Shown here: piece by piece, positions 1 to 64,000 of the stretch
Position numbering within the stretch: the stretch's first letter is position 1
Layout: each line of letters begins with the position of its first letter
Source of the DNA: Naegleria gruberi
Lineage: Eukaryota
Strand: one strand, 5' to 3'
NCBI GenBank assembly: GCA_000004985.1
Contig: GG738862.1
Length of the DNA: 64,000 nt
Program-made: the position numbers and the translations under genes
The notes under the pieces: generated by a model
Seen by the model: the letters and a program-made list of their open reading frames with translations, nothing else
Told to the model about the DNA's origin: nothing
Database searches by the model: none

Positions 1-1236
1 ATTCAAGTCAGCCTCATTCAATAACATCAAGAAAGACTCGGGAATAATCAACTCTTCACAATTAGGATAACAAACTAACATTCTAGACAAGAAAAATCTC
101 AAATTTTTCTTTTCTTCTTTCTCATCGAAAACAACTAACTTCACAATAATGATTTTCTTAACTTTTTGAGATGGTAGATTTGAGAATAGCATAGGAAAGG
201 GGTGTTTAACACAGAGAGTGGGTATTTCCATTGACTGTACTGGGAAGATGTTCATCTCACAATATTCAAGATTTGGAGCAATTACAGAAAGGTTAAACAA
301 CGGACACATTAGTGAGAGTCTGGTCAACTTTGGCCCAATTAGAGAAACTAGCCTTTTATCACTAATGCCAACTGAATCATTAAAATCCAATTCATCAACA
401 TTGGAGGAATTTAAATTCAAATGTTTGGAAAGAGAAATTATTGGGTTCTCAATTTCTTTGTTCATTAATGATTCTAATTGCAGTGTATTTTCACTATTCT
501 TTTTACAATATTTGTAAATGGTTATCCAATCAATGTTAAACGACAGCTTTTTCAAATATGGTGAAATGTTGAAAGTTCTTGTGGATGGTAATTCAGTTTC
601 AGGATCTTGGAATTTAAAGTTTGTAAACTTTAAGTGTTGGATCTTGCTTGTAGTAGCATTCATCAACTCAATCAATTGTCTTTTTGTAGTTGAAATGTGA
701 TTCAAATGAACATAGCTGAACTTTTCAATGAACGAAGAGAATTGTGGAGGATATCGAGAGAACCCCAAGACTAGTTCAATATTGTTCATGATTGGAACAT
801 TTTGAACACATTCACTCAAAAACTCCATGTGTAATTGATTGTTACAATACCAAACTCTTCTTTGTGTTAAAATAGGAAGACAATTTTCAACATTAACCAA
901 ATCAGGAAAATTGACCAAGTATCTCATCAAATGATCAAGTAATTCCTCATCACTAATAAACTTCATAATCTCCATCACAATATCACTACATCCCAATGTA
1001 CAATCCAACAAACTAGTTGGTATCAAAGAATATCTACCACCTCCTGGACATCTTCCCATTCCATTACCACTAGCAATGCCAGTTGCCATGACATCGTGGA
1101 GACGTTGCTGTCTTGCTACATCTGCATCCAAACTTGGACAATCTGGTGATGCAATTGCTGGTTTTCTTGCCCATAAAGATGGACTTGAGGATTGTAATTC
1201 CATCACGGTTGAAGTTGATAATACTGCTGCTAACAT
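1..1236 (-). CDS. hypothetical protein with leucine-rich-repeat-like segments (5' end at ~1236; 3' end beyond window start)
   Basis: Hand translation of the minus strand gives an uninterrupted frame from ATG (reverse complement of ~1234-1236) to position 1: MLAAVLSTSTVMELQSS...KLSFNIDW...LNLNSSNVDELDFNDS...LNEADLN. It is absent from the ORF track because no stop lies inside the window. The + ORFs 218-517 and 518-700 are its antisense. Codon usage matches neighbouring genes. Confidence 0.5.
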   Translation of the reverse strand, partial: MLAAVLSTSTVMELQSSSPSLWARKPAIASPDCPSLDADVARQQRLHDVMATGIASGNGMGRCPGGGRYSLIPTSLLDCTLGCSDIVMEIMKFISDEELLDHLMRYLVNFPDLVNVENCLPILTQRRVWYCNNQLHMEFLSECVQNVPIMNNIELVLGFSRYPPQFSSFIEKFSYVHLNHISTTKRQLIELMNATTSKIQHLKFTNFKFQDPETELPSTRTFNISPYLKKLSFNIDWITIYKYCKKNSENTLQLESLMNKEIENPIISLSKHLNLNSSNVDELDFNDSVGISDKRLVSLIGPKLTRLSLMCPLFNLSVIAPNLEYCEMNIFPVQSMEIPTLCVKHPFPMLFSNLPSQKVKKIIIVKLVVFDEKEEKKNLRFFLSRMLVCYPNCEELIIPESFLMLLNEADLN

Positions 1237-1571
1237 GTTTCTTGTTGTTTTTTTTGCTTGTTTACTATTGCATTGTGCTATCTATTTATATTAATACCTT
1301 TCACGTTTGTTTGGTGAAGATTTTTTGATCGTGGGGCAAGAAACTTTGCTTTGGAATTCACAATAAGAAGCTTCAGTAGAATGGTGTTGGTATTGTAGTT
1401 GTTTTCTCAGTGTCTTTCATCAATACTTGCAATAGTAGATTCACATATTCATGCTGATGGTATTGTAAATTCTTAAATTAGCCTAAACAAATCTTTGCAT
1501 TGTAACACATTTAATCCCTTTAAGAGTTGGAATCTAAATTTAACAACAATGTTCGGGACAAAAAAAACAAC

Positions 1572-2561
1572 ATGTTGGCAAACACACCTCTCAATTTTCT
1601 CTATAACATCCTTGAAACACTAAGAAATGAATGTGAAGCTGATTCCGATCCCCTATTTAAATTGGATCCAAATTTTCAACAATTAGATACTTGTATTAGA
1701 AATGGAGATCTTTCACAAATTGCAAACTTACTTTCCACAACAGATTCCATTAAATTTATTCAACCATCAAGAGAAGGTCTGAATGAAGCAACTCCTTGTG
1801 TAAACTATCCATTAGAATTGGCTGTCAAATTAGGAAATATTGAATGTATTGAATTTTTATTACAAAATGGAGCCAAGCAAGATTCTGATACAGCATGTTG
1901 GGGTTTATGGAATGATTGTCATCATAGTCGTGCCTTTATACTTGCCTGTCTTTTGAAAAATCCAACCATTGTCAAAACTTTAATGAAATTTGGCATAAAT
2001 GGTGGATGGAATAATCAATTACACAGTCGATACTACAGTTACACATACAATCATTTATTAGTTTCAATACTGAATCAAGATCTTGAAATTACCAGAATTA
2101 TTCTATCTCACAAACCAGACCTGGTCAACCAATCATGTTGTCATTTGACTACAAGAACTTATCCAGATGAAGATGTGAATCCATTGGCTGTTGCGTGTAC
2201 TGTTGGTAATGTGAACATGGTAAAAATGTTAGTTGAGGACTTTTCTGCAAAGATGAATGATGGCCAAGTCAGTCGTTATTACATTTGTCCAAAACCTTTG
2301 GTGTGTGCTGCTAAATATGGACATTTAAATGTTGTGAGATACTTATTAAGGAAAGGTGTTATTACAAGCGATTTGGAAGATGGATTGGAAGATGGAGAGG
2401 AAGAAAAATTGATTAATTTACAAATTGTGGCATTGGTGAGGGAACAAGAAGGGTTATTGCAAAGAACTGCTGAAAATTTTGTTGGTCAATTGAAAAAATC
2501 TCAAGATCATCGATCATATTGTGATATTGCCATTGTTTCTTATTCTAAGCTATTGCATTAA
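1572..2561 (+). CDS. ankyrin-repeat protein
   Basis: The track ORF starts at 1527 with TTG; the first ATG is at 1572 (MLANTPLNF). Ankyrin-type repeats are present: PLELAVKLGNIECIEFLLQNGAKQD, NPLAVACTVGNVNMVKMLVEDFSAKMN, KPLVCAAKYGHLNVVRYLLRKG. Stop is at 2559-2561. Confidence 0.6.
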   Translation: MLANTPLNFLYNILETLRNECEADSDPLFKLDPNFQQLDTCIRNGDLSQIANLLSTTDSIKFIQPSREGLNEATPCVNYPLELAVKLGNIECIEFLLQNGAKQDSDTACWGLWNDCHHSRAFILACLLKNPTIVKTLMKFGINGGWNNQLHSRYYSYTYNHLLVSILNQDLEITRIILSHKPDLVNQSCCHLTTRTYPDEDVNPLAVACTVGNVNMVKMLVEDFSAKMNDGQVSRYYICPKPLVCAAKYGHLNVVRYLLRKGVITSDLEDGLEDGEEEKLINLQIVALVREQEGLLQRTAENFVGQLKKSQDHRSYCDIAIVSYSKLLH

Positions 2562-2699
2562 ATTTAAGGACTTCTATTAGATGCACATAGGTGTTGAAGG
2601 ACTTGAATATACACAAAATGAAACAATTAATCTTGATTTAATTTAATTCTACTATTAATAAATCAAGAAACCTTGAATATCTAAATTCAAGTACAGACC

Positions 2700-3614
2700 T
2701 TAATAATTCTTAATATCTACACAAGTTGGTCTCTTATTTGGGTCTCTTGACAACATGGCAATAACAAATTCACAAAGTTGTGTTGAATATTGTCTGGAAA
2801 GTAAATGTTCACTCACTCTTTTGAGTACACTCTCCTCGGCTTCATACATGAGCTTGTCAGTGACTGAGAAATCGAAACCACTTGCTGACATACTTTGTAC
2901 AAGTGTTACTCCAAGAGAAAATATATCAACACTATAATCGTACTTTCTTGAAAATACCTCAGGAGCCATATAAAGCAGCGTTCCAACCACACTATTGCTT
3001 GTTTCTCCAAGATCTTTAGCCTCTCCATAATCTCCAATGACAATATTGATTTCCTCCTTTTCAATATCAAAGGATTCAATGAAAATATTCTTTGGTTTGA
3101 TATCTCTGTGAATTATTAGCTTTTCATTGTGGAGATAATCTAAACCATCACCCAATTGTTTCATCATTTTGATAATGACACTTTCTGGTAATGCATTTTC
3201 TTGCTTCTTCAATAATGTTTCCAAATCACCATTGTAAAATTTCATTACAATGCAAATAGAATTGAGTAGTTCAGACTCAAAAAATTCATAAACCTGTACC
3301 AATCTTGGATGTTTGTAAGAAACAGTCTTGGAGCACTCATCAATAATCTTTGAGTGTTTGTTCTCCTCAATACTAATAGTTTTAATGGCCACTGGTTGGT
3401 TTTGTTTTTTCACATCAACACAAAGATAACATTTTCCAAAAGAACCTTTTCCAATCACTTCCTGTATCTGATAACGATCTTTAAGTAAGGAAAATGTGCT
3501 TGCGGAATTGGTTGGATTGAGTGATTTTGATGAAGAGGAAACAATGGAAGACACTTTGCTAGTGCTAAGGAAAGAATCGGTCGGATAATCTGAAGTTGGT
3601 GAGTTTTCAAACAT
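2700..3614 (-). CDS. Ser/Thr protein kinase domain protein, in frame with and directly abutting the upstream NHL/EGF transmembrane ORF
   Basis: Genuine ATG at the reverse complement of 3612-3614. Complete kinase subdomains are present: GKGSFGKCY (Gly loop), VAIK, HRDIKPKN, DYG (DFG variant), GTLLYMAPE, DIFSLG, DPNKRPT. A Ser-rich ~45 aa segment precedes the kinase. TAA stop at 2700-2702. The start codon is immediately preceded by the TGA of the upstream ORF (TGAATG), in the same frame. Confidence 0.75.
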   Translation of the reverse strand: MFENSPTSDYPTDSFLSTSKVSSIVSSSSKSLNPTNSASTFSLLKDRYQIQEVIGKGSFGKCYLCVDVKKQNQPVAIKTISIEENKHSKIIDECSKTVSYKHPRLVQVYEFFESELLNSICIVMKFYNGDLETLLKKQENALPESVIIKMMKQLGDGLDYLHNEKLIIHRDIKPKNIFIESFDIEKEEINIVIGDYGEAKDLGETSNSVVGTLLYMAPEVFSRKYDYSVDIFSLGVTLVQSMSASGFDFSVTDKLMYEAEESVLKRVSEHLLSRQYSTQLCEFVIAMLSRDPNKRPTCVDIKNY

Positions 3615-6600
3615 TCAAGATGATTTGATAGGTTCTATCAATGGATTCACAGATTTCATAGTCATGGCACTATTCGCATTCTCATCAATCAACTCAAAAT
3701 CATTCTTTACACTTTCGTCTAGTTTCTTACCAGGTGGTTTCTTCACAAACTTTCTAGAAACAACAATAGCAATCACTATTATTACAATAACTACAATAAT
3801 CAATAAAACTACAACCACCACCACAACCGAGACCACAATAGCCACAGTAGTATTGCTCTGACCCTCTCCACCTGTTACAACTTTTGAAATGGTAGCACAA
3901 TCAACACCCTCCCAGCCACTTAAACAGGAACATGTTCCATTGAAAGTGCAATTTCCATTACCATTACAATTCTGTAAAGATTCACAGGATGCTAAAGAAC
4001 ATTGAGAATTTCCCTTCCATCCCTTGTCACATGTACAAATATTACTTCCAGAACAAGTACCATGAGAGGAACAATTATTGACACCTTCACATGTGAATAT
4101 GGAACAATCCAGTGAACCTTTCCATCCAGAATTACATTCACAGCTATTACTACTCTTGCAATTTCCATTTCCATTACAATTATTGTAAATTTCACAGGAG
4201 AATTGACTGCATTGAGAATTTCCCTTCCAACCCAAATCACAAGTGCAAGTATTATTACCAATACATAACCCATGAGAATTACAGTTATTGACACCTTCAC
4301 ATGTGAAAATGGAGCAATTCAAAGAACCCTTCCATCCTGAATTGCACTCACATGTATTATTCAGCTTACAATACCCATTTCCATGACAATTATTGAGAAT
4401 TTCACAGGAAGGTTCTGAGCACTGCATATTTTTCCATCCAGATTGACACAAACATGAATTATTTCCAATACAATCACCATGTGATGAGCAATTACTGACC
4501 CCTTCACATGAAAAAAGCGAACAGTTATTGGAGCCCATCCATCCTGAATCACATAGACATGTGTTATTGTTCACACACTTTCCCTTACCAGTGCAATTGT
4601 TATATAACTCACAAGAGAATTGAGTACATTGTAAATTTCCTCTCCAACCAGAATCACATTGACAAGTATTGTTTCCAACACATATTCCTTTACCATTACA
4701 CTCATTCAAGGCATCACATGAATATTTAGAACATGTGGAAGAACCTCTCCATCCTGAATTGCACTCACATTGATTATTGGTAGAGTTACATACTCCATTA
4801 TTGTAACAACTTCTACTAACATCGCACGGATCAGTTATTTTCCTAATCCTGTGATTGGAAGTATCTGCCAAATATATTGAACCATCCACAGGAGAAAGTG
4901 CCAGGCCTGTGACACCAAAGAATTTTGTACTTAAAGCTGGCAGGTTTTCTCCATTGTAACCATATGTACCTATTCCAGCAATTGTAATAATTGTTCCATT
5001 TGTCAAAATTTTTCTAACTCTATAATTGTACTTATCTGAGAATAAAATTTCACCATTCGAAAGTATATGAATTCCACTTGGTTCAGACAAATGTGCATTC
5101 ACTGCCAAGATGTTATCTCCATTGTAAGCTCTTGTTCCAGTTCCTGCAACTCGAATTACAGTACCATTTGTCAAGACTTTTCTAATGACGTGATTGGAAG
5201 AGTCAGCAATCAACAAATCTCCGTTTGGATAAACATCCAGTCCATTGGGAAAGAATAATTTAGTATTAACAGCCAAAACATCACCCGGATCGTAACCATA
5301 AATCCCAGTTCCCGCATAAGTTATCAATGTTCCATTACTTAAAATCTTTTTAACTCTATGACTCTTTGTCGAGAAATAAATCTCATTACCAAATAGTGCC
5401 AAAGCTTTTGGTTGTCCAATCCCAATATTTGTGGCCAAATCAACAAAAGTATCTTCTGTGTAAGAACCTGTTCCAGCAATTGTTACAATCGTTCCATTTG
5501 TAAGAACCTTTCTAATTCTATAATTTTCAGTATCTGCAATATATAATTCATTAGTAGAGGAAAGTAAAATACCACTTGGATTTTTGATATTTGCATTAAT
5601 AGCAAGAATGTAATCGCCATTATAACTTGGAGAATTTCGAAAATTTCCTCGTCCAACAACAGTTACAATTTGTCCATTGGATAGAATTTTTCTAATTCTT
5701 GAATTGCCAGTATCAGAAATATAGACCTCTCCACTATTCGAAACCACAACAGACTCTGGTGATTTCAGTTTGGCATTTACTGCTAAAATATTATCTCCAT
5801 TGTAACCACTATTTAAATCTAACATATTACCAGCAGTTGTTACAATGTAGCCATCTGGTTTAATCTTTCTCACTCTTCCATTACTATAAAATTCACTGCT
5901 TTCAGAAAAATACACGTCACCTGTCTCTGATACTGCAATTCCTCTTGTGTTTTGTAAAGTGGCAGTTGTTGCAAGTATGTTATCTTGAAAATTTGAATTA
6001 AAAATGTCCAAACTTCCACCAATAACAGTAGTTGTACCATTTTCAATGGAATATTGTAGAACTCTTCTATTCGATTCTGTGTAATAAACTGAACTATTCG
6101 AAACTGTAAGTGCAGTAATAGTATCAACAAGAGAATTATCTTTCTTAACGATTGAAACAATAGTTCCATTTGTAAAAACCTTTCTCACTAAAATATCACC
6201 TGACATTCCAATATATAACTCACCAGTACTTTGTGAAATTCCAATAACCATACTACTGGGCAACTGAGTAGAAAGTGCTGAAATATACTCAGCAGTCTGA
6301 GTTCCACCACCTGCATATCTAGTAATCTTTCCATCTGTTCCAATCTTTCTAATAATAGTTGAATCAGCGATGTATATTTCATCACCTACTCCTTCAATGT
6401 TTCGAATAGTTAAACTATAGGGAAAGTATAATTCTGCATAGATTGCTAGACCGCCATTACCTCCACTTCCTTGAATTCCTGTACCACATATTGTTGAAAT
6501 TATACCATTCACAATCTTTCTAATCCTGAGTGTATCTGTTGAGAGAATTTTAATATTATTCGAAAGCAATGACAAGTACTAACCTGCTATATAAATATGA

Positions 6601-6962
6601 CCAGTGGCTTGCGATACTGCTACTCCATATGGGGAATTTAACACAGCCAAAGTAGCCAATTGATTATCACCATTGAATCCACGTGAAGCCATCCAACCAG
6701 CAACTGAAACTATTGTTCCATTCGAAAGTATTTTTCTAATCATTGAATTTACACTATCAGTAATATACAATTCATTATTGTGAAAAGCTAGTTGCCTTGG
6801 ACCATAGAGCTCTGCTTGGGTTGCCAATTGATTATCACCATTGTAGCCGTAAGGAAGTGATCCAGCAATAGTTGTGATGGTTTGGCATTTGACTGGAGTA
6901 AAAACGTGAAGAAAGAGAGTGAAGAATAATATCAAAATGACGAAGAAAAAGTGCAATTTCAT
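3615..6962 (-). CDS. type I membrane protein: signal peptide, ~14 NHL repeats, ~13 EGF/tenascin-like Cys repeats, TM helix, short cytoplasmic tail (2 exons)
   Basis: Exon 1 is ~6584-6962 (MKLHFFFVILILFFTLFLHV signal peptide, then NHL repeats). A 48-nt GT-AG intron at ~6536-6583 (GTTAGT...CAACAG) joins ...IYIAG to DTLRIRK...; exon 2 is 3615-6535. NHL signature (N-x-R-I-R-K-I/V-L-x-N-G) recurs about 14 times. The EGF-like units have the form CxxxNCNGNGxCxxNNTCxCxSGWxGxxxC. Hydrophobic stretch VAIVVSVVVVVVVLLIIVVIVIIVIAIVVS, then a ~50 aa tail ending ...PIKSS-TGA. Track ORFs 3615-6575 and 6579-6962 are the two exons. Confidence 0.8.
3870..4840 (-). repeat. intragenic tandem array of ~96-nt (32-codon) EGF-like coding repeats
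   Basis: About 13 consecutive units encode Cys-rich ~32 aa EGF/tenascin-type repeats (…FSCEGVNNCSSHG.C.G.N.C.C..GWKG…), several nearly identical at nucleotide level. The overlapping short ORFs in other frames in the track are by-products of this array. Confidence 0.7.
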
Positions 6963-7259
6963 CTTGTTTTTTTATGAGAATTTGTCTGTTAAAAAGATTT
7001 GTGAGTGACAGGTTAAGATTAGTAAATTAGTAAGAGTGATGTGACAGGTAAAAGACACGCTTTCTAATTTAAGGTCCAATATGATTGTCCTCATTGCTGT
7101 TTTGGAACGAACTAGAACATTTGAATGTTTACAATGCAGCCAAGTGCAAAAATAGCAATATTCAACAACAAGCTACTCCAGAGTTTGGGATGATGAATCC
7201 ATCAATTAAAAAATTACTGCTGATTGAAAGTTTGGTTTGGTGAATAAAAAATTCAATGT

Positions 7260-7271
7260 AAAAAAAGTATC
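7260..7271 (-). terminator. oligo-T Pol III terminator following tRNA-Glu
   Basis: The minus strand reads TACTTTTTTT immediately 3' of the tRNA acceptor end. Confidence 0.45.
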
Positions 7272-7343
7272 CTCCCATGCCGGGAATTGAACCCGGACCT
7301 CCTGGGTGAAAGCCAGGTATCCTAGCCATTGGACTACACGGGA
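7272..7343 (-). tRNA. tRNA-Glu: tRNA-Glu (anticodon UUC)
   Basis: Minus-strand sequence TCCCGTGTAGTCCAATGGCTAGGATACCTGGCTTTCACCCAGGAGGTCCGGGTTCAATTCCCGGCATGGGAG. The 7-bp acceptor stem has one G-T pair. D-arm GTCC/GGAT. Anticodon stem CCTGG/CCAGG with loop CTTTCAC (anticodon TTC). T-arm CCGGG-TTCAATT-CCCGG (B box). No intron. It closely matches the canonical eukaryotic tRNA-Glu. Confidence 0.85.
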
Positions 7344-7397
7344 TTACAATATCAATGAAAATATTCCACAATCGAAAATAAAGCTGCCATTATCAAT

Positions 7398-8156
7398 TTA
7401 ATTAAATTGACTGTTTTGATATTCCACATATTCATTCTCAATCATTTCAACATCGTCCTCCGTAAATCTTTCTCTGTTTTGAGAAAAGACAATTTGGTAG
7501 TATGGCAGAAACCATTTCAATACAGAGCAAGCATAATTGATTTCTTCGTTGTGAGAACAATGAATTCCAATGACCTTATTGTTAAAAGTTTGGCTCTTAA
7601 TGAAATCTCTCACATTTTGAGGTTTTTGAAGAGGATCATTAACAGGCAATCTCATAACATCAGAAACAGTAATATTACAAGTTAATAAGGGTGATCCAGA
7701 GTTTGAGGAGCAGGTATTTACAAAATGGGGAATGATGAAATCTGATATTCTCTTGTCAGATAGCCATCCTAAACTCATAGAAAACTGAGTGTCAGGAATC
7801 AATCTCAGTATCTGTTCATATGGAACTCCAGTATCTTTACACTTTTCAATATCAGATTTCATGTATGGTGAAGGAATGGAAAGCCCAAATACAAAGCAAG
7901 AATAATTATCTGGAATGGTTTCTGAATTTTGCGGATTCACCTTTAATACCTGAGATGGGGATGGTATTAAATAGTTTGGAGAACCATACTCCATATAGTT
8001 TTCAAATGAGAGGATGGCCCAGTCTTCTGCAATCCCGCTTTCAGATATCTTTTCATAATCTCCCACTGCTTCAATTTGACATTCAAAACAATACTGTTGT
8101 GTTTTTTCGATATCCTTAGTTTGATTAAAGCTTCCATATACTTTTTTCAATGTCAT
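7398..8156 (-). CDS. hypothetical protein, possible trypsin-like (S1-fold) serine peptidase domain
   Basis: Genuine ATG at 8154-8156 and a 252 aa ORF. CSSNSGSPLL resembles the S1 active-site block CQGDSGGPL. The later VIGIHCSHN resembles the GIVSWG block, and DWAILSF a possible Asp block. No clear His block or signal peptide is visible, so an upstream exon may exist. Confidence 0.35.
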   Translation of the reverse strand: MTLKKVYGSFNQTKDIEKTQQYCFECQIEAVGDYEKISESGIAEDWAILSFENYMEYGSPNYLIPSPSQVLKVNPQNSETIPDNYSCFVFGLSIPSPYMKSDIEKCKDTGVPYEQILRLIPDTQFSMSLGWLSDKRISDFIIPHFVNTCSSNSGSPLLTCNITVSDVMRLPVNDPLQKPQNVRDFIKSQTFNNKVIGIHCSHNEEINYACSVLKWFLPYYQIVFSQNRERFTEDDVEMIENEYVEYQNSQFN

Positions 8157-10123
8157 TATTGTTTCAGATGAGGAATGATTCTTACAACAATGAGCACAAC
8201 TTATTAAATAATTCTTTTTTTCTGTTGAAAAAGGAGCTACAAGAAATCCTGTAGAGATGGTACTAAGTGACGGTGAAACGGGGGACGGATGAGACGGAGA
8301 ACACTCAGTTTCTTACTAAAGACGGGAGAAGAGCATCCGCTTAATACTGATGACGGTAAACCAAAATGGAAAATGCACAACCTTAGTAACACCGATAAAT
8401 TGAATGATACATTTATACAATTGAATTTTCCAATTATATTAAATAGATTCTCTTGTGTTGTTTGGCTTGAATTGTTGGAACGAAAACCAAGCAAGGTATT
8501 ACGAGAGTTTGGTTGATTTTTTGAAGCAAGGTTTGTTTGTTCAGTTAAGAATATGTGAAAAAATATTTCAACATCTAGTACGTGATGTACTTTGATGATT
8601 CTTCGAGTGGTTTCACATCCGTAAGCTGCCAAACTTTCACATCATCATCTCAACATCATCTAAATAGTAGTAATAGTAGTAATTTTTATTATTGGACTTT
8701 CATCATAAAATAGTAAATCAATTTTTGGATTATAATTTTTCAAGTTGGTAAACCATCATCGGAACACTCACCAACCGTCATCATAGATATATTTAATATA
8801 GTAGAATAGTATGGGTGATTTCTATGTCTTGGAAATATCTTTATTTGGGTGAAACTCAACATTTTACTAAAATCATCATCACTGTTGAATCCATTGGAAA
8901 GATTGGAAAACTATTAATATAGGATTGTTGGAAATGGTCAATAGTAGCATAGTAAATTTGAACGGTGGATTTTCATCAAGTTTTGATAGGGATAGGTACA
9001 TGTGAATTTTAAAAAGTACATGGACCATAACTCAACATGTACTTCACCAACTTGGAAACTTTCTTCTAGTACTATTGTTTAAATCACTAATAAACACCAT
9101 ATTTAATATCAGTTTTTCATTATTTTGTGTTTTGGCTTGGAGAGAGATTTCTAGCCAAACCTTTTATGATTCACTCCTTCAAGAGTGATTCAAAAATTAT
9201 CAAACTCATTGTGAACATTACACAATGATATTAAAATAATAAAATTCTTGTTTTTTCTTTTTATTTCATTTCTTTCACCTTAAATCGAACAATTAACCTT
9301 ATTTCCTTAAACATCATTAAGATCAAATTGCATTTCAAATATAACCAACTTTTTCAACATCTACACGTTATAGGGATCACATTCATATCAATTAATCCAT
9401 ATTTTTCATTTTCAGTAAAAAATCAAAATTTGAACTTTCCAAAGTTTACTATTTACCTGAATTGTTTGAGAAGGAAACTTCTCATAAAAAGAAGGGTAGT
9501 TTCTCAACAGTGTTTTAATCAACTAAGTCAAATTATTTCATGTCATTCTTAAATTTGAGACAGAAAGAGTGAAATCTTTGATTTTAGTGAATATTCCACA
9601 ACAGAGGTGTTGTGTTTGTGAATTTATTTCCATTTTAAATTTTTCCATTTTGGATTTATTATAGAATGATACATTAGTATTTCCCTTAATTCCATTCTTG
9701 CTCCGTCTCTTACTGCTGACTGTCCCGTTTGACAGCTTATTACATCTGACGGATCCCGTTAGACGGGATTTACCGTCACACCGTCAATTAGTATCTCCTC
9801 TAAGACAATTGTTATAATAATAGTTTTTTAAATATTTAGGAATTAGCAATCTACTGGCGTCCTTGCTGTGCTCAAGGAGAGAACGATCTTGTTTTAAAAT
9901 TAAAGTTTCATTTTGTTCTTTGTCTTTTTCCTCCTGAGGAGACGTTTCGTACTTAAGGTTGCGAAACTCTTCCAATGCTTGATATTCAAGCTCAGTGTAG
10001 ACTCTCATTTTTCTAAGGCAACAACAGGTATTTTCAGACTGTTTTGTGTTATTTGTGGAATTTTTTTAATATTAAAATTTATTTAAATGACAAAATTGGT
10101 AAACTCTTGAATTCAAAAATTAT

Positions 10124-12333
10124 TTACAAAATGGAAATATCCTCAATGGAACTTTCAACCTTAGATTCATTTTGAGAATTGATAATAGGTTGGGATTCCT
10201 CAAGTTTTGGCATGTCAATTTCACTCTTTCCGAACATCATTTGTCTTTCAGCCAATTTTCTATAGATACCATCTTCCTTCTTAATCAATTCATGATGAGT
10301 GCCTGATTCTTTCAATTCTCCCTTCACTAAGACATAGATAGTATCACAATTTTGAACAGTACTCAATCTGTGAGCAATACAAATGGAGGTTCTTCCTTGC
10401 ATGAGATTATCAAGAGCTGCCTGAACAAGTCCTTCACTTTCTGTGTCAAGGGCTGAAGTGGCTTCATCCAAGAGGAGAACTTGTGGATCTTGTAAAATAG
10501 CTCTGGCAATGGCAACACGTTGCTTTTGACCACCTGATAAGGAAACACCCTTTTCACCAAGTTTGGTGTCATATCCATCAGGTAAATCCATAATGAAATT
10601 ATGACAATTGGCAGATTTGGCAGCTTCTTCAATTTGAGTTTGAGAAACATTTTCACTACCAACTGCATAAGCAATATTTTCTCTGATAGTAGTTGCAAAC
10701 AATACAGGTTCTATTTAAATGAATTAATACGAAATTATTAAGAATTAAACATACCTTGTGTGACAATACCAATATTTCTATGGAGCCATTGTGGATCAAT
10801 ATCCTTAATATTATATCCATCAATGACAATATCTCCTTCTTGTGGATCATAGAATCTTTCCAATAAACCAACAATGGTTGACTTTCCTGAACCTGATGGA
10901 CCTACCAAAGCGACTGAAGTTCCTGGTTTAATGTCAATGGAAAAGTCAGTCAATACAGTAGCATTAGGTCTAGATGGATAGACAAACTTGACATTCTTAA
11001 TTTGAATGGAACCTTTCAATTTCTCTTCTGGAGCTTTTCCTCCCTTGAATGGAATGGCAGGTTCTCTCTTTAAAACTCTAAGAAGAGTTTTTTGAGACAT
11101 TTGTGCTTTGGAAAATTCTGGAACTTGAGTACCGGCTTGTGACAAACCAATGACACCAAAAAGCATCAAACCGAAAACCTTCATCATGGCACCAACAGAA
11201 ATTGTGCTTTCAGCAACTAAACCACCTCCATACTATTATTTCAAATTCAATTGGCGAAATAATTGTAAATAATTGTTAGAAATGAATTTTTGAAAACTTA
11301 CCCAAAATGATAAAGCAATAGTTCCCCAAAGAATAAATGAAACAGCTGCAAATGTTGTTCCTTGCAAAATTGCTTTAAAAAAACCATAAGTATTGATATT
11401 TTTCAAATCCTTAGCAAATCTCTCTTGTTCCTTCTCTTCACAACCCATACTCTTGACAGTTCTAAAACTAGAAACAACTTCAGTGGCAATAGAAGCAGAA
11501 TGTTCAGTTGCTCCATTTGTCTTTTTGGTCAATACTTCCACAATCTTGGACAAGACACCAACACCAAAGACTAACAATGGAGAAGTTGAAATCATTACCA
11601 AGGACATTTGCCAAGAGGAAACAAAGGCAAGCACAATACCAATAATGAATTGAGCAGTGTTTTGTAAAAGGAGGGCCAATTTGTTTGAGTAAACTTCTTG
11701 AATTTTGGAAATGTCTTCACTCAACGCAACTGTCAAGGCACCTGTCTTTTTGATATCAAAGAACCCCATTTCTTGTCTGGTCAATGCGTTGAAATAGGCT
11801 TTTCTCAATGAAACACCAATTCTTTCACTTGCCAAATTCAAAAAGAATTGAGACAGAAAACTAGCAACTGCAGACGCAGCAGCAATAATTGTAAATTTGA
11901 TAGCAATATCAGAAACACTTGCTTTCATAGAGTCTACTGTTGGAACAACACCATTCTTTGGTTGAAAAACATCCACCAAGTCACCCATCACAAATTGAAA
12001 ACTGAGTGGAATAACACCGTTACCCAAACTTCCAATAGCTCCAATCAATACCAACAACCAATTCCATCCAAAAATCTTGAAAATGATCATGTTATCCTTT
12101 CCAGTAAGTGTTGGTTCTCTCTCATCTTTAATTTCTTCAGAATTTGGTTTTTCTTCTTTCTTCTTTTTGAATCGTTTAAATGGATTTCTACTTGGTCTTT
12201 CTTCTGGTGCTTGTTTTGCACCAGCGTTTGTATTATTCAATTGTTCTTTATCTATTGTCGTTACAGTTGTTGTCGTTTGATCGGAAGAGCCAGTGTTGAT
12301 CAAGGCTTCCTTATTCACTTCCTTTTTCGTCAT
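10124..12333 (-). CDS. ABC transporter, B-family half-transporter (TMD-NBD), 3 exons
   Basis: Exon 1 is ~11302-12333 (first ATG MTKKEV; the track's 12360 start is TTG) and encodes the N-terminal extension plus a six-helix TMD ending ...ALSFW. Intron ~11233-11301 (GTAAGT...AATAG, 69 nt). Exon 2 ~10755-11232 (YGGGLVAE...[16 protein letters not shown]...Walker [10 protein letters not shown]...NIGIVTQ). Intron ~10711-10754 (GTATGT...AAATAG, 44 nt). Exon 3 10124-10710 ([13 protein letters not shown]...ABC signature [14 protein letters not shown], Walker [13 protein letters not shown]-loop IAHRL). TAA stop. Total about 698 aa. Confidence 0.85.
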
Positions 12334-12924
12334 ATTTTCAATATTTACAATCTTTTTCAATTATTGTTATTATTACTACAGATTCCAGATTCAAAATTGT
12401 AAATTAAAATATTACAACAATAATGGAGTGAGAACTTTTTTTTAGACTTGTATTTTAGTTGCTTCTATCAAAATTGAGATGAAATATTGAAAATTAAATG
12501 GGTGTTTGGCGATCCGTAATGGCGCTGAAAAGGTTATATTTGGATGAATTGCTGAATATGGCGTGATGGAATCCCGTGGCGGCATTGAACTAACTTTGGA
12601 TGCTTGGTATTAGATGAGATGGTAGATCAAACAATTAATAGAATGGATAAGTGGAAATATCATGGGGATATTTAGATTGGCTGAAAACTGTAAATCTTTT
12701 ATGTTGTAAAGGATTTTGATTGAATGATTAAGGAAATGGTAAATGGTTGAAACGAATAATTCATCAATAATGTAATGGAAATGTTTCTAGTGATCTTCAA
12801 AGCACAATCACAAGTATTGAGTTTTAAGAGAGCATAATAAGCTTGGTGAAGATACCCATAGTAATCTTAATCACGATAATTTCAAGCCTGCCGTTATTAA
12901 CAAAGGATTAAGCTTTAGAAAAAA

Positions 12925-13818
12925 ATGGCAGAGAAGATTGTATCAGCTTTCGTCAACAATTACCTTCCTCATCTTTTGAGTATTGAATCCAAAGCATTGA
13001 TTTATCATCTTGTTCAAAGACTTAAGGATTTTAATAAGAAAATCAATACAGTTGAAGAAAGACAAGCATTGAATCGTCGTCTTGAGGCTGAAATTAAAGC
13101 ACTCAAACTAAATAACAGTGTATCCTGTACAATAATTGCAAGAATATTCCGAGAGAGGTATAATTTGAAGAATGAGAGTGATGATCTGGTGTTTCTTTTA
13201 AAGCTGGTTGAACCAAGTTTAGGCTTTGAATTCTTCCTTAGGACTCGTGAAGAGCAGAAGAAACTCTTCCATTTGGTTAATAAGAATTTGAACTCTCCTC
13301 AAGGTCTCCAACTCTCTCGTAGAGCAGCCAAAATTGATCCAAACCTTGTTGAACAACATTTCTTCTCTAATTTAAACTCAAGTGAAGAAAAAACCATTAA
13401 GAGAATACTGATCAACATTTTCAAAGGAAAGGAAGGAATTGGGTTTGATGCTTTCTATTTAGCCTTTACGTACTTTTTCAGCATTAAGAATTGCAACAAA
13501 CTTGATGCTATGGAAGATGAAGCGTTGAGAAAAATGATTGCTCCTCAATTACCATTCGATGTATTGTATCTAGCTATCATGTTCTGCTATTGGAAATGTT
13601 TCGGAAAGGTAAAATTACATTATTTTCCAGTATTCCTAGATTGTATTCATGTGTCAGTTCAAGAATATCATATTAGTGTTGATACATTATTTGTTGAAGA
13701 ACAATTGAAAAATCACCTCAAATCACTTGATGAGTTGATGTTTGTTGAAGCATCGGAAGATAATTTTCTTTCTTCAGATGAAGAGGATGAGCCAACAAGA
13801 AAGAAGAAGAAAAAATGA
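12925..13818 (+). CDS. hypothetical protein (297 aa), probably the N-terminal part of a longer gene continuing in 13815-14522
   Basis: ATG at 12925. Ends ...EDEPTRKKKKK then TGA. The TGA overlaps the ATG of the next ORF (ATGA) inside an A6 homopolymer; one extra A would fuse both ORFs into a 532 aa protein. Confidence 0.5.
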   Translation: MAEKIVSAFVNNYLPHLLSIESKALIYHLVQRLKDFNKKINTVEERQALNRRLEAEIKALKLNNSVSCTIIARIFRERYNLKNESDDLVFLLKLVEPSLGFEFFLRTREEQKKLFHLVNKNLNSPQGLQLSRRAAKIDPNLVEQHFFSNLNSSEEKTIKRILINIFKGKEGIGFDAFYLAFTYFFSIKNCNKLDAMEDEALRKMIAPQLPFDVLYLAIMFCYWKCFGKVKLHYFPVFLDCIHVSVQEYHISVDTLFVEEQLKNHLKSLDELMFVEASEDNFLSSDEEDEPTRKKKKK

Positions 13819-14522
13819 TTACACAGATTAAGGATCATCCAGATATCACACAAACTCTTGCTGATTTCCAGGAGCAATTGTTGTTTAAGGCTGAAGCAAA
13901 ATATGCTGAAATCATTGTTAAATTAAAAAATAGAATTGATGAAATAGAGAGTAATCAAATTAACGACAAGAAGGATAGGAAAGAATATGAGAGAAGGACC
14001 AATGAAACAATTATTGAACAAAAAAACCTGTTAATAAGATTGAAAAAAGATACTAATTCTCTTGAAAGAAAAATTGAAGAACATAAAAGAAAATTCGAAG
14101 AGCAAGCAATGAAGTTAAAGAATCAAAAAGATGAATATGAAGCAAAATTCGAAGAGCAAGCAACGAAGTTAAAGAATCAAAAAGATGAATATGAAACAAA
14201 ATTAGCTGATTTGAAAAAGAAGCTAAAAGAACACGAAACAGGAATACAGGAACTAAAGGAACAACACAAAACACAATTAGAGGAGCAAATGGATCAATAT
14301 GAAACACAATTAGAGGAGCAATTAAATCAATACCAAGAACAATTAGAAGAGGAAAGAGCTTACAAAACAAAATTAGAGGAGCAAATTGAAAGTATGGGCA
14401 AAAATATTCAATCATTGTCGTCTAAACTAGCTAATTATGAATTTGATAGTTTGGTAAAGCCAAACAAAAGATGTTCCTGTGATTGTTCAATATGTAAGGG
14501 ATGTCAAAAACCTGTTTTTTAA
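13815..14522 (+). CDS. coiled-coil protein (235 aa) with C-terminal Cys cluster; likely continuation of the 12925 ORF
   Basis: Heptad-rich sequence with an 18-aa unit duplicated in tandem (FEEQAMKLKNQKDEYEAK / FEEQATKLKNQKDEYETK; 54-nt units at ~14093-14200). C-terminus CSCDCSICKGCQKPVF. The 3' two-thirds lies inside the duplicated segment (copy A). Confidence 0.5.
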   Translation: MITQIKDHPDITQTLADFQEQLLFKAEAKYAEIIVKLKNRIDEIESNQINDKKDRKEYERRTNETIIEQKNLLIRLKKDTNSLERKIEEHKRKFEEQAMKLKNQKDEYEAKFEEQATKLKNQKDEYETKLADLKKKLKEHETGIQELKEQHKTQLEEQMDQYETQLEEQLNQYQEQLEEERAYKTKLEEQIESMGKNIQSLSSKLANYEFDSLVKPNKRCSCDCSICKGCQKPVF

Positions 14523-14525
14523 TTC

Positions 14526-15591
14526 TTGACAATCTTCTATCCAATAAATACATTTCTCGTATTGATTAATCTTGTTTTATTCTCAATACTATTTAACAGA
14601 GGTTCTTTCGTGTTGTCACAATTTTTTCTGAGGAAACCTTTTCAGATGTTTCATTTCAAGGTCGAAATTGATTATTGTCATGTTTTTTTCCAAAAAAATG
14701 TTCATTCCGATTCCTTCATGGAGTGATGATCATCACGTGGTGAATAATCCTCCGATAAATGATGATCAATCCAGTGATGATCATGAAACGTCTACAAACA
14801 ATTTAAATCATGTAAAATTTCCATCATATGATTATAGTTACCTTATTGAAAAACAAAAATTGGAGAATACATTTAATACTGCATTTATTGGTGGTAATGA
14901 TCAAACAGAGTTTAAGAAGTACGATAAATGTATTAGTAATTTTAAATTGGATTCAGTGTCATCTCACTATTGCGAGAATAGTAAACCATACATATCAAAT
15001 AACAAATACTTGAATGAACTCTATCATATTTATATTAATGATGAAAAAAAAATTGAATTGAATAATATTAATCATTTTTACAATAATACTTGGAAGAATG
15101 TTAATTTGGAAAATGAGTGTATTCATTCTATTGAAAATCATTTAAGATCAGTTACTGTTTATGGAAAAAATACTAATTTTTTTGTTTTAAATACATTTGA
15201 TAGATTTAAGGAGATGTTTGATCAAGTTGTTAAAAAAAATGAAATTTCGAATGCAGAATTAAGTAACTTTATATTTATTGGTGGTAATGGCCAAAGTTTC
15301 TTTTATGAATTAAATAGTAATGTACTCATTAATGCACACCAACGGGGTAATGACCATTATTATTGCCTAAAAGGTTGTTTATCGGAAGGTGAATTTGTTG
15401 AATATCTTTGTGTTTACAATTTATCCTATTTGAAATATTCTGTATTTATTTTAACTAATTTTGGAAGAGTTTTATATCAAAAAGAACACAAAATGGTTGA
15501 ACTTGAAACAAAATTGAAATTTATTAAAATAATAGAGAGCAGAATGGGATTTAATTTATTTTATTGTATAATGAGTGATAATTATTTATAA
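14526..15591 (+). CDS. hypothetical protein (copy A); reading frame interrupted near 14680 relative to copy B
   Basis: Track ORFs 14526-14726 and 14668-15591 overlap in different frames. Copy B (29657-) reads MTIFYP...EIDYWSLFFSKKMFIPIPSWSDDHH... as one frame. Copy A has TGTCATG where copy B has TGGTCTTTG, a 2-nt difference. The first in-frame ATGs are MFHFKVEIDY (~14646) and MFFSKKMFIPIPS (~14680). No recognisable domain. Confidence 0.3.
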
Positions 15592-15783
15592 GGGATTTCA
15601 TCAAAAGGAAAAGATTTCACTTTAACAAAATCAAATATAATCAAAAGAAAAGTTAAAAATATTAAATATTTAAAGTGTGGAACATTACTGATACAAACCT
15701 TATCTAATGAATGGATATTTAAAACTAACAATGATTTAAAAACGGTATTTCCATTTTTTAAATCAAAAAAGGACTTCTCTGAT

Positions 15784-16197
15784 TTGGAGGTGCACAACAT
15801 TTTGGGTCTGATTGCCAAATCAAGAAAAAGAAGAACACTACTAGATAACTTATTACCATCATGTATAGAAATAGTTGGAGATAGTGTAAATTCTATTTGT
15901 TTTCTATTACAAGATTATACACTTTATATATCAAATGAAGTTAATCAAAAACATAAGAAAATTTATTCTGTAAATTTCTTAAAATTAAATTTAATAGATA
16001 TTGGAATTCCATTAAAAGAATTAAGTTCAACCTCATTCCAAGATAGAAATTTAATTATTAAAAATAGAGATGGAAACATATTGTTTGGAATTGAAAAAAT
16101 ACCTAAATTAACACATTCCTTAATTTCACATTGCAAATTATTATTTGAAAAATTGAAATTGAATATTTTAACTGATATTGACATTATTTTATGTTAA
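15784..16197 (+). CDS. hypothetical ORF lacking any ATG (possible downstream exon or continuation of the 14526-15591 gene)
   Basis: 137 codons open from a GTG with no internal Met. It is in the same frame as 14668-15591. It is conserved in copy B (30330-30833), where a ~520-nt deletion brings it next to the upstream ORF. Confidence 0.25.
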   Translation: MEVHNILGLIAKSRKRRTLLDNLLPSCIEIVGDSVNSICFLLQDYTLYISNEVNQKHKKIYSVNFLKLNLIDIGIPLKELSSTSFQDRNLIIKNRDGNILFGIEKIPKLTHSLISHCKLLFEKLKLNILTDIDIILC

Positions 16198-16367
16198 TCA
16201 ATTTTTGATTTGTTGATAGAGGGAAGAGACAGGAAAATACAGCACGCATGGTACCTTCGCTGTAAATCACACAAAAAATTATTTAATTTAAATAATCTTT
16301 TAATTTAAACTATTGAAAGGAAAAGAAAATAAAGGAATTAAATAATTAAATTAAAGATATTACAAAC

Positions 16368-18302
16368 ATGATGCGCTTGCAAAAGTTAAAAAAAATGGGA
16401 AAACGAAAACATTCAAAAATTTCAAAGGAAAAGAAAAATATTCATCAAAGGGAGGAAAAGTCTGCACCAGGAGTTGTTATGACTAATTTGCCAGATGGAG
16501 CATCATTACAAATTTCTACAAAAAAGAAAAAGATGTCTCATGCTTCTTCTACTACTCCGAAGAATGATCAAATTGGATTGGAAATGATTGAAAAATGGCA
16601 GCAAATTTTGAGTTTGCAAGATACACTCACCCTGATTCTGGGTTACATTCCCGAATATTTATTGGAGAGAACAATGAGATTTGTTAATAGGGATTTTTAT
16701 CTTGCATCCTCTGTTGCTTGGAGAGAGAATATTCGAAGTTTGAAAATTCATGCATCATCACTCAAGGAAATAGAGATTGGTATTAAAAGATGGGAAAAAC
16801 TCAAGAATTTGAAAGATGTAAAGATTTCGTTTACTGATTTTGATATATGCTATGAGTTTGATGTTTGTTGCTTGAGTCATTTGGGATTTGAAAAAATTGG
16901 AGTTGTTAATACCACATCAATATTTTCCAAATCTCTTGTTGACACTAAATGGGTTGAAACTTTGAGATATTTACAAATTGATATTCATCAACAATATTTT
17001 ACTGCCTTGTTTGACTTGAATTTACACACTTTGGTTGTACAATTTCTTGAATTGGATGATAGTGAATTAATTATTGGAAAGGATGATAAGCCTTTATTTA
17101 AAAGTTTAACCCATCTCGATTACTCGAGTATAGCATTCAATAACATGGATGAATTTTTGAATAGACTTGTTAACCTTAAAAAATTGAGAAATGGTGATGA
17201 TGACATGAGTATTGAGAATATCAAATTACCTAATTTGAAACACTATAATTGTATGCATGAATTAATGGGGATAGAAGAGGTATTTCCAAAGTTAGAATCT
17301 CTAAAATCATATTCTAGTTTTTCAACAGCTAACGTGACAGGAGCAATCTCCCTAAAAACTTTAAAATCGGTAACCCTTAGTTTAGAATCAAAAACGATTA
17401 GCTCTATTCCAGATGCACTGTTTAATTTACCACTCCTTGAAAAGTTGTCATTGCTTGTCTACTGCTCCAGTCTAACAAAATGTTCAAAAATTAACCCAAA
17501 ACCATTGGATAATTTGAAAAAGGTAAAGCTTGTATTTTTTGAATACGAGAACGGTGAGCTTCCAATATCATTCTTTCATTTCAGAAAATGTAGCAATATT
17601 GAAAAAATTAGATTTGAAGAGGAAAGTCAAAAGGTATTAGTGGATATGAATGATTTTTCAAATTTTCCATTATTGAAAAGTCTAGCAGTAACAGCTGGAT
17701 CTGCTTCTAACTGGAATAGTCCTATTTGCACTCTGGAATCATTGGCAATTAATGTAAAAAAACAATGCTCAGTTACACTCACAGGACTAGACAAACTGAA
17801 GCGTTTGGAATATGTATCACAAAATATGAATAGTCTGGTTCAATATCTAAATGATAACTCCAATGATTGTATTAGAGATTTGAATATTTCTGGAAAGGAT
17901 ATTTCAAAGTTCACATCATTTCCCTGTTATTTGGAAACCCTCACCATTACAAACATGTATCTAAAAGAAATTAATGAGAGATTTGTGAACATTGTCAATA
18001 ACCAAACCAACCTTAGAAAACTAGTCATTGAGGAATCCAAATTCGACCTGGTTCCACTCTCGGAATCGCTCACTTGTCTCATCCATCAAATTAGCAAAAT
18101 ACAATTGAGTGGTGAATGCTATCCTATACCATACTCTGAATCCAAATATATTACCAATTTAATCAAAGTCCTATCAATATATGACTCCAAGAAAATAGAT
18201 CTCAAACTCAGTGGTTTTAATTATACATTCTCAAATCAATCAACTGGATATCTCATCTCTCAAATCAATTCCCGTTTTACAACAATTTCATTTACCTCAT
18301 GA
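16368..18302 (+). CDS. F-box-like / leucine-rich-repeat-like protein (644 aa)
   Basis: ATG at 16368 (MMRLQKLKKMGKRK, basic N-terminus). F-box-like segment LSLQDTLTLILGYIPEYLLERTMRFVNRDFYLASSVAW. Downstream irregular LRR/FBD-like repeats (LKSVTLSLES, LEKLSLLVYCSSL, LRKLVIEESKFDL). A near-identical copy lies at 30972-. Confidence 0.55.
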   Translation: MMRLQKLKKMGKRKHSKISKEKKNIHQREEKSAPGVVMTNLPDGASLQISTKKKKMSHASSTTPKNDQIGLEMIEKWQQILSLQDTLTLILGYIPEYLLERTMRFVNRDFYLASSVAWRENIRSLKIHASSLKEIEIGIKRWEKLKNLKDVKISFTDFDICYEFDVCCLSHLGFEKIGVVNTTSIFSKSLVDTKWVETLRYLQIDIHQQYFTALFDLNLHTLVVQFLELDDSELIIGKDDKPLFKSLTHLDYSSIAFNNMDEFLNRLVNLKKLRNGDDDMSIENIKLPNLKHYNCMHELMGIEEVFPKLESLKSYSSFSTANVTGAISLKTLKSVTLSLESKTISSIPDALFNLPLLEKLSLLVYCSSLTKCSKINPKPLDNLKKVKLVFFEYENGELPISFFHFRKCSNIEKIRFEEESQKVLVDMNDFSNFPLLKSLAVTAGSASNWNSPICTLESLAINVKKQCSVTLTGLDKLKRLEYVSQNMNSLVQYLNDNSNDCIRDLNISGKDISKFTSFPCYLETLTITNMYLKEINERFVNIVNNQTNLRKLVIEESKFDLVPLSESLTCLIHQISKIQLSGECYPIPYSESKYITNLIKVLSIYDSKKIDLKLSGFNYTFSNQSTGYLISQINSRFTTISFTS

Positions 18303-18555
18303 TTGGAATTTTAATAATTTCAAGTAAGATTCAAGTCCACTCATAATTTATTCCTATGCATTGTATTAAGATAACTTAAACAAAATTATTTGTAATTTCA
18401 TTTCCATTTAGTTCTTGAGTATATCATTTTCTAGGACGAGGAAACTTTCAATTCAGTCTTACATTCAAGATGTACCTTCATATTTGAGAATGAGATACAC
18501 CGATGTCAGAATAATGGGGAAGATTTTCTCCAACACTAACTATTGCTGGAATATT

Positions 18556-20240
18556 TCAATTGTCTGGAGTGTAATCTTTAAATTCCCTCTTCACATGATC
18601 CAAAACTTCATTGACATTGACAATCAATTTGAGATCATCACACATAATTGGAATGTATCGAATTCCCAACGATCTTGATCCACACCAAAAATCTCCAGGC
18701 CAACCATAGATCCACCCAATTTCCATGATAAACTTAATTTTTTCTCGGTTGACTGCATTCATGTTAGCGAGCCCAGCACCATGAGGAGCAATGATAGCAA
18801 GTGCTCCATAGAATGCAACACCAATGTCAATAAATGATTCTAGTTTTCCTAATTTGACAGGAATATATCAATATTTAAAGGCGTTGTAAACTCTTTCAAG
18901 CTGTTGATCATTTCGTCTTGATTAGTAATCATTCTATTACCAATATCTGATCGATCCACAACCAGAATATATTCTCTAGGATTTTGTTGAATTGGATTTG
19001 GTAACTTTTTAAAAAATTTCGAATAAATTGTCGAAACTATTCTCATTACAATATCAGGTGTTAAAGCAGCGTAATCATCCTTCGAATGTAAGAAATAAAC
19101 TCTCTTTCCAATATAATAATGACCCACTCTAGCCCAAATTATCTTTCTCTTTGGATGTATAATTCCCAGCTCTTTAAAAGATTCAATAATTCGTCTATTC
19201 TTTCCAATATCATTCATCAGAATAGGAATATGGAGAGGTAAGAAATAACTCATAAAAACTATTCTCGGTAAAACTTCAATTGGAAAATGACCAGCAGCTG
19301 TTGGATTATACGAAACTCCAACCATTGCAAACATTGGTTCAAACTTAACTGAAGCTTGATAATCAAACTTGAGCGAATGTGGAGTTGACATGATTAGGAT
19401 ATTACCATTCTTATCAAATAAACTTCCTGTAACGTGTCTATTAGAAACTCCAAAATCATAAATTCCATCCTCAATTGACAAAATTCCGAAATTTAAATTT
19501 GGTTTGAAACACCAAGGTCTTGAAAAGAAGACTTTGCTTTCGTTTTTCTTTATGGTGGATTCCTCACAAATAGAACATAAATGGTTCTGACAATTGTTGG
19601 GACAATACTTTCGTCTGGATTCCTCTGAAACTATTGGATACGAAACGAAATCGTCTCTAAATTCAACATTGTGTGCAAAGACCATATGTACCAATAGAGT
19701 TGGTAATTTCTTACTAATTTCATATCGTTTTGTTGTTGGATTAAATATTATCGAATAGATAGTTTCGTCCTCATGAAAATCATGTTTAAACTTTCCATTC
19801 GATTGACTTGTATCCAAAGCACTCGTTAATTGTGAGAAGAATATCCTTTTCAAATGACTATTTGATGGTTTTGACAAGAACTCAAAGGAAAGAAGTGTGA
19901 ATTCGTTGTCATCTGTTGACCAAATTTCTATTAAACTTTTTCCTCTATTTTCATCACAATTACTTTCAATGAGTGATTTTAATGATGGATAATGATGTAA
20001 TTCATCTGAATTTAGAATACCCTGACTGTAGTATTCGTATTCGTGAGGTAGGAGAGGAAGCTTTTCATCCTTGTGTAAATGATATGTGTAATCGTGCCAC
20101 ATGTCAAAGTTTGTTGAACATGTTAATTGTTGTGTGGGAAGATGAAGAGAAGTCCGTATTGAATATCTATAGGCAACCAGAATGAAGCTTGCCAGGATTA
20201 AAAGACATCCCATGAAAAGATATTTCGAATGAGGTTTCAT
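18556..20240 (-). CDS. glycosyltransferase family 61 / DUF563-type (EOGT/xylosyltransferase-like), type II membrane topology; frame disrupted near 18850
   Basis: First ATG at ~20238-20240 (MKPHSKYLFMGCLLILASFILVAY signal-anchor). GT61 hallmarks are present: AAGHFPIEVLPRI, YILVVDRSDIGNRMITNQDEMINSL. After ...NIDIFLSN-TAG the conserved C-terminal block continues in the -1 frame (LGKLESFIDIGVAFYGALAIIAPHGAGLANMNAV..., HGAGL motif). This is track ORF 18556-18762. No plausible intron restores the frame without deleting the conserved R...N..E block. Confidence 0.6.
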
Positions 20241-21156
20241 ATTGTTTTTTGTTATCTTGTGCGACAACTCTTTTGACAGTCCCTCAATCGCATAATTTAC
20301 AGATTTTTTCCTTTATTTTACCACTGGTACTCTTTTTATGGATGAGGCATCATAAGTAGCATAATTTCCAAATCACTTCATTTTAGGAGTGATTTAATTT
20401 TTTATTAATTTTTTAACAAAATAATAAAAAAATATTTTATCCATTCTCTTTGAACAACACCACACCATCAGCATTGCAAAGAAAGCACTTTTCATCAAAG
20501 GAATTAATGATTATTATTGATCAAATCGTGTGCTTCCCTTGTTGTTTGCAAACCTCCTCTAGGATGCTTCATCAGTATTATTATGAAAATTAGTAGTACA
20601 TTCAAAGGAAACAAAAAGATTTTCAACCTCCAACACCAATAGGAGCAATTATTCTGATGCTCTACCTTGTATGTTGTAACCCTGAAAGAAAAAGCTCGTG
20701 AACGTGTTACCTTCTTCAAACAATAATATTATGCCAAGTTATAAGCTGGAGATGCTCTGTTACACATATCCGAAGCTGCAAGGAACCTCTGTTGAAGACA
20801 AAATTGTTAACGTGAATAGAAATTAGAACATTACAGATTCACAATAAGATTGAAGTAATGTTCTCACCACACCAGACTCTATCCCAGATTTCTCCTCACC
20901 AATGCAAGTACAATCCCAAGATGATAACAGCATCTTTGATGAAGAATTCTGGATACAAGGTTATTAAAAGCATGCTCCTAACCAAGAAAAAGAAGGTTTG
21001 AATGATGTGGTACTCTTTCATGGGTTTTTAGAAAAGTGAGAATACTTTTCGAATATTATGTTGAAGACTTCTGCAGTTGCTGGCATTCTTTTTTTTGGTG
21101 ACTTGACATGATTGTCAAATTTCGGTGCCACAAACGAGAATTGACAAGTTAAAAAA

Positions 21157-22332
21157 ATGGGCAAACATAATAAGAAAAAGAACAATCAAGCAAAACAACA
21201 ACACCAACAACAAGAACCACCAAACAAGAAAAACAAGACCGAACCATCTTCCCAACCAATTTATGATCTGAGTAGCTCTGCAAGTGATGCAAACTCATCC
21301 GACACAACAGTCGTTTCTCCAGTTTCAATTAATTCTCCTTCCATTGGTCCTTTAAATGTTGTTTCCAATGATCAGCAAAAGAATTTTTATGAAGATATGG
21401 CTAAGACAGCATCCTCTTTAGAAAAAATGATGACTTTATTTGGTTCTTATAACCAGAAATTGGAACAATCCTCAAAGATTGTTAATGCATCTTCCATTAA
21501 TTTGGAAAAATCTGCAAAGGAATTGGAAAAATTGTGTCAAATCAAAGCAGAAAATGAAAAATTGAAGAAAGAGGCAGCTACTCACATGAAAGAAATACAA
21601 GATAATGAAACCAAGTTAAAGAGATTGAACCAAGCCGAACAAAAGAATGTTGCGTTGGAAAAAGAAAACTCCACTTTGAAGGAACAAGCGAAATCTGTTA
21701 TGGAAAAAGTAAACCAAATCCAAACAGAAAACGAGAAGTTAACACAAGAAAACAAGAGGATTTTAGAAAATGAAATTCAATGTTTGGAATCTATTAGAAG
21801 TAAGGATATGGAAATTCTTTCATTGAAGAATAGAAAGGATTTTCAAGTATCAGATTCCAAGACAGAGGAGTTAGTTTCAGAGATGAGTCGTCTTACAGAT
21901 AATGCTAATAATTTGGTGTTTGATCTCATAGTTAATCTCAATGAAGATGATGAAACCTCTAAGTGGGTAGAAATGGTTCTTTCAACAGTGATCAACAAAA
22001 GCAGTCAACTATCAGAAGAGGAATTGAGTGAAGCTATTCTTGCCAAAAGTTATACAAAAGCATGGCAAGAATTCGCAAGTGCTCTTAACAACAACCCACA
22101 TCTGCAAGCTAAGATGAAGAATGATGCACCATTCCAATCAATCTTCCAACAACTCGTCAAGTCAAGTTGCAGGATTGTTGACATTTGCGAGAAATCAACT
22201 GTCCCAAAATTCAAACGTGACTGGTCATCATCATCTGACAAAGTCTGCATTGTGCCAGCAGTTGTAATTGACACGGACAACAAACGTGTTGTTGTGGTTG
22301 ATGGTCGTCACGTTGAAAAGTCGTCAAAATAA
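21157..22332 (+). CDS. coiled-coil protein, member of a local paralog family with a shared C-terminal domain (391 aa)
   Basis: ATG at 21157. Long heptad region (EKLKKEAATHMKEIQDNETKLKRLNQAEQKNVALEKENSTLKEQ...). The C-terminal segment SDSKTEELVSEMSRLTDNANNLVFDLIVNL...CRIVDICEKSTVPKFKRDWSSSSDKVCIVPAVVIDTDNKRVVVVDG is homologous to 32921-33631 and shares the [IF]PK[FI]..W...C..P motif with the other members. Confidence 0.6.
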   Translation: MGKHNKKKNNQAKQQHQQQEPPNKKNKTEPSSQPIYDLSSSASDANSSDTTVVSPVSINSPSIGPLNVVSNDQQKNFYEDMAKTASSLEKMMTLFGSYNQKLEQSSKIVNASSINLEKSAKELEKLCQIKAENEKLKKEAATHMKEIQDNETKLKRLNQAEQKNVALEKENSTLKEQAKSVMEKVNQIQTENEKLTQENKRILENEIQCLESIRSKDMEILSLKNRKDFQVSDSKTEELVSEMSRLTDNANNLVFDLIVNLNEDDETSKWVEMVLSTVINKSSQLSEEELSEAILAKSYTKAWQEFASALNNNPHLQAKMKNDAPFQSIFQQLVKSSCRIVDICEKSTVPKFKRDWSSSSDKVCIVPAVVIDTDNKRVVVVDGRHVEKSSK

Positions 22333-22353
22333 ACAAAAATTCACGAATTAAAA

Positions 22354-23895
22354 ATGTCTTTAACTGATGATGCTCTTTGTCAGAAATACTTTGGATCAAA
22401 ATTTGGTTTTTGTTCTCCATTTTACTTTGTTGTTCAAAACATTACGAATACAGTTCAAAAGTATAGCAAATCATCGATCTCTAGTACAATTAAAGATGAT
22501 GTACATGTTTCCAATTACTTAATTCTTGCTGACATATTGAAAGAGAATGGAAAACAAAACTGTTGTTTTCATGATGAAGCTTTCGAGCTATTTAAGAGCA
22601 ACATCTCCAGATTCATTGATCCTGATTCACCAAAGGAGCAATTAAATTCAATCAGCAAAAAGTATTTTGATTGTGAGTACAAAAAGTTGATGGACAACAT
22701 TACAGAAATGCTGAGCAGAAGTATTCCTCTAACTTCTTTTTCCAAAAATCAGCAAGTCCTTTCGAATTATCCCACTTTGGCAGATAAGATTGCAGAGGAT
22801 AAAAGCCAGACTGCTCACACTGTTTTCAAATTCTTACAATGTAATACTAATTTCTTTGAAGCCGTAGAGGACAATTCAGGAAAAACTCAAACAAGTGTTG
22901 GCTCTCAGGTCAATAATTCAACTTCTTCCCGTTCAACCATTGCTAGCTCTGCAACTAGCACTCCAAAAACCAATGCTAATACAACCAGAACTCCAACCTA
23001 CAGTAATAGTAACTACTCTGCTTTTAACTCAAATCAACCAAGTACCAATAATGATCCGAAGCCTGTTTCAATTGATGATTTTAGAAAAGTTATTAGTGAG
23101 GAGGTAAAGACCAGTATGGAACAAATCTTTGAGAGGTTCAAGAACTTCAGCTCCAATAACAATATTAATGCTGAGAATGAAGAGCTCAAGAAAAAACTTA
23201 CTGCAGAGGAGGAGAAGAATGGGGCACTGTCCTTAGAAATTGCAAATTTGAAACAACAAATGACAAAACTCAAAGAAGAAAATGCTATTCAATTACAAAT
23301 TAATGCAGATCAAAATCAAAAAATCTCAAATCTCTCATTGCTCGTTGAACAAAAGGAGAATTCTCAAAGACTCTTAGATTTAGGCGTGGTTTCTAATACC
23401 AAAACAGATCAGATTATTGATATGGCTAAGAGGGGGCTTTCAGAAATTAATGACAAAATTATCAATACTGTACTTGGTGCAGGTATTGAAGATTCCCAAG
23501 GAATTCTATTGGAAAAGTTTATGAAGATCTCTTTCTCACATGCTTTTTATTGTGCTTTCGATTCATTTGAGTCTGTTGTTGATTGTGCTTTCAGAAAGCT
23601 AATTACCTACATGAGTGAATCATTGCCTGGTTTAAAAACAGAGCAAACAGAAACAATTTTTACGGAATTCAAGGTTTCTCTTCAAAGTATGTTCTCTCTT
23701 ATCCATCAAATACCAAAGAATCTCAATATTAGATTTGATTTTTCAAGTGATATCAGAACTATGCATGTGGAAGAGATGACACAAGGAACTGGACAACCTG
23801 TAGCTACCGAATATTATTGCTTATTCCCTTCTCTTTATCATGGAGAGAGTTTGATAGAAAAAGGTTACGTTTTAAAGCTCACCAAGTATCAATAA
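22354..23895 (+). CDS. coiled-coil protein, paralog family member (513 aa)
   Basis: ATG at 22354. S/T/N-rich linker, coiled coil (ENEELKKKLTAEEEKNGALSLEIANLKQQMTKLKEENAIQLQ). C-terminus ...LNIRFDFSSD...YYCLFPSLYHGESLIEKGYVLKLTKYQ, closely matching the C-terminus of the 27701-28789 gene (FFCLFPTLYFGENVHVKGRVLEVKYLH). Confidence 0.6.
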   Translation: MSLTDDALCQKYFGSKFGFCSPFYFVVQNITNTVQKYSKSSISSTIKDDVHVSNYLILADILKENGKQNCCFHDEAFELFKSNISRFIDPDSPKEQLNSISKKYFDCEYKKLMDNITEMLSRSIPLTSFSKNQQVLSNYPTLADKIAEDKSQTAHTVFKFLQCNTNFFEAVEDNSGKTQTSVGSQVNNSTSSRSTIASSATSTPKTNANTTRTPTYSNSNYSAFNSNQPSTNNDPKPVSIDDFRKVISEEVKTSMEQIFERFKNFSSNNNINAENEELKKKLTAEEEKNGALSLEIANLKQQMTKLKEENAIQLQINADQNQKISNLSLLVEQKENSQRLLDLGVVSNTKTDQIIDMAKRGLSEINDKIINTVLGAGIEDSQGILLEKFMKISFSHAFYCAFDSFESVVDCAFRKLITYMSESLPGLKTEQTETIFTEFKVSLQSMFSLIHQIPKNLNIRFDFSSDIRTMHVEEMTQGTGQPVATEYYCLFPSLYHGESLIEKGYVLKLTKYQ

Positions 23896-23935
23896 TAGAA
23901 TGATGTAAACTAATTGTATTATTACATTACCCAAT

Positions 23936-25198
23936 TTATTTTTTCATTCTCTTGATTCTCTTGAATGCTGTTCCAATCAGCTCAGCCTTCTTATTTTCTC
24001 CAAGAACTAAAGCAGGAAGCACTGAAACAATCTCCTCTTCAGGTTGACTGGAATTCTCTTCTGAGATCTCTTTAACATCAACATAATCTACATAACCGAT
24101 AAGTTTGAAGCTTTTGGAGGAATAGATTTCACCATCAATTCCAATCCAAAGAAGAGAAATCTTTGGGAATCGCAATGATTGTGTTGCTTGTTCCAAATCT
24201 TTGGCCATTGAAACAATTTCAGAAAAGATGGATTCTCCAGTGAGGAGCATGTTCTTGCATTCATCGTTTTCTGCAGAGTTTAGGAATTTGTTCCAAGAGA
24301 TTTCAAACAGTTCCTTCTTTTCAATAGTTGGATTTTCAAATAAGCATTGGAAAATTGTATTGGAAAGGTAGTAAAGATACTTTTCATAGATTTCAGGAAG
24401 TCCAGTTTCCATTATGAAATCAAAACATTTTGAATCAATATTGGTTATCAATTTTGTACATTTCTCTACAACTTCTTGAGCTTGACTGTTGATGACCTCA
24501 CCAGAGTTGAGAAGTTCCATTGATCTTTGTAATGTTTGGAGATTGAGAATAGCTGCTTCTTTCTCTTTTATCAATTCTTGAATTCTTTCATCTTTTTCTT
24601 TGATTTCAATCTCAGCTTTCATTCTTGATTGATTCTCTTGGTTTAGTTCTCTTCTCACCTTCTCTAATTCTGTATGAGTTTGAGCTAGCTCTTTTGTTAG
24701 TGTGCTGAATCTGATTTCTAACGACTCGTTTTCATTCTTTTGCTGCTTCAATTCATCAACCAATTTTGACATAAAATTGTCAATCAAATTTACCTTTTCA
24801 ACAAGGCCATCAGAAGAGCTAACTTTGATATTTAGTTTCTCAATAATTTTATCAACTGCCTTTGTGATATTCTCATTGTCTAATGTAACACTTTTAAACT
24901 TCTCTTTAATTTCATTGGTAATAGTGATGGAGCCAGATCCTTGATAGGAAATCCTTACGAAAGGTTCACTGTTGGTTGTTGATTTCTCAAGCAGATCACT
25001 AGTTTCCTTTAGAATATCTAATAGTGTATCTCTCTTTACAATCGAATAACCTTCATTTAGAACAATGGATGAAAAATAAGTTTGTTTATCTGGAACTAGA
25101 TATTGTACATTGCAAAGAAGTTGCAACTCTTGCTTTATTTCTTCCTCTGGAGTAATATTTTTCTTGGCAGTATCAGAGGTAGTAGCTTTCTGTCCCAT
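23936..25198 (-). CDS. coiled-coil protein, paralog family member (420 aa)
   Basis: ATG at 25196-25198. Coiled coil (LKQQKNENESLEIRFSTLTKELAQTHTELEKVRRELNQENQSRMKAEIEIKEKDERIQELIKEKEAAILNLQ). C-terminal FPKISLLWIGIDGEIYSSKSFKLIGYVDYVDV resembles the family motif. Confidence 0.55.
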   Translation of the reverse strand: MGQKATTSDTAKKNITPEEEIKQELQLLCNVQYLVPDKQTYFSSIVLNEGYSIVKRDTLLDILKETSDLLEKSTTNSEPFVRISYQGSGSITITNEIKEKFKSVTLDNENITKAVDKIIEKLNIKVSSSDGLVEKVNLIDNFMSKLVDELKQQKNENESLEIRFSTLTKELAQTHTELEKVRRELNQENQSRMKAEIEIKEKDERIQELIKEKEAAILNLQTLQRSMELLNSGEVINSQAQEVVEKCTKLITNIDSKCFDFIMETGLPEIYEKYLYYLSNTIFQCLFENPTIEKKELFEISWNKFLNSAENDECKNMLLTGESIFSEIVSMAKDLEQATQSLRFPKISLLWIGIDGEIYSSKSFKLIGYVDYVDVKEISEENSSQPEEEIVSVLPALVLGENKKAELIGTAFKRIKRMKK

Positions 25199-25293
25199 TT
25201 TTTATTGCTTGGGAATTGTCAAATACGTCAAATGTCTAAGAGTCATATTTTGCATGTCATCACGTTACAACTATTAATTCACCTTTCAAAAAA

Positions 25294-27683
25294 ATGTACA
25301 TTGCTGATACACTCCACAAGTCCATCGTAGCATTCACCAAATCAACCCATGACAACGTTCAACCAGCACACTTGGAAGAACTCTTAAATTCTCTCCATTC
25401 AAACTTGGTTCAATTGACCAATTCTGAAGGAATGACAAGTTTGATCATTAGAGAATTTGCTCTACATGTCATTCTTCAATGGTTTTCAAAAGGAGAAGAT
25501 TTGGAAAATTTGCTCTCTGGAAATTGTAAATTTCAAGTTCTTTACATTTTGAAAAGCTTTTTGAAAGTCTCAGATCCAAATAATGTTGTTTGTAGCAGTG
25601 TTATTGTCTTGTTGCATTTGAAAAGAAGTTTTATGGAAAGATCTAAATTTAAATCGATTTTGGAAGAACCAGAGAGTTTGTCTAAACTTTTAGACTTGAA
25701 GAAACAATTCGAATCAATGATTGAAGAGCCGCTTCAGGTAAGTTTCATGTAGAAGGTTAAATTCATTAATTCAATAATTAGGGAAGTGGAAACTTTGATT
25801 TATTGATCAACATGTTGAAAAAATCCAAAGATTCAACAGAGAGAGAATTAATTATTGATATAATTACATCTCTTCCATCAAAAGTTCTTAAAATGATTTC
25901 GAATAGAAGCATGTCATATATTATTGAATTGGCCAAATCAATGGAAATTGAAAAGTCAGACGAAAATGATATTCATTGGGCTGATAAGATTACAACTCCA
26001 ATTTCTGTGAATCGAGCAGGGACAGAGCAAAAGAAGTGTATTCAATGTCTATGTGAAAAATTAGACGAAAAAGTTAGTCAATTACTTGCTGATTTCTCAT
26101 ATTGGGTTATTGAAACTAAAGGTGTATTTAGAGATTCCATTAGTGTTTTCATTGAATGCTTCGAAAGATATGGAATTGACAATGACAAGTTGTCACAAGA
26201 ACAGCAAGCAACAAATTTAGTAAGATTACTCTCCCGTATGAAATTCTTATCAGAATCAGGGTTCACATTGCCCAAATCGTTAGGTGAATTCATCAATAGA
26301 AGAAAAAATATAGTCATGTTTATTAAGAGCAACGATGAAATGAGAGTTTATTTTATTGAACATTTTGGTGAAAAGTATTTGACAATAGGTCAAGAAAATC
26401 AAATCAATACTCCTAAAACAGATCAAGAGCTTTTCAAATATGTTAAACCAACAATCAATTCATCCTCTATATCAATGCTCATCTCCCAGAATTTGGATTT
26501 TGAAACTCAACAAAAAGCTCAGCAATTCGAAACAACCCTGCAAGACATTAGACAAGATTCAGATAGTGATGTAATCATGCACGATGAATTCAATCTTCCA
26601 ATTGTTTGTAGCTCTTCAGACATAATGCCAAGTAGTAATACTCACCCACCTGCTACACACCAAACAGTCAACTTGTTAACAAATGGTTTATTGAATGAAA
26701 ATGGTTACAATACAAGATTAGAAAAACAGGAACCTCAAGTAATTCAACCTTTGAAAGTTCAATCATTCAGAAAATCTTGTGAAATTGAATCTTTTCCTTT
26801 TCAGGGTGACTTTACATTTGTTCAAGAAATTACCAGTTCCTTATTTAGTAACGTTTCAGATGTTAAGATTTCATACAAGAACAAATACATTATTGTTAGC
26901 AATAGTAATAATGGCAAAAATCAATTGCTTTTCTTTGATTTAAATACCAAAGAGTTAAAGAAGAACATTTCCTTTTTCGACAACATTAATGGAATAGCTA
27001 TTGAGAGAAATTTTGATGGACGAAACGATGCCATCATCTTGTCCACTGAAGAAAAGGTCCTCAAGTTCGATATTTCCAAACTAGTTCTCAATGGCACCGA
27101 CAAGAACTATCTATGGAGCAAAAAGTTGGAAATCACCTCTCGTTTTGCAGTCAAGAACGCTAAACTAGCAGCACTAACAATTCTCCACTCACCACACACA
27201 GAGAAAAAAGTAGAAAATGTTGTTTTCGTTTGTGATACCTCTTTCAATTGTATTCATATTTTGAGAAGCTCTGATGGAAAGATTTTAAAGAGAATTGGTG
27301 GAATTAACTCTACTGATAAGATGTCAATGTTTCATCCTAATTGGATTGACATTGATAGAGAGAGCTCTGAATTGGTAATATCAGAAACTATGTCGAATAA
27401 TGTTAGAGTGTTATTGGAAAGTTCTGAAACTAAAACTATTGAGACAAGATGTTTGCCAACCAAATTTAAACAAGTTGGAGGTATTGTATATGACAATTAT
27501 ACAAAAAACATTATAGTTTCAGATGTGATTGAGAATAGTATTCAAATATTCAATGCTATTGGAAACAGGGTGAATATATTGGCAGGGCAGGTCCATCATC
27601 CAAAGAGTTTATGTATCAATGAAGAAACAGGTGAATTGTATGTAAACGATTCAGGAAACAAGAGAATTGTAATTTACAAATAA
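25294..27683 (+). CDS. hypothetical protein with C-terminal NHL-like beta-propeller repeats (2 exons, ~781 aa)
   Basis: Exon 1 25294-25737 (ATG at 25294, ends ...EEPLQ). A 44-nt intron (GTAAGTTTCATG...AATAATTAG) spans ~25738-25781. Exon 2 is 25782-27683, in phase (GSGNFDLLINMLKKSKD...). The C-terminal third has NHL-like units (NNVRVLLESS, NSIQIFNAIG, DSGNKRIVIYK). Track ORFs 25294-25752 and 25803-27683 are the two exons. Confidence 0.6.
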
Positions 27684-27700
27684 TTTGTTTCTAATAAAAC

Positions 27701-28789
27701 TTAGTGTAAATACTTTACTTCTAGAACTCTTCCTTTCACGTGTACATTCTCTCCAAAATAAAGGGTTGGAAATAAACAAAAGAATTCTACCTTTTCAATT
27801 TGTGTGCCAGAACCGATAGTTACAGAACCATCGATTAAATGATTGTGTTTAGTTGACTTTTCGAACCATTCTAGACGAATGTTATATCCAAGCTCGAGAT
27901 TGTGAATTCTCTCAATAATACCATTCATAAATACTCGAAGTTCATGTAAGTGTTTTTCTGGAACCATTTTGTGAATATTATTAGTATTGATCAATTGGAT
28001 TAACTTTTGTTCTGCAAAGGAGACTAAAGTTAACGAATCATTCTGAGCTTGTGAAAATGCAGAACATATTGACATACACAAACTCTTCTCAATAAGAGAA
28101 CAAGTTTCTTCGCTAATATTAGGAATTGATAATAAGTAATTTACAACATCATTCTGAATGTTACTGATCTCTCTCGATGCCCTATCTAGTATCAATTCCA
28201 CATTCGAATTTGAAACTAATCCTTTCGAAATTAGATTTTCAGATAATTCTTTTTGTTGCGTGAGTGAATCCAACCAAGCCAAAAGTTCCAATTCTTTTTT
28301 TCGTAATAGTTCAATTTCTTCATCTTTCTTCTTTATCATTTCTTCTTGTTGTTCCATTCGAATCTTGATAGATTTTACAAGACTATCAGCTGAGCACTGT
28401 TGCAATTGATCAGAATCCAAAGAGCTTGTTTCAATTATTGCTAACCCTTCCGAACACAATTGTTCATCCAACAAAATTAGAAATTTTAATTCTGAATTAT
28501 TTTCACTACTCTCGCAAAAACATGAAACATTTGCTGGAGTTTGGTTTCTTGTTTTTAGGTACTTGATGATTAGTTGAGTGTTGGGATTTTCCATCTCGTT
28601 TTGAAAAAGGCTCCAAGCTTTTGCCATCTGTTTCCACATTTTTTTAATAATAGATTTGACAAGTTGTTGCAATTCCCAACTGTCACTTATCATATGTCTT
28701 CTCCCAAGTCTCAAAAACAAACGTGATGTCAAAGTGTAAAACAAAGAAAAAAACAACTCAATGGTACACATAGCCCGTACTATTACCAT
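27701..28789 (-). CDS. coiled-coil protein, paralog family member; true start probably an internal Met (~28696)
   Basis: The upstream ATG at 28787-28789 overlaps the divergent + gene start at 28761. The first 31 residues (MVIVRAMCTIELFF...) read like antisense translation; MISDSWELQQ... is the more plausible start. Coiled coil (MEQQEEMIKKKDEEIELLRKKELELLAWLDSL). C-terminus YNIRLEWF...FFCLFPTLYFGENVHVKGRVLEVKYLH. Confidence 0.55.
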   Translation of the reverse strand: MVIVRAMCTIELFFSLFYTLTSRLFLRLGRRHMISDSWELQQLVKSIIKKMWKQMAKAWSLFQNEMENPNTQLIIKYLKTRNQTPANVSCFCESSENNSELKFLILLDEQLCSEGLAIIETSSLDSDQLQQCSADSLVKSIKIRMEQQEEMIKKKDEEIELLRKKELELLAWLDSLTQQKELSENLISKGLVSNSNVELILDRASREISNIQNDVVNYLLSIPNISEETCSLIEKSLCMSICSAFSQAQNDSLTLVSFAEQKLIQLINTNNIHKMVPEKHLHELRVFMNGIIERIHNLELGYNIRLEWFEKSTKHNHLIDGSVTIGSGTQIEKVEFFCLFPTLYFGENVHVKGRVLEVKYLH

Positions 28790-29258
28790 AGCTGTTGACT
28801 TTGGTACTTCTCGCTCTGGTTTCGCCTACATTAACCATGGTGAAGATGTGAAATCTGACATTAAAACCTACAAGAATTGGGACGGAGCAGCTGTTCCATA
28901 CGATAAGAATCTAACCCAGATATTATATAATCCAGATGGTGAACCAATTAGCTTTGGTTACAATGCCCCAAAGGAGTACAGCGAACTGATCTACCACCCT
29001 TCATGTGACATTTCTCAATATACCTTGTTCAAGTATTTCAAGATGCAATTACAAAAGAAAACTAATCCAGATGGTATTTTAAGAAATGAAGTAACTGGTA
29101 GGGAATTTGATCTTGTCGAAGTTATTGCTGATTACTTGGTTTATATTCGAAAGATTATTGAAAAAATTACAGGTATCGATTTGACTATTCACAAGGAGAA
29201 TGTTCGTTGGTGTTTTACAGTTCCAGCTATTGGGAAGATGAAGAGAAACAACAAACTA
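28761..29258 (+). CDS. HSPA12-like atypical Hsp70 ATPase, N-terminal fragment truncated by assembly gap
   Basis: MVHIARTITIAVDFGTSRSGFAY matches the HSPA12 N-terminal phosphate-1 motif. VRWCFTVPAIGK matches the HSPA12 RWVITVPAIW block. The frame runs straight into the N run at 29259. Confidence 0.65.
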
Positions 29259-29308
29259 NNNNNNNNNNNNNNNNNNNNNNNNNNNNNNNNNNNNNNNNNN
29301 NNNNNNNN
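29259..29308. other. assembly gap (50 N)
   Basis: A run of n characters; it truncates the HSPA12-like ORF on the left and precedes duplicated copy B. Confidence 0.95.
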
Positions 29309-29341
29309 ATAAAAAGATGATATGAAACAAAATTAGCTGAT

Positions 29342-29653
29342 TTGAAAAAGAAGCTAAAAGAACACGAAACAGGAATACAGGAACTAAAGGAACAACACAA
29401 AACACAATTAGAGGAGCAAATGGATCAATATGAAACACAATTAGAGGAGCAATTAAATCAATACCAAGAACAATTAGAAGAGGAAAGAGCTTACAAAACA
29501 AAATTAGAGGAGCAAATTGAAAGTATGGGCAAAAATATTCAATCATTGTCGTCTAAACTAGCTAATTATGAATTTGATAGTTTGGTAAAGCCAAACAAAA
29601 GATGTTCCTGTGATTGTTCAATATGTAAGGGATGTCAAAAACCTGTTTTTTAA
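29342..29653 (+). CDS. 5'-truncated copy of the coiled-coil gene 3' end (copy B of 13815-14522)
   Basis: Identical C-terminal 103 aa (...EHETGIQELKEQHKTQLEEQ...CSCDCSICKGCQKPVF). The upstream part is missing at the gap. Confidence 0.3.
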   Translation: MKKKLKEHETGIQELKEQHKTQLEEQMDQYETQLEEQLNQYQEQLEEERAYKTKLEEQIESMGKNIQSLSSKLANYEFDSLVKPNKRCSCDCSICKGCQKPVF

Positions 29654-29656
29654 TTC

Positions 29657-30358
29657 TTGACAATCTTCTATCCAATAAATACATTTCTCGTATTGATTAA
29701 TCTTGTTTTATTCTCAATACTATTTAACAGAGGTTCTTTCGTGTTGTCACAATTTTTTCTGAGGAAACCTTTTCAGATGTTTCATTTCAAGGTCGAAATT
29801 GATTATTGGTCTTTGTTTTTTTCCAAAAAAATGTTCATTCCGATTCCTTCATGGAGTGATGATCATCACGTGGTGAATAATCCTCCGATAAATGATGATC
29901 AATCCAGTGATGATCATGAAACGTCTACAAACAATTTAAATCATGTAAAATTTCCATCATATGATTATAGTTACCTTATTGAAAAACAAAAATTGGAGAA
30001 TACATTTAATACTGCATTTATTGGTGGTAATGATCAAACAGAGTTTAAGAAGTATGATAAATGTATTAGTAATTTTAAATTGGATTCAGTGTCATCTCAC
30101 TATTGCGAGAATAGTAAACCATACATATCAAATAACAAATACTTGAATGAACTCTATCATATTTATATTAATGATGAAAAAAAAATTGAATTGAATAATA
30201 TTAATCATTTTTACAATAATACTTGGAAGAATGTTAATTTGGAAAATGGGTGTATTCATTCTATTGAAAATCATTTAAGATCAGTTACTGTTTATGGAAA
30301 AAATACTAATTTTTTTGTTTTAAATACATTTGATAGATTTAAGGAGATGGATATTTAA
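29657..30358 (+). CDS. hypothetical protein, copy B of 14526-15591 (frame intact at 5' end, truncated by internal deletion)
   Basis: One continuous frame MTIFYP...EIDYWSLFFSKKMFIPIPSWSDDHH...DRFKEMDI-stop. The last residues arise from the ~520-nt deletion junction. Confidence 0.3.
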   Translation: MTIFYPINTFLVLINLVLFSILFNRGSFVLSQFFLRKPFQMFHFKVEIDYWSLFFSKKMFIPIPSWSDDHHVVNNPPINDDQSSDDHETSTNNLNHVKFPSYDYSYLIEKQKLENTFNTAFIGGNDQTEFKKYDKCISNFKLDSVSSHYCENSKPYISNNKYLNELYHIYINDEKKIELNNINHFYNNTWKNVNLENGCIHSIENHLRSVTVYGKNTNFFVLNTFDRFKEMDI

Positions 30359-30833
30359 AACTAACAATGATTTAAAAACGGTATTTCCATTTTTTAAATC
30401 AAAAAAGGACTTCTCTGATTTGGAGGTGCACAACATTTTGGGTCTGATTGCCAAATCAAGAAAAAGAAGAACACTACTAGATAACTTATTACCATCATGT
30501 ATAGAAATAGTTGGAGATAGTGTAAATTCTATTTGTTTTCTATTACAAGATTATACACTTTATATATCAAATGAAGTTAATCAAAAGCATAAGAAAATTT
30601 ATTCTGTAAATTTCTTAAAATTAAATTTAATAGATATTGGAATTCCATTAAAAGAATTAAGTTCAACCTCATTCCAAGATAGAAATTTAATTATTAAAAA
30701 TAGAGATGGAAACATATTGTTTGGAATTGAAAAAATACCCAAATTAACACATTCCTTAATTTCACATTGCAAATTATTATTTGAAAAATTGAAATTGAAT
30801 ATTTTAACTGATATTGACATTATTTTATGTTAA
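30330..30833 (+). CDS. hypothetical ORF, copy B of 15784-16197
   Basis: Same sequence as copy A, with an upstream extension created by the deletion. It has no internal ATG. Confidence 0.25.
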   Translation: MIDLRRWIFKTNNDLKTVFPFFKSKKDFSDLEVHNILGLIAKSRKRRTLLDNLLPSCIEIVGDSVNSICFLLQDYTLYISNEVNQKHKKIYSVNFLKLNLIDIGIPLKELSSTSFQDRNLIIKNRDGNILFGIEKIPKLTHSLISHCKLLFEKLKLNILTDIDIILC

Positions 30834-30971
30834 TTATTTTACAACTAACTAGAAATTTTTGATTTGTTGATAGAGGGAAGAGACAGGGAAAATACAGCAC
30901 GCATGGTACCTTCTGTAAATCACAACAATTAAAATACAAAAAATTGTGTAAATAATTATAATATTACAAAC

Positions 30972-32870
30972 ATGATGCGCTTGCAAAAGTTAAAAAAAAT
31001 GGGAAAACGAAAACATTCAAAAATTTCAAAGGAAAAGAAAAATATTCATCAAAGGGAGGAAAAGTCTGCACCAGGAGTTGTTATGACTAATTTGCCAGAT
31101 GGAGCATCATTACAAATTTCTACAAAAAAGAAAAAGATGTCTCATGCTTCTTCTACTACTCCGAAGAATGATCAAATTGGATTGGAAATGATTGAAAAAT
31201 GGCAGCAAATTTTGAGTTTGCAAGATACACTCACCCTGATTCTGGGTTACATTCCCGAATATTTATTGGAGAGAACAATGAGATTTGTTAATAGGGATTT
31301 TTATCTTGCATCCTCTGTTGCTTGGAGAGAGAATATTCGAAGTTTGAAAATTCATGCATCATCACTCAAGGAAATAGAGATTGGTATTAAAAGATGGGAA
31401 AAACTCAAGAATTTGAAAGATGTAAAGATTTCGTTTACTGATTTTGATATATGCTATGAGTTTGATGTTTGTTGCTTGAGTCATTTGGGATTTGAAAAAA
31501 TTGGAGTTGTTAATACCACATCAATATTTTCCAAATCTCTTGTTGACACTAAATGGGTTGAAACTTTGAGATATTTACAAATTGATATTCATCAACAATA
31601 TTTTACTGCCTTGTTTGACTTGAATTTACACACTTTGGTTGTACAATTTCTTGAATTGGATGATAGTGAATTAATTATTGGAAAGGATGATAAGCCTTTA
31701 TTTAAAAGTTTAACCCATCTCGATTACTCGAGTATAGCATTCAATAACATGGATGAATTTTTGAATAGACTTGTTAACCTTAAAAAATTGAGAAATGGTG
31801 ATGATGACATGAGTATTGAGAATATCAAATTACCTAATTTGAAACACTATAATTGTATGCATGAATTAATGGGGATAGAAGAGGTATTTCCAAAGTTAGA
31901 ATCTCTAAAATCATATTCTAGTTTTTCAACAGCTAACGTGACAGGAGCAATCTCCCTAAAAACTTTAAAATCGGTAACCCTTAGTTTAGAATCAAAAACG
32001 ATTAGCTCTATTCCAGATGCACTGTTTAATTTACCACTCCTTGAAAAGTTGTCATTGCTTGTCTACTGCTCCAGTCTAACAAAATGTTCAAAAATTAACC
32101 CAAAACCATTGGATAATTTGAAAAAGGTAAAGCTTGTATTTTTTGAATACGAGAACGGTGAGCTTCCAATATCATTCTTTCATTTCAGAAAATGTAGCAA
32201 TATTGAAAAAATTAGATTTGAAGAGGAAAGTCAAAAGGTATTAGTGGATATGAATGATTTTTCAAATTTTCCATTATTGAAAAGTCTAGCAGTAACAGCT
32301 GGATCTGCTTCTAACTGGAATAGTCCTATTTGCACTCTGGAATCATTGGCAATTAATGTAAAAAAACAATGCTCAGTTACACTCACAGGACTAGACAAAC
32401 TGAAGCGTTTGGAATATGTATCACAAAATATGAATAGTCTGGTTCAATATCTAAATGATAACTCTAATGATTGTATTAGAGATTTGAATATTTCTGGAAA
32501 GGATATTTCAAAGTTCACATCATTTCCCTGTTGTTTGGAAACCCTCACCATTACACACATGTATCTAAAAGAAATTAATGAGAGATTTGTGAACATTGTC
32601 AAGAACCAAACCAACCTTAGAAAACTAGTCATTGAGGAATCCAAATTCGACCTGGTTCCACTCTTGGAATCGCTCACTTGTCTCATCCATCAAATTAGCA
32701 AAATACAATTGAGTGGTGAATGCTATCCTATACCATACTCTGAATCCAAATATATTACCAATTTACTCAAAGTCATATCAATATATGACTCCAAGAAAAT
32801 AGATCTCAAACTCAGTGGTTTTAATTATACATTCTCAAATCAATCAACTGGATATCTCATCTCTCAAATC
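30972..32870 (+). CDS. F-box-like/LRR-like protein, copy B (3' end lost in gap)
   Basis: About 99% identical to 16368-18302, with 5-6 amino-acid substitutions. The frame runs into the N run at 32871. Confidence 0.5.
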
Positions 32871-32920
32871 NNNNNNNNNNNNNNNNNNNNNNNNNNNNNN
32901 NNNNNNNNNNNNNNNNNNNN
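32871..32920. other. assembly gap (50 N)
   Basis: A run of n characters between the truncated copy-B gene and a 5'-truncated coiled-coil paralog. Confidence 0.95.
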
Positions 32921-33631
32921 ATCAGTCAAATACAGAAAACATTGCAAACTAAAGCTAGCACATCAGACTTATTCGTAGAAACTGTAGACAGGGAAAAGAG
33001 AAGGAATTCCATTGCTGAAGAGAAACTTCTTTCTGAAAACGAAACTTTGAGACAAGAAAAAGTTGATCTGTTGGGAAGAATCAGAGAGCTTGAAGAGAAG
33101 CAGAACAAGAGTGATGAACTTATTCGAAAGTTAGAATTGGAACTGGCCTCTTTCAGAAATAGAGAATCAATGGAAGTTACTGATTCAAAAACTGAACTAA
33201 TCCTTAATGAGATTACTAACTTATCTGCCAGAAATCAAGATATGATTTTTAATTACATGCTTGAGATTATTCCAAATGAGAATGATTCCGAATCTGAACT
33301 ATTCATTTCTCTCCTATCAAAATCTGTTTACAAATTAGAACCTGTTGATGAAAGACAGCAAATTAGCATGGCATGGGATAAGTTTAACTCCTCAATTATG
33401 AAACGTTTACCAAACTGCTACAAATTATTAATAGAAAACAAAGTTTACAAAGACAAATTCTTTGAAATTTTGAAGAATTGTCAAAGAATTAGTGATTTAT
33501 GTGAACAGTCACGAATTCCAAAGATTAGAATGGAGTGGGGTTCGTCTAAAGCAGGAATGGAGTGTATCTGCCCAGGAATAATGGCTGCCAATAGAGTAAT
33601 AGTCGATAGCATTTATTCTAAATATTTCTAA
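32921..33631 (+). CDS. coiled-coil paralog family member, 5' part missing (open frame from the gap edge)
   Basis: The frame is open from the first base after the gap (ISQIQKTLQTKASTSDLFVETVDREKRRNSIAEEKLLSENETLRQEK...). Its C-terminal 120 aa are homologous to 21157-22332 (TDSKTELILNEITNLSARNQDMIFNYMLEI...CQRISDLCEQSRIPKIRMEWGSSKAGMECICPGIMAANRVIV). Confidence 0.55.
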   Translation: MSQIQKTLQTKASTSDLFVETVDREKRRNSIAEEKLLSENETLRQEKVDLLGRIRELEEKQNKSDELIRKLELELASFRNRESMEVTDSKTELILNEITNLSARNQDMIFNYMLEIIPNENDSESELFISLLSKSVYKLEPVDERQQISMAWDKFNSSIMKRLPNCYKLLIENKVYKDKFFEILKNCQRISDLCEQSRIPKIRMEWGSSKAGMECICPGIMAANRVIVDSIYSKYF

Positions 33632-33637
33632 TAAAGG

Positions 33638-35281
33638 TTATTCGAAATGATTGACAGCCATGTGAGTCATAAAGGTGACAGTGGTTGTTACTTGCTTTGT
33701 TGCATCTGTTGGTATAACATCCACTCTCAAAGCATTAGCAGCACTCAAAGACAATCTCACTCTAAATATATCTCCAATACTCATGGACGAAACATCCACT
33801 TTCAGATCTGCCTGAAATACACAACCCATCTCATCAACAAAATTAACCTTTTTGACAGCTCTATAAATTTTGATTTCAATAATAGATGCATCAGTATTCT
33901 TTACAAATTGCTTATCAACATAGAATTGATCAGTGATTTCCTGATTAATGTTAATCATTGAGGAAAATACTCCAGTGCAAACGAAAGGTTCAGCCGAATC
34001 TCCCTCAATTCTCTTAAGTCTCTTCTCATCATCCTTACCAAATTTAAATGCTCTCTCACTTTCAATACCATAGGCATGTTTTGATCTTCTGCATGCAATC
34101 TTGTCTGGATTTCTTCCCAAATAGGCAGCACCTTTTACAACAGATTCAGATCCAAATGAAGGAACGACAATTTTACCCTTTGCCAACTCTTGAAAGACTT
34201 CCATTCTCTTCATAAGAAGTTTGGATTGTGAAAAGCCACCAACAAAGATTAAATAATTATAAATATCCTTATCAAGAATAGAATTGACAAAATCTTCAAT
34301 TTCAGCAAAAACTGAACCAAATACTTCAGTTTCTAATTCTTTCTTTGAAACTACAATGGAATCTAACTTGTACATTGAGTGACCTTTGAGACTTGGAATT
34401 GTGACTTTAAGTGGACAATATCCTTCATAATTAAACATTGTAATCTTTTGACTTTCCCATTGATTAGTAATATTTTGAATGTCAATGGAAGACAATGCAG
34501 AGTACAAATCGCCAAGTTTCGTTTTCAAATACTCTAACAAGAGTCTGTCTAATTTGGTACTTCCAGCATTGATTGCAGTAGAATACCTTGAACACTTTAA
34601 TTTACCATTCAATACACTGACAGCTGTCACATCAACAGTACCACCTCCAGCATCAACAACCAAATATCTTTCCCCATCTTTCATTTGCAATTGACTTTTA
34701 CATTCTTCCAAAATGTAAACAGCAGCAGCTTCAGGTTCCAACAAGAACATGAGAGTTTCTTCACCAGGATCTTCTTCTTCTACCAAACCAGCTTCAAAGA
34801 ACACCTTTTTAATAACTTGAATGTGTTCTCTTTCCCAATTTGCAGGAACAGTTGAAACCCAACGAACAGAATGAGGATCAAGTTTATACTTGGTTAAAGC
34901 AGAAGCAGAGAATAGTTTCAAATAGTCTGCTAGAACTTTAACCACACTGAATGATATGCCATTCACTACCATTTCCTTATCTTCGTCTGGATCAATAAAT
35001 AGAGCTTGTTTCATTCCTGTGAGAAAGTAATAGTTGACTTTAACGTCATCTGTCATGGCAAAGTATTTCTTGCTTGCTTCGTAACCAATGCTATCCACCT
35101 GGAGAAATGAATTGTATAATACACATGTCTTGTTTTTCAGTTGACTTTTACCATTTTCATCATCGTGTCTAACAGTTTCAGGTGTTTGTGAAGTTTGAGG
35201 AAGAACACAAATACCACTCAGTGTCGATCCTAGATCGAGAGAGACGTTTGTTTTAGTGAGTGTGTCAATGAATCCTACCAT
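33638..35281 (-). CDS. HSPA12-like atypical Hsp70 ATPase (~547 aa)
   Basis: The track ORF starts at 35389 with TTG; the first ATG is at ~35279-35281 (MVGFIDTLTKTNVSLDLGSTLSGICV, the phosphate-1 motif). VRWVSTVPANWE matches HSPA12 RWVITVPAIW. LVVDAGGGTVDVTAVSV matches the Hsp70 phosphate-2/GGGT motif. A C-terminal lid-like region follows. Paralogous to 28761-29258. Confidence 0.7.
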   Translation of the reverse strand: MVGFIDTLTKTNVSLDLGSTLSGICVLPQTSQTPETVRHDDENGKSQLKNKTCVLYNSFLQVDSIGYEASKKYFAMTDDVKVNYYFLTGMKQALFIDPDEDKEMVVNGISFSVVKVLADYLKLFSASALTKYKLDPHSVRWVSTVPANWEREHIQVIKKVFFEAGLVEEEDPGEETLMFLLEPEAAAVYILEECKSQLQMKDGERYLVVDAGGGTVDVTAVSVLNGKLKCSRYSTAINAGSTKLDRLLLEYLKTKLGDLYSALSSIDIQNITNQWESQKITMFNYEGYCPLKVTIPSLKGHSMYKLDSIVVSKKELETEVFGSVFAEIEDFVNSILDKDIYNYLIFVGGFSQSKLLMKRMEVFQELAKGKIVVPSFGSESVVKGAAYLGRNPDKIACRRSKHAYGIESERAFKFGKDDEKRLKRIEGDSAEPFVCTGVFSSMININQEITDQFYVDKQFVKNTDASIIEIKIYRAVKKVNFVDEMGCVFQADLKVDVSSMSIGDIFRVRLSLSAANALRVDVIPTDATKQVTTTVTFMTHMAVNHFE

Positions 35282-35441
35282 TTTTTTTAAATATTGGAAG
35301 TAAATTGACGTGTTGACATTGAAGGATGGTTGGGAATTGTCAAAGACGTGTGACAAAACTTGACGAGTGATACAAAAACGTGGTGGCAATTAATTGTATC
35401 AATTTTGAGCTGCTATTATGCTTGTCCAATTGGTTTATTAT

Positions 35442-36922
35442 TTATATTGATTCCTTTAATTCAACTTGTTGCTTAGTTTGAACTACAGAATTAACTACTT
35501 GCTTTTCAGAGGAGTGATTAGAATCATTCTTTCTATCCTTAATCTTCTTCCACACAATTTCAATGAAATCAAACACAGCACGTTTATGTCTAACTCTAAA
35601 ATCATGAACATAATAAATCAAACAACTACAATTCCAATACTTAAGGTCAATCAAAAATTCAAAAAGAAAAACGTACGCATTAACAAAAGATCCGCCAATA
35701 ATGTTACCAATTGTTACTGGCAACAAATTCATAATGAAAAAGTCATAGAGAGTTACATTAGCTCCGTACTGTTAAAATCAATGAGAATTCTATTAACTAT
35801 TTGTGGATTAGAAAACTTACAAGCATGCCAAGTGGAATATAGAATGCATTAGCGATAGAGTGTTCAAATCCAAGAGAAACGAATGACATTACAGGAAACC
35901 AAATACCAATAATCTTTGATTGTACTGTAGTAGCTGCTGTTGCATTGAAAACTCCCAATGTAACAAGCATGTTACAAATAATTCCCAATAATACTTGATT
36001 TCCAAATGTCTTATTTGTCTTGGCTTCAGCTAAATGTTTAATATATTCAATCCAATGAGCTGAGCAACATGGTTGTGGCAAATACATGAAGAGATAGGCA
36101 AATATAAAAGCTCCAAAACAATTAAAAATGTAGGTTAGGAATAAGTTCTTCGAAAATTGAGCATATCTAATCAATTTGAGTAAGCATCCAACAATTAAAA
36201 CTTACTGGATGAGAATCTTCTTCGACCTCCAATTTCTCGAGAACAATCCAATCAATACAATCACTACATTTCCTGTAAACAATTCAGAACCAGTAAGATT
36301 GATCAAAATCAACCCAATTGGAAAGACACTATTCAAATAAATAAGCTCAATAACTTGAAAGAACTACTTACGCTCCACCAAAGAATTTTTGAATTCCAGG
36401 ATTTGTTTCTTCCAAACCAGGAGAATTACCTGCTGTAATCACAGTTACTGCACCAGCCAGTCCTTTGAAAATACCAGCAAATAATGACAATATTATCAAT
36501 TGATCAATTGTTAACTTTGATTTCCTAATACCATCTGCCTTGAATTTATCCAAAACCATAGCAGGTGTATTAAATAATACCAAATCTTTCTTCTCTGGTA
36601 TTGGTGTTTCATCATGATGCTTTTCATCAGATAGATGATTACTTGTTAATGTCGATGGAATTGATGATCTCGACAAGACTCTCGGATTCTTTTCCAAGTC
36701 ATTCTCCTCAACATCCAAAATAAATTCCTCCTCTTCTCCATGTTCAGTCGATGCTGAATTTGGGTGTTGTTGTGGGTGTTGTTGTTGTTCTAGTTGAATA
36801 GCATTAAATTCCTTGGCCACCTTGATCGTATTAAGGTTCAACAGCACTGGTGAGTGTAATTCCTCTCCGGATCCGCTCGCTGTTGATACGAGGTGGTGTT
36901 GTTCTTGTTCTTGTTGGCTCAT
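35442..36922 (-). CDS. formate/nitrite transporter (FNT) family protein, paralog 1, 5 exons (~431 aa)
   Basis: Exons (minus strand) are ~36372-36922, 36206-36328, 35821-36166, 35677-35768 and 35442-35625. Introns: 43 nt (GTAAGT...AATAG), 39 nt (GTAAGT...GATTAG), 52 nt (GTAAGT...AACAG) and an in-frame 51-nt intron (GTACGT...TTGTAG) that the ORF track reads through. FNT hallmarks: SELFTGN, LGIICNMLVTLGVF, FEHSIANAFYIPLGM, LLPVTIGNIIGG. N-terminal ~115 aa H/E/Q-rich extension. TAA stop. Confidence 0.85.
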
Positions 36923-37260
36923 GATAATTTGTCAGTTCCTCTCAATTTAATATGAAAATGAGCGAGACGACCTGTTGTGGTGTTTTTTTTTTGTTTCCTT
37001 AAACTCCAACACAACGGATTCTTGATTACGTTTGTGTGTTTCTGGGAAGGGGTACTTAAAAGTGAGGGTGAACATAATAAGGACCTAGAATAGTAATTGT
37101 TTCTGGTGGTTTCGGTTATTTTTTTCCATTGTTGTCGTCCATGATTGTTGGATGCAGAGCATAAATTTCGCCAAAAAAAGGCCTTTGAAAAAATGTCAGT
37201 TCGATCTGGTCATATTTGAAATTAGGTCAGCATTGTTTCATGAACCAGAGGCGGTTTATT

Positions 37261-38825
37261 CTAAACATGTTTTGAAGTATTTTCTTTCAGTTCAATATTT
37301 GAGTCGGTGTTCTTGTTGTTGTTGGATTTGTTATCTTTGATCCTTTTCCACAATTTTTCGAGACCATTAAAGATTGCTCTTTGATGTCTAACTCTATAAT
37401 CATGAACATAGTATAACAAACATCTGATTATTAATTGTTTTAATTAACCATTAAAAAGAATTGATTAACTTACGCATTAAAGATGGCTCCTCCAATAATA
37501 TTTCCAATCGTTACAGGAAGTAAGTTGCCAATGAGGAAGTCATACACTGTGACATTAGCTCCATACTTTTAAAATATATAGTAATCATATGAATCAGATA
37601 CTTACATGCATACCAAGTGGAATATAGAATGCATTGGCAATAGAGTGTTCGAATCCAAGTGCCACAAATGACATAATAGGAAACCAAATTCCAATGACTT
37701 TGCCTCCTAGGGTAGTTGCTGCATTGGCATTGTAAATTGCTATAGTAACCAACATGTTACAAATAATTCCCAAGAGAACAAGACTTCCAAAGGTTTTTGT
37801 TGTTTTTGAGACGGCTGAATTTTGGATAAACGTTATCCAGTGAGCAGAACAACATGGTTGAGGAAGATAAATGAAAAAGTATGCAAACATATAAGCCCCC
37901 AAGCAATTGAAAATGTAGCTCACAAAGAGATTCTTTGAAAATTGTGCATACCTTGAATAATGTGTTAGAAAATTGAGCTCATGGATCTTACTTACTGAAG
38001 TAAAAACTTTTTGGCTCTCCATTTCCTTGCAAATAATCCAATCAAGAGAACAAGTACATTTCCTGTAAATAATTCAGATCCAGTAAAAACAATCAGCATC
38101 AAGCCAACTGGAAAAACACTACAACATGGTTATTATAATATGTTTCGAATAACTTACGCTGCTGCTAATAGCTTTTGCAATCCAGGATTCTCCTCCTCCA
38201 GTTTAGCTACATTTCCTCCTATTAAGGTAGCCATCGCACAAGCAAGTCCTTTGAAAATCCCAGCAAATAACGAAAGAATAATCAATTGGTCAATTGTTAA
38301 TTTAGACTTTTTGATACCATCAACTTTCATTTTTTCAAGAACCATCTTTGGAGAATTAAACAATACAATATCAGGATGAGTATTGATAATCTGTTGTTGA
38401 ATAACTGGTTGTTGTCCTGAATTTTGATTTGCATTTGTTGTCGTCGTCGATGACTCTTTAGAAGCCTTCACATTCTTTTCCTTCTCTCGAACTTCCACAA
38501 TGTCGACAACAACCGTATCGACATCTTTGGTCGATTCTGGAGCCGAAATCTGCTGCTGCTGTTGCTGACGAACAATGGGTTTCTCCTGACTTTCTATTGG
38601 CTGCATATTCGTAAAAGATGAAGAACCAAAAGAATTTTGTTGTTGTACTTGCATGATATCATTCATCGAGTTGTTATTAGTAGTAGTCGAATTAGTATTA
38701 TTAAAGAGGAGCATTGTATTTTCAGTTTGTGGTGGTGGCATTGCCGGATGATAACTCAACAAATTGATAGTAGAATCAATGGATTCGTCGCGGTAAAGGA
38801 GTTGTTGCTGTTGTTGAGTGGACAT
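37261..38825 (-). CDS. formate/nitrite transporter (FNT) family protein, paralog 2, 5 exons (~463 aa)
   Basis: Exons ~38158-38825, 37996-38118, 37606-37951, 37474-37565 and 37261-37423. Introns are 39, 44, 40 and 50 nt, all GTAAGT...AG, at the same positions as paralog 1. Motifs: SELFTGN, LGIICNMLVTIAIY, FEHSIANAFYIPLGM, LLPVTIGNIIGG; C-terminus LLYYVHDYRVRHQRAIFNGLEKLWKRIKD, as in paralog 1. N-terminal ~150 aa Q/N/T-rich extension (MSTQQQQQLL...). TAG stop. The + ORF 37152-37340 is spurious. Confidence 0.85.
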
Positions 38826-39187
38826 TTTTTTTGTGTGTTTGTTTTTTTAAAGAAGGAACAATGCTCAAAAAGGCGCGCTCATTACAAAAAGTAGCCGAAA
38901 TGAAGTTTGCAGTACGAACTACTCAGATACAGCTGTAGTAGGGGAAACTATTTGGGAATAGTTCAGAATGGTTAGTAATCAGCACACTCGAGCACTTGAG
39001 AGAATGATCAATTGTGAGATTTTTTTTTTCAATATGAAAATAAATTATGTTTATTTGTGAAAAGCGGAAAGTACAATTGAGAGAAAGAGAGTGGAAAAAT
39101 GGGGAATCAAGAAAAAGATTTTTTGCATGTAGTGGATTGGATTCGTTTACAGTTTAGAATAAAATTTCTTTATATCCGAAAGGTATC

Positions 39188-40438
39188 TTATTCCATATCA
39201 TTATCAGATAAAACACTATTTGGTGCTGATCCAGATTTTTGCTTAATTAGAACATTTTCCTTAATAAATGTTGAAAGTGCGAGTGCCATCTTCTCATCTC
39301 CAGTAACATGTGGATGTCCATCACAACCCCATTCGTTTGGTTTCAATGTTCCCATAACTTTGGATAAATCATAGTAAAATACAGTCTTTCCATAATTGGC
39401 TTGTCTTTCAGCAATTTGTTTCACATATTGAATGTTACCAAGATGAAGTTTCTAATAAATTTCCAATAAATTTCAAACGAAAGAAACTAAACTTACCACA
39501 AGAACCAATTTCAAATTTGGATTCCTTACCAAATACTTTGCCTTAATAAGATCTATAACTTTCTGATAGCCAGCTCCAAATTCTTCCAATGAAGGTCTTG
39601 GAGGAGTACTAAAATCATTAGTTCCCAAAGAGATTACAACCAAATCTGGAACCACGGAGAAATTCCAAGGTTTTGTGGCATCGTTGGCCAAAGTTCTGCC
39701 ATAGAAAAGTGGAAGAGGATCCTTGGAGACAGTTGACTTGTCGCCATAGTTTCTAACCATTCCTTTACCACTCCAACATTGAACGTGTGAAGTTGTGGCA
39801 TTGAGATATCTGGCAGTTTTTTGGACGAAACTCTCATGAACATTTTCAGTAGCTGCTTCAAAGTGACATGGAGCTACTTTCAAATTTCCATATCCGCAAC
39901 TAATGGAATCACCAATAAATTCCATCTTGAAACTTTTAGACGAAACTATTGGACTCAAAGATTTGATTAAGGCATCACTTTTCAAAATTACAAAACCAGA
40001 AAACCAAACAATTCCAAAACTAGCTTCAGTTCTCTTCTCAATTTCAACTTCGATATTATAAGAATTTGAAGATTGCCTTGCCCATTTGAATTCAACAGAA
40101 TATCCACCATTCTTGGCATCTCTTGGTGTGGTTGCTGAAATGACAAGTGAAGTTAACAATGTCAAACGTTTGTGTTGATCGTTGAGAAGCCAAACGTTGG
40201 CATTGTAAAAGTTTTTAGTTTCTTTCAATTTGACAATTAGTGGAAGAGTTGGTTGAGAATTATCTTGAATGTAATATAAACGAGTAGCCATGGTAAAACC
40301 AGACCAATCGAATAGAATTTGGTCTCCTTGTGTGAAGTAACGACCATTCGAATAAATTACTTGTGGTGATTTAGCCGAAATGGTCAAGGAATAAACAAGG
40401 TGTGAACATAACAAGACACTAACAGCAATTAAACACAA
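39188..40438 (-). CDS. SGNH/GDSL-family hydrolase with N-terminal beta-sandwich domain (carbohydrate-esterase-CE2-like), 2 exons; signal-peptide region out of frame with upstream ATG
   Basis: Exon 1 ~39497-40438, a 45-nt intron (GTAAGTTTAG...TTATTAG) at ~39452-39496, exon 2 39188-39451. SGNH blocks: FIGDSISCGYG (block I, Ser), VISLGTNDF (block III), GCDGHPHV (block V, D..H). CLIAVSVLLCSHLVYS is a signal peptide but has no in-frame ATG. The ATG (~40459-40461) is in another frame and would be restored by removing one A from CTCAAAATTG. Confidence 0.65.
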
Positions 40439-40568
40439 TTTTGAGAACTGACATTTTTTTTAATTATGTTTCGTCTAAATCGATTGTTGTAATCAACAAA
40501 GAGAGAATCATTGGTTCACTAATAAAAATGTTGTATTAAATTTATTACAAAAAACCAAGACAAAAAAA

Positions 40569-41219
40569 ATGGCGCCACTCGCAGTTGCTGTTGGTTGTGA
40601 AGCTTTGTTAATCTCATCATGCCTCTTCGGAATTCATAAATCGATCAAGTACAAGCCTAAAAATTACTTTGGATTTGTATTATTATTTGCATCGATCGCT
40701 GTGGCTGCAGTGTTGGGTATTGGTAATTATGCTTCATTGCATCCATCACTGATTACTATTCATCCGATTGTGAGTGGTTATGTGACTAATAGTATTTTGC
40801 CACTCTTGTTACCATTCTCTGTTTATCAAGCTCTTGATTGTGGACCTGTTCGTATGTCAAAGAATGTTGGACAAGTAGTTTTGGGAGTGTTGATTAGTTT
40901 GATTGCTTTTTTGATTTATAATCCTAAATTTATTACTACTCAATTGGGTGTGGAAGGAGAGGTTATTGTTATTGGATCAGTTGTTTTATGTGTTGTATTT
41001 TCAATTTATGGACTTGTTGCTGGTTATTCCAGATACAGATGCAAGAATATGATTCTATGTGTATTGACAATGCTTTTGGCAGATACTATTTTAAGTAAGA
41101 ATTTATTGGGAACCTTGAATATTAAGACTGACCCTTTTGGAAGTGTTGATGTTTTCCACATTATCTTTGCACTTGCTATGGTATTTTTAGGAAATGTATC
41201 TGGTGGTGCCACCTTTTAA
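40569..41219 (+). CDS. hypothetical multi-pass membrane protein (216 aa)
   Basis: ATG at 40569 after an A-rich leader. Five to six hydrophobic helices (FVLLFASIAVAAVLGIG, VVLGVLISLIAFLIY, VIVIGSVVLCVVFSIYGLVAG, HIIFALAMVFLG). No recognisable family. Confidence 0.45.
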   Translation: MAPLAVAVGCEALLISSCLFGIHKSIKYKPKNYFGFVLLFASIAVAAVLGIGNYASLHPSLITIHPIVSGYVTNSILPLLLPFSVYQALDCGPVRMSKNVGQVVLGVLISLIAFLIYNPKFITTQLGVEGEVIVIGSVVLCVVFSIYGLVAGYSRYRCKNMILCVLTMLLADTILSKNLLGTLNIKTDPFGSVDVFHIIFALAMVFLGNVSGGATF

Positions 41220-41243
41220 TGTATTATAGACTAAAATGAATAT

Positions 41244-44200
41244 TTATTGTCCCAAGAATTGATCTTTCAAAGCTCTATAGTTGGAATATGACTTTCTCTT
41301 GTCAGCAGCTGCCTTTTCAATCTTTTCATCAAGCTCATTTTCATTTGGATCATCAGCCTTCATTTCTTCCAACATGAGTAAATCAGTAGTCTTCAAGTTA
41401 TACTTGTAGAGGGAGTAAGCTAAATGGCTAGTGTTTGGATTAGCTTGTTTATGAACTGTGACAGCTCTACTTTGCATCTTCTTAATAACATTCAACATGG
41501 CAATAGCTCTCTTTGGAGTATACTTGCTGGTCATCTTGAACAACATAAAGTAAACTCTAAGACTAGCAGCAACATTGTTACAAATTTGAGCAAATGAGGT
41601 ACATTTTGGAGTGTATCTTCCTCTAATTTGGAATGCAGCATGCTTGTATTGAATGATATCTCTTAAAGACATGAGCTTTTCATTGATTTCTTGTTCAGTG
41701 GCAATATTAGGAGTTGAAGCAAAGTGTTCCAAGTTGTGAATATTACTCAAAAGAATTGATTTCAAATTCAAAACGGATGCTTCAAGAGCCTTGATATGTC
41801 TGACATCTCCTTTGGTCATTGTTGGTTCTTCCTTCAAACATCTTTGAATGAAGAAATAACATTGGTTACACTTTTCCAATGATTGATAGCTCAAACGAGT
41901 CTTGTCAATATTCAATTTGAGGTATTCAGATTCAGCCAATCTATACAAGCTGAATACTTTAGTCTTGATACTGAATTGAGAATTGGTTGCAAGTTGGCAA
42001 CAATATTTGATCATCTTTTCAGTGTTGTTACAACCATCAGCTTTGAAAATTGGTTCATATCTGGAATATAAATATGTCAACTTGAGGAGAATATTCAAAT
42101 CCAACTCTGTAATATGCTCAGGTAAAATATTGTTCAACATATTTCTATTTGTACAAGCTCCTGGTGTAATTAGGGATGCTGAAATGTCACCATCAAGAGA
42201 AGAGGGTTGAATATCAGGCAACATGTAATCCTTGTTGAGGGTCTTGGCTGCCAAATACCTAGTCAAATTCAAAATTTCAAGAGAAGTGCCAGAGAAATAC
42301 TTTTGTTGGAAGTACTTTTCAAATAATCTCAAGGCATGCAAATTGTTAGAATCTTTACAAAGATTGTTTTCAGCCTCTTTAACAATTTCATTCAAAACTG
42401 AATCGCCAATTGGTCTGAAAACATTTTCACTTCTAGTTTTCAAGATATCATCCATGAGACCGTATCCATCTTCACCTGGGTCCATTTCAGGATCAGCATT
42501 TTCAGCATGTTTTCTGTTCAACAAAGCCATTTGCAAATCTACCAATGGCCACATTCTTTCACCAAAACATTCCTTAAGTTCTGAATCCTTTTCAGTCTTC
42601 TTCTTTCTTCTAGAACCTTGAACCAATACTGGTACATTCCATCTCAAAAGAGTTTCCATTTCTACATCACCAGTAACTGTTGGAACCTGTTGTTGAAGGA
42701 AGAGCAATAAATTGATAGTAATACCCTTGATTGGTTTTACCATCTTGACTTCAATATCAAAAGAAAGTCTGGAATTGATATTTGTACCAACAATTTGTTC
42801 ATTCCAACGAGTATCATTACCTAATTGTTCAATTTTGAAATTGAGAGCTTTTTGATTTTTCAAAACTGTCTTGAATTTAAAGTATTCATCAATTTCTTTC
42901 AATTCTTTACCATCAACTGTAATTTGAGCAGTCAAATAGAGTTGATAGGCATCCAATGTTTGTTTGGATTCATTACCATTGCTTGTACTTCTTTTACCAT
43001 ATCTTAACAAGAGGGATTGATCCAAATAAATGTCATATTGATATCCTGTAAGAGAAGCAAGAACTATTGGGTCAACTTCTAGCAAACTTAGCAATTCGAA
43101 TGTCATCTTCTTCTTTGGTGTGAATTTGATGCATTCAATAATTGGATCACCATTTAATAAAACGATGGTAATAGAGTTATTTACATATTTGAGTTTGTTC
43201 AACAATGAGTAAGAATTGGAGTTACCAGGTACGTTATGTGTCATGGAAGCAGCCAAATCCAATCCCTTGTTAGGATCAGTTGGGAAGAAAGATGCCATCA
43301 TAGTATTCATAATATTATTAGTAGCATCTGTACTTGTGGAATCAACAGATACATCTCCAACATCAAGAAATTCGAAATTTGGATTTTGAATGTGTTGTTG
43401 CAAAGTATCAAATTGTTTGATTTTCTTAGATTGATCATTATCTGTAATATTCTCATCTACATCATCAAATTTTCTCTTTGGTCCTCTTCTTTCATGTTGA
43501 AGAACATGTGACGGTGGAGGAGCTTGTTGAACATTTCTTGATGGTTGTTGTTGAACAGCAGTAACAACTGGAGGAATCATCTCCTGTTGTTGCTGTGGAA
43601 CGATTGAAGAGGCAGCTGCAAGAATACCTGGTGATGTCTCAAATGCAGCATTATAGTCATAAGAGTTTCTGTAAAACATGGAATCTTGATCTGGGATTCT
43701 TAGCCATGATGTTAATGGAGTGGCAGGTAAAACTTCTTGTCCAGCAGGAATAACAAACTGTTGTGCATTGAATTGATTGTTAAGTGCAGTGTTAAATAAC
43801 TGTTCTTGATTACTGTTTACATTGTTTGCTGGAGGAGTATTTCCATACTCAAAACATCCATCAGCAAACAATTCATCAAAATCATCAAACAATGTAACCT
43901 GTTTACGACCTGTTTGTTGTTGATACATTGGATTTGTTTGCATGTGGTGTTGTGGATAGTTAAAATTTGGGTCAGAAATATAGAAATTGGCTGGAGTTTG
44001 ATTGTTGGATGTAAAAACATGTTGTTGTGGTGGTGGATTTTGGAATGTTTGAAGGGAAGGTAAAATGTTCTGTTGAGGAATTACAAAATTTGGTTGTTGT
44101 GCAAATGCAGTGCTAGTTGTGCTCGAGTGATGTTGTTGATTATTGGACAATTGGTGATGATAACCATGGTTGTGATGATGTGTTAGTGGTGGTAGATTGT

Positions 44201-44693
44201 TTTGATGTAAAGATCCACCATTCATGTTGTTGCTATGGAGTGGAGATGTGGAAACACCATTACTACTACTACTAGCATGTTGTTGATGAGATGCAACAAT
44301 TGATGGCGGAATATTACTTGTTGTTGTTGCATATCCATTGCCATTACTGTTCATCTGTTGTTGAAGTAATCGACTTTGAATGGATGCTTGCAAGAGGGCA
44401 ATTTGTTCCTTTTGTTGTTCAATCAAATCTCGTTGTTGTTGGAGGAGGAGAAAAGCCTGTTCATCACTCACATTTGGATTAGAGCTTCCAACCAATTGTT
44501 GTGTTTGACCCAATAAATTACCATACGACATGGAAGGAATAGAAGCAGCAGCACCACCATTTGCTGTATGATTCGGAAGCATATCTTGTAAAATCATGGA
44601 AGGTAATGGTTGGGAATGGCCATTGGTTCCTGGCGAGGAAAGTCTATTGTTGGTTGGTGAATGTTGATGATGTGAATGTTGCTGATTCATCAT
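41244..44693 (-). CDS. large Q/N/H/S-rich hypothetical protein (1149 aa)
   Basis: ATGATG at 44688-44693. N-terminal ~480 aa is low-complexity poly-Q/H/N. The C-terminal ~650 aa is a structured, helix-rich domain with no assignable family from sequence alone. TAA stop at 41244. Single exon. Confidence 0.55.
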   Translation of the reverse strand: MMNQQHSHHQHSPTNNRLSSPGTNGHSQPLPSMILQDMLPNHTANGGAAASIPSMSYGNLLGQTQQLVGSSNPNVSDEQAFLLLQQQRDLIEQQKEQIALLQASIQSRLLQQQMNSNGNGYATTTSNIPPSIVASHQQHASSSSNGVSTSPLHSNNMNGGSLHQNNLPPLTHHHNHGYHHQLSNNQQHHSSTTSTAFAQQPNFVIPQQNILPSLQTFQNPPPQQHVFTSNNQTPANFYISDPNFNYPQHHMQTNPMYQQQTGRKQVTLFDDFDELFADGCFEYGNTPPANNVNSNQEQLFNTALNNQFNAQQFVIPAGQEVLPATPLTSWLRIPDQDSMFYRNSYDYNAAFETSPGILAAASSIVPQQQQEMIPPVVTAVQQQPSRNVQQAPPPSHVLQHERRGPKRKFDDVDENITDNDQSKKIKQFDTLQQHIQNPNFEFLDVGDVSVDSTSTDATNNIMNTMMASFFPTDPNKGLDLAASMTHNVPGNSNSYSLLNKLKYVNNSITIVLLNGDPIIECIKFTPKKKMTFELLSLLEVDPIVLASLTGYQYDIYLDQSLLLRYGKRSTSNGNESKQTLDAYQLYLTAQITVDGKELKEIDEYFKFKTVLKNQKALNFKIEQLGNDTRWNEQIVGTNINSRLSFDIEVKMVKPIKGITINLLLFLQQQVPTVTGDVEMETLLRWNVPVLVQGSRRKKKTEKDSELKECFGERMWPLVDLQMALLNRKHAENADPEMDPGEDGYGLMDDILKTRSENVFRPIGDSVLNEIVKEAENNLCKDSNNLHALRLFEKYFQQKYFSGTSLEILNLTRYLAAKTLNKDYMLPDIQPSSLDGDISASLITPGACTNRNMLNNILPEHITELDLNILLKLTYLYSRYEPIFKADGCNNTEKMIKYCCQLATNSQFSIKTKVFSLYRLAESEYLKLNIDKTRLSYQSLEKCNQCYFFIQRCLKEEPTMTKGDVRHIKALEASVLNLKSILLSNIHNLEHFASTPNIATEQEINEKLMSLRDIIQYKHAAFQIRGRYTPKCTSFAQICNNVAASLRVYFMLFKMTSKYTPKRAIAMLNVIKKMQSRAVTVHKQANPNTSHLAYSLYKYNLKTTDLLMLEEMKADDPNENELDEKIEKAAADKRKSYSNYRALKDQFLGQ

Positions 44694-45468
44694 GTGACGT
44701 GAAAATGTCTATTCTTGTTAATAATAATGATAATAAATAGGGTTGGATAACGATATTACACCTAGTGGTCTCACAGTACAATATTCAAGTGTGGTGGTGT
44801 GAGACTATATAGAGAGAGAAGTAACAACTGTTTTGTCTGTTTCTGTTGTTCTTCTTATTAATCTTCTTCTTATCGACTTTTTACTATCAAATTCTTCTTC
44901 AGTGTTTACCCTAAACAATGAGAGTTTTTTTTTAAATTGTTTTTTGGGAGTTTTTTCTAGAAGGCAACAACGTCGGAATAAATAATCCCTCTAGGAGATG
45001 ATGATGGACGTTGTGTTTAAAGAGCACTCAGATGGAGAGGGCAAATGTGTGGTTAGTAATGATGATAGTGTGCCTGGAAGATAACAAGTGCGTTCAATTT
45101 TTTTAACTAAGAGGACGAAAATTGTGTCCACCACCTCTTTCAATGCAGGTTTCTGCTGTAGAGTATAGGTAGCCAAAAATAGGTCAGCTTGGCTTCTAGA
45201 GAGAAAGGGATTTTGTTTGGTGCAACACAATAAAAGAAATTTTTGGATTTGGATTGAGGGTATTTTAATTTAACAGAATAAAGAACTTGTTCAGCAAGAC
45301 GTAACATTGTGAATAGTTAGGTAATAGTGATGTTACTTCAGGTGTTTTGTGTACTTGGCGAAAGGTCATCTTCCAATAAACAGTGCCCTCTTGTGATCTC
45401 TTTGAAATGGAAGGAGCACACAAGCTTTGTGGAATACTAATTTATTAAGATTGATTCACTTTGTGAAA

Positions 45469-46939
45469 TTATCTAGCAGAAGGTGGAGTCACTAATGGTG
45501 TTAATGGTGTTCTCAATTTTGCAGGAGGAATTGGTTGACCATTTTTAACACAAGAATAATCCTCCATTAATTGATCTACCTCGTCCATGGCTTCATGGAA
45601 TTCACCTTCTTCCATTCCTTCACCAACAAACCAAAATACAAATGATCTCTTATCTTTTGAAGGTTAGATTTCATGTTTCAATAAAAACTTACAAAATAAT
45701 TCCAAGAATCTGGTACGTAATTTTGTGAGTGGATCAACAATCGATGATGAATTGTTATAAACTTGAATATAATCTGAGAATGAAAGTGAGCTATCTGATA
45801 AATTTTCTGATTTCTTTGAGAATATTTGGTGATGGAAATTATCTGTTGGTGTTTTCAATTCATCTGACTGCTCCAAAAATTTAAAGGCAAGGTCAGGGGA
45901 AAAGTTTCCTCTCAATGCAATATCCATCAATATTGATTTTGAACCAAAGTGATCAGTTGCACTCATTTTACAATCATTAGTAAAGAGATCCGTAAAATTA
46001 ATTTCAGAACTGACGTTATCGACCTTTTTGAAAGTACTAGCAATAATATTCAAATTCTTGTAAGGGCTCAAAATAGGACAGGTTGAATTATGGAATCGAG
46101 TTGGTAAGGTAAATGTTGAAATAGTTTGTGAAATAACGTCATTTACATCTCTATAATTTGGTGATGGATTCCCATAACTCCTGCAAACATTGTACAATGA
46201 CTCATTGTCCAAATTGAAAATATTAGTCATGTTATTTCTTTTCAGGTCAGCTAAAGTCAATGCTGTATTGTATGGTTCAACAACTTCTGTCTGGAAATTT
46301 TCAGAAGGAAACACACTGAACGAAGTTTTGTTCTATAGATGAATCAATTAGTTAAATATTGAAAGAAATTTCACTTACTAATTCTGGATAATCATCTTCC
46401 AATATTTCAACAATGAAGGAGCTAGTTCCTGAACCAGTTCCACCTTCCATCGAGTGAGTCATTACAAAACCATCTGGAGAATCACACGCCTCTATCATCT
46501 TTCTCACTCTCTCCTTAATATAGCCTTTGAACGCTCCTCCAATTGTAAATTTACCTCTAGCAAAGTTACTTGCTGAATCTTCCTTTCCCTTGATCAAATT
46601 CTCTTCCTTTAATAAACCCGAAAGGCTTGGATCTTTCTTCACTTGCTCAACAGTGCACTCATCAGTGTCGATGAACAAGCAACGAGCATGTAATTTATTC
46701 TCCTCCCTCATACTTTCATCATATAATGAGGTTAAATTTAAAGAGCATAATGATGACGGTGGTGTTGTATTATTATTCAATAATTGATTGGTGTTGTCTT
46801 GTTGATAATAGCCTTCACCATTAACGTGGTGTTCCTTTCCGAAGAGTTTCCATAATCGAGATCCGATTTGATTACCACACTGCCCAACATGAAAAAAGAT
46901 CAGTTCAGACATTTTTTTGTTGTTTATTGAGTGAGACAT
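45469..46939 (-). CDS. divergent tubulin-family protein, 3 exons (~461 aa)
   Basis: Exon 1 ~46379-46939 ([21 protein letters not shown]..., [13 protein letters not shown], the tubulin GGGTGSG loop). Introns: 46 nt (GTAAGTGAAA...CTATAG) and 39 nt (GTAAGTTTTT...AAAAG). Exon 2 ~45693-46332 (...[26 protein letters not shown]...DNESLYNVC...). Exon 3 ~45469-45653 ([33 protein letters not shown]). Q/N-rich insertion in the N-terminal domain. The track shows two ORFs plus untranslated exon 3. Confidence 0.8.
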
Positions 46940-46986
46940 CCTAGATAGTTGAATGTTTCACATGTGGTATGATTTATGGTGATGAT

Positions 46987-49157
46987 TTAAAAGTTGTTTC
47001 TGTTTCGAGAGGGTAAACCATAAGGCATTGAATTTTGTCTGGAGAGTGAGCTATTGCTGCCTGTGTTTGAATTGGCAAGGTTATCTTTGCTGCTTGTTGT
47101 TGCTGGCTGAGCGAGGACGAAACTCTTAATGACGGCTATGGATTCTAATTTACGTATTGACATTCTCTTTTCTCGCTCCTCTTGACGTTTTTGTTTGAGA
47201 GCTAAACTTCTTTGAGTATCTCGTGGGGAAAGGAGTCCAGATAATTGGTCATCAGCCGAAAGTAAATTATCTGTAATTGAAGTATCTGCATTACCATCAA
47301 AGGAAACAAACGAACGAGAAGGTCTTGGCTTTGATTCATTGATACTTTCAGAATTGAGTGGAGAATCTACAAGTGGAGAGACAGGGGAATTAAGGAATGG
47401 TTCAATATCTAGTTTTTTAAGTGATGGTTGACTAGGTGATTTTTTGGGAGTTTCTACAAGTTTTCTATACTTTTTCCATTTGCTTTCATCCTTGGCATAA
47501 ATTTCCTCTTTCAAATAATAAATTGTAGCATTGAGAGTTGTAACACTGAAGCCATACTCTGAAACTCCATGTTCTTCTTCCAATTGATAATCTTGCATGT
47601 AATTGAAATTGGTAATCATGTTGGGAATTTGTGCTCTTACTAATACATAAGCAAGGAGAGGGATCATATCATCGGTGGTAACAAATTCAGTCTTGCTATT
47701 CGCTTGGTTAAATCTCGAAATACTATTCACAATCTTGTCTGTTGTATTTTTTATACATTTCATCTTGTCGAATGGATTTCTTGCTAAATTAATGTTTTCA
47801 GAAAGGAATGTAATAGCTTCCAATTGATCACATCTGAAACTATTTCCAATACTCAAAACATCAAATAAATCGTATGCAGCTGTTTCTTCGTCTTCCAAAA
47901 CTGAGCAAGCAGCATTAATTGACATGCAAACATGCAAGAAATTCTTGTCCTCTGAATAATAGGCATACTTTTCTAAAAATGGGAATAACTTGTCATAAAT
48001 TCCTTCCAATAAAACGCCATGTATAGCATTCTTAACATCCTTATCTTCCTCAGTTGACAAGCTCACATTTTGAAACTCTCCATAAATTACTTGGTAATAT
48101 TCCATAATCTTGTCAGGTATTGAACTGTGAAATCCTCGTAATAATAAATAATTAAAATTAAAATGTTGAATTGATCGTTTGAGTTTGTCGTTATAGGCCT
48201 TATAGTTGACATCTTGAAGAAATTGATGATATTCCTCAACAGTTGTTGGTCGTTTTTCTGTCCATTTGGCTGCTTCACTACCACTTTCAGAGTAATCATT
48301 ATACTCATTGAGTGCTCCTATTGATATTTGTTGATGTTCCTATAACATTAAATTTTAATATATAACATTTAAAACTAGATCAACTTACATCTGCTATACA
48401 CTTGTCAACAAACAAGACCTTATAGGGTTGATATTTGTCATTATAACAAGTTTCCTCTTTCAAGACAAAAACATTAAAGCTCTTACTAAATCCCTTTCCT
48501 GTTTGCAATACATTTACAAAATCAAAAGAATTTTCTTCTGTTGAATTAAAACCAACTCCGAGAGAGGCAAGAGATACATTCTTCTTTTTCTGTCTGGATA
48601 AATTTTCATAAAGTTCCGAATTTTCACAAATTTGATTTCCTCTATCGGTAACATATTCTCCAATGAACAATGGTGAATTGGAAAGAATGTGGTCCTCTAT
48701 CATGTGGTTACACATAAGAAATACAGCAGTTAGGAATTTAATATATCAAAAGAAACCTACTCATAAAGGCTTGAAATTTAGCTCCAGAATATTTCAAAGT
48801 ATTAATTACATAATTCAATTCATCATCAGGAGGAATACAAATAGTCTTTTGTGCATCTCTACAAGATTGAAGATATTGTTTACTTTCCGATAATATGTCC
48901 CAGAATAATGATGAATCAAGATTTAAATTTCTCTTCCTCGCAACTCTTTTCCTCTTTGATTGCATAATAACAGGTGCTTCCTCTGATACTTTTGCTTTTG
49001 ACAAATCCTTTTTTTCAAATGTCAAATCCGAAGGAGATTTGTTAATATTATTATTTATATTATTCTTGGCAAATTCTCTTTGAAACCCAGAGGCAGGCAA
49101 TGATGAAGACATTATAGAATTCTGCGATCCGACTCCTCTACTTTGCCTATTCATCAT
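46987..49157 (-). CDS. VPS9-domain protein (Rab5-family GEF-like), 3 exons (~685 aa)
   Basis: Exon 1 ~48761-49157 (ATGATG start). 64-nt intron (GTAGGT...GATAG). Exon 2 ~48389-48696. 49-nt intron (GTAAGTTGAT...TTATAG). Exon 3 46987-48339. VPS9 core: DDMIPLLAYVLVRAQIPNMITNFNYMQDYQLEEEHGVSEYGFSVTTLNATIYYL. S/P-rich C-terminus. Track ORF 48087-48308 is out of frame. Confidence 0.75.
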
Positions 49158-49636
49158 GATGATTAATTAATAGACGTTGTTGATCAAAAAATAAAAATGA
49201 TGAAACTCTGTGGTAGCAATTCTTTTGGATTTTTTTTTGATTAATTTTTTCCAGATAATGCGGAGTTTTTAAGGAGTTTTAAACTATTGAATTTCAACAA
49301 GATTTCGAATTGATATTGGAAATAGTTTTCAAAATCTCTCTAATACATTGTAGTAATTCATTTCTTCACTATGAATCATTCAACATTGTGAAAAGTTTAG
49401 TTGGCAAGATTCTTGCCATATAATGTGGCATCCCTTATCAACCAATTAATTGAATTGTGCACCAATAATTGGTCCACTAAGATTTAGAGATGATTAAATA
49501 CCCTACCTAACCTCAGATATTGTTATGTTGGTGGTGGTGATATAATTGGTAGGTACCCTTGCTAGGTAGGGGAGTAATACTCATCCATTCAACAACACCA
49601 CTCATTTCCAGGTCCAACTCGAATTCAAAAAAGAAA

Positions 49637-50512
49637 ATGACGAATAGCATTGAAGGAAAATCACTGCCCAACAACTACCCACCAAATAATTTCACTTCAT
49701 ATCATTCCTATTCTACACAGGCAACAGAAAAGAGGAAGGGAGCATTTGTTGTGGTTGAAGAGGAAGAACATGCTCATGTTTGTTATTATAATGATGGCAA
49801 AAGAGTTTCGTATGGAAGTGTTGTGCAAGATGTGGTGTGGAATGAGGAGTATGTTATGAATAGTTGGAGGATTGAGAATGAGGAGAAGGAGAGTAAGGTG
49901 TTTCAGGGTTTGTTGTTGATTGTGTTGGTGGCAATTGTTGCTGTTGGGTTATTGGCCATCTTGTTTGGTGTATTGTCAGCTTCGAATATTGACGACAATG
50001 CTTTTTATTTACCTACTTCATGCACTGTTTTGGAAAGATATGGTTGCTCATGTGAAAATGAAGATTCGAATAGGTTTCTTTCCGTGATTAATACAGTTTC
50101 TAAACTATTTGATTCAACTAATTCCCATCTGAAACAGTATGAATCAGCAAATCCAGAGCCAAATCCTTATCCATGCCCTACAATCAGAAAGTGTGTCTTT
50201 AAAACTCTGATACATTCTAACAATTCCATGGACATTAGGACAACATGCGTGCTCTTTCCAGAATCGAATTATCCTATTGGATCGAATACGACTTGCTATT
50301 TGAGTGAGCAACATTCTAAACTGGTTTCCTTCACTTTTTACTCGAGTGTGAATGAGGCAATGAAGATGATTGCTATTTTGTTTGGTATTATTGCAAGCAG
50401 CTTGTTGGTTGTAACTATTTTCTTTTCTATTTGTGTTGCAGGTTTTAAACTTTGCCAGAGAAGGAAAATTGCCTTAATGAGAAGAAATTTAAATTCAGCC
50501 ATAGTTTTATAA
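49637..50512 (+). CDS. hypothetical membrane protein (291 aa, 2 predicted TM helices)
   Basis: The track start 49559 is TTG; the first ATG is at ~49637 (MTNSIEGKS). TM helices LLLIVLVAIVAVGLLAILFGVL and IAILFGIIASSLLVVTIFFSICVAGF. A Cys-containing extracellular region lies between them. Confidence 0.4.
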   Translation: MTNSIEGKSLPNNYPPNNFTSYHSYSTQATEKRKGAFVVVEEEEHAHVCYYNDGKRVSYGSVVQDVVWNEEYVMNSWRIENEEKESKVFQGLLLIVLVAIVAVGLLAILFGVLSASNIDDNAFYLPTSCTVLERYGCSCENEDSNRFLSVINTVSKLFDSTNSHLKQYESANPEPNPYPCPTIRKCVFKTLIHSNNSMDIRTTCVLFPESNYPIGSNTTCYLSEQHSKLVSFTFYSSVNEAMKMIAILFGIIASSLLVVTIFFSICVAGFKLCQRRKIALMRRNLNSAIVL

Positions 50513-50570
50513 ACATTGAATTCATAACAATACCAATGAAACTATTGTGAAATAAAGTATAATTTCTCTT

Positions 50571-53500
50571 TTATTTTGGAGAGTACATTCCCAACTTGGT
50601 GTCAAACATGAGTTTGGCTTTTTGTTGTTTACGGAAGAAGCTACTTCTAATTCTAATCTTGATTAATTCATCAATTACAATGAATGCAAATGGTGCCAGT
50701 AAAATGATAATGTAGGCATAGAATGGATAATTTGGCCATGCTTGTACTCCTTCAGGTCTAGAAATAATGAGGTGAATGAATGTGAAAAGAGCTTGCAAAG
50801 CCAAACACAATGGAACACAAATCCACCACATGATATTCATAAAGAATTTAACAGTGAATATTGAGTAAACTCTGTGCATTGTTCCAAGTGAAAGGAAGGA
50901 ATAATAGTAAATCAAAATAAACATGGTAATAGTTTGGGCATATGCCAAAACAAAGTAAAACTTTTCACTCTTTCTAATTTCATTGGATAATTGATCTCCC
51001 CAAATGAGCCCTACATTGTCAATCTTGACAGTTTCATCCATACACATTATAGTCCAAAAGTAAACAACAAAGCAAGCTGGAACTGGAAGGCAAAAACGTA
51101 AAAATGTTAAAAGTGCCTTTCCAACATATCTTCCAGTTCTAAATTCATTCTTTGATGAAATAAGGTCCATAATTTTTGGTTCCATTGGAGTGCCGAGTAG
51201 AGAGAAGGAGATCAATGGAATGGCAATCATGCAAAGCCACAAGAATTGAATACCAGTGAAAATAGTAGATGGAAGGGCCATGAGAACGGAAAGTAATTGC
51301 AAAATGAATAATGAAGATGAGCAACCAAAGAGGAAAATCAAAGCTTGTCTAATATTATGAACCAATCTTCTACCTTCCTTAATCATGTGCAAAATCATAG
51401 AGAATGCAGAAAGAGCAGTCTCGGATTGATGAGAGGTAATGTGTAAAGCACATGGATAGGACAAGAATGGAGAAATATCTTCCTGCAAATCTGAAACTTC
51501 TTCTTGATGATTATCGAATTCCATTGGTCTCAAATGTTGTTGAGTGCAAGGATCAACAGCAATGGAAATATTGGCTTGATTGAAGGCACGAGAATTGTTA
51601 ATGTTGATGGAAGAACCAACACAACAGACAACTTCATGATTTTCCTGCAAGACCTCAATCATTTGCTTGGATGAAACAGGCGTAGAGTCGGAGAATAGAG
51701 AAACCAACAATGGAACATCGTCAACAGTTTTCAAGTGTTCCTTGATATTTTCAATACCGTGTGGAAGTTTGGCTTTCAAATCTTCAACATCCAGTTCAAC
51801 TTCATTATCATTCAATGATATGCAACAATTCCAATCAACTTCCATTCCCAATTTTGAACCAAAAGCTTTGGTTTTTTGGGAATTATATGGTGAGAAGTGA
51901 ATAAATCTAATACCAGAGTTGTCTTGAACGTCACTAATAAATTCGGCAAGATCTCTCTTTGGCTGCTGTCTGAAAGCTGCAACTCCCAACAAAATTTGTC
52001 CTCTTTGCATTTGTTCTGCATGTAAGATGAATTTTTCACTGTCAAAATCTTCTTCAGAGAATTCTTCGAGTGGTGTCAATAAATGTTGAGATAGAGATGC
52101 AGGGCTAATAATTCCATTGAGTTCTGTCTTTGAATGATTAATTTCTTGACGAGTAATGTTGATAATATCATCCTTATTGCTATTCAAAACATTATCATAC
52201 TTAGGATCAATTGGGGTGTACGAAATAGCCAAACAATATAAATCTCTTCTTTCTCTCCAATTCTTGACTGTTTCCAAAATATTTTCCTTGAATTGCTTAC
52301 TCAGTGGTTTAATATCTGTTCCAGAGTAATAGTCAGAGCAATATTCCAATACTAAATCTGGATCACCAAAGGAGTGAACTTGTTTTTCTTGTTCCTCATA
52401 CTCAACTACAATAGAGCTCATTTCCCAATTATTACATTGGGTGTGGAGTCTCTTTTTAAAAGTAAATGATTCTAAAACACTGTCTGAGAAACCAATTTCC
52501 TTACCAAGAAGATAAGCATACTTTTTCCAAAGGTGAGACTTGGCATCCAACATTCCTTCAACTCTATCAAAATCTGGAAGAGGGGAAGAACCCGTAATAA
52601 GCAAACTCAAACCAAGTGGTTTAAGTGAATTAGTGTGAACCATCCAATTAGGATCAGTGAATCTGATGACATCCACCTCTCTTGATGCAGTTCTATCAAA
52701 GAGGACATCCAAAGTAATAGTTTCTTCAGCCTTCTCAATGATTTGCATGTTGGATACATCAAGAGGGTTAGCCGCATGACTTGACTCTGATGCTTGGTGT
52801 GTTTCAGTGTGATGTTCATGTCTTTCCTTATTGTGTGTATGAGATTGAGAATGTTGATGATGGTGATGATTGATTGTTTCATCTTCAGGTCTTTCGACAG
52901 TGATGGTAACTTCTGATGGAATGACTTCATCATTAACATTAATTCCACCTACCATTTCGTCAACTTCATCACCCATACCAGTCTTTACAACAACCTTAAT
53001 CTTTTCCATATCCTTGAGTTCCATTTCAGTAGCATCAGTCAAATCCTCAGGATAGTTATTGGTGCATGAGACAATCTGGCTTGGTGTACTGTTTCTTCTA
53101 TCTCTAGTGCTGGCATATTTACTATTTTGTTCTGTATATTGTTCTTCTGAAATATCGACAGCGCTTGTAAAGTTGTTGTGTCTTTCATCATCTCCCTTCA
53201 TGAATAAAACCTTCTCTGGAGCATACAGCAAGTCAGCCAATAAACCAGTTCTGTTAATAAAGCACAAGGCAGTGATTGTTCCCAACACTGTCAAGTTATC
53301 GTAATAGCTAGCATTGGCAGTAAGAATAACTTTGAAAAAGTTTCGTACTTGACTAAGGAATGGAACTTTCATTGGAGTATTACGATTTGATTCAGTGACT
53401 TGAACTCTTTTCATGTGATCATCCCCGCTCTCACCATGCAATGGCTCGTTGAGAGTTTCGAACAGAGAGAGGAGTTTAGAGTTGGAAAATGATAATGAAA

Positions 53501-55031
53501 GCAACCAAAACCCAGGGAAGGCGATTGGTAGCAGAACTAAACAGACATAACATGGCTCCACAAAGGCAAATGTAACCCAGTCATATGATGCTGATCCAAC
53601 GCCAATTCTAATCAAATTACAAATCAGAGCAATACAATATCCAAGGTAGGAAACTATGGTCAATACTGAAATCAAGTTATTGAGCTTGATTTTGAGAGGC
53701 ATCTTTTCCTGTTGATTTCTATAATCCTCATAAGTTTCTTCAATATAGTGACTCATTGGAGTTAAAGAAATCTTATAAAATCCCTTCTCCAATTCTTGAT
53801 GGGCTTCAAAACTAATATTATTATCCTTAAAATCTCTATCAATATTGGTTGAATAAACCAAGTCTCCCTTCACCAATAAAATGTGTGGCATCTTACTCCA
53901 GCACTTATCTCTAAAAACAAAAATCATCTTGTATGGAATCATGTTAATACCTTCAAATAAATTACCATCCTTGCTTTTCATGGAAAAGTTAAAATCATTC
54001 TTTTTCAAAATTGAAAACTTTTGTTTCAGTAAACTGATCACAACGCTATGTCTTCTGTAGTATGAAATGAGTGTCACACTCAAAAAGAAGATTAGTACAA
54101 AGAGTAAAATTGTTGCCTCAACAACTAATCTAATAGCTCCGTAATGATCCTCAAAAGGAATGCCGCCAAATTTCAATCCAGCTGCAATATATAACAGGAT
54201 ACAACACACAAATCCAAGAAGTACCAATAATCCTGCTCTAATAGGACTTTTCCTAATTAACACATCCACTAACGCCATAATAAATCCTTGTTTCGATCTA
54301 TTCTCAATTTTTTCAATAGTTTCCTCCAAAGAATCGAACAAATTTTGCTTGGCTTCACTCGTTGAAAGTCCATCCACTAATGAACTCTTAAAATTCGAAA
54401 GTGGTGAAATATTATCATGGACTTTAAAGTTCTTTTCCGAATGTTGAACAGAAGTTACAGATGACAAAATTTGAGGTGAAGTTACTTCCGAACTTTTTCT
54501 AGCATTATGAGACCCCTTTGCTGACAATGATGAAGTACTTCCAAAGCCTCTTGATGCTTTCACGCTTGAAGTTGGTAATTTCTTATTTGCTGTTGTTGAT
54601 AATGAATTTGTATTGTTTTGTAATGATGGATTAGAAGGATTATTGCTGGACATTGCTGTACTATTGTTAATATTTGTATTATTGCTAGTTTGATGTTGTG
54701 AATGTTGTGAATCGTGTTCACTTTCTTCGTTATTCGATGATTCTCTTGAAATATATTCCATAGAATTTGGAGAAGTAAGCCTTGTCTCTTCATGTTGTTG
54801 TTGTTGATGATGCTCTTCTTCTTCGTGATGATGATTCGACATGGTTTCATCTGTTGTTCCGGAAGGTAAATTTTCATCATATTCAGAATGATGTTCTTCC
54901 AAATGTTGTTGTTCCTCTTCGTGTTGTTGTTCCTCGCCTTCGGTTGTTGTTGGTGGCGAAACAGTCGCCACTGCTGCATCACCAGAATTCTCTTCTATTG
55001 AAATTTGTTCTTCTTGCAGAGGTGAAGACAT
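50571..55031 (-). CDS. P-type-ATPase-like polytopic membrane protein with degenerate catalytic motifs (non-canonical phosphorylation site), 1486 aa, single exon
   Basis: ATG at 55029-55031. The H/E/Q-rich N-terminus is followed by TM helices. LGTITALCFINRTGLLADL aligns with the P-type phosphorylation loop LGSTSTICSDKTGTLT, but DKTGT is replaced by INRTG (Asp lost). VVCCVGSSININNSRAFNQANISIAV aligns with the hinge [24 protein letters not shown] but is also degenerate. C-terminal multi-helix bundle. TAA stop. Confidence 0.65.
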   Translation of the reverse strand: MSSPLQEEQISIEENSGDAAVATVSPPTTTEGEEQQHEEEQQHLEEHHSEYDENLPSGTTDETMSNHHHEEEEHHQQQQHEETRLTSPNSMEYISRESSNNEESEHDSQHSQHQTSNNTNINNSTAMSSNNPSNPSLQNNTNSLSTTANKKLPTSSVKASRGFGSTSSLSAKGSHNARKSSEVTSPQILSSVTSVQHSEKNFKVHDNISPLSNFKSSLVDGLSTSEAKQNLFDSLEETIEKIENRSKQGFIMALVDVLIRKSPIRAGLLVLLGFVCCILLYIAAGLKFGGIPFEDHYGAIRLVVEATILLFVLIFFLSVTLISYYRRHSVVISLLKQKFSILKKNDFNFSMKSKDGNLFEGINMIPYKMIFVFRDKCWSKMPHILLVKGDLVYSTNIDRDFKDNNISFEAHQELEKGFYKISLTPMSHYIEETYEDYRNQQEKMPLKIKLNNLISVLTIVSYLGYCIALICNLIRIGVGSASYDWVTFAFVEPCYVCLVLLPIAFPGFWLLSLSFSNSKLLSLFETLNEPLHGESGDDHMKRVQVTESNRNTPMKVPFLSQVRNFFKVILTANASYYDNLTVLGTITALCFINRTGLLADLLYAPEKVLFMKGDDERHNNFTSAVDISEEQYTEQNSKYASTRDRRNSTPSQIVSCTNNYPEDLTDATEMELKDMEKIKVVVKTGMGDEVDEMVGGINVNDEVIPSEVTITVERPEDETINHHHHQHSQSHTHNKERHEHHTETHQASESSHAANPLDVSNMQIIEKAEETITLDVLFDRTASREVDVIRFTDPNWMVHTNSLKPLGLSLLITGSSPLPDFDRVEGMLDAKSHLWKKYAYLLGKEIGFSDSVLESFTFKKRLHTQCNNWEMSSIVVEYEEQEKQVHSFGDPDLVLEYCSDYYSGTDIKPLSKQFKENILETVKNWRERRDLYCLAISYTPIDPKYDNVLNSNKDDIINITRQEINHSKTELNGIISPASLSQHLLTPLEEFSEEDFDSEKFILHAEQMQRGQILLGVAAFRQQPKRDLAEFISDVQDNSGIRFIHFSPYNSQKTKAFGSKLGMEVDWNCCISLNDNEVELDVEDLKAKLPHGIENIKEHLKTVDDVPLLVSLFSDSTPVSSKQMIEVLQENHEVVCCVGSSININNSRAFNQANISIAVDPCTQQHLRPMEFDNHQEEVSDLQEDISPFLSYPCALHITSHQSETALSAFSMILHMIKEGRRLVHNIRQALIFLFGCSSSLFILQLLSVLMALPSTIFTGIQFLWLCMIAIPLISFSLLGTPMEPKIMDLISSKNEFRTGRYVGKALLTFLRFCLPVPACFVVYFWTIMCMDETVKIDNVGLIWGDQLSNEIRKSEKFYFVLAYAQTITMFILIYYYSFLSLGTMHRVYSIFTVKFFMNIMWWICVPLCLALQALFTFIHLIISRPEGVQAWPNYPFYAYIIILLAPFAFIVIDELIKIRIRSSFFRKQQKAKLMFDTKLGMYSPK

Positions 55032-55167
55032 TTTTTTGTTGATTTGAGTTCAAAAGTGTTTTGGAGGGAGAATTGCAATGATTGAGATTATTAAATAGTA
55101 GTATGGATATTATTCTTAATATTATTGTACGATTCAAAATGAAAACCCTTTCTTTATTGAATAGTAC

Positions 55168-57141
55168 TTAGCAATAATCTACTTTTTCCATGATTTGGGA
55201 AACTAGAGTTTCGCATTCATTCTCGTCACAGTCCAACTCATTTAATAGAGATTCCTTGACTTGTTCCAGTGTAATATTTCCATTCTTAATGAGATTGGCT
55301 ACATATTTGATAGTTTGAGGTTTCCAGAATTTCTTCAACTTGTCACTTCCCAAAAAGTTAGCTAATTTATAAAGCTCAAACATATCAGCATCTTGAATTG
55401 TTAAATTTTCCACCATGAAATCTTCACATTTTTTGAAAAGTGCATTATAGTCCAATTTTTGGGATTGTATTGATAGTTCAATACATATCGAAGGGGTAAT
55501 ATTTGCATTTTCACTGTAAGTGTAATTGATTAGTTGTTTCAAAATTTCCATGTTTGGACAATTAAGTTCCAATGTTGCAATTCCATTTTTTTCCTCTTCT
55601 TCTCTGAATTGAATTCCCTCAGAGAATCCACAAGACGTAATGATATCGAAATAGGCGCTACGCTTTGTAACAAACTTTTTGTGACAAAGTATGACATCTC
55701 TTTCTTGTTCGGAAACTTCTTCATCTTCAATAGATTCAGCTAACTTGATTTTCATGTCACAACCCTTTCTTCTTAAAATATCTAACAGATTGGTTGGCTG
55801 CTTGCTTTCCAAACAAAATCCTAGAGGTGATAGGTCTTTTTGAAGTTCCTTTTTTCTAGCATCTTGAAAATTGTCCAAATTAGCTTTAACCTTGAATTTT
55901 CTGGCAATGAAATCAGCTTGAACTCCAATTTCCACGAATAGAATCTTTGCAAGATTTGTTAATTTCAATGAATAGGCAGCATCCATCAATTCCTGCATGA
56001 ATTGAACTGAAGCGTCCCTAATAATGATTTTTTCCAATGGAATGAATATGCTTTTAACTCTAGGATCAATAATTCTACCTGTGTAAATGTAGGCGAGGAT
56101 AACTTCAAATGGTTTTCTACTGAAAGGTGCATCTCCCAAATTTAAATCAGATAATCTCTCATAAACTTGGTCTATCTGTTCCTCGTTAAGAGTTGGTAAC
56201 TGATAGGGCAGAAATTTTTCTTTGACATACTTTTTGGCAACAAGAACAGAAGATCTGATGCTTTCCAATGTTGGCCTTTGTAAAACTGAGAATGCAGGAA
56301 AAACCTCTCTCTGATATTCACGTGGATCTAAATCATAAGCAAGCATTGTTTTTAAATCCAATGCAGACAAAACAGAGTTTTGGATTGGATGTTCAGATGA
56401 TTCGTTCAATGCAAAATCAATAATTTCTGGCCATCTGGAAATTAAAATCCATTTGTGAAGTCTGTAAGTAGCTGGTAATTGTTCACCAGAAAATTTGATT
56501 GTCAAAGTCATATCAGGTCCATCCATGTTCTCTTCTTCATTTGAGAATATAGCTCTCTTCACAAATGACAATAGTAAGTTCACTAAATTATCATCTTCAA
56601 TCACACCAGACTCATCCTCTTTAGCTTTCTTTTGTGTAGAAAATGAGTAATTATGATAACTCTTCAACAACCATCTCATTTCTTGACTCAATGAATTGAG
56701 ATAACAACGAGAAAACTTGTCATCCCTAGCACCAAGATCTAAATTCCTATCAGCAATTGAAATTCATCAAAAACTCAACTTACCCAATAAACGTTTGGCT
56801 ACATGAACATGTCCAGCCAAACAACTATAATACAGCATTGTATTTCCATGCCTATCAATATCAGTAATTGTAGCTTGCTTTGTTTTGAGCATTTTCTCCA
56901 CTCGAGGCCAATTTCCCTGCTTGGCTAAACTAAAACCTTCATGATCGCAAAAATCAAAAGGATCAAATCCCTTCTTTGGAGTCAGAGGAGATTTCTCTGA
57001 AAAGTTGTGAGCCAAAATCTTGGAAAAGTCATCTCCGTGATTGTGTGCACTATTTGGTGATGATAATTCACTACTGAATTGGCTAGTATTTGCTGCTGTT
57101 GTGGTTGTTGTGGAATTGTTTTTCTGTTGTGCTTGTCCCAT
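55168..57141 (-). CDS. ankyrin-repeat and tandem BTB/POZ domain protein (ABTB/BPOZ-like), 2 exons (~642 aa), N-myristoylation motif
   Basis: Exon 1 ~56784-57141 (MGQAQQK..., ankyrin unit DIDRHGNTMLYYSCLAGHVHVAKRLLG). 45-nt intron (GTAAGTTGAG...GAATTTAG). Exon 2 55168-56738. Two BTB cores (MTLTIKFSGEQLPATYRLHKWILISRWPEI and RDVILCHKKFVTKRSAYFDIITSCGFSEG). Confidence 0.7.
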
Positions 57142-57554
57142 TGTTGATAAAGTGTAGTATTGGTGATGAAGGAAAAAAGAATCCGTGATGATGATGAATA
57201 TTCCTTCTTGTTTGTTCTTTTTTTAAATCTTTTTTTATGAACATTTTAAATGTTCATGTTCATCCATTGTAATCTTCCTTTTAATATATGTAGTTTTCAA
57301 GATGTAACAGTGTGTTCCTTCATCAACTTGATTTATCTTATTACTTCATCATGATTAATTTTGTTCCGAAATTCTAATTTTCCAATTAGTTGAATCACCA
57401 CCAATATTGTCCTTAAATTAATAATAAGCATCATCACAACAAAATATCTTTGAAAAAATCAATTATCCTTCTTCATCTCAAGCCCATCTTTGGTAATTTT
57501 TTTCATAAGAAACTTTAAACAATTTTAAATATTTATTTAAAATTACAAAAAAAA

Positions 57555-58074
57555 ATGTTCCAACGTTCTTCAACCGCCATTTTGTTACTCCTCATTGCTT
57601 GTTTGATGATGATCGGTTTCACCTCTGCTGTTATTCCTGGAGGCTTCTCTCACAATAAGAAACCATCAGCCAAGAGAATTGCCAAATTTACAAGTTTCCT
57701 CTCCAGTAAACTTGCCGCTAAATATCCAACCATCACTCAAATCATTGATATCCAACAACAAGTAAGTTTTTGAGGAAGAGAACATTGGATTCTAATATAT
57801 GTTCTTGATTTCTTGTTTGAATAATTTTTGAATTATTTGGGTCATGATGAAACTTTTGAAAATATTTTGATATTTTCTCTTCTTTTAATTGAAAATTTAA
57901 TTATTGAAAATTTAATATTAGGTTGTTGCAGGAGTCATGTATAAAGTTACTGCTTTGGCAATAGATAGTAATGGACAAGAAAAGACAATCAAGGCTACTA
58001 TTTTCGAACCATTGCCACATGCCATTCAAGCTGGTCAATCCAAACTCCAATTGAAAGATGTTAAGGAATTGTAA
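57555..58074 (+). CDS. secreted cystatin-family cysteine-protease inhibitor, 2 exons
   Basis: Exon 1 57555-57761 (signal peptide MFQRSSTAILLLLIACLMMIGFTSA...IDIQQQ). A 160-nt intron (GTAAGTTTTT...AATATTAG). Exon 2 ~57922-58074, starting with the QVVAG cystatin motif (VVAGVMYKVTALAIDSNGQEKTIKATIFEPLP...KEL). Confidence 0.7.
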
Positions 58075-58422
58075 ATTTATTGTAAATAATCTTGTAAAAA
58101 AAAACATAGTTTTACAAAATAATTGTGACATTTTTGTAAATGGAACTTATTAGTCGTTTACAATGATAAGTGTTGGGACTCCTCTCGAGCCATTCGCGTT
58201 ATCAACTCATTCTAGATATTGTCAATTTAGTTTCTAATGAATAACATTATCTCAACTTCGCGTTTTATTTAGAAACTAAAGTGGAACAGTACTAGCCATT
58301 TCTAACACCAATGAATTGTGGCAGACTTCATTAGGACCTCCTACTCAACCCTCACTTTCGAATAGATAGCCTCAATTTGTTATTATCTCTGCAGATTGAT
58401 TTCCAAAATCAAATCAAAAGAA

Positions 58423-58959
58423 ATGGCCAAACAATCTCGATCTAATTCCAATTCAACTGATCACTATCCACTCTATCCAACAAATTCGACTACAAGTAGT
58501 GGACAACAAATGATCATGTTTTCTACAACTCCTGACTACAAAAACGAAGCACACTATTATGAGACGAAACTTGGTAGTGGTGCTTTAATTTGTGACACTG
58601 AATTGTCACCAGTTTGTAGTTGTAATGAATCAGTTTCCAGTTATTTATCATGTGACGATCAATATCATAAACAACAGTCATTCTCAATTCGAACACTTGT
58701 GGTGACTGAACCTTATTGGAAACGAGTGGGAAAGGTACTCGATAATAACAAGAAGAATATCATGATGGGATGTATCATGTTTGTTCTGGTGTCTCTATTC
58801 ATTGTCAGTACTGTTTACTTTGTAAAGAGTTTGCTGATGAATAATATTGTAATATTAACGATTTGTGCTATTATGAGTTTGTTGGCAGCTTTGATTATTT
58901 CAGTTCTTGGAATCATTTGGTTGACCAAACATAGTAGATTCAAAACCACCGCCATGTAG
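58423..58959 (+). CDS. hypothetical small membrane protein (~178 aa)
   Basis: The track start is TTG; the first ATG is at ~58423 (MAKQSRSNSNST). Two C-terminal TM helices (IMMGCIMFVLVSLFIVSTVYFV; IVILTICAIMSLLAALIISVLGIIWL). Confidence 0.35.
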   Translation: MAKQSRSNSNSTDHYPLYPTNSTTSSGQQMIMFSTTPDYKNEAHYYETKLGSGALICDTELSPVCSCNESVSSYLSCDDQYHKQQSFSIRTLVVTEPYWKRVGKVLDNNKKNIMMGCIMFVLVSLFIVSTVYFVKSLLMNNIVILTICAIMSLLAALIISVLGIIWLTKHSRFKTTAM

Positions 58960-59208
58960 GGTATTTGTTAAGATATTGTAAATAGTAATGTAAATATTAA
59001 TATTAATGATGATTAGCACACGATCTCTTGTAAATTAAACTAGTTTCTAAAGTAAAAGAATAAATCTTCTTTATCTAAATTTGGAGCATCCTCACCCTCC
59101 TTCCAACAGCAAGAAATCAGTGATGAGGTTGGATAAATTTATAATGGATGAAGTTTAAATTAAATAATTCATAAAGAGATTGACTCGGAATTACTTTAAT
59201 TGTCAGAT

Positions 59209-61148
59209 TTATTTGAGGATAACCTTACTCTTATGAGAAGTATATAGCTCTACCAGAGGTTGTCTTTCAATAGTATTGGCATGAATAGATCCATCCTTAG
59301 CATCCTGTAAGTGAATTTCTTCCAATTTTGGAAAATCTGCATTCAACAGGAATTTCACACCTTCCAAACCTATTAAATTCTGATTCAAAAGGAAAACTCG
59401 AACGTTTGTCAGTGATCCATTACATAATATTTCACATCCTGCATCCCTAATGTCATTTCCAACAAGATCCAAGTATTCCAATTTTGAAAGTGCATTCAGA
59501 TAGAGACAACCAGAGCTGCCAACATTATTTCTCGAAATGGTTAAGTGCTGAAGTTGAGGAAGGAGTGAAATACATCTACAACCTTTGGAACCCAAATTAT
59601 TATTTGAAACTGAGAGGAGGTTGAGGAATGGAAGACTGGAAATGTTTAGGCAACCTTCGTCTCCAATATTGTTGTTATCGACATAGAGTTTAGTTAACTT
59701 TCCAATGCCATTGGCAGTCAATTCTGCAAATCCACTTGATCCTATTTGACAATCTCTCAAATATAAATCTTGTAATGAGAGGAATTGAGCTTTTGCCAAA
59801 TTTTTACATCCTTCATCTGAAATTGGATTATTCGAAATGTTAAGATAAACCAAAGAGGAAACATCTGCATTTCCAATAAATGCACAATCAGATGGTCTAA
59901 CCTCACAAGATTCCAAACTGAGCCACGTTAAATTTGGCATGTTTCCATTGAAAATAAATTGAATACCAGATCCAATAAGCATATTCTTTGAGAGATTCAA
60001 TTGGACCAAATTCTTCAAGTTTCCATTTCCCAAATATTGACAAGCATCAAAATCTAATGCACAACATGACAAGTTCAAGTGAGTTAGAGTTAATAATCCT
60101 CCATTCGAAAGATATTGACATCCCTTTGAATATATTCTATTACCACTCAAATTCAATTGAATCAAATGATTTAGATTACCGTTGGCTAAATATTTACATC
60201 CATTCGATTTGATTCCATTATTATTTGTTTCATTAAGACTTTCAAGACTCACATCTAAACTTGTCAAGCATTTCAATTTACCATTCGCTAAGTATTTACA
60301 TCCCTTTGATCCAATGGAACGATGAGAAGAAACCATTTCTAAACTTGTCAAACCTGTCAAGGAAGTTACTGCACTACTTGTTAAATATTCACATAAATGA
60401 CCAAATGAATAACCTTCAAATGAATCTGCCTCCATCTCATTTGCAAAACTCTCTGTCATGGTCAATTTAGTCAAATTAGGCATGGAATCGAATAAATTCT
60501 TCAAAACTTTTGCCCTTTTCTTTTTTGGAGAAGAAGGAGTTGAAGGCGAAACTTTCTGAAATATTTTCTTCAACTTTCCAAATCCAGAAACCTTCCTCTC
60601 ATTCAAACCAGTGCTAATACTTGGTAAATCCTTATTTGGAATTGAAGGATTAGTAAAAGTTGACCCCAAACTACTCGAACTTGAATTATCATCAAAATTT
60701 GGTGAATTTGGAGTTAAATATCCACCACTTCCACTGACTGTTTCTCTTCTAGATGTCGAAATTGGAGTCGATGGCGATACACTCACTGATAAATCAAGTG
60801 AAACTCTATCTTGCTTTTTGATGTGAAATATTGGCAGTTCACTATAAATCGAATTACTGCAAACTAATTGTTGTAATAAATATTGAACGTGTGAAAATTC
60901 AATGGCATGGACATTAAATGCACCCTTTTCACAATTATTAATAAATTCAAAACATTTCAGAGGATCCTTCATGTCAATATTTATAATTCTTGGTAATGTG
61001 AAATTTAAAGAATTATTTTGATTGTTGACAGTCGAAGAAGTAATGGTACCGAACATTTTGGAGTGTCGATGGTTGGTGTAGGGAAGGTATTGTTCATCGG
61101 CTTCGTTTCTATTAAGTTTGGAGCCAAAGAACATGACAGATTTTCTCA
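59209..61148 (-). CDS. leucine-rich-repeat protein of ribonuclease-inhibitor (RNI/NLR-type) class (~646 aa)
   Basis: The track start 61233 is GTG; the first ATG is at ~61146-61148 (MRKSVMFFGS). The N-terminal ~300 aa is S/T-rich. About 14 RNI-type 24-28 aa LRRs follow (LxxLxLsxNxIGdeGcxxL: LTHLNLSCCALDFDACQYLGNGNL, LVYLNISNNPISDEGCKNLAKAQF, LNLLSVSNNNLGSKGCRCISLLPQ). Confidence 0.7.
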
Positions 61149-61451
61149 TTTTTTTATTAATTGTTTTATTGTAATGACAGGTGGCGTTTCTTGATGAGTT
61201 TGATTGCAAAAGGCAAGGAAAATTGACAATCACTGGATTGGTATGATATTAGTTCTTCACTAAGCAATTTTGGGCAACAAATATGAAAGAATCGTATGGA
61301 GTTTAGTTTCATTTCTTTGTCTCACTTCATGTCAAGTGGCGTTTGACATCTCCTTTCCACCATTAATTAATGATAATTTTTATTTTCTTTTGCTGTGGTC
61401 ATTTTTTAAATAAATTTTTTGAATTTACAAGAATTACAAGAATGAAAGAAA

Positions 61452-64000
61452 ATGATTTCTCAAAATTTTCAACAATTTACATATAAATTCAATTTAAGAT
61501 GCAATGTACTCAAATATAGTTCCACTGTACTAAACAAATCAATTCACGGTACCACTTTTGAAAAAATCCCCAAATGGTTTTATACGAAAGATTGGACGAT
61601 TCTCTCAAGCAAAAAAAATACAACAACAAACGCAATGATCACAGATGTTGTCTCACCCACCGTGACCATTCACAACAACGACAACAATAACGACGACACA
61701 AAGGATGACTCTAACAAACAGTCGACGAAACCTAATGTTGTTTCGGATAGCACAATCACTCCAAACGAAACTAGCAAAAAAACAGGATTGACTGCATCCT
61801 CTACCGTAACAACTCTTGACGACATGGAAACGAAAGTAATTCTAACAAATTTAAAGAATGCTTCGAATGTAAATTATGTAGAAACTCAAAATTGGAAGAA
61901 AGGTCTAAAAGGAATTAGACGAAAGAAATATACTTGGACATTTCTAACAGTTTGTGGATTTGTTGGTGGAGTGATTATTTATACGCATGATTTGATTGTC
62001 AAATACATGTTTCAGGGAAGGTTGACTTTGATAAATGCATTCGATTCGAATAGTTATTTCGGATTACGTTTAGTTTTGTGGATTTTGTTTAATTTGGTGT
62101 TTATGTATGTGAGTTTAATGATGACGATTTTCATTGCGCCTGCTTCGGAGGGATCTGGTATTCCAGCTATTAAAGGTAAGTGTTTTCAACTGAAATTAGT
62201 TTTATTCGAATGTGTGACATCTTTCGAATAATTATTTAGCTATTTTAAATGGTACTCCTTTAGAAGATCCTCTCAGTTTCAAAACATTTCTTGTAAAAAT
62301 TATTACACTTCCAGCGGTTTTGGGAACTGGAATGTTTTTTGGTAAAGGTAAGTTTGCAAAATGTCAAATAATTTTTATTCGAATCTCAAAGTTGGACCTT
62401 CGGCTCATATTGGCGCTCTCCTAATCAACAACATGCTCAAAATTCCAATATTTAAACCTATTGGTAGCATTAAATCTTTAAAAAATCAAATGATTGCTTG
62501 TGGTTGTGTAAGTTTACAATAATTTCAATATTAATAATTTTAAAAAATAGGCACTTGGAGTCGGCTCAAATTTTTCTACTCCTGGAGGAGGAGTCCTATT
62601 CGCTCTAGAAGTCATTGGAAGTTACTACAGTTTGAGAGGTTATCTGAAAAGTTTCTATGTGGCAGTGGTTGCTGCATTCACTTCTCGTCTCTTCAATGCT
62701 ACAGTCAACTTGAGTTTAAATTTGGCATTGAATTGGAATTTCAAATTGACTTATCCTTCATTCTCTATTCCTGAACTGATAGCTTTTGCAATTTTGGGTT
62801 TTGGAATGGGAGTTCTTGGAATTGTTTACGTTTATTTGAATGAGAAAATGTATCGATTGAGAGATCGATTTGGAGGACATTACTTGTTTTTCAAACCAGA
62901 GCGATTGAAAAAGTACAAATTCATGATGATTTTTGAGAATCGTGTGATTTGGACAGTGTTTATTTGTATTGCAACAAGTTTATTGACATTCCCTGATTTG
63001 ATTGGCAAGTACATGTCATTGACAGTTGGTGCAACTCTTGAAGATTTAGTTTCTCCTAATCCTCTCACATCAGCCAATGGATGGATCACTAATTCACCGT
63101 ATGATATTTTCTCCTCTCTTGCCATTTTCATTGTGATTCGATTGATATTCACAATTTTTTCAATGAGTTTGCCACTTCCAGGAGGAACATACATTCCACT
63201 AGTTATTATTGGAGCTGGATGTGGAAGATTCTTTGGAGAAATAGTGGCAATTATATTTCCAAATGGATTTGTTGCTGGACAACCAATTTATGCAGGAGCT
63301 TATGCAGTTGTTGGTATTGTGGCATTGACAGCATCAGCCACACATGCATTTTCAACTGTTTTCATCTTCCTTGAAATTGTTGGTGTTGCTGTTTATCTTC
63401 CAAGTTTAATGGCTGCTTTGATAGCTGTCAGAATTTCAAGATTGTGCACAGCAAACTTTTATGATACCAGTATTAAGGTAAAGGGATGGCCAGCATTATT
63501 GGAGAGTATGACAGATTCAGAAGATTTGAAAGTTACCAATATTATGACATCTGTCGATAAACTAGACATTTTGGAAGAGAATGTTTCAATGAGAGATCTT
63601 GAACTCCTCTTACAAAAGAAGAAATTACCAAAGATTTTACCCGTTGTTTCAAGTAAGGACAATTTGGTTCTATTAGGACAAGTGCATCTGAAATCTTTGG
63701 AATTTCAATATAATCTAATGAAAGCTAGATTGAATAATTCAGGAAAGGAAATCACTCAAGCATCAAATTTTGCACCAATATCTGATGAAGGATATGGATC
63801 AGCAAATGATGGAAATGATTCTTCTGCAACTAATATGGCTGGGTATGCCAGTTTCGAATTGCAAGATCGTGATGAAACTGATATTATTCGAATTGAATAT
63901 GAAACATGTGATATTACAATTTCCGAGTCTCAATCAGCTCAGAGAGCTCACATGCTCTTTTCTCAATTGTGTTTGGATGAAGCATTTGTGGTTTGGAAAG
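61452..64000 (+). CDS. CLC-family chloride channel/transporter with C-terminal CBS domains, at least 4 exons, 3' end beyond window
   Basis: Exon 1 61452-62175 (...GSGIPAIKG, the GSGIP selectivity motif). Introns are 64, 44 and 43 nt (all GTAAGT...AG). Exon 2 ~62240-62347 (...LPAVLGTGMFFGK). Exon 3 ~62392-62507 (VGPSAHIGA..., the GK.GP motif). Exon 4 ~62551-64000+ (PGGGVLFALEVIG; PLPGGTYIPLVIIGAGCGRFFGE; FYDTSIKVKGWPALLE; CBS-like segments). Antisense ORFs 62880-63194 and 63459-63662 are spurious. Confidence 0.85.

What the first reader, a model, noticed from the sequence alone, without database searches (positions are those of the whole stretch)
14176..32920. Near-identical ~4 kb segmental duplication whose second copy is bounded by two N gaps that truncate flanking genes: either a recent duplication or a mis-scaffolded repeat contig
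Copy A (14176-18266) and copy B (29309-32870) are collinear and >98% identical. Copy B is flanked on both sides by 50-N gaps. The left gap cuts an HSPA12-like gene after 166 codons, and the right gap removes the 5' half of a coiled-coil paralog. Each copy carries its own disruptive lesion. Copy A has a 2-nt frame change near 14680. Copy B has a ~520-nt internal deletion (ATG microhomology at the junction), a 1-nt indel near its start, and a few nonsynonymous substitutions in the F-box/LRR-like gene. The left breakpoint lies inside the coiled-coil gene 13815-14522. Either a real recent duplication exists (paralogs diverging by indels), or the assembler placed a repeat-derived contig into a gap inside the HSPA12/coiled-coil cluster.
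Basis: seen in the sequence. Interest (0 to 1): 0.6.

Follow-up and report, generated by a model that had tools for sequence, protein, structure and literature searches.

The report
Probable false duplication from split alleles
The second copy of this roughly 4 kb segment is a small, gap-bounded contig in the 2010 Sanger draft of Naegleria gruberi; it is most likely the other allele of the first copy dropped into an unrelated sequencing gap, so it is an assembly artefact rather than a new gene duplication.

Summary
The window is Naegleria gruberi NEG-M, a Sanger draft. Segment 14176-18266 recurs as a 3,562-bp contig (29309-32870) bounded by two 50-N runs. It is collinear end to end and about 99% identical in aligned columns. 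It lacks 497 nt and has several small indels.

The duplication itself is probably not real.
- A syntenic contig from a related Naegleria runs from the HSP70-like gene (814 aa there) straight into the coiled-coil paralog. About 2.1 kb of that sequence is missing from the window, exactly where copy B sits, and B is unrelated to it.
- NEG-M has the complete coiled-coil paralog (NAEGRDRAFT_76913) on an unplaced 2,782-bp scaffold.
- None of the four contig ends shows a junction. All read on into their own gene. Three of them carry single-base deletions.
- The A/B differences are patchy: 0 in 1,493 bp, then 7 in 406 bp, plus an indel-rich spacer. This fits the published mosaic heterozygosity of this genome (0.58% on average).

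Best reading: an allelic contig mis-scaffolded into a real gap (about 0.68). A real, possibly heterozygous, duplication is not excluded (about 0.17). Two JGI gene models are by-products. Interest is low.

The parts
14176..18266 (+). Copy A. This is the resident locus inside a long gap-free contig. It holds the 3' half of the coiled-coil gene, the 'middle' gene, a spacer and the LRR-like gene up to 36 nt before its stop.
   Evidence: Self-BLAST. An independent metagenome contig, L001, follows A from 15707 to 18849, past the end of the repeat.
13815..14522 (+). Coiled-coil gene (235 aa ORF). Copy B starts at the equivalent of its codon ~121.
   Evidence: ORF list. Only a weak apolipoprotein-like coiled-coil hit in Pfam.
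14079..14203 (+). Tandem repeat, 54 bp x 2.3, inside the coiled-coil gene. The left end of contig B maps inside it.
   Evidence: Tandem Repeats Finder.
14677..14680 (+). Complex A/B difference (2-nt indel plus 3 substitutions), 18 nt upstream of the shared ATG. Not a coding lesion.
   Evidence: JGI model EFC45602.1 starts at the equivalent ATG, 29831.
14698..16197 (+). 'Middle' gene, copy A. It is a 500-codon frame with one in-frame TAA at 15589-15591. No Pfam family.
   Evidence: Translation. Pfam.
15214..15710 (+). The 497 nt present in A and absent from B. ATG microhomology at the junction. The loss shifts the frame in B.
16198..16367 (+). Spacer that is highly variable between A, B and the other strain (L001). 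It holds five indel events and about 19 mismatched columns.
16368..18302 (+). LRR-like gene, copy A (644 aa; EFC45597.1 / NAEGRDRAFT_48349).
   Evidence: Fold search finds LRR solenoids.
28761..29258 (+). 5' fragment (166 codons) of an HSP70-like gene at the end of the left contig. It is still homologous to its ortholog at the very last base. A 1-nt deletion lies about 28 nt before the end.
   Evidence: 27% identity to the neighbouring HSP70-like gene. 78% nucleotide identity to L002 up to base 29258. Ortholog of 814 aa with HSP70 and vWA domains.
29259..29308 (.). Left gap, 50 N.
29309..32870 (+). Contig B (3,562 bp). It aligns end to end with copy A. Probably the second allele of A.
29831..30358 (+). 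Truncated 'middle' gene of B (175 aa), annotated as EFC45602.1 / NAEGRDRAFT_66458.
   Evidence: Exact look-up. Translation.
30972..32870 (+). LRR-like gene of B, cut 12 codons before its stop by the contig end. JGI model EFC45603.1 (773 aa) splices it across the gap onto the coiled-coil paralog.
32871..32920 (.). Right gap, 50 N.
32921..33631 (+). Coiled-coil paralog, codons 22-258. The first ~20 nt contain single-A deletions. Residues 28-258 are identical to NAEGRDRAFT_76913 on a separate 2,782-bp scaffold.

Best explanation
Contig B (29309-32870) is most likely not a second locus. It is the other allele of 14176-18266 in the heterozygous diploid strain NEG-M.

Proposed sequence of events:
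1. The Sanger assembler could not merge reads that carry the 497-nt deletion, the rearranged spacer and the SNP cluster at the 3' end of the LRR gene, so it built them into a separate small contig.
2. The scaffolder could not place that contig on top of copy A. It put it, in the same orientation, into the nearest open gap of the scaffold, between the contig ending at 29258 and the one starting at 32921.
3. That gap is a real sequencing gap. It should hold about 2.1 kb: the remaining ~617 codons of an HSP70-like/vWA gene, a short spacer and the first 21 codons of the coiled-coil paralog.
4. The two 50-N runs are then placeholders, not measured distances.

Shown:
- the identity and extent of the copies;
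- the missing conserved sequence;
- the existence in NEG-M of the intact 5' end of the coiled-coil paralog on an unplaced scaffold;
- the lack of any junction at the contig ends;
- the patchy divergence between the copies.

Inferred:
- that B is allelic rather than paralogous;
- how the scaffolder came to place it.
For: 1. Source. The LRR-like genes of A and B are N. gruberi EFC45597.1 and EFC45603.1 on a 502,116-bp scaffold. The assembly is a Sanger draft, GCA_000004985 (PMC8040595). [quoted passage not shown]

2. Form. B is bounded by gaps and aligns over its whole length to nearby sequence inside another contig. This is the 'duplicated contained contig' signature of falsely duplicated haplotypes, whose median identity is 98.1% (PMC2864568).

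3. Synteny. The related Naegleria contig L002 is collinear with window 21367-29247 and then 33000-33592. In L002 the 814-aa HSP70/vWA gene is followed after 186 bp by the coiled-coil paralog. Nothing in L002 resembles copy A or B.

4. Contig ends. The left contig is still HSP70-like at its last base. The right contig starts at codon 22 of the coiled-coil paralog. Both ends of B are A-like to the last base. No junction sequence exists. Three of the four ends carry single-base deletions of the kind expected from low-quality read ends (an inference).

5. Unplaced scaffold. NEG-M holds the complete coiled-coil paralog (258 aa, EFC35431.1) on a 2,782-bp scaffold. Its residues 28-258 are identical to the window. 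It is long enough to span most of the ~2.1 kb gap.

6. Extent of B. B spans the block of A/B differences (14677-18171) plus about 500 bp on the left and 95 bp on the right. That is less than one Sanger read length on each side (from general knowledge).

7. Patchy divergence. There are 0 differences in 1,493 bp, then 7 in 406 bp, 0.4% in the middle gene, and an indel-rich spacer.

8. Third strain. Relative to L001, the closest pair changes along the segment. B matches L001 at 16199-16295. A matches L001 at 16297-16353 and at 17861-18171. A and B match each other against L001 at 16375-17220. Two B-specific residues match the distant paralog P0002. This is the pattern of recombining haplotypes.
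Against: - No reads, mate pairs or depth could be examined, so allelism is inferred and not shown.
- A scaffolder normally needs mate-pair links to place a contig. B lies about 11 kb beyond the right end of A, further than short-insert mates would suggest.
- The last 24 nt of the left contig resemble the A sequence where B begins, with empirical p of 0.004-0.035, found post hoc. This could be microhomology at a real junction.
- Patchy identity can also arise from gene conversion between nearby paralogs.
- The DNA of the 2,782-bp scaffold could not be retrieved, so its content upstream of the coiled-coil paralog is unknown.
- L002 is a different species (about 78% nucleotide identity), so it shows the ancestral arrangement, not that of NEG-M.
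Confidence: 0.68

Rival explanations
1. A real and recent segmental duplication sits at this site, on both haplotypes or on only one. A block of at least 3.6 kb (coiled-coil 3' half, middle gene, LRR-like gene) was copied in direct orientation about 15 kb downstream. It either went into the spacer of the HSP70-like / coiled-coil-paralog pair or replaced about 2.1 kb there. The contigs break at the junctions because reads fork there. If the duplication is heterozygous, the unplaced 2,782-bp scaffold is the unrearranged haplotype.
For: - The scaffolder placed B here, in the same orientation as A.
- There is weak similarity between the end of the left contig and the A sequence at B's start.
- An unplaced scaffold with the intact coiled-coil paralog is also what a heterozygous structural variant would leave behind.
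- Nearby direct duplications do occur in this window: the formate/nitrite transporter pair at 70.7% identity.
Against: - No junction is present at any of the four contig ends. The left contig keeps reading HSP70-like sequence to its last base.
- If nothing was deleted at the site, about 2.1 kb of conserved genic sequence plus both junctions must be unsequenced. If that sequence was deleted, a conserved 814-aa gene was destroyed.
- The divergence is far from uniform (0/1,493 against 7/406), so a single recent copying event is not enough without added gene conversion.
- The level of divergence matches the published allelic polymorphism.
- The insertion is absent from the syntenic relative.
Confidence: 0.17
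2. B is a true recent paralog located elsewhere in the NEG-M genome, and it was scaffolded into this gap by mistake.
For: - The gene family has other members. P0002, at 51% identity, lies on another N. gruberi scaffold.
- B's ends show no link to its present neighbours.
Against: - It requires both a new duplication and a misplacement.
- Both ends of B are still A-like, so no foreign flank is seen.
- The divergence fits the allelic level.
- Placement close to A in the same orientation is what shared mate pairs with A's flanks would give.
Confidence: 0.1
3. The repeated block is a mobile element that inserted a second copy.
For: None beyond the presence of two copies.
Against: - No inverted repeats of 100 nt or more in the window.
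- No transposase or integrase family in any of its ORFs.
- Both ends fall inside host ORFs.
- No target-site duplication can be seen.
- Only two copies exist in 64 kb.
Confidence: 0.01

Closest known systems
False segmental duplication from split haplotypes: the 'duplicated contained contig' of Kelley & Salzberg 2010 (PMC2864568)
   Same: - A small contig bounded by gaps aligns in full, at about 98-99% identity, to nearby sequence inside a larger contig.
- The assembly is a Sanger whole-genome shotgun of a heterozygous diploid.
- Spurious extra gene models result.
   Different: - The defining mate-pair test could not be run here.
- The contig is larger than most of their cases, which are mostly under 2 kb, and it carries a 497-nt structural difference.
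- The case here rests on synteny, contig-end anatomy and an unplaced scaffold instead of mate pairs.
Haplotigs and false gene gains in heterozygous assemblies (Ko et al. 2022, PMC9516828; seen in the result list, abstract only)
   Same: Separately assembled alleles are annotated as extra genes. Here these are EFC45602.1 and the chimeric EFC45603.1.
   Different: That work concerns vertebrate assemblies and uses newer reference assemblies to prove the error. No newer NEG-M assembly was available through the tools.
A genuine tandem gene duplication in the same window (35534-36586 vs 37332-38372)
   Same: Two direct copies that carry homologous genes (formate/nitrite transporter N-termini), a short distance apart.
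   Different: The two copies are 70.7% identical, lie in gap-free sequence and each has its own flanks. Copy B has none of these marks of an established duplication.

Membership tests
False duplication from split haplotypes (duplicated contained contig) | A contig bounded by gaps that aligns over essentially its whole length at high identity (at least ~96%) to nearby sequence inside another contig | tested here: met
   B (29309-32870) aligns from its third base (29311) to its last base with 14179-18266. Identity is 99.4% and 96.5% in the two blocks.
False duplication from split haplotypes (duplicated contained contig) | The source organism is heterozygous, with allelic divergence comparable to the divergence between the copies | tested here: met
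   [quoted passage not shown] A/B SNP density is 0-0.4% in most coding parts and 1.7% in the last 406 nt.
False duplication from split haplotypes (duplicated contained contig) | [quoted passage not shown] | not testable with these tools
   No read or mate-pair data are accessible. NEG-M is not in the contig collection.
False duplication from split haplotypes (duplicated contained contig) | Read depth of the two copies sums to single-locus depth | not testable with these tools
   No reads available.
False duplication from split haplotypes (duplicated contained contig) | The position occupied by the contig should hold other sequence | tested here: met
   Synteny with L002 predicts about 2.1 kb of HSP70/vWA gene, spacer and coiled-coil 5' end. 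NEG-M has the coiled-coil 5' end on an unplaced scaffold.
Real segmental duplication | Each copy has its own sequenced junctions with distinct flanking DNA | tested here: not met
   Copy A has contiguous flanks. Copy B has none: both of its ends and both neighbouring contig ends stop inside their own genes.
Real segmental duplication | The second copy is present at the same site in related genomes, or is supported by independent assemblies | tested here: not met
   It is absent from the syntenic contig L002 of a related species. The only contig from another strain (L001) continues into copy A's right flank. This does not exclude an event private to NEG-M.
Real segmental duplication | Divergence is roughly uniform along the copies, as expected from one copying event | tested here: not met
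   0 differences in 1,493 bp, next to 7 in 406 bp and an indel-rich 170-bp spacer. Gene conversion could rescue the model.
Transposable element | Terminal repeats, target-site duplication, transposase or integrase | tested here: not met
   No inverted repeats of 100 nt or more. No such Pfam domains. The ends lie inside host ORFs.
   No Pfam hit even at E<=0.5. The AlphaFold model has pLDDT 58.6. Its best PDB folds are COI1 and D3 (F-box-LRR), with E=5e-6 but TM of about 0.33. The N-terminal region is modelled at low confidence.
   - The fragment itself has no Pfam hit.
- Its L002 ortholog hits HSP70 (2e-11) and a C-terminal vWA domain (5.3e-7).
- The neighbouring paralog hits HSP70 at 3.2e-5.
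- HSPA12 subfamily membership was not tested.

The most novel reading that the evidence does not exclude
NEG-M really carries a very young duplication of a three-gene block, perhaps on one haplotype only. The block was inserted into, or replaced part of, the HSP70-like/vWA and coiled-coil gene pair. The left junction would have formed at the short imperfect homology AAGATGAA..GAAACAA. The other haplotype would survive as the unplaced 2,782-bp scaffold. That would be a snapshot of a segregating structural variant that destroys a conserved gene.
Probability: 0.17. Interest if true: 0.25.

Novelty: not a real feature. Interest (0 to 1): 0.1.

Why it matters
The main value is as a correction to a widely used reference, GCA_000004985.
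- Two N. gruberi gene models are probably artefacts: NAEGRDRAFT_66458, and NAEGRDRAFT_66459, which is a chimera spliced across an N gap.
- A conserved 814-aa-type HSP70-like/vWA gene is left unannotated because its 3' two-thirds are missing from the scaffold.
- An unplaced 2,782-bp scaffold (NAEGRDRAFT_76913) probably belongs in this gap.
- Counts of recent paralogs or gene gains in Naegleria that use this assembly would be inflated by cases like this one.

If B is an allele, the A/B comparison also gives a worked example of allelic structural variation in NEG-M: a 497-nt frameshifting deletion and a rearranged spacer. It adds no new biology.

Tried and rejected
- **Exact-protein look-ups.** I looked for NEG-M contigs that could show reads or an independent assembly across the gaps. 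Queries were the LRR-like gene, P0002, P0005, the B-specific 175-aa product and the 391-aa neighbour. None is on record.
- **HSP70-like fragment.** A homolog search with the 166-aa fragment found nothing, not even an annotated NEG-M model.
- **JGI metagenome scans.** Scans with that fragment and with the LRR-like protein found no relatives.
- **Representative-library search.** I used the neighbouring HSP70-like paralog as query, hoping to find an NEG-M protein fragment from the 2,782-bp scaffold. The closest match to the L002 814-aa protein was a Willaertia magna protein at 51% identity. No NEG-M fragment came up.
- **Literature.** The Fritz-Laylin 2010 paper and its 2011 review are not held, so the heterozygosity figures are cited second-hand.
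- **Inverted repeat as the cause of the gap.** I considered whether the two convergent HSP70-like genes form an unclonable inverted repeat. Their N-terminal parts are only 27% identical, so this has no support.
- **Overlaps at the gaps.** I tested whether contig ends overlap across the gaps. The left pair gives a weak post-hoc signal (p 0.004-0.035). The right pair gives none (p 0.45).
- **Mobile element.** Rejected.

Full report
**Source of the window.** The sequence is 33.4% G+C and packed with long ORFs. The 644-aa product of 16368-18302 is N. gruberi EFC45597.1 (NAEGRDRAFT_48349). The copy-B gene is part of EFC45603.1 (NAEGRDRAFT_66459). Both lie on a 502,116-bp scaffold. The assembly, GCA_000004985, is the 2010 Sanger draft of strain NEG-M (PMC8040595).

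**The observation.**
- The only N runs are 29259-29308 and 32871-32920, 50 N each.
- Self-BLAST gives two collinear blocks: 14179-15216 ~ 29311-30349 (99.4%) and 15702-18266 ~ 30337-32870 (96.5% with gaps counted).
- Copy B is 3,562 bp and copy A is 4,091 bp. The 529-nt difference comes from a 497-nt deletion in B (A 15214-15710, ATG at both edges), five indel events in the spacer 16198-16367, a 2-nt indel at 14677, and single-base deletions at B's first bases.
- The duplication is therefore really in the sequence and is far beyond chance.

**What the copies contain.**
- First comes the 3' half of a coiled-coil gene (13815-14522). B's left end falls inside a 54-bp x 2.3 tandem repeat of that gene.
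- Next is a 'middle' gene with no Pfam family. In A it is a 500-codon frame (14698-16197) with one in-frame TAA at 15589-15591. In B the 497-nt loss shifts the frame and leaves a 175-aa product, which JGI annotated as EFC45602.1.
- Last is the 644-aa gene. It has no Pfam hit even at E<=0.5. A moderate AlphaFold model (pLDDT 58.6) finds F-box-LRR proteins COI1 and D3 and other LRR solenoids as best folds, at low TM-scores.
- A and B differ in this gene at 7 sites, 6 of them nonsynonymous, all in the last 406 nt. The first 1,493 nt are identical.

**What should lie where B lies.** A search with the protein that starts just after the right gap gave two informative hits.
- P0006 lies on a 33-kb Logan contig of a related Naegleria (L002; about 78% nucleotide identity in coding sequence; 32% G+C). 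L002 is collinear with window 21367-29247, gene for gene, and then with 33000-33592.
- In L002 the gene that the window truncates after 166 codons is 814 aa long, with an HSP70-like domain and a C-terminal vWA domain. It is followed after 186 bp by the coiled-coil paralog.
- About 2.1 kb of L002 (roughly 7962-10082) has no counterpart in the window. Nothing in the fetched 20.8 kb of L002 resembles copy A or B.
- So the ancestral arrangement has no such insert, and B does not supply the missing sequence.
- P0005 is an N. gruberi protein (EFC35431.1, NAEGRDRAFT_76913, 258 aa). It is the complete coiled-coil paralog, and its residues 28-258 are identical to the window. It is encoded on a separate 2,782-bp scaffold.
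- Hence the window lacks only 21 codons of that gene. NEG-M does contain its 5' end, in a piece the assembler left unplaced. A scaffold of that size could span most of the 2.1-kb gap. Its DNA could not be fetched.

**Anatomy of the contig ends.**
- The left contig aligns to the L002 HSP70-like gene up to base 29258. A 1-nt deletion about 28 nt from the end spoils the frame: the true reading is ...PAIWEDEEKQQT.
- The right contig begins at codon 22 of the coiled-coil paralog. It has about three single-A deletions in its first 20 nt: ISQIQKT instead of ISQNNRKT.
- B begins with two single-base deletions in 12 nt and is A-like from its first to its last base.
- None of the four ends contains a junction between unlike sequences. 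The ends with single-base deletions look like ordinary low-quality read ends. B's link to its neighbours therefore rests entirely on the scaffolder.
- If the coiled-coil 5' end is present on the same molecule as B, the right gap must exceed 50 nt (36 nt of LRR gene plus 63 nt of paralog). In that case 50 N is a placeholder, not a measurement.

**Allele or paralog?**
- A/B SNP density is 0.39-0.41% in the middle gene, 0 in 1,493 nt, 1.7% in the next 406 nt, and very high with indels in the 170-bp spacer. A single recent copying event followed by uniform divergence does not fit this.
- An independent metagenome contig from another strain (L001; 97.5% identical to A) follows A into its right flank as far as 18849.
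- Along the segment the closest pair changes. B matches L001 at 16199-16295. A matches L001 at 16297-16353 and at 6 of 7 sites in 17861-18171. A and B match each other against L001 at 16375-17220.
- Two B-specific residues equal those of the distant paralog P0002, which suggests they are ancestral rather than new.
- Changing genealogies of this kind are what recombining haplotypes show. Paralogs would need repeated gene conversion to produce them.
- B extends about 500 bp and 95 bp beyond the outermost true A/B differences (14677 and 18171). This is as expected if the contig exists only because those differences blocked merging.
- The whole configuration is the 'duplicated contained contig' of Kelley & Salzberg. 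They found such contigs to be frequent mis-assemblies in Sanger drafts, with a median identity of 98.1% (PMC2864568).

**Against this reading.**
- I could not see reads, mates or depth.
- B lies about 11 kb beyond A's right end, further than short-insert mates alone would put it.
- The last 24 nt of the left contig resemble the A sequence at B's start (empirical p 0.004-0.035, post hoc). This could be microhomology at a true junction. The right pair shows nothing (p 0.45).
- A heterozygous real insertion, with the 2,782-bp scaffold as the other haplotype, would explain the unplaced scaffold equally well.
- I therefore put the allelic mis-scaffold at about 0.68, a real duplication at this site at about 0.17, a real paralog from elsewhere at about 0.10, and other explanations at a few per cent.

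**Consequences.**
- EFC45603.1 is a chimera. It reads the B copy of the LRR-like gene up to ...KKIDLKL and is then spliced across the N run into the coiled-coil paralog.
- EFC45602.1 is the truncated B form of the middle gene.
- The HSP70-like/vWA gene has no model at all.
- These are annotation artefacts of the assembly problem.

**Verdict.** The biology is most likely ordinary allelic variation shown as a false segmental duplication. Interest is low. The decisive tests are mate pairs of B's reads, the sequence of the 2,782-bp scaffold, read depth, and a PCR or long read across 29.2-33.0 kb.

Noticed in passing
window 21157-35389: A cluster of coiled-coil proteins shares a C-terminal domain: 21157-22332, 22354-23895, 23936-25198(-), 27701-28789(-) and 32921-33631. 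The first and last are 28% identical at E=2e-20; for the other three the shared domain was judged by eye. They are interleaved with HSP70-like genes (28761->, 33638-35389(-)). The gene order is conserved in the related Naegleria contig L002.
   Followed up: partly
L002 7371-9815 (ortholog of window 28761-29258): The truncated HSP70-like gene belongs to an 814-aa type that fuses an HSP70-like ATPase to a C-terminal von Willebrand A domain (Pfam 2e-11 and 5.3e-7). Willaertia magna has 751-786-aa relatives (about 51% identical). The NEG-M copy has no gene model.
   Followed up: partly
window 35534-36586 and 37332-38372: A genuine older tandem duplication (70.7% identity, no gaps). Each copy encodes the N-terminus of a formate/nitrite transporter (ORFs 36368-36922(-) and 38154-38825(-)).
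   Followed up: partly
window 15589-15591: A single in-frame TAA interrupts an otherwise open 500-codon frame in copy A of the middle gene. It could be a nonsense allele, a sequencing error or a very short intron. It lies inside the 497 nt missing from B.
   Followed up: partly
window 30972-33631: JGI model NAEGRDRAFT_66459 (EFC45603.1, 773 aa) is a chimera. It joins the copy-B LRR-like gene to the coiled-coil paralog through an 'intron' that contains the 50-N gap.
   Followed up: yes
window 3615-6575 (-), repeats 3947-4778: A 986-aa teneurin-like protein with EGF and NHL repeats (Pfam EGF_TEN 5e-36, TEN_NHL 2e-31). It has internal ~210-bp tandem repeats at about 70% identity.
   Followed up: no
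window 29235-29258 vs 14182-14204: The last 24 nt of the contig before the left gap resemble the copy-A sequence at the point where contig B begins (empirical p 0.004-0.035, noticed post hoc). This may be chance between Glu/Lys-rich coding stretches, or microhomology.
   Followed up: partly
L002 11053-12990 vs window 298-1018: Beyond the coiled-coil paralog, synteny between the related species and the window breaks. The next L002 gene (645 aa) matches the far left of the window on the opposite strand, and the (-) HSP70-like gene 33638-35389 has no ortholog at that position in L002.
   Followed up: no

What the first reader, a model, noticed from the sequence alone, without database searches (positions are those of the whole stretch)
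21157..35389. Cluster of five paralogous coiled-coil proteins sharing a novel C-terminal domain, interleaved with two HSPA12-like atypical Hsp70 ATPase genes
Within ~14 kb there are five genes (21157-22332+, 22354-23895+, 23936-25198-, 27701-28789-, 32921-33631+) encoding long coiled-coil proteins. Their C-termini share a motif pattern: [IFY]-P/N-K/I-[FIR]-x-x-x-W, then ~15-25 aa, then C-[ILF]-x-P-x-[LIV] and (K/D)G-x-[VIL]-[VL] (e.g. VPKFKRDW...CIVPAVVIDTDNKRVVVVDG; IPKIRMEW...CICPGIMAANRVIV; YNIRLEWF...FFCLFPTLYFGENVHVKGRVL; LNIRFDFS...YYCLFPSLYHGESLIEKGYVL; FPKISLLW...). Two pairs are especially close: 391-aa/229-aa and 513-aa/362-aa. Two atypical Hsp70 genes sit among them (28761- fragment; 33638-35281), with HSPA12 hallmarks AVDFGTSRSGFAY, RW..TVPA.W and VVDAGGGTVDV. 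A sixth coiled-coil gene with an NHL-like C-terminus (25294-27683) is also in the cluster. The co-localisation suggests a locally amplified and possibly functionally coupled module (client or co-factor pairs), but no known domain is assignable to the shared C-terminus.
Basis: partly seen in the sequence, partly recalled or inferred. Interest (0 to 1): 0.7.

Follow-up and report, generated by a model that had tools for sequence, protein, structure and literature searches.

The report
Coiled-coil family linked to atypical Hsp70s
In the amoeba Naegleria gruberi, five neighbouring genes share a previously undescribed protein tail domain and sit among unusual Hsp70-type ATPase genes; the same pairing recurs in the related genus Willaertia, where the tail is even fused to an Hsp70-like domain, so the two families probably work together.

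Summary

Corrections:
- The Hsp70 fragment is the 5' end of a gene cut by an assembly gap; its orthologue is an 814-aa Hsp70-NBD plus vWA (MIDAS) fusion.
- Gene E is also cut by a gap.
- The 3.6 kb between the two gaps is a near-identical copy of 14.2-18.3 kb, probably misplaced.
- The NHL gene is one gene with a 44-nt intron and has no CTD.

New evidence for coupling:
- Gene order is conserved in the second Naegleria-like genome.
- In Willaertia magna, three Hsp70-like genes (one vWA-fused) are bracketed by two CTD genes, while the flanking genes differ.
- One Willaertia CTD gene is a single ORF: degenerate Hsp70-like NBD, coiled coil, CTD.

Best reading: the CTD proteins are dedicated partners (adaptors or clients) of these ATPases. 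The mechanism is inferred.

The parts
21157..22332 (+). Gene A (391 aa, NAEGRDRAFT_79393): basic/low-complexity N-terminus, coiled-coil stretch, CTD at 21838-22329
   Evidence: AlphaFold model of the CTD: pLDDT 81, pTM 0.79, five helices plus five strands.
22354..23895 (+). Gene B (513-aa ORF): unique N-terminal head, short coiled coil, CTD at 23377-23892. The public model (P0003, 326 aa) mis-splices away part of the CTD
23936..25198 (-). Gene C (420 aa, NAEGRDRAFT_48352): N-terminus MGQKATT fits the N-myristoylation pattern, then a coiled coil, then the CTD at 23939-24508 with a disordered insert in its beta part
25294..27683 (+). NHL-repeat gene: a single gene with a 44-nt phase-0 intron at 25738-25781 and no CTD. 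It is present in the Naegleria-type cluster only
   Evidence: It is absent from the Willaertia loci.
27701..28627 (-). Gene D (probably 308 aa starting at Met55; the ORF runs on to 28789): CTD at 27704-28228
28628..28760 (.). 133-bp head-to-head intergenic region between D and the Hsp70-vWA gene. It contains TGGGAATTG (28670-28678, minus strand) and an AAACGTGA box; both blocks are conserved in the orthologous 144-bp region
   Evidence: Its role as a promoter is inferred.
28761..29258 (+). 5' end (166 codons) of an atypical Hsp70 gene cut by an assembly gap. The orthologue is 814 aa: Hsp70 NBD, C-terminal region, then a vWA domain with an intact MIDAS (DKSGSM...GGTSF...SDGE)
29259..32920 (.). 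Two 50-N gaps (29259-29308, 32871-32920) enclosing a 3.56-kb contig that is a 96.5-99.4% copy of window 14179-18266. It is probably misplaced or a very recent duplicate and is not part of the module. The orthologous locus has no such insert
32921..33631 (+). Gene E, lacking its first 26 codons because of the gap (full length 258 aa, NAEGRDRAFT_76913): CTD at 33167-33628
33638..35281 (-). Atypical Hsp70 gene H583 (547 aa from Met37; the ORF extends to 35389): NBD with intact ATP motifs and no canonical substrate-binding domain. TGGGAATTG lies 50 bp upstream of the start (35331-35339)

Best explanation
This is a conserved heterolobosean gene module. It combines atypical Hsp70-type ATPases with a lineage-restricted family of proteins. 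One ATPase has an NBD plus a non-canonical C-terminal region; a second has the same plus a vWA/MIDAS domain. The family proteins are built as [variable N-terminal head]-[coiled coil]-[novel CTD of five helices plus a small beta-sheet].

In Naegleria the family grew to five copies by local duplication, forming the A/E pair, the B/D pair and C.

Proposed mechanism (inferred, not shown):
- The CTD is the common docking or assembly module through which coiled-coil scaffolds with different heads engage the neighbouring ATPases.
- One scaffold, C, is possibly anchored to membrane by myristoylation.
- The ATPases use ATP turnover to assemble, remodel or release these scaffolds.
- The vWA MIDAS site would supply a metal-dependent grip on an acidic residue of a partner.

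Shown: homology of the five CTDs, their novelty, intact ATPase and MIDAS motifs, conserved linkage in two further genomes, and the NBD-CC-CTD fusion.

Inferred: physical interaction, the direction of the relationship (cofactor or adaptor versus client), and any cellular role.
For: 1. The family is real and the domain is new.
- BLASTP pairs at 2e-19 and 3e-18.
- Leave-one-out hhalign at 95-97% probability over about 140 columns, against E 0.1-0.9 for unrelated controls.
- The same order of secondary-structure elements in independent models of A (pLDDT 81) and C (pLDDT 71).
- No hit in Pfam, NCBIfam or PADLOC.
- Only 7 hits in 1.84e9 representatives, all products of these genes or their orthologues.

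2. The CTD is the most conserved part of every orthologue pair: 55-67% identity against 36-57% for the rest.

3. Linkage is conserved.
- The order A,B,C,NHL,D,Hsp70-vWA,E is identical in locus L001 from another Naegleria-like organism, at 45-79% aa identity.
- In Willaertia magna the layout is [CTD gene -][Hsp70 +][Hsp70-vWA -][Hsp70 +][CTD gene +] on three contigs.
- There the CTD is detected by a Naegleria-only HMM at E 7e-10 to 4e-8.
- None of about 30 other window ORFs has a specific counterpart in the Willaertia loci; the only other hit is a generic kinase-like match.

4. Rosetta-stone fusion. The Willaertia 716/709-aa gene is one uninterrupted ORF. Its first 350 aa match the Hsp70-like NBD profile (hhalign 96.3%, E 2e-9, 208 columns) with a degraded P2 motif, DAGKKDV. 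A coiled coil and the CTD follow.

5. Signs of co-regulation.
- A CTD gene sits head-to-head with an Hsp70 gene in both genera, with 133, 144 and 295 bp between them.
- All three Willaertia promoter regions carry a 130-200-bp element at 93-98% identity, while the coding DNA of the Hsp70 paralogues is only 69-71% identical.

6. The ATPases look active. DxG, EPEAAA, DAGGGTxD and GG motifs are invariant in the heterolobosean proteins, and the MIDAS is intact.
Against: - No interaction, expression or localisation data exist. No paper mentions these genes.
- Complex prediction could not be run.
- In eukaryotes, neighbouring genes need not be functionally related, and tandem duplicates stay adjacent by default.
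- The second Naegleria-like genome may simply be broadly collinear with N. gruberi.
- In L001 there is no H583 orthologue within 240 bp downstream of E', so that adjacency is not shown to be conserved.
- The Willaertia fusion is split into two gene models in one of the three copies.
- Acrasis kona also has two paralogous coiled-coil genes next to two Hsp70-like genes, but their homology to the CTD is not significant (HMM no hit; hhalign E 0.26).
- The library-wide search would have missed relatives as divergent as Willaertia's (about 30 bits). 'Only in this locus' therefore holds only for moderately diverged copies.
Confidence: 0.6

Rival explanations
1. Neutral neighbourhood. The five genes are ordinary tandem or segmental duplicates of a lineage-specific coiled-coil gene. 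They merely happen to lie beside duplicated Hsp70-like genes, and linkage persists by descent without functional coupling.
For: - Tandem duplicates remain adjacent by default.
- The window holds other local duplicates: FNT genes at 35.5-38.4 kb with 70.7% identity, and internal repeats at 3.9-4.8 kb.
- No functional data exist.
- An unrelated NHL gene sits inside the Naegleria cluster but not the Willaertia one.
Against: - In Willaertia only the two families are retained together, while all flanking genes differ.
- The NBD-CC-CTD fusion exists.
- Head-to-head pairing recurs in both genera.
- The Willaertia cluster shares promoter repeats.
- Acrasis shows the same architecture of paired Hsp70-likes plus paired coiled-coil genes.
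Confidence: 0.2
2. Stress or immune-type conflict module. The atypical Hsp70s plus vWA act as the sensor or switch of a lineage-specific defence or stress system, and the diversifying CTD proteins serve as adaptors or effectors. This would parallel prokaryotic NTPase-centred conflict systems.
For: - The nearest non-heterolobosean relatives include a Streptomyces Hsp70-like gene in an operon-like run with YjcZ-like, patatin, GDPD and DUF4231 genes beside a Fic gene.
- Prokaryotic CoCoNuT type III systems combine Hsp70-like NBD/SBD proteins, coiled coils and vWA genes (PMC11090510).
- Copy number and head domains of the CTD family vary between genera: 5 in Naegleria against 2 in Willaertia.
- A shared adaptor-like domain on several neighbouring genes, also fused to the NTPase, is the logic of effector-associated domains.
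Against: - No recognisable effector (nuclease, lipase, TIR, pore-former) lies in the cluster, and PADLOC gives no real hit.
- There is no CTD in the bacterial loci.
- No viral relatives were found.
- Divergence of the CTD genes between the two Naegleria-type genomes (45-61%) is no greater than that of the neighbouring NHL gene (57%).
Confidence: 0.12
3. Artefact. The shared 'domain' is only coiled-coil or low-complexity similarity, or the paralogues are assembly duplicates.
For: - The scaffold does contain two gaps and a duplicated contig.
- Weak hits to SMC, crescentin and OmpH-type coiled-coil families appear for C.
Against: - The profile comparisons used only the region after the coiled coil, yet reach E 1e-8 to 4e-10, while controls give E above 0.1.
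- AlphaFold models a compact globular helix bundle plus beta-sheet.
- The paralogues are only 15-30% identical, far too diverged to be assembly copies.
- All five have separate orthologues in L001.
Confidence: 0.02

Closest known systems
HSPA12A/HSPA12B-type atypical Hsp70s (metazoan; expanded in bivalves)
   Same: - Divergent Hsp70/actin-like NBD with intact phosphate-1, EPEAAA, phosphate-2 and adenosine motifs.
- No canonical substrate-binding domain or lid.
- Sequence relatives include a bivalve B-box protein and many fungal 'Hsp70-like / actin-like ATPase' proteins carrying DUF8340.
   Different: - To my knowledge HSPA12 proteins are not described with a vWA fusion, a linked coiled-coil partner family, or an NBD-CC-CTD fusion.
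ATPase plus vWA/MIDAS chaperone-like pairs (MoxR-vWA such as RavA-ViaA; midasin/Rea1)
   Same: An ATPase is coupled, by fusion or adjacency, to a vWA domain with a complete MIDAS. In the known systems that site grips an acidic residue of a partner, and the ATPase remodels the partner (established knowledge; PMC10585395 and PMC7159879 appeared in the search).
   Different: The ATPase here has the Hsp70/actin fold, not AAA+. No partner of the MIDAS is known.
Dedicated Hsp70 partner genes encoded next to specialised Hsp70s (bacterial HscA-HscB, HscC-DjlB/C, DnaK-DnaJ-GrpE); BAG-type helical-bundle exchange factors
   Same: A specialised Hsp70 paralogue with its own partner protein encoded alongside. 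The CTD, like BAG, is largely a helical bundle.
   Different: - The CTD proteins have no J domain, GrpE or BAG signature.
- This is a eukaryotic nuclear locus.
CoCoNuT type III systems and other prokaryotic NTPase-centred conflict systems (PMC11090510; PMC7159879)
   Same: Hsp70-like NBD proteins, extensive coiled coils and vWA genes co-occur in one locus. The logic of one shared adaptor domain on several neighbouring gene products is also similar.
   Different: - There is no McrB GTPase, DUF2357, HEPN or other effector here, and PADLOC is negative.
- No homology was shown between the CTD and any component of those systems.

Membership tests
Hsp70 superfamily (nucleotide-binding domain, Pfam PF00012) | Significant match to the HSP70 profile above the curated cut-off | tested here: met
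   - H583: 22.8 bits against a cut-off of 20.6.
- Orthologue of the fragment (814 aa): 43.3 bits.
- The profile of both matches DnaK/Hsc70 NBDs at 6e-12.
Hsp70 superfamily (nucleotide-binding domain, Pfam PF00012) | ATP-binding and hydrolysis motifs: phosphate-1 DxG, EPxAAA, phosphate-2 DxGGGTxD, adenosine GG | tested here: met
   These columns are invariant across nine related proteins. The motifs are listed per protein.
Canonical Hsp70 chaperone (DnaK/Hsc70 type) | Substrate-binding beta-sandwich plus helical lid after the NBD | tested here: not met
   The PDB profile search aligns only profile positions of about 44-433 to NBDs. Nothing matches the last 150 aa or so.
HSPA12 subfamily | Closer to HSPA12A/B than to other Hsp70 clades (reciprocal best match or CDD cd10229) | not testable with these tools
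   - No HSPA12 reference sequence or model was available in the libraries.
- No HSPA12 structure appeared in PDB hits.
- The motif resemblance (xVDFGTSxSGxAY, RWxxTVPAxW, VVDAGGGTVD) rests on recall only.
vWA domain with MIDAS | VWA profile match above threshold, plus DxSxS...T...D | tested here: met
   - Met in the orthologues only. L001 814 aa: VWA 30.5 bits against 23.8, DKSGSM at residue 633. Willaertia 786 aa: VWA_2 31.8 bits against 27.
- In the window itself this part of the gene lies in the assembly gap.
Known Hsp70 co-chaperones (J-domain, GrpE, BAG, HspBP1/Sil1) | Profile match of the CTD proteins to any of these families | tested here: not met
NHL-repeat beta-propeller (gene 25294-27683) | NHL repeat profile match above the cut-off | tested here: inconclusive
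   - Window protein: 18.3 bits, below the cut-off of 20.
- Its orthologue: 31.1 bits, above the cut-off.
- NCBIfam ScyF NHL: 1.7e-9.
Coiled-coil proteins | Heptad-repeat segment upstream of the CTD | tested here: inconclusive
   - There are weak matches of C to SMC, crescentin, OmpH and FPP rods at residues of about 95-260.
- The crude heptad scan was positive for A, C and D only.
- No dedicated predictor or structure model was run on these segments.
Prokaryotic defence systems (PADLOC set, including CoCoNuT-like or McrBC) | Match of any cluster protein to a defence-system model | tested here: not met
   The only hits are coiled-coil noise for C (DruC, JetC, LmuB; 7e-5 to 5e-3). There are none for the Hsp70-likes, A, B or NHL.

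The most novel reading that the evidence does not exclude
The module is a self-contained, co-regulated eukaryotic machine. In it, HSPA12-type ATPases (one carrying a MIDAS 'hand', and in Willaertia one inactivated copy built into the scaffold itself) drive assembly and disassembly of membrane-tethered coiled-coil scaffolds through a novel docking domain.

If so, these would be the first genetically defined partners for the enigmatic HSPA12-like branch of Hsp70s. The module might serve a stress or anti-pathogen response in free-living amoebae.
Probability: 0.2. Interest if true: 0.7.

Novelty: new variant of a known kind. Interest (0 to 1): 0.55.

Why it matters
Atypical Hsp70s of the HSPA12 kind are widespread in animals, fungi, bacteria and protists. 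They are expanded in stress-tolerant invertebrates, yet they have no known co-chaperones, clients or mechanism.

A conserved gene neighbourhood plus a domain fusion is classical comparative-genomic evidence for a functional partnership. Here it nominates a concrete, testable partner family, and a vWA/MIDAS handle, in a culturable organism (N. gruberi).

It also adds a new globular domain with no detectable sequence or structural relatives. And it gives a rare example of an operon-like, apparently co-regulated gene module in a eukaryote.

Practically, the analysis flags errors in the public N. gruberi assembly and annotation at this locus.

Tried and rejected
- **Word-indexed protein searches.** With A or with the CTD alignment these returned only self or orthologue hits.
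- **Acrasis kona.** Its two coiled-coil genes next to the Hsp70 pair look analogous and share a 'CE..-P+xxxW' motif in register. However, the HMM and hhalign (E 0.26; 0.1-0.9 per subfamily) are not significant, so I do not claim homology.
- **Bacterial and fungal contexts of Hsp70-like relatives.** Loci L006, L007 and L008 contain no CTD, and the fungal-type locus has no cluster.
- **Metagenome scan with the Hsp70-vWA alignment.** It found only a canonical bacterial DnaK (L009), which is irrelevant. The full 13-sequence CTD alignment was too divergent for pattern scans. Viral scans with the subfamily alignments were negative.
- **N-terminal heads of A-D and the NHL protein.** They are unrelated to each other and to Hsp70, which rejects the idea that the Naegleria heads are eroded NBDs.
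- **Extending L001 to look for the H583 orthologue.** This was not possible with the allowed look-ups. No trace of it lies within 240 bp after E'.
- **Looking up P0004 for its scaffold.** It is not on record.
- **Literature.** Nothing was found on these gene IDs, on ERR1598038, or on HSPA12 with Naegleria.
- **Promoter 9-mer TGGGAATTG.** Its count in the window is not significant on its own, and it was found post hoc. I keep it only as a lead.
Full report
**Source and layout**

The window is Naegleria gruberi nuclear DNA. ORF A is 100% identical to NAEGRDRAFT_79393 on a 502-kb scaffold. GC is about 33%.

It also contains two 50-N assembly gaps, at 29259-29308 and 32871-32920. The 3.56 kb between the gaps is a 96.5-99.4% copy of window 14179-18266.

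Surrounding genes are ordinary and unrelated to the cluster. They include a teneurin-like NHL/EGF protein, a GT61-like protein, LRR, BTB and VPS9 proteins, a P-type ATPase and tandem formate/nitrite transporters.

**Is the shared C-terminus real?**

Yes. BLASTP gives A~E 2e-19 (196 aa) and B~D 3e-18 (188 aa). C matches all the others only weakly, at 0.003-0.035.

I cut the proteins at the end of the coiled coil ('V[ST][DN]SKTE...') and added orthologues. Subfamily profiles then match each other. In a leave-one-subfamily-out test, each of A/E, B/D and C matches the profile of the rest:

| Subfamily left out | Probability | E-value | Columns |
|---|---|---|---|
| A/E | 95.6% | 1.2e-8 | 139 |
| B/D | 95.2% | 2.8e-8 | 140 |
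| C | 96.7% | 3.9e-10 | 138 |

The matched columns span the helices and the terminal 'P-K-[IF]-x-x-x-W ... C-[IL]-x-P' beta segment.

The same method on the N-terminal heads of A-D, the NHL protein and the Hsp70 profile gives E 0.1-0.9 and probabilities below 1%. That result serves as a negative control. It also shows the heads are unrelated to each other.

An HMM of the domain finds exactly five copies in the six-frame translation of the 64-kb window.

AlphaFold2 models a compact fold for A (pLDDT 81, pTM 0.79): helices 7-34, 38-55, 65-83, 87-94 and 97-119, then five short strands. For C (pLDDT 71, pTM 0.72) it gives the same order of elements, with a disordered insert in the beta part. The two models used overlapping shallow alignments, so they are not fully independent.

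**Is the domain known?**

No match was found in any library:
- Pfam, NCBIfam and PADLOC give nothing beyond coiled-coil noise.
- Foldseek against PDB and viral models has no hit with E below 0.2.
- An exhaustive HMMER search of 1.84 billion cluster representatives found seven proteins at E of 1e-3 or better. All are the N. gruberi products of these genes or their orthologues from one other sample.

One caveat applies. That profile accidentally included the coiled-coil columns of one full-length sequence. The library-wide threshold of about 45 bits would also miss relatives as divergent as those later found in Willaertia.

**Corrections to the gene models**

- The Hsp70 'fragment' (28761-29258, + strand) is the intact 5' end of a gene that runs into the gap. 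Only residues 32-188 of its 814-aa orthologue have a counterpart in the window.
- That orthologue is an Hsp70 NBD (Pfam 2e-11) plus a vWA domain (5e-7, above the cut-off) with a complete MIDAS, DKSGSM...GGTSF...SDGE.
- E lacks its first 26 codons for the same reason. The complete 258-aa protein (NAEGRDRAFT_76913) sits on an unplaced 2.8-kb scaffold.
- D most likely starts at Met55, by comparison with its orthologue.
- The public model of B mis-splices part of the CTD.
- The NHL gene is a single gene with a 44-nt GTAAGT...AG intron, conserved in the orthologue. It has no CTD.

**The Hsp70-like proteins**

H583 and the vWA-fused paralogue align over about 600 aa. They keep all ATP-binding motifs. 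They match only the NBD of DnaK/Hsc70 in PDB, with no canonical substrate-binding domain.

Their nearest relatives, in order, are:
- Willaertia (38% and 34% identity) and Acrasis (31%);
- metagenomic and Streptomyces 'Hsp70 family' proteins;
- many fungal Hsp70-like proteins carrying DUF8340;
- a bivalve B-box protein.

The 'HSPA12-like' label is plausible but could not be tested against HSPA12 itself.

**Linkage in other genomes**

*Second Naegleria-like genome.* A Logan contig from another Naegleria-like organism (L001) has the same genes in the same order and orientation: A', B', C'(-), NHL', D'(-), Hsp70-vWA', E'. Amino-acid identity is 45-79%, and there is no LRR insert between Hsp70-vWA' and E'. 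This indicates that the window's inter-gap contig is misplaced or very recent. In every pair the CTD is more conserved than the rest of the protein.

*Willaertia magna, a different genus.* Three contigs carry [327-aa gene -][Hsp70 563 +][Hsp70-vWA 786 -][Hsp70 550 +][716-aa gene +].
- A CTD HMM built only from the Naegleria-type sequences hits the 327-aa and the 716/709-aa genes at E 7e-10 to 4e-8, over model positions 16-163.
- Among about 33 window ORFs, only the Hsp70-likes (by BLAST) and the CTD genes (by HMM) have specific counterparts in these loci. The one other hit is a generic kinase-like match. Microsynteny is therefore specific to the module.

*A fusion.* The 716/709-aa gene is a single uninterrupted ORF in two of the three copies. 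Its first 350 aa are homologous to the Hsp70-like NBD (hhalign 96.3%, E 2e-9, 208 columns). The catalytic motifs are degraded: DAGKKDV replaces DAGGGTVD, and LPKPVAVY replaces EPEAAAVY. A coiled coil and the CTD follow. This is a Rosetta-stone fusion of the two families.

*Acrasis kona.* Two Hsp70-like genes, one with a different C-terminal extension, are followed by two paralogous coiled-coil genes. Each has a 'CE...P+xxxW' segment. Homology to the CTD is not statistically supported.

*Elsewhere.* A fungal-type locus and two bacterial loci with related Hsp70-likes have no CTD and no such cluster.

**Hints of co-regulation**

A CTD gene is head-to-head with an Hsp70-like gene in both genera. 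The spacing is 133 bp for D|Hsp70-vWA in the window, 144 bp in L001, and 295 bp in Willaertia.

In Willaertia all three promoter regions of the cluster share a 130-200-bp element at 93-98% identity. The two CTD-coding 3' ends form a 650-bp inverted repeat (90.5%) around the Hsp70 genes. The Hsp70 paralogues themselves are only 69-71% identical at the DNA level. This pattern points to gene conversion or selection acting on these parts.

In the window, the 9-mer TGGGAATTG occurs three times, each 100 bp or less upstream of a cluster gene start. The core is conserved in the orthologous D|Hsp70-vWA spacer, together with an AAACGTGA box. The count alone is not significant (expected 1.04) and the motif was found post hoc, so this remains only a lead.

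**Interpretation**

*Shown:* a real, locally amplified family with a new globular domain; intact ATPase and MIDAS motifs; linkage of the two families conserved across genera while the flanks change; and a fusion joining them.

*Inferred:* the CTD is the module through which coiled-coil scaffolds with different heads engage the atypical Hsp70 ATPases, as adaptors, cofactors or clients.
- One scaffold per genome may be myristoylated. C (MGQKATT, MGQKVSF) and Willaertia 327 (MGNSQAQ) fit the PROSITE pattern.
- The vWA MIDAS would provide a second attachment point, by analogy with MoxR-vWA and midasin systems.

I put about 0.6 on functional coupling and much less on any specific mechanism.

*Rivals:*
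- neutral linkage, about 0.2;
- a stress or immune-type conflict module, about 0.12, suggested by the defence-island-like context of a bacterial relative and by CoCoNuT type III systems (PMC11090510), but lacking any effector;
- artefact, about 0.02, which is refuted.

**Novelty and score**

No publication mentions these genes. The CTD is a new domain family. As far as I could find, the combination of atypical Hsp70, Hsp70-vWA and CTD proteins has not been described.

It is a new variant of a known theme: a specialised ATPase with dedicated partners encoded alongside. It is not a new category. Interest is moderate (0.55). The finding offers testable partners for a poorly understood Hsp70 branch, but the family is lineage-restricted and its function remains inferred.

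Noticed in passing
window 29309-32870 versus 14179-18266 (gaps at 29259-29308 and 32871-32920): The contig between the two N-gaps is a 96.5-99.4% copy of an upstream segment that includes a 644/668-aa LRR-like ORF, with about 485 bp missing. The orthologous locus has no such insert. It is probably a misplaced haplotype or duplicate contig occupying the place of about 2.2 kb of missing Hsp70-vWA and E sequence.
   Followed up: partly
window 22354-23895 (gene B) and 32921-33631 (gene E): There are public annotation problems here. The JGI/NCBI model of B (326 aa) drops the first 119 codons and splices out part of the CTD. Full-length E (NAEGRDRAFT_76913, 258 aa) is on a separate 2.8-kb scaffold.
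   Followed up: partly
window 25210-25218 (+), 28670-28678 (-), 35331-35339 (+); L001 4148 (-), 7573 (-): TGGGAATTG occurs only three times in 64 kb, each time 100 bp or less upstream of a cluster gene start. Its core is conserved in the orthologous D|Hsp70-vWA spacer next to an AAACGTGA box. The motif was found post hoc and the count alone is not significant (expected 1.04). It may be a shared cis-element.
   Followed up: partly
L002 8674-9324 versus 18905-18259; L002 9729-9925, 14382-14580, 16483-16614: In Willaertia the CTD-coding ends of the two flanking genes form a 650-bp inverted repeat (90.5%) around the three Hsp70-like genes. All three promoter regions share a 130-200-bp element at 93-98% identity, far above the 69-71% of the Hsp70 coding DNA. 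This suggests gene conversion or a conserved promoter module.
   Followed up: partly
window 25198 (start of C); L001 4091; L002 9705: The N-termini of C (MGQKATT), its orthologue (MGQKVSF) and the Willaertia 327-aa CTD protein (MGNSQAQ) fit the N-myristoylation consensus. A and A' start with MG followed by a polybasic run but do not fit the pattern.
   Followed up: no
window 25738-25781; L001 about 4655-4699: The NHL gene has a 44-nt phase-0 intron (GTAAGT...AG), with donor and acceptor contexts conserved in the orthologue. The two ORFs 25294-25752 and 25803-27683 are therefore one gene of about 780 aa.
   Followed up: yes
L005 12023-14566: The longer Acrasis kona Hsp70-like protein (847 aa) carries a C-terminal extension of about 250 aa that is not a vWA domain by Pfam, in the position where Naegleria and Willaertia have vWA.
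   Followed up: no
window 35534-36586 versus 37332-38372: There is a tandem pair of intron-containing formate/nitrite transporter genes (70.7% DNA identity), each with a Q-rich N-terminal extension.
   Followed up: no
window 3615-6575 (-): A 986-aa protein has teneurin-type NHL and EGF domains and internal DNA repeats (3947-4778, about 70% identity). This is an animal-like architecture in a heterolobosean.
   Followed up: no
L006 8001-14168 (Streptomyces sp.): A bacterial relative of these Hsp70-likes heads an operon-like run with a 284-aa unknown protein, a YjcZ-like protein, patatin, GDPD and DUF4231, next to a Fic gene. The arrangement looks like a defence island.
   Followed up: no

What the first reader, a model, noticed from the sequence alone, without database searches (positions are those of the whole stretch)
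35442..38825. Tandem pair of formate/nitrite transporter genes with four position-conserved mini-introns, one of which is in-frame and invisible to ORF scanning; both carry long low-complexity N-terminal extensions
Two FNT genes lie head-to-tail on the minus strand, ~340 bp apart. Both have five exons with introns at identical codon positions: after FFGGA/LLAAA, after ...KILIQ/KFLLQ, after PLGML/PLGMH, and after ...NA. In paralog 1 the last intron is 51 nt (GTACGT...TTGTAG), a multiple of three, so the ORF track reads through it and inserts 17 spurious residues (YVFLFEFLIDLKYWNCS). In paralog 2 the homologous intron is 50 nt and must be spliced; the exon sequences align only when both are removed (…FVNA|CLIYYVHDF vs …IFNA|CLLYYVHDY). 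The paralogs are fairly diverged, so this is an older tandem duplication retained as two genes. Both add 115-150 aa of H/E/Q/N/T-rich N-terminus before the FNT core, which is atypical for this family.
Basis: partly seen in the sequence, partly recalled or inferred. Interest (0 to 1): 0.5.

Follow-up and report, generated by a model that had tools for sequence, protein, structure and literature searches.

The report
Two unannotated Naegleria formate/nitrite transporter genes
The region holds two intact, tandemly duplicated formate/nitrite-transporter genes of the amoeboflagellate Naegleria gruberi, each with four tiny introns, one of which happens to be readable as protein; this is ordinary biology, but both genes appear to be missing from the public protein set.

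Summary
Two five-exon formate/nitrite transporter (FNT) genes lie head to tail on the minus strand, 338 bp apart: A at 37261-38825 (463 aa) and B at 35442-36922 (431 aa). Their introns sit at the same four codon positions with the same phases (2, 2, 0, 2).

B's last intron is 51 nt, in frame and stop-free. I read it as a true intron on comparative evidence:
- A has a 50-nt intron at the same site.
- An environmental Naegleria-like gene has a 41-nt intron there.
- Twelve relatives show no insertion.
- The 17 extra residues would split the last transmembrane helix.
- It is open only because its 5' site is GTACGT. The consensus GTAAGT in phase 2 reads as a TAA stop.

- The organism is Naegleria gruberi (Heterolobosea), not an amoebozoan.
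- Long N-terminal extensions are usual in heterolobosean FNTs.
- Introns 1, 3 and 4 are older than the duplication. Intron 2 is unique to this pair.

Neither gene has a public N. gruberi protein model. No transcript evidence was available. This is an ordinary gene pair, plus an annotation gap.

The parts
37261..38825 (-).
   Evidence: The spliced model is open and a multiple of three. It matches Pfam PF01226 at E = 2e-68 over residues 162-415. The best public hit is N. lovaniensis at 65% identity, with no N. gruberi model.
35442..36922 (-).
   Evidence: Spliced model. It matches Pfam PF01226 at E = 3e-66 over residues 123-376. The closest solved structures are LCIA (1e-36), PfFNT and FocA, and the alignments are colinear.
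38119..38157 (-). A intron 1: 39 nt, phase 2, GTAAGT..TAG
   Evidence: The same site and phase carry an intron in five relatives and in L006.
37952..37995 (-). A intron 2: 44 nt, phase 2, GTAAGT..AAG
   Evidence: This site carries an intron only in A and B.
37566..37605 (-). A intron 3: 40 nt, phase 0, GTAAGT..AAG
   Evidence: The site is shared with three N. lovaniensis genes and L006.
37424..37473 (-). A intron 4: 50 nt, phase 2, GTAAGT..CAG; it must be spliced
   Evidence: Read-through hits TAA at once.
36329..36371 (-). B intron 1: 43 nt, phase 2
36167..36205 (-). B intron 2: 39 nt, phase 2; a multiple of three, closed only by the TAA inside GTAAGT
35769..35820 (-). B intron 3: 52 nt, phase 0
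35626..35676 (-). B intron 4: 51 nt, phase 2, GTACGT..TAG; in frame and stop-free, read by ORF scans as 17 extra residues
   Evidence: It is the only GT..AG pair that restores a colinear protein. A and L006 have a homologous intron. No relative has an insertion here. The site lies in the middle of the last transmembrane helix, TM6.
38367..38825 (-). Coding region for A's 153-aa N-terminal extension, rich in Q, S, T and N
   Evidence: The frame is open from the first ATG, with chance P about 8e-6. Relatives carry comparable extensions.
36581..36922 (-). Coding region for B's 114-aa N-terminal extension, rich in E, S, L, Q and H
   Evidence: The frame is open from the first ATG, with chance P about 2e-4. 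Relatives carry comparable extensions.
36923..37260 (-). 338-bp spacer between A's stop codon and B's start codon. It presumably holds A's 3' end and B's promoter.
   Evidence: The spacer shows no alignable similarity to the region upstream of A. The promoter role is inferred.

Best explanation
These are two functional paralogous genes of Naegleria gruberi, made by a tandem duplication within the N. gruberi lineage. Each encodes a formate/nitrite transporter (FNT) family membrane protein. Such proteins form pentamers in which every subunit has six transmembrane helices and its own pore. They carry small monovalent anions or weak acids (formate, nitrite, lactate, acetate, bicarbonate or hydrosulfide, depending on the member).

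Both copies keep the pore Thr, the central His and the conserved Lys. Which substrate they carry cannot be read from the sequence.

Each gene has four very short spliceosomal introns (39-52 nt) at the same positions. The last intron of gene B is a normal intron that happens to be a multiple of three and free of stops. The reason is that its 5' site is GTACGT rather than GTAAGT, and GTAAGT in phase 2 supplies an in-frame TAA.

Both proteins carry a long, poorly conserved, probably disordered cytosolic N-terminal extension and a short C-terminal helix. Both features are typical of the heterolobosean clade. A role in regulation or sorting is only inferred.

Shown here: gene structure, family membership, positional conservation of the introns and purifying selection. 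Inferred: actual splicing, expression, substrate and the role of the extensions.
For: **Family membership.**
- Both proteins match Pfam PF01226 over the full length of the model.
- Their alignments to LCIA, PfFNT and FocA are colinear. The FTGN Thr, the FEHS His and the conserved Lys align with the corresponding residues in those structures.
- The same columns are invariant or nearly invariant across 56 homologues.
- An AlphaFold2 model of the annotated paralogue P0005 is confident (mean confidence score pLDDT 93.9). It matches PfFNT, LCIA, FocA, HSC and NirC, with target-normalised TM-scores of about 0.8-0.9.

**Organism.** Three window ORFs are 100% identical to N. gruberi proteins EFC45690, EFC45693 and EFC45696, all on one 502,116-bp scaffold.

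**Duplication.**
- A and B are 72-74% identical over the conserved core.
- dS is 1.39 and dN/dS is 0.13.
- Relative-rate tests show no asymmetry between the copies.
- A and B are sister genes at 85% bootstrap.
- Intron 2 is found only in these two genes.

**Intron 4 of gene B.**
- Gene A has a 50-nt intron at the same site and phase.
- L006 has a 41-nt intron there, and its exon 4 is also 92 nt.
- Intron-less relatives read straight through the site without a gap.
- The site is residue 250/251 of a continuous helix spanning 226-262.
- It is the only splice choice that gives a colinear protein.
- The stop is lost through the GTACGT variant.
Against: - No transcript or cDNA evidence could be reached, so none of the eight junctions is verified.
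- GTACGT departs from the GTAAGT seen in 7 of the 8 introns here and 11 of the 13 in relatives. Splicing could therefore be less efficient.
- A crude dinucleotide test does not separate the 51-nt segment from exon sequence. It scored -2.6 bits, and 24% of exon windows scored at least as intron-like.
- The read-through peptide is moderately hydrophobic, so composition alone does not exclude translation.
- Both proteins score below NCBIfam's curated cut-offs, so no functional subfamily can be assigned.
Confidence: 0.85

Rival explanations
1. The 51-nt segment of gene B is kept in part of the mRNA. Retention is in frame and stop-free, so the transcript would escape nonsense-mediated decay and yield an isoform with 17 extra residues in the last helix. 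This could be tolerated noise or a regulated variant.
For: The 5' site GTACGT is off consensus. The segment is the only one of the eight introns that is open in frame. The inserted peptide is fairly hydrophobic, with mean Kyte-Doolittle hydropathy 0.72. Composition does not mark the segment clearly as intron.
Against: The insert would break the last transmembrane helix, TM6, right after the invariant GNIIGG motif. None of 12 relatives has any insertion there. The homologous introns in A and L006 cannot be retained without hitting a stop. The open frame is unremarkable by chance: P is about 0.34 given 51 nt, phase 2 and GTACGT.
Confidence: 0.1
2. The 51 nt are simply coding sequence, an insertion specific to paralog B, and B has only three introns.
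For: The ORF is uninterrupted from exon 4 to the stop codon.
Against: The segment has exact GT..AG borders at a site where A and L006 have introns that must be spliced. It sits in the middle of a helix. No relative has an insertion. A and B align only when it is removed.
Confidence: 0.03
3. One of the two copies is a silent or decaying duplicate.
For: Neither copy has a public gene model or a transcript-derived protein in the databases searched.
Against: Both copies keep open frames, all splice sites and all invariant family residues. dN/dS is 0.13 with dS about 1.4, and the rates of change are symmetrical. A dead copy would not stay intact over that much divergence.
Confidence: 0.06
4. The N-terminal extensions are not translated. 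Translation starts at the conserved internal Met (MVLDKF / MVLEKM), the start used by the annotated 315-aa N. gruberi paralogue P0005.
For: P0005's public model begins at exactly that Met. The extensions are low in complexity and barely conserved.
Against: Both frames stay open for 114 and 153 codons upstream, with chance P of 2e-4 and 8e-6. The same holds in N. lovaniensis (three genes), Willaertia (two), N. gruberi P0007 and L006. The residues just before that Met (VLFNTP) are conserved. The short P0005 model may itself be truncated.
Confidence: 0.12

Closest known systems
Heterolobosean FNT proteins (N. lovaniensis C9374_001649 and C9374_006145, N. fowleri, N. gruberi NAEGRDRAFT_55063 and NAEGRDRAFT_68315, Willaertia magna)
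   Same: They share 54-69% identity with A and B over the core, a long N-terminal extension and a C-terminal helix after TM6. Introns are shared at sites 1 and 3.
   Different: A and B form their own sister pair, are arranged in tandem and carry intron 2, which none of the others has. The N. lovaniensis genes lack introns 2 and 4, and two of them have an extra intron after GIFKG.
Chlamydomonas LCIA / NAR1.2 (PDB 9v2a)
   Same: It is the best-scoring solved structure by sequence, at E = 1e-36. The Thr, His and GN..GG motifs are conserved.
   Different: LCIA is a plastid-envelope protein of an alga, deposited as a bicarbonate transporter. It is only about 34% identical to the modelled paralogue P0005 in the fold-search alignment. 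Nothing here supports that substrate or location.
Plasmodium PfFNT (PDB 6vqq, 7mxy), a lactate/H+ transporter
   Same: It has the same fold and the same FTGN motif, with Gly after the pore Thr.
   Different: Identity is about 29-30% in the fold-search alignment to P0005. PfFNT has no long N-terminal extension (309 aa in total). Its substrate cannot be transferred to A or B from sequence.
Bacterial FocA and NirC
   Same: They belong to the same family and share the pore residues. The closest relatives outside Heterolobosea are bacterial FNTs, at about 40-46% identity.
   Different: A and B score far below the equivalog cut-offs: 137-143 bits against 290 for FocA, and 74-84 against 293 for NirC. 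The bacterial proteins are about 260 aa with no extensions.
Stop-free '3n' introns mistaken for exon (Roy and Penny 2007, PMC1950532)
   Same: B's intron 4 is a textbook case: its length is a multiple of three, it has no in-frame stop, and ORF-based reading treats it as exon.
   Different: The cause is visible here. A single A-to-C difference at position +4 of the 5' splice site removes the stop that the consensus supplies in phase 2.

Membership tests
Formate/nitrite transporter family (Pfam PF01226) | Profile match above the curated threshold across the whole domain | tested here: met
   A scores 230.8 bits and B 223.7 bits against a cut-off of 34.6. Both cover profile positions 2-240 of 240.
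Formate/nitrite transporter family (Pfam PF01226) | Pore residues: Thr of the (L/F)FT motif, the central His of FEHS, and the conserved Lys before TM4 | tested here: met
   Both proteins have ELFTGN, GFEHSIAN and the conserved Lys. These residues align with the corresponding FocA and PfFNT residues. The columns are invariant or nearly invariant in 56 sequences.
Formate/nitrite transporter family (Pfam PF01226) | Six-helix, aquaporin-like FNT fold | tested here: met
   This was tested by proxy only. The AlphaFold2 model of N. gruberi paralogue P0005 (about 60% identical to A and B) has mean pLDDT 93.9. It matches PfFNT, LCIA, FocA, HSC and NirC with target-normalised TM-scores of 0.8-0.9.
Formate/nitrite transporter family (Pfam PF01226) | Pentamer formation and anion or weak-acid transport | not testable with these tools
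   Needs expression and transport assays.
FocA (formate channel) equivalog | Score above the NCBIfam equivalog cut-off | tested here: not met
   TIGR04060 gives 136.8 and 142.7 bits against a cut-off of 290.1. NF008069 gives 95 and 110 bits against 440.
NirC (nitrite transporter) equivalog | Score above the NCBIfam equivalog cut-off | tested here: not met
   NF008595 gives 84 and 74 bits against a cut-off of 293.
Spliceosomal intron (for segment 35626-35676) | GT..AG borders at a position homologous to introns that must be spliced | tested here: met
   The segment runs GTACGT..TAG. Gene A has a 50-nt intron and L006 a 41-nt intron at the same codon and phase.
Spliceosomal intron (for segment 35626-35676) | Removal restores colinearity with intron-less homologues | tested here: met
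   No gap remains against 12 relatives once the segment is removed. It is the only productive GT..AG pair that does this.
Spliceosomal intron (for segment 35626-35676) | Absence from mature mRNA | not testable with these tools
   No transcript data are available. No transcript-derived protein for this locus is in the protein collection.
Tandem paralogues from a lineage-specific duplication | The two copies are each other's closest relatives and share derived characters | tested here: met
   A and B are sister genes at 85% bootstrap in a neighbour-joining tree on 196 columns. Intron 2 is exclusive to the pair.

The most novel reading that the evidence does not exclude
The A-to-C change that turned GTAAGT into GTACGT in gene B's last intron both weakened the splice site and removed the built-in stop. 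A share of B transcripts would then keep the 51 nt, escape nonsense-mediated decay, and give a second protein form with a lengthened or broken last helix. That would be an early step of an intron becoming coding sequence, or a regulated inactive isoform.
Probability: 0.07. Interest if true: 0.4.

Novelty: new member of a known kind. Interest (0 to 1): 0.2.

Why it matters
The practical value is annotation.
- The N. gruberi reference protein set appears to lack two of its five FNT genes. These two are the co-orthologues of the main N. fowleri / N. lovaniensis FNT clade. Comparative inventories of Naegleria transporters would therefore undercount the family.
- FNTs are absent from humans and are drug targets in Plasmodium and Toxoplasma, so a correct inventory in the Naegleria genus has some applied interest.
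- The 51-nt intron is a clean teaching example of why stop-free introns whose length is a multiple of three defeat ORF-based reading. It also shows how the consensus 5' splice site normally guards against this.

None of this changes what is known about the family or about splicing.

Tried and rejected
- **Synteny.** I compared the window with the N. lovaniensis and Willaertia loci. Nothing matched beyond the FNT genes themselves.
- **Composition test.** A dinucleotide model of intron against exon did not classify the 51-nt segment: -2.6 bits, with 24% of exon windows at least as intron-like.
- **Splice-site usage.** Hexamer counts and an ORF-bridging heuristic were meant to show how often GTACGT is used as a 5' site in this window. 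Control hexamers scored similarly, so the test says nothing.
- **Structure prediction.** The annotated paralogue P0005 was modelled instead.
- **N. gruberi genomic context.** The gene-position index does not hold this genome. Intron positions of P0005, P0007 and P0040 could therefore not be checked.
- **Exact look-up of other ORFs.** The 216-aa ORF and the GDSL-like ORF between the FNT pair and EFC45693 gave no match. The two free accession numbers, EFC45691 and EFC45692, could not be assigned directly.
- **Promoter similarity.** The regions upstream of A and B do not align.
- **Literature.** Searches found no paper dealing with Naegleria FNTs.
- **Amoebozoan origin.** Rejected on exact protein identity to N. 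gruberi.
Full report
**What is in the sequence**

Read on the minus strand, 35442-38825 contains two sets of open reading frames broken by short GT..AG segments. Joining them gives two complete coding sequences.

|---|---|---|---|---|
| A | paralog 2 | 38825-38158, 38118-37996, 37951-37606, 37565-37474, 37423-37261 | 39, 44, 40, 50 | 463 aa |
| B | paralog 1 | 36922-36372, 36328-36206, 36166-35821, 35768-35677, 35625-35442 | 43, 39, 52, 51 | 431 aa |

- Seven introns begin GTAAGT. B's last intron begins GTACGT.
- Intron phases are 2, 2, 0, 2 in both genes, and exons 2-4 have the same lengths: 123, 346 and 92 nt.
- The genes are 338 bp apart.
- The intron sequences of A and B are no more alike than shuffled controls. 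The exons are about 75% identical at the DNA level, with identities of 78%, 89% and 53% at codon positions 1, 2 and 3.

**What the genes encode**

- Both proteins match the Pfam formate/nitrite transporter (FNT) model over its whole length, with E = 2e-68 and 3e-66.
- Both align colinearly with solved FNT structures. The best is Chlamydomonas LCIA (1e-36), followed by PfFNT and FocA.
- The pore Thr (ELFTGN), the central His (GFEHSIAN) and the conserved Lys are all present. They fall in columns that are invariant or nearly invariant across 56 homologues.
- Both proteins score below the NCBIfam cut-offs for FocA, NirC and even the general FNT subfamily model. The substrate therefore cannot be assigned.
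- The structure tool would not accept spliced proteins, so I modelled the annotated N. gruberi paralogue P0005. The model has mean pLDDT 93.9. It matches PfFNT, LCIA, FocA, HSC and NirC with target-normalised TM-scores of about 0.8-0.9.

**Which organism**

The closest proteins are from Naegleria and Willaertia. After those come bacterial FNTs at about 40% identity.

A P-type-ATPase-like ORF in the window (50571-55031) is 100% identical over 1486 aa to N. gruberi NAEGRDRAFT_66466. Two further ORFs are exact matches to EFC45690 (33641-35281) and EFC45693 (41247-44693). All lie on one 502,116-bp scaffold.

The window is therefore Naegleria gruberi, a heterolobosean, and not an amoebozoan.

**Apparent annotation gap**

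- Neither spliced A, spliced B nor read-through B is in the 15-billion-protein collection.
- Homology searches with B and with A returned no N. gruberi protein more than 60% identical.
- The three annotated N. gruberi FNTs (NAEGRDRAFT_55063, NAEGRDRAFT_68315 and NAEGRDRAFT_32700) sit on other scaffolds.
- Only two accession numbers, EFC45691 and EFC45692, lie between the flanking genes. That interval also holds a GDSL-lipase-like gene and a 216-aa membrane-protein ORF.
- I could not assign those two numbers directly. A model sharing only a short exon would have escaped my thresholds. The gap is therefore well supported but not proven.

**Is the 51-nt segment an intron?**

Six lines of evidence say yes:
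1. Gene A has a 50-nt intron at the same codon and phase, and it must be spliced.
2. An environmental Naegleria-like contig (L006, 43% GC) carries a full FNT gene with introns at sites 1, 3 and 4 in the same phases. Its exon 4 is also 92 nt, and its intron 4 is 41 nt.
3. The N. lovaniensis and Willaertia genes lack this intron and read straight through the site with no gap. None of 12 relatives has an insertion.
4. The site corresponds to residue 250/251 of P0005. That is the middle of a continuous helix spanning 226-262, just after the invariant GNIIGG motif.
5. Among all frame-preserving GT..AG pairs nearby, only this one gives a colinear protein.
6. The reason it is open is clear. In phase 2 the consensus GTAAGT reads xxG TAA, an immediate stop. 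Three of the eight introns are multiples of three. A1 and B2 are closed by that TAA, and in B2 it is the only stop. B4 has GTACGT, which reads TAC.

Given 51 nt, phase 2 and GTACGT, the chance of no further stop is about 0.34. The open frame therefore needs no special explanation.

Against this, composition does not distinguish the segment from exon sequence. The 5' site is off consensus, and I had no transcript data. Partial retention remains possible.

**History of the pair**

- A and B are 72-74% identical over the core. dS is 1.39 and dN/dS is 0.13. Neither copy is evolving faster than the other.
- In a neighbour-joining tree they are sister genes at 85% bootstrap. They sit, with weak support (39%), next to the clade of N. 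lovaniensis P0001 and P0002, N. fowleri P0003 and L006.
- Intron 1 is shared by all heterolobosean genes examined. Intron 3 is shared by all the Naegleria-type genes examined. Intron 4 is shared by A, B and L006. Intron 2 is found only in A and B.
- The duplication therefore happened in the N. gruberi lineage, after intron 2 appeared, and it is old.
- Willaertia (two genes about 41 kb apart on one contig) and the N. lovaniensis/N. fowleri lineage have their own separate duplications.

**The extensions**

The N-terminal regions are 153 aa in A and 114 aa in B. They are far too long to stay open by chance. Comparable extensions of roughly 100-200 aa occur in N. lovaniensis, N. gruberi P0007, Willaertia and L006, but they are barely conserved. 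They are unusual for the family at large, since bacterial relatives are about 260 aa, but normal for this clade.

The clade also has a C-terminal helix after TM6 that the two bacterial homologues aligned lack.

From general knowledge of FocA, whose cytoplasmic N-terminus takes part in gating and partner binding, a regulatory role is plausible. It is untested.

**Verdict**

This is a correct and careful observation of an ordinary pair of genes from a known family in a sequenced model organism. The in-frame intron is an instance of a known annotation pitfall (Roy and Penny 2007, PMC1950532). What is new is modest. The two genes seem to be missing from the public protein set, and the open intron traces to a single base in the 5' splice site.

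Noticed in passing
window 35442-38825: Neither FNT gene has a matching N. gruberi protein in the public collections searched. The flanking genes are annotated as EFC45690 and EFC45693, leaving two accession numbers for at least four loci.
   Followed up: partly
window 38119-38157, 36167-36205 and 35626-35676: Three of the eight introns are multiples of three. Two are closed by the TAA that GTAAGT creates in phase 2, and in B's intron 2 it is the only stop. The third is open because it has GTACGT.
   Followed up: yes
L006 379-1842 (ENA ERZ27315067, contig k141_284580): This environmental contig (43% GC) carries a complete Naegleria-like FNT gene with a His-rich N-terminus. The public product P0009 is a prokaryote-style call that reads through two introns and exon 4 in the wrong frame.
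   Followed up: yes
P0003 (N. fowleri) and P0005 (N. gruberi NAEGRDRAFT_55063): The N. fowleri model begins with about 30 residues unrelated to the family, which suggests a missed intron or first exon. The N. gruberi model P0005 starts at the conserved internal Met and may lack its N-terminal extension.
   Followed up: no
N-terminal extensions of P0001, P0002, P0007 and L006: A short motif rich in His and Tyr (HHHYHHF/Y, or QQYHYHYY in P0007), preceded by hydrophobic residues, recurs about 60-100 residues before the core. In A and B that position holds an acidic stretch instead (VVVDIVEVREKEKN / FILDVEENDLEKN).
   Followed up: no
L003 and L004 (Willaertia magna JBEGDK010000058.1); L001 and L002 (N. 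lovaniensis): Each heterolobosean lineage has its own recent FNT duplicate pair. Willaertia's two copies lie about 41 kb apart on one contig, and N. lovaniensis's lie on different contigs. This suggests repeated independent duplication of the family.
   Followed up: partly
one search hit list: Among the 120 best hits listed, the closest relatives outside Heterolobosea are all bacterial or unnamed metagenomic sequences (the named ones are Elusimicrobia, Bacteroidota and Chloroflexi). No other eukaryote appears in that list. This is compatible with an old transfer from bacteria, but no phylogeny was built to test it.
   Followed up: no
window 39188-40438 (-) and 40569-41219 (+): Upstream of gene A lie a GDSL-lipase-like gene, with a GTAAGT intron near 39450-39495, and a 216-aa multi-pass membrane-protein ORF.
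   Followed up: partly
window 33641-35281 (-): Immediately downstream of gene B is EFC45690, a 547-aa protein with only a weak, partial Hsp70/actin-like ATPase match (E = 3e-5).
   Followed up: no
window 3615-6575 (-): A large ORF has NHL repeats and many teneurin-type EGF domains.
   Followed up: no
window 7272-7343 (-): A single tRNA-Glu (TTC) gene is the only Rfam or ARAGORN hit in the window.
   Followed up: no
window 15001-16000 and 30001-31000: Two 1-kb stretches drop to about 23% GC, against about 34% for the window as a whole.
   Followed up: no

Follow-up and report, generated by a model that had tools for sequence, protein, structure and literature searches.

An asparagine at the phospho-acceptor position in the Naegleria gruberi orthologue of TMEM94/ERMA

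The window analysed here is a stretch of 64,000 nucleotides of Naegleria gruberi DNA, and at positions 50571..55031 of its minus strand, on which all of the features described below lie, the ORF listing contains a complete single-exon coding sequence of 1486 codons plus a stop, with an ATG start. The original prediction had claimed this ORF and quoted two strings from its translation, both of which are present: LGTITALCFINRTGLLADL, with INRTG at residues 592-596, and VVCCVGSSININNS, with GSSININNS at residues 1139-1147. A database entry from Naegleria gruberi, named “predicted protein”, is 100% identical to the 1486-residue product over its full length. A chance origin of the frame is excluded, because it runs for 1486 codons in DNA of 33-36% GC and has homologues at E=0. 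Kyte-Doolittle hydropathy reveals about ten hydrophobic segments in the 2+2+6 layout of P-type ATPases. The first two (residues 268-286 and 304-322) correspond to predicted TM1-TM2 (residues 268-322; 54066..54230), the next two (453-471 and 496-514) to predicted TM3-TM4 (residues 453-514; 53490..53675), and about six within residues 1231-1459 to predicted TM5-TM10 (residues 1216-1460; 50652..51386), the last of which are also supported by Pfam PF00689 and by the alignment to SERCA TM5-10.

The gene is an orthologue of TMEM94 (ERMA, KIAA0195), a family of which the original prediction had found it reminiscent, and P2-type ATPases such as SERCA are next in kinship. The human TMEM94 structure 9JJK is matched by phmmer at 1.2e-78 in four collinear stretches, and a family profile matches the solved human and mouse structures (PDB 9JJK, 9JJN, 9JJO, 9JK3-5, 9YYD and 9YWQ) at 7e-201 in a single stretch over nearly the whole chain, with SERCA following at 2e-16 through its TM5-10. 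The Foldseek search that had been proposed as a check was run on a poor predicted model (mean pLDDT 49) and places TMEM94 first at 9e-21 and P2 ATPases next at about 1e-9 to 1e-10, so that TMEM94 and P-type ATPases lead the structural as well as the sequence matches, and the best match does not fall outside the P-type ATPase fold. The closest relatives outside TMEM94, by both sequence and fold, are SERCA1a/2, LMCA1, SPCA1, the gastric and non-gastric H,K-ATPases and Na,K-ATPase. These share with the N. gruberi protein the 2+2+6 topology, a large cytosolic insertion between M4 and M5, and a Cation_ATPase_C domain (PF00689; residues 1257-1459, E=2e-6), which is the only part of the protein above its Pfam gathering threshold; the E1-E2_ATPase domain scores far below its own (13.5 versus 28.1 bits).

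Conservation within the family was evaluated using the best 150 of about 347 strong family representatives, of which 121 are full-length aligned members; all family counts given here refer to these 121, 119 of which have a residue at the phospho-acceptor site. The human and mouse proteins are orthologous to the N. gruberi protein over essentially its full length, and share its ten TM helices, the A-, P- and N-like cytosolic domains CTD1-3, an unwound TM4 with a conserved proline, a GSSxN hinge in place of GDGVND, the lack of TGES and a C-terminal KLGMxSP. N. gruberi differs in having an additional low-complexity N-terminal extension of 215 residues (54387..55031), which is unconserved (21% identity to N. 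lovaniensis, versus 63% for the whole protein), and an insertion of about 160 residues in the N-domain-like CTD3. The composition of the N-terminal 220 residues is S 19.5%, E 12.7%, N 10%, T 8.6%, Q 7.3% and H 7.3%.

In the A-domain-like CTD1, Gly389-Asp390 (53862..53867), within LLVKGDLVY, correspond to the conserved human G195/D196 (G in 97 and D in 108 of 121). The unwound-TM4 motif, aligned to the human PILPLLFP, contains Val499-Leu-Leu-Pro502 (53526..53537) opposite human P334-I-L-P337, so that the first proline is replaced by valine while the helix-breaking second one is retained; across the family the P334 position is P 83, A 15, C 9 and V 5, and the P337 position is P in 81. The phosphorylation-loop segment, residues 575-612 (53196..53309), belongs to the P-domain-like CTD2. 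It is followed by stretches assigned to CTD3, namely the poorly conserved His/Glu/Thr-rich insertion (residues 613-775; 52707..53195; 42% identity to N. lovaniensis and 12% to Willaertia, model pLDDT below 50) and a conserved part (residues 776-1000; 52032..52706) aligned to human 502-884. The latter includes LKPLGL, GKEIGF and an SFGDP that replaces KGAPE, with family near-invariants at F791, W796, L803-K-P805, G847, G889 and P940. The C-terminal half of CTD2 (residues 1001-1165; 51537..52031) is 87% identical to that of N. lovaniensis and carries the family-invariant cluster that is also found in human and mouse (WN..ISL and LPxGI..H....D..PLLV.LF), in which W1067-N1068, L1089-P-x-G1092, H1099, D1104 and P1107 are each conserved in 117-121 of 121 members. 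It also contains the degenerate hinge, Gly1139-Ser-Ser-Ile-Asn-Ile-Asn-Asn-Ser1147 (51591..51617), which aligns with human GSSANLRNS in 9JJK and stands for GDGVND(AP); opposite SERCA D703, 97 family members have S and one has D. The protein ends with Lys1479-Leu-Gly-Met-Tyr-Ser-Pro-Lys1486 (50574..50597), in which GMY replaces the human “GMN”; in the family, KLGMxSP has G in 107, M in 90, S in 105 and P in 105 members, and its variable residue is H 44, N 34, Y 17 and W 9.

The phospho-acceptor site itself is altered. The HMMER alignment to 9JJK, the DNA and the family column all identify Ile592-Asn593-Arg594-Thr595-Gly596 (53244..53258) as the counterpart of human V-D-K-Q-G and of the canonical (S)DKTG; phmmer aligns LCFINRTGLLA with human LCCVDKQGILS. 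The codons, read from 53258 to 53244, are ATT AAC AGA ACT GGT, with Asn593 encoded by AAC at 53255-53253. The proposed human phospho-acceptor Asp417 (Asp427 in the longer isoform) is thus represented by Asn593, and the lysine that follows it by Arg594. The absence of this aspartate had been predicted as a replacement by “Ile/Asn”; asparagine is correct, while Ile592 aligns with the preceding residue, human V416. A regular-expression scan of the whole protein yields no match to DKTG, which might have lain elsewhere, or to D[KR]xG, TGES/TGE, GDG, DPP, TGD or KGA, and the sole match to [DN][KR][TSQNE]G is the NRTG at 593. The catalytic motifs of P2-type ATPases, that is DKTGT, TGES, TGD, the GDGVND aspartates and KGAPE, are therefore all missing. 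A second Asp-to-Asn replacement in the P-domain-like core is found in Gln1152-Ala-Asn1154 (51570..51578), opposite human Q-S-D1016 (D1026 in the longer isoform). This column is D in 90 and N in 24 of 121 members, and asparagine occurs there in 8 of the 10 sequences of the Asn593 type versus 16 of 108 others.

Across the surveyed family the phospho-acceptor column contains D in 108 members, N in 10 and H in one (Andalucia godoyi), so that about 91%, including human with its DKQG, retain the aspartate in DKQG or a similar motif. Since it is conserved to this extent, the position is clearly non-neutral. Whether its loss is conserved among orthologues accordingly has two answers: it is conserved within the Naegleria-Willaertia clade and is not a trait of the family, a few other lineages having lost the residue as well. 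INRTG is found in N. gruberi, N. lovaniensis, two further Naegleria-like sequences and Willaertia magna, so the carriers of Asn-Arg within Heterolobosea are four Naegleria sequences and Willaertia, while DK is kept by Acrasis kona (IDKNG) and by the Heterolobosea-like relatives P0007 (VDKNG) and P0154 (VDKTG). The pattern indicates that Asn-Arg was fixed before Naegleria and Willaertia split. Asparagine is also present in the ascidian Phallusia mammillata and a close relative, in Thecamoeba quadrilineata and in two further lineages, which points to at least four to five independent D-to-N events in the surveyed family.

The altered site is under strong constraint. Within Heterolobosea no segment of the protein is better conserved than the loop that contains Asn593: residues 575-612 share 95% identity with N. 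lovaniensis (63% over the full length), 97% with P0003 (56%), 79% with Willaertia (47%) and 61% with Acrasis (34%). The comparison of N. lovaniensis with another Naegleria that likewise has AAC AGA at the site gives a dN/dS of 0.048 (dS 0.62, 1141 codons). The N. gruberi protein agrees with the family at 45 of the 48 positions with a conservation of 88% or more, and the surveyed family members bearing asparagine are no more degenerate than those bearing aspartate. As judged from sequence conservation, the N. gruberi TMEM94 is functional and strongly constrained, and is not decaying.

These results most probably describe a functional membrane protein that is unable to run the aspartyl-phosphate cycle, a non-phosphorylating TMEM94/ERMA. 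P-type ATPases take their name from the autophosphorylation of an invariant aspartate (PMC10654040). A carboxamide is unable to form an acyl-phosphate, and there can therefore be no Post-Albers E1P/E2P cycle; in that sense the protein is a catalytically dead P-type ATPase, and the pseudo-ATPase interpretation of the original prediction is supported. TMEM94/ERMA would be an ancient eukaryotic family descended from P2-type, SERCA-like ATPases that kept the ten-helix membrane domain and the A-, P- and N-like cytosolic domains, and most of the catalytic apparatus is absent family-wide, with TGES and TGD gone and the Mg2+-binding hinge GDGVND turned into GSSxN. The phospho-acceptor aspartate is the one canonical catalytic residue that the family usually keeps. 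In the Naegleria-Willaertia lineage two single-nucleotide substitutions, GAC to AAC and AAA to AGA, probably then produced the Asn-Arg that was fixed. The Asn593 loop most likely has a structural or a ligand- or partner-binding role in a rigid cytosolic headpiece, in which asparagine serves as well as aspartate. From this chemistry and conservation we infer that the Naegleria protein does not pump, and that its retained function may be that of a scaffold, a regulator or a passive handler of lipids or ions.

The mammalian proteins are themselves disputed. Purified human TMEM94 was found to have zero ATPase activity, no nucleotide at D417 and no bound Mg2+, and to adopt a single conformation across six conditions (PMC12134183). 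One laboratory has reported ATP-dependent Mg2+ uptake by human ERMA in proteoliposomes, abolished there and in cells by D427N; it lists this mutant with SERCA D351N, Na,K-ATPase D369N and H,K-ATPase D386N as blocking E1~P formation, describes GSSANL as the structural replacement of GDGVND in human ERMA, and proposes a membrane-interface ATP site from a non-canonical ATP-gamma-S density beneath TM8 of mouse ERMA (PMC13322241). Residues to which a critical role in human has been ascribed are poorly kept across the family, with K1101 being K in 10, Q1110 Q in 24, K1266 K in 14 and the GMN Asn N in 34 of 121 members. In N. gruberi, human P334, K1101, Q1110 and K1266 are represented by Val499, Gln1229, Ser1238 and Tyr1389.

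If the ancestral TMEM94/ERMA was a true ATP-driven, Asp-phosphorylated Mg2+ pump, then Naegleria-Willaertia and, independently, ascidians, Thecamoeba and others could have lost pumping and kept a second, non-catalytic function. This is a tentative reading and an unlikely one. The D427N result speaks for it, as do the aspartate in 108 of the 119 members with a residue at the site, which indicates selection for Asp, the restriction of its losses to a few terminal lineages, and the asparagine at the D1026 position in three of about five D-to-N lineages, as expected if the site were being dismantled. Set against this, the whole family, human included, lacks TGES, the GDGVND aspartates and other phosphoryl-transfer motifs, which makes a canonical phospho-cycle doubtful even in the members that bear aspartate; the independent work cited above saw neither ATPase activity nor nucleotide near D417; the poor retention of the human-critical residues also weighs against it; and a loop that is still the most conserved segment after the loss, in a gene with dN/dS 0.048, is not typical of an active site that has been abandoned.

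It is improbable that the protein is a still-active ATP-dependent transporter with a non-canonical mechanism, such as the membrane-interface ATP site, in which the D/N position is only structural. The intact membrane domain, with Pro502 and the 45 near-invariant positions, the density in mouse ERMA and the recurrence of an isosteric D-to-N change, which suits a residue that forms hydrogen bonds better than one that acts as a nucleophile, are consistent with such a mechanism, but the ATP-site lysines K1101 and K1266 are absent from N. gruberi and rare in the family, the proposed Mg2+-coordinating Q1110 and P334 are replaced, and D427N was transport-dead in the assays of the same laboratory. An error of sequencing or assembly, or a decaying gene copy, has in its favour only the general expectation that an unusual residue in an active site sometimes turns out to be an error, and the chance of it is negligible, since two independent assemblies, both of other Naegleria, contain AAC AGA, five independently sequenced taxa share these residues, the frame is open throughout with dN/dS 0.048, and the Thecamoeba N-variant is transcriptome-derived.

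The preferred reading, a constrained but non-phosphorylating TMEM94, concerns a protein in which Naegleria naturally carries and conserves the change that is used experimentally to inactivate human TMEM94/ERMA. Asn593 is at the position homologous to that of the engineered D427N, D351N, D369N and D386N mutants, and differs from them in being natural, accompanied by a Lys-to-Arg change and held under strong purifying selection since before the Naegleria-Willaertia split. This is relevant to the disputed classification of TMEM94 as a P-type Mg2+ ATPase, since D427N reportedly kills Mg2+ uptake by the human protein. If that result is right, the aspartate matters in human, and the Naegleria protein could represent a lineage-specific loss rather than evidence about the family.

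The identity of the 1486-aa protein encoded at 50571-55031 on the minus strand is settled by comparison with the sequences of solved structures. The Pfam evidence alone is of little help: Cation_ATPase_C lies narrowly over threshold, at residues 1257-1459, and E1-E2_ATPase lies far under it. When the protein is compared by phmmer with solved-structure sequences, human and mouse TMEM94 (9JJK, 9YYD and 9YWQ) are the best matches, at E ~1e-78 (1.2e-78) and in four collinear stretches, and SERCA comes next at 1e-6 only. These TMEM94 structures are deposited under two names, “Transmembrane protein 94” and “Endoplasmic reticulum magnesium-transporting P-type ATPase”. A profile built from ten relatives finds TMEM94 at 7e-201 in one stretch that takes in nearly all of the chain (profile positions 100-1264, chain residues 71-1375), followed by SERCA at 2e-16, with TM5-10 aligned, and then by LMCA1, H,K-ATPase, SPCA1, PMCA and Na,K-ATPase. 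In an alignment of 121 family members, 48 positions show conservation of at least 88%; N. gruberi agrees at 45 of them, and of the three exceptions (N593, L1014 and K1097) Asn593 alone is non-conservative. By sequence comparison, then, the protein is identified as the N. gruberi orthologue of TMEM94/ERMA, a family which branches from the P2-type ATPases.

The gene is an uninterrupted open reading frame with an ATG start and 1486 codons, and the database entry “predicted protein [Naegleria gruberi]” matches its product from end to end at 100% identity. The reading frame and both peptide strings quoted in the original prediction were found as described in the ORF listing and the protein scan, INRTG at residues 592-596 and GSSININNS at residues 1139-1147. 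Residues 1-215 are of low complexity and rich in S, E, N, T, Q and H, and a second insertion, rich in His and Glu, spans approximately residues 613-775. In the hydropathy profile some ten hydrophobic segments are arranged 2+2+6, as in P-type ATPases, and this profile, the collinear TMEM94 alignment, the SERCA TM5-10 match, the Foldseek results and the conserved Pro502 together indicate the P-type architecture of about ten TM helices, A, P and N cytosolic domains, and a TM4 broken by Pro. The P-type fold that had been predicted is settled by the sequence match to solved structures; the AlphaFold2 model, computed for residues 287-1486 from a 10-sequence alignment, is poor (mean pLDDT 49, pTM 0.44) and offers qualitative support only. 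A Foldseek search with this poor model places four TMEM94 entries at the top (~1e-20) and only P2-type ATPases below them, with TM-scores of ~0.3.

The HMMER alignment sets human LGSVTVLCCVDKQGILS opposite N. gruberi LGTITALCFINRTGLLA, and the position of human Asp417 (Asp427 in the longer isoform) is thereby occupied by Asn593, whose codon is AAC (53253-53255), with Lys changed to Arg at the next residue. The human residue is the proposed phospho-acceptor and occupies the site of the DKTGT Asp of true pumps, according to both structural papers (PMC12134183, PMC13322241). The suggestion that Asp had been replaced by “Ile/Asn” is right as regards Asn593, but Ile592 pairs with the residue immediately before that Asp. 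At the site homologous to the DKTGT signature with its phosphorylatable Asp there is thus INRTG; a TGES (or TGE/DGET) dephosphorylation motif is lacking from the A domain, as it is structurally absent from human TMEM94 CTD1 (PMC12134183; PMC13322241); and in place of the GDGxND hinge with its Mg2+-coordinating aspartates there is GSSININ at residues 1139-1145. In the hinge alignment human GSSANLRNS corresponds to N. gruberi GSSININNS, and in human ERMA GSSANL structurally replaces GDGVND (PMC13322241). Over its full length the protein contains no DKTG, D[KR]xG, TGES/TGE, SGES, GDG, TGD, DPP or KGA; a canonical phosphorylation motif elsewhere in the protein is rejected by the regular-expression scan, in which neither DKTG nor D[KR]xG occurs. 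The gene is a TMEM94/ERMA member; because all three of the defining motifs examined are missing, it does not belong to the P-type ATPases as a functional class. No acyl-phosphate can be formed by a carboxamide, and it is for this reason nearly certain that the Naegleria protein cannot operate as a Post-Albers pump; from the same chemistry, ATP-dependent autophosphorylation and vanadate-sensitive ATPase activity are predicted to be impossible when the acceptor is Asn. What defines the P-type ATPases is that they autophosphorylate an invariant Asp, and the E1P/E2P cycle depends on that Asp (PMC10654040).

The distribution of the acceptor-site residue across the family was mapped with an exhaustive phmmer search of 1.84 billion representatives, which gave 1147 matches, 347 of them at E <=1e-30; the family alignment comprises the 121 members of at least 1000 aa taken from the best 150 of these ~347 strong matches. 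TMEM94/ERMA is an ancient eukaryotic family; among the members that have names are TMEM94 of fish and of a spider, and proteins of the ascidian Phallusia, of the fungi Neocallimastix and Sorochytrium, of the amoebozoan Thecamoeba and of the jakobid Andalucia. Most members have D[KR]xG in the loop (DKQGIL in human) where N. gruberi has INRTGL, and at the column of Asn593 the counts are D 108, N 10 and H 1. The variant state is thus common to ~9% of the sampled members, so loss of the Asp does not exclude membership in the family. Asn is borne by five Naegleria/Willaertia sequences, by Phallusia mammillata and its nearest relative P0122 (a database sequence which we infer to be from another ascidian), by a transcriptome sequence of Thecamoeba quadrilineata, by the database relative P0134, whose own nearest relatives are arthropod-type TMEM94, and by P0012, a distant relative of Heterolobosea; the His belongs to Andalucia godoyi. 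In nearest-neighbour identities each Asn bearer outside Naegleria/Willaertia, and Andalucia too, stands beside relatives that bear Asp, and the change from Asp to Asn has therefore arisen at least four, and probably five, times. The Asn bearers cannot be dismissed as generally degenerate copies, since of 47 other near-invariant positions only 0-4 differ in them, and the median for Asp bearers is 2.

Within Heterolobosea the change can be placed on a branch. INRTG is shared by Willaertia magna, whose protein is 49% identical overall, by N. lovaniensis and by two other Naegleria-like sequences, which come from ENA and Logan assemblies. The heterolobosean Acrasis kona keeps the Asp in IDKNG, as do two related metagenomic proteins in VDKNG and VDKTG, after which the same GLLADLLYAPE signature comes. 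Since NR is found in Naegleria and Willaertia and DK in Acrasis and the two metagenomic relatives, the change from DK to NR, which takes one nucleotide change per residue, is assigned by these sequences to the stem of the Naegleria-Willaertia clade. A comparison of N. lovaniensis with a second Naegleria (SRR29240419), each of which has the codons AAC AGA, gives a dN/dS of 0.048 and a dS of 0.62 over 1141 codons. A pseudogene, a sequencing error or another artefact is refuted by the recurrence of the same residues and codons in other Naegleria and of the same residues in Willaertia, and by this dN/dS. Within Heterolobosea no part of the protein is better conserved than the loop at residues 575-612, which has identities of 95% to N. 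lovaniensis, 97% to the database relative P0003, 79% to Willaertia and 61% to Acrasis, where the whole-protein identities are 63, 56, 47 and 34%. The loop around Asn593 is thus still under selection despite the missing carboxylate. An Asp-bearing paralogue in N. gruberi was found neither by a word-indexed search nor among the best 150 matches of the exhaustive search, which does not prove its absence.

The surroundings of the gene were compared with those of the N. lovaniensis orthologue, which lies at 3001-7507 of its genomic locus. That gene takes up 4507 nt for a product of 1442 aa and has no straight-through translation, so that intron(s) account for ~180 nt of it; in N. gruberi the gene is a single reading frame. 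Local synteny is not conserved, the N. gruberi gene being flanked by a BTB gene and an unannotated ORF, and its counterpart by a TFIIIC-like gene and a 2OG-Fe(II) oxygenase gene; gene order around the two orthologues gives no functional clue. The BTB/POZ-domain protein (55168-56691, minus strand) is encoded immediately upstream, and neither it, nor a VPS9-domain protein (46987-48105, minus), nor a leucine-rich-repeat protein (59209-61233, minus) has an apparent functional link to TMEM94. Directly downstream is a 317-aa ORF (49559-50512, plus strand) whose sequence, with its two hydrophobic stretches, resembles that of a small membrane protein; like a 1149-aa ORF at 41244-44693 (minus), it has no Pfam match at E <=1e-3. 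Two minus-strand ORFs of 216 and 195 aa (45664-46314 and 46352-46939), 37 nt apart, share the Pfam Tubulin GTPase domain between them, the first matching its C-terminal and the second its N-terminal part, and look like one tubulin-family gene split by a short intron or a frameshift. The G+C content across the window is 26-36%, in keeping with nuclear DNA of N. gruberi, with dips at 14001-16000 (26%) and 30001-32000 (28%) against a background of 32-36%; GC and AT skew are positive in both dips.

At the hinge position equivalent to SERCA D703, 97 of 121 members have S, as N. gruberi does, and one has D; the Lys of DK is K in 70 and R in 28 (R594 in N. gruberi); and the Thr position of DKTG varies strongly. 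Residues reported to be important for Mg2+ transport or ATP binding in the human protein (PMC13322241; longer-isoform numbering) are likewise poorly conserved in the 121 members, and hence do not define the family. P334 is P in 83 members (V499 in N. gruberi), K1101 is K in 10 with a consensus of Q (Q1229), Q1110 is Q in 24 (S1238), K1266 is K in 14 (Y1389), and the N of the C-terminal GMN is N in 34, H in 44 and Y in 17 (N. gruberi has GMY). Even a fish TMEM94, that of Parambassis ranga, has Gln at the K1266 position, and the differences at K1101, Q1110, K1266 and GMN are not specific to Naegleria, as these positions vary across the family.

The near-invariant motifs of the family, WN..ISL, LPxGI, H, D..PLLV.LF, GSSxN...N, the R before TM5 and KLGMxSP, are present in N. 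gruberi. Among them, a TMEM94-specific cluster in the P-domain-like CTD2 (W1067-N1068, L1089-P-x-G1092, H1099, D1104 and P1107, each conserved in 117-121 of 121 members) is far more conserved than any relic of a P-type catalytic motif, and it may mark the real functional site of the family; in N. gruberi it comprises DWNCCISL, AKLPHGI and DDVPLLVSLF at residues 1067-1112 (51696-51832). Conservation extends to the GD of the A-like domain, the LKP of the N-like domain, the Arg before TM5 and the C-terminal KLGMxSP. The second P-domain Asp, human D1016 (D1026 in the longer isoform) of QSD, is Asn1154 in N. gruberi, within Gln1152-Ala-Asn1154 (51570-51578). Asn at this second site occurs in 8 of 10 Asn bearers and 16 of 108 Asp bearers, which are sequence counts that ignore kinship; by lineage the former figure is 3 of ~5. 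Acrasis has the second-site Asn and keeps the first Asp, which suggests a stepwise, and possibly coupled, loss of the two P-domain aspartates.

Purifying selection and an intact family core mean that the Naegleria protein is functional. Most likely it would be a non-phosphorylating membrane protein whose former phosphorylation loop serves for structure or for binding, a role open to Asn. This role is favoured because the isosteric Asn is by far the commonest replacement at the acceptor site, because the loop is the most conserved part of the protein, and because of the data on human TMEM94: the purified protein adopts one conformation across six conditions, has no ATPase activity, shows no nucleotide near D417 and no Mg2+ binding, and contains a buried phosphatidic-acid-like lipid (PMC12134183). 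The recurrent change of Asp to Asn or His, in proteins whose core is intact and, where this can be measured, under strong purifying selection, allows a tentative extension to the whole family, to which we give somewhat less than an even chance: the ancestral function of TMEM94/ERMA would be independent of an aspartyl-phosphate, the family would consist of pseudoenzymes derived from P-type ATPases and not of P-type Mg2+ pumps, and what D427N does to the human protein would be put down to a part played by that side chain in structure or binding.

An alternative is that the ancestor was a real Asp-dependent Mg2+ pump, and that Naegleria and the other Asn bearers lost pumping and kept a second function. 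The report that human D427N is dead (PMC13322241) and the 91% conservation of the acceptor Asp speak for this history, but the rest of the catalytic apparatus is absent family-wide and the loop around Asn593 is still strongly constrained, and we regard it as rather unlikely. It overlaps the non-phosphorylating explanation as far as Naegleria is concerned, and differs only on the rest of the family. An active transporter using a non-canonical ATP site is improbable, because the residues proposed for such a site are absent in N. gruberi and are not conserved in the family.

The mechanism is medically relevant, since a neurodevelopmental and cardiac syndrome arises in humans when TMEM94 is lost. 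It is disputed whether TMEM94/ERMA really is a P-type Mg2+ ATPase (Venkatesan 2026 versus Li 2025), and the chief functional argument for catalysis by ERMA is that D427N kills transport (PMC13322241). The family, its fold and its degenerate motifs have already been published, and the N. gruberi sequence was already deposited as a predicted protein. In the same dispute Vishnu 2024 is said to stand beside Venkatesan 2026, and Palmgren, Morth and Nissen 2024 beside Li 2025. A natural, fixed and recurrent Asp-to-Asn change at the acceptor was not found in the literature searched, outside which Vishnu 2024 and Palmgren et al. 2024 lie, so that an earlier mention is possible; the same literature yielded nothing on TMEM94 together with Naegleria and no evolutionary survey of TMEM94. 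Naegleria provides the natural counterpart of D427N, long fixed and under selection. The close relatives that keep the Asp, such as Acrasis, together with the independent replicates in ascidians and an amoebozoan, make the question testable, and the separation of conserved residues (WN..ISL and LPxGI..H..D..PLLV) from variable ones (K1101, Q1110, K1266 and GMN) points to the likely functional site of the family.
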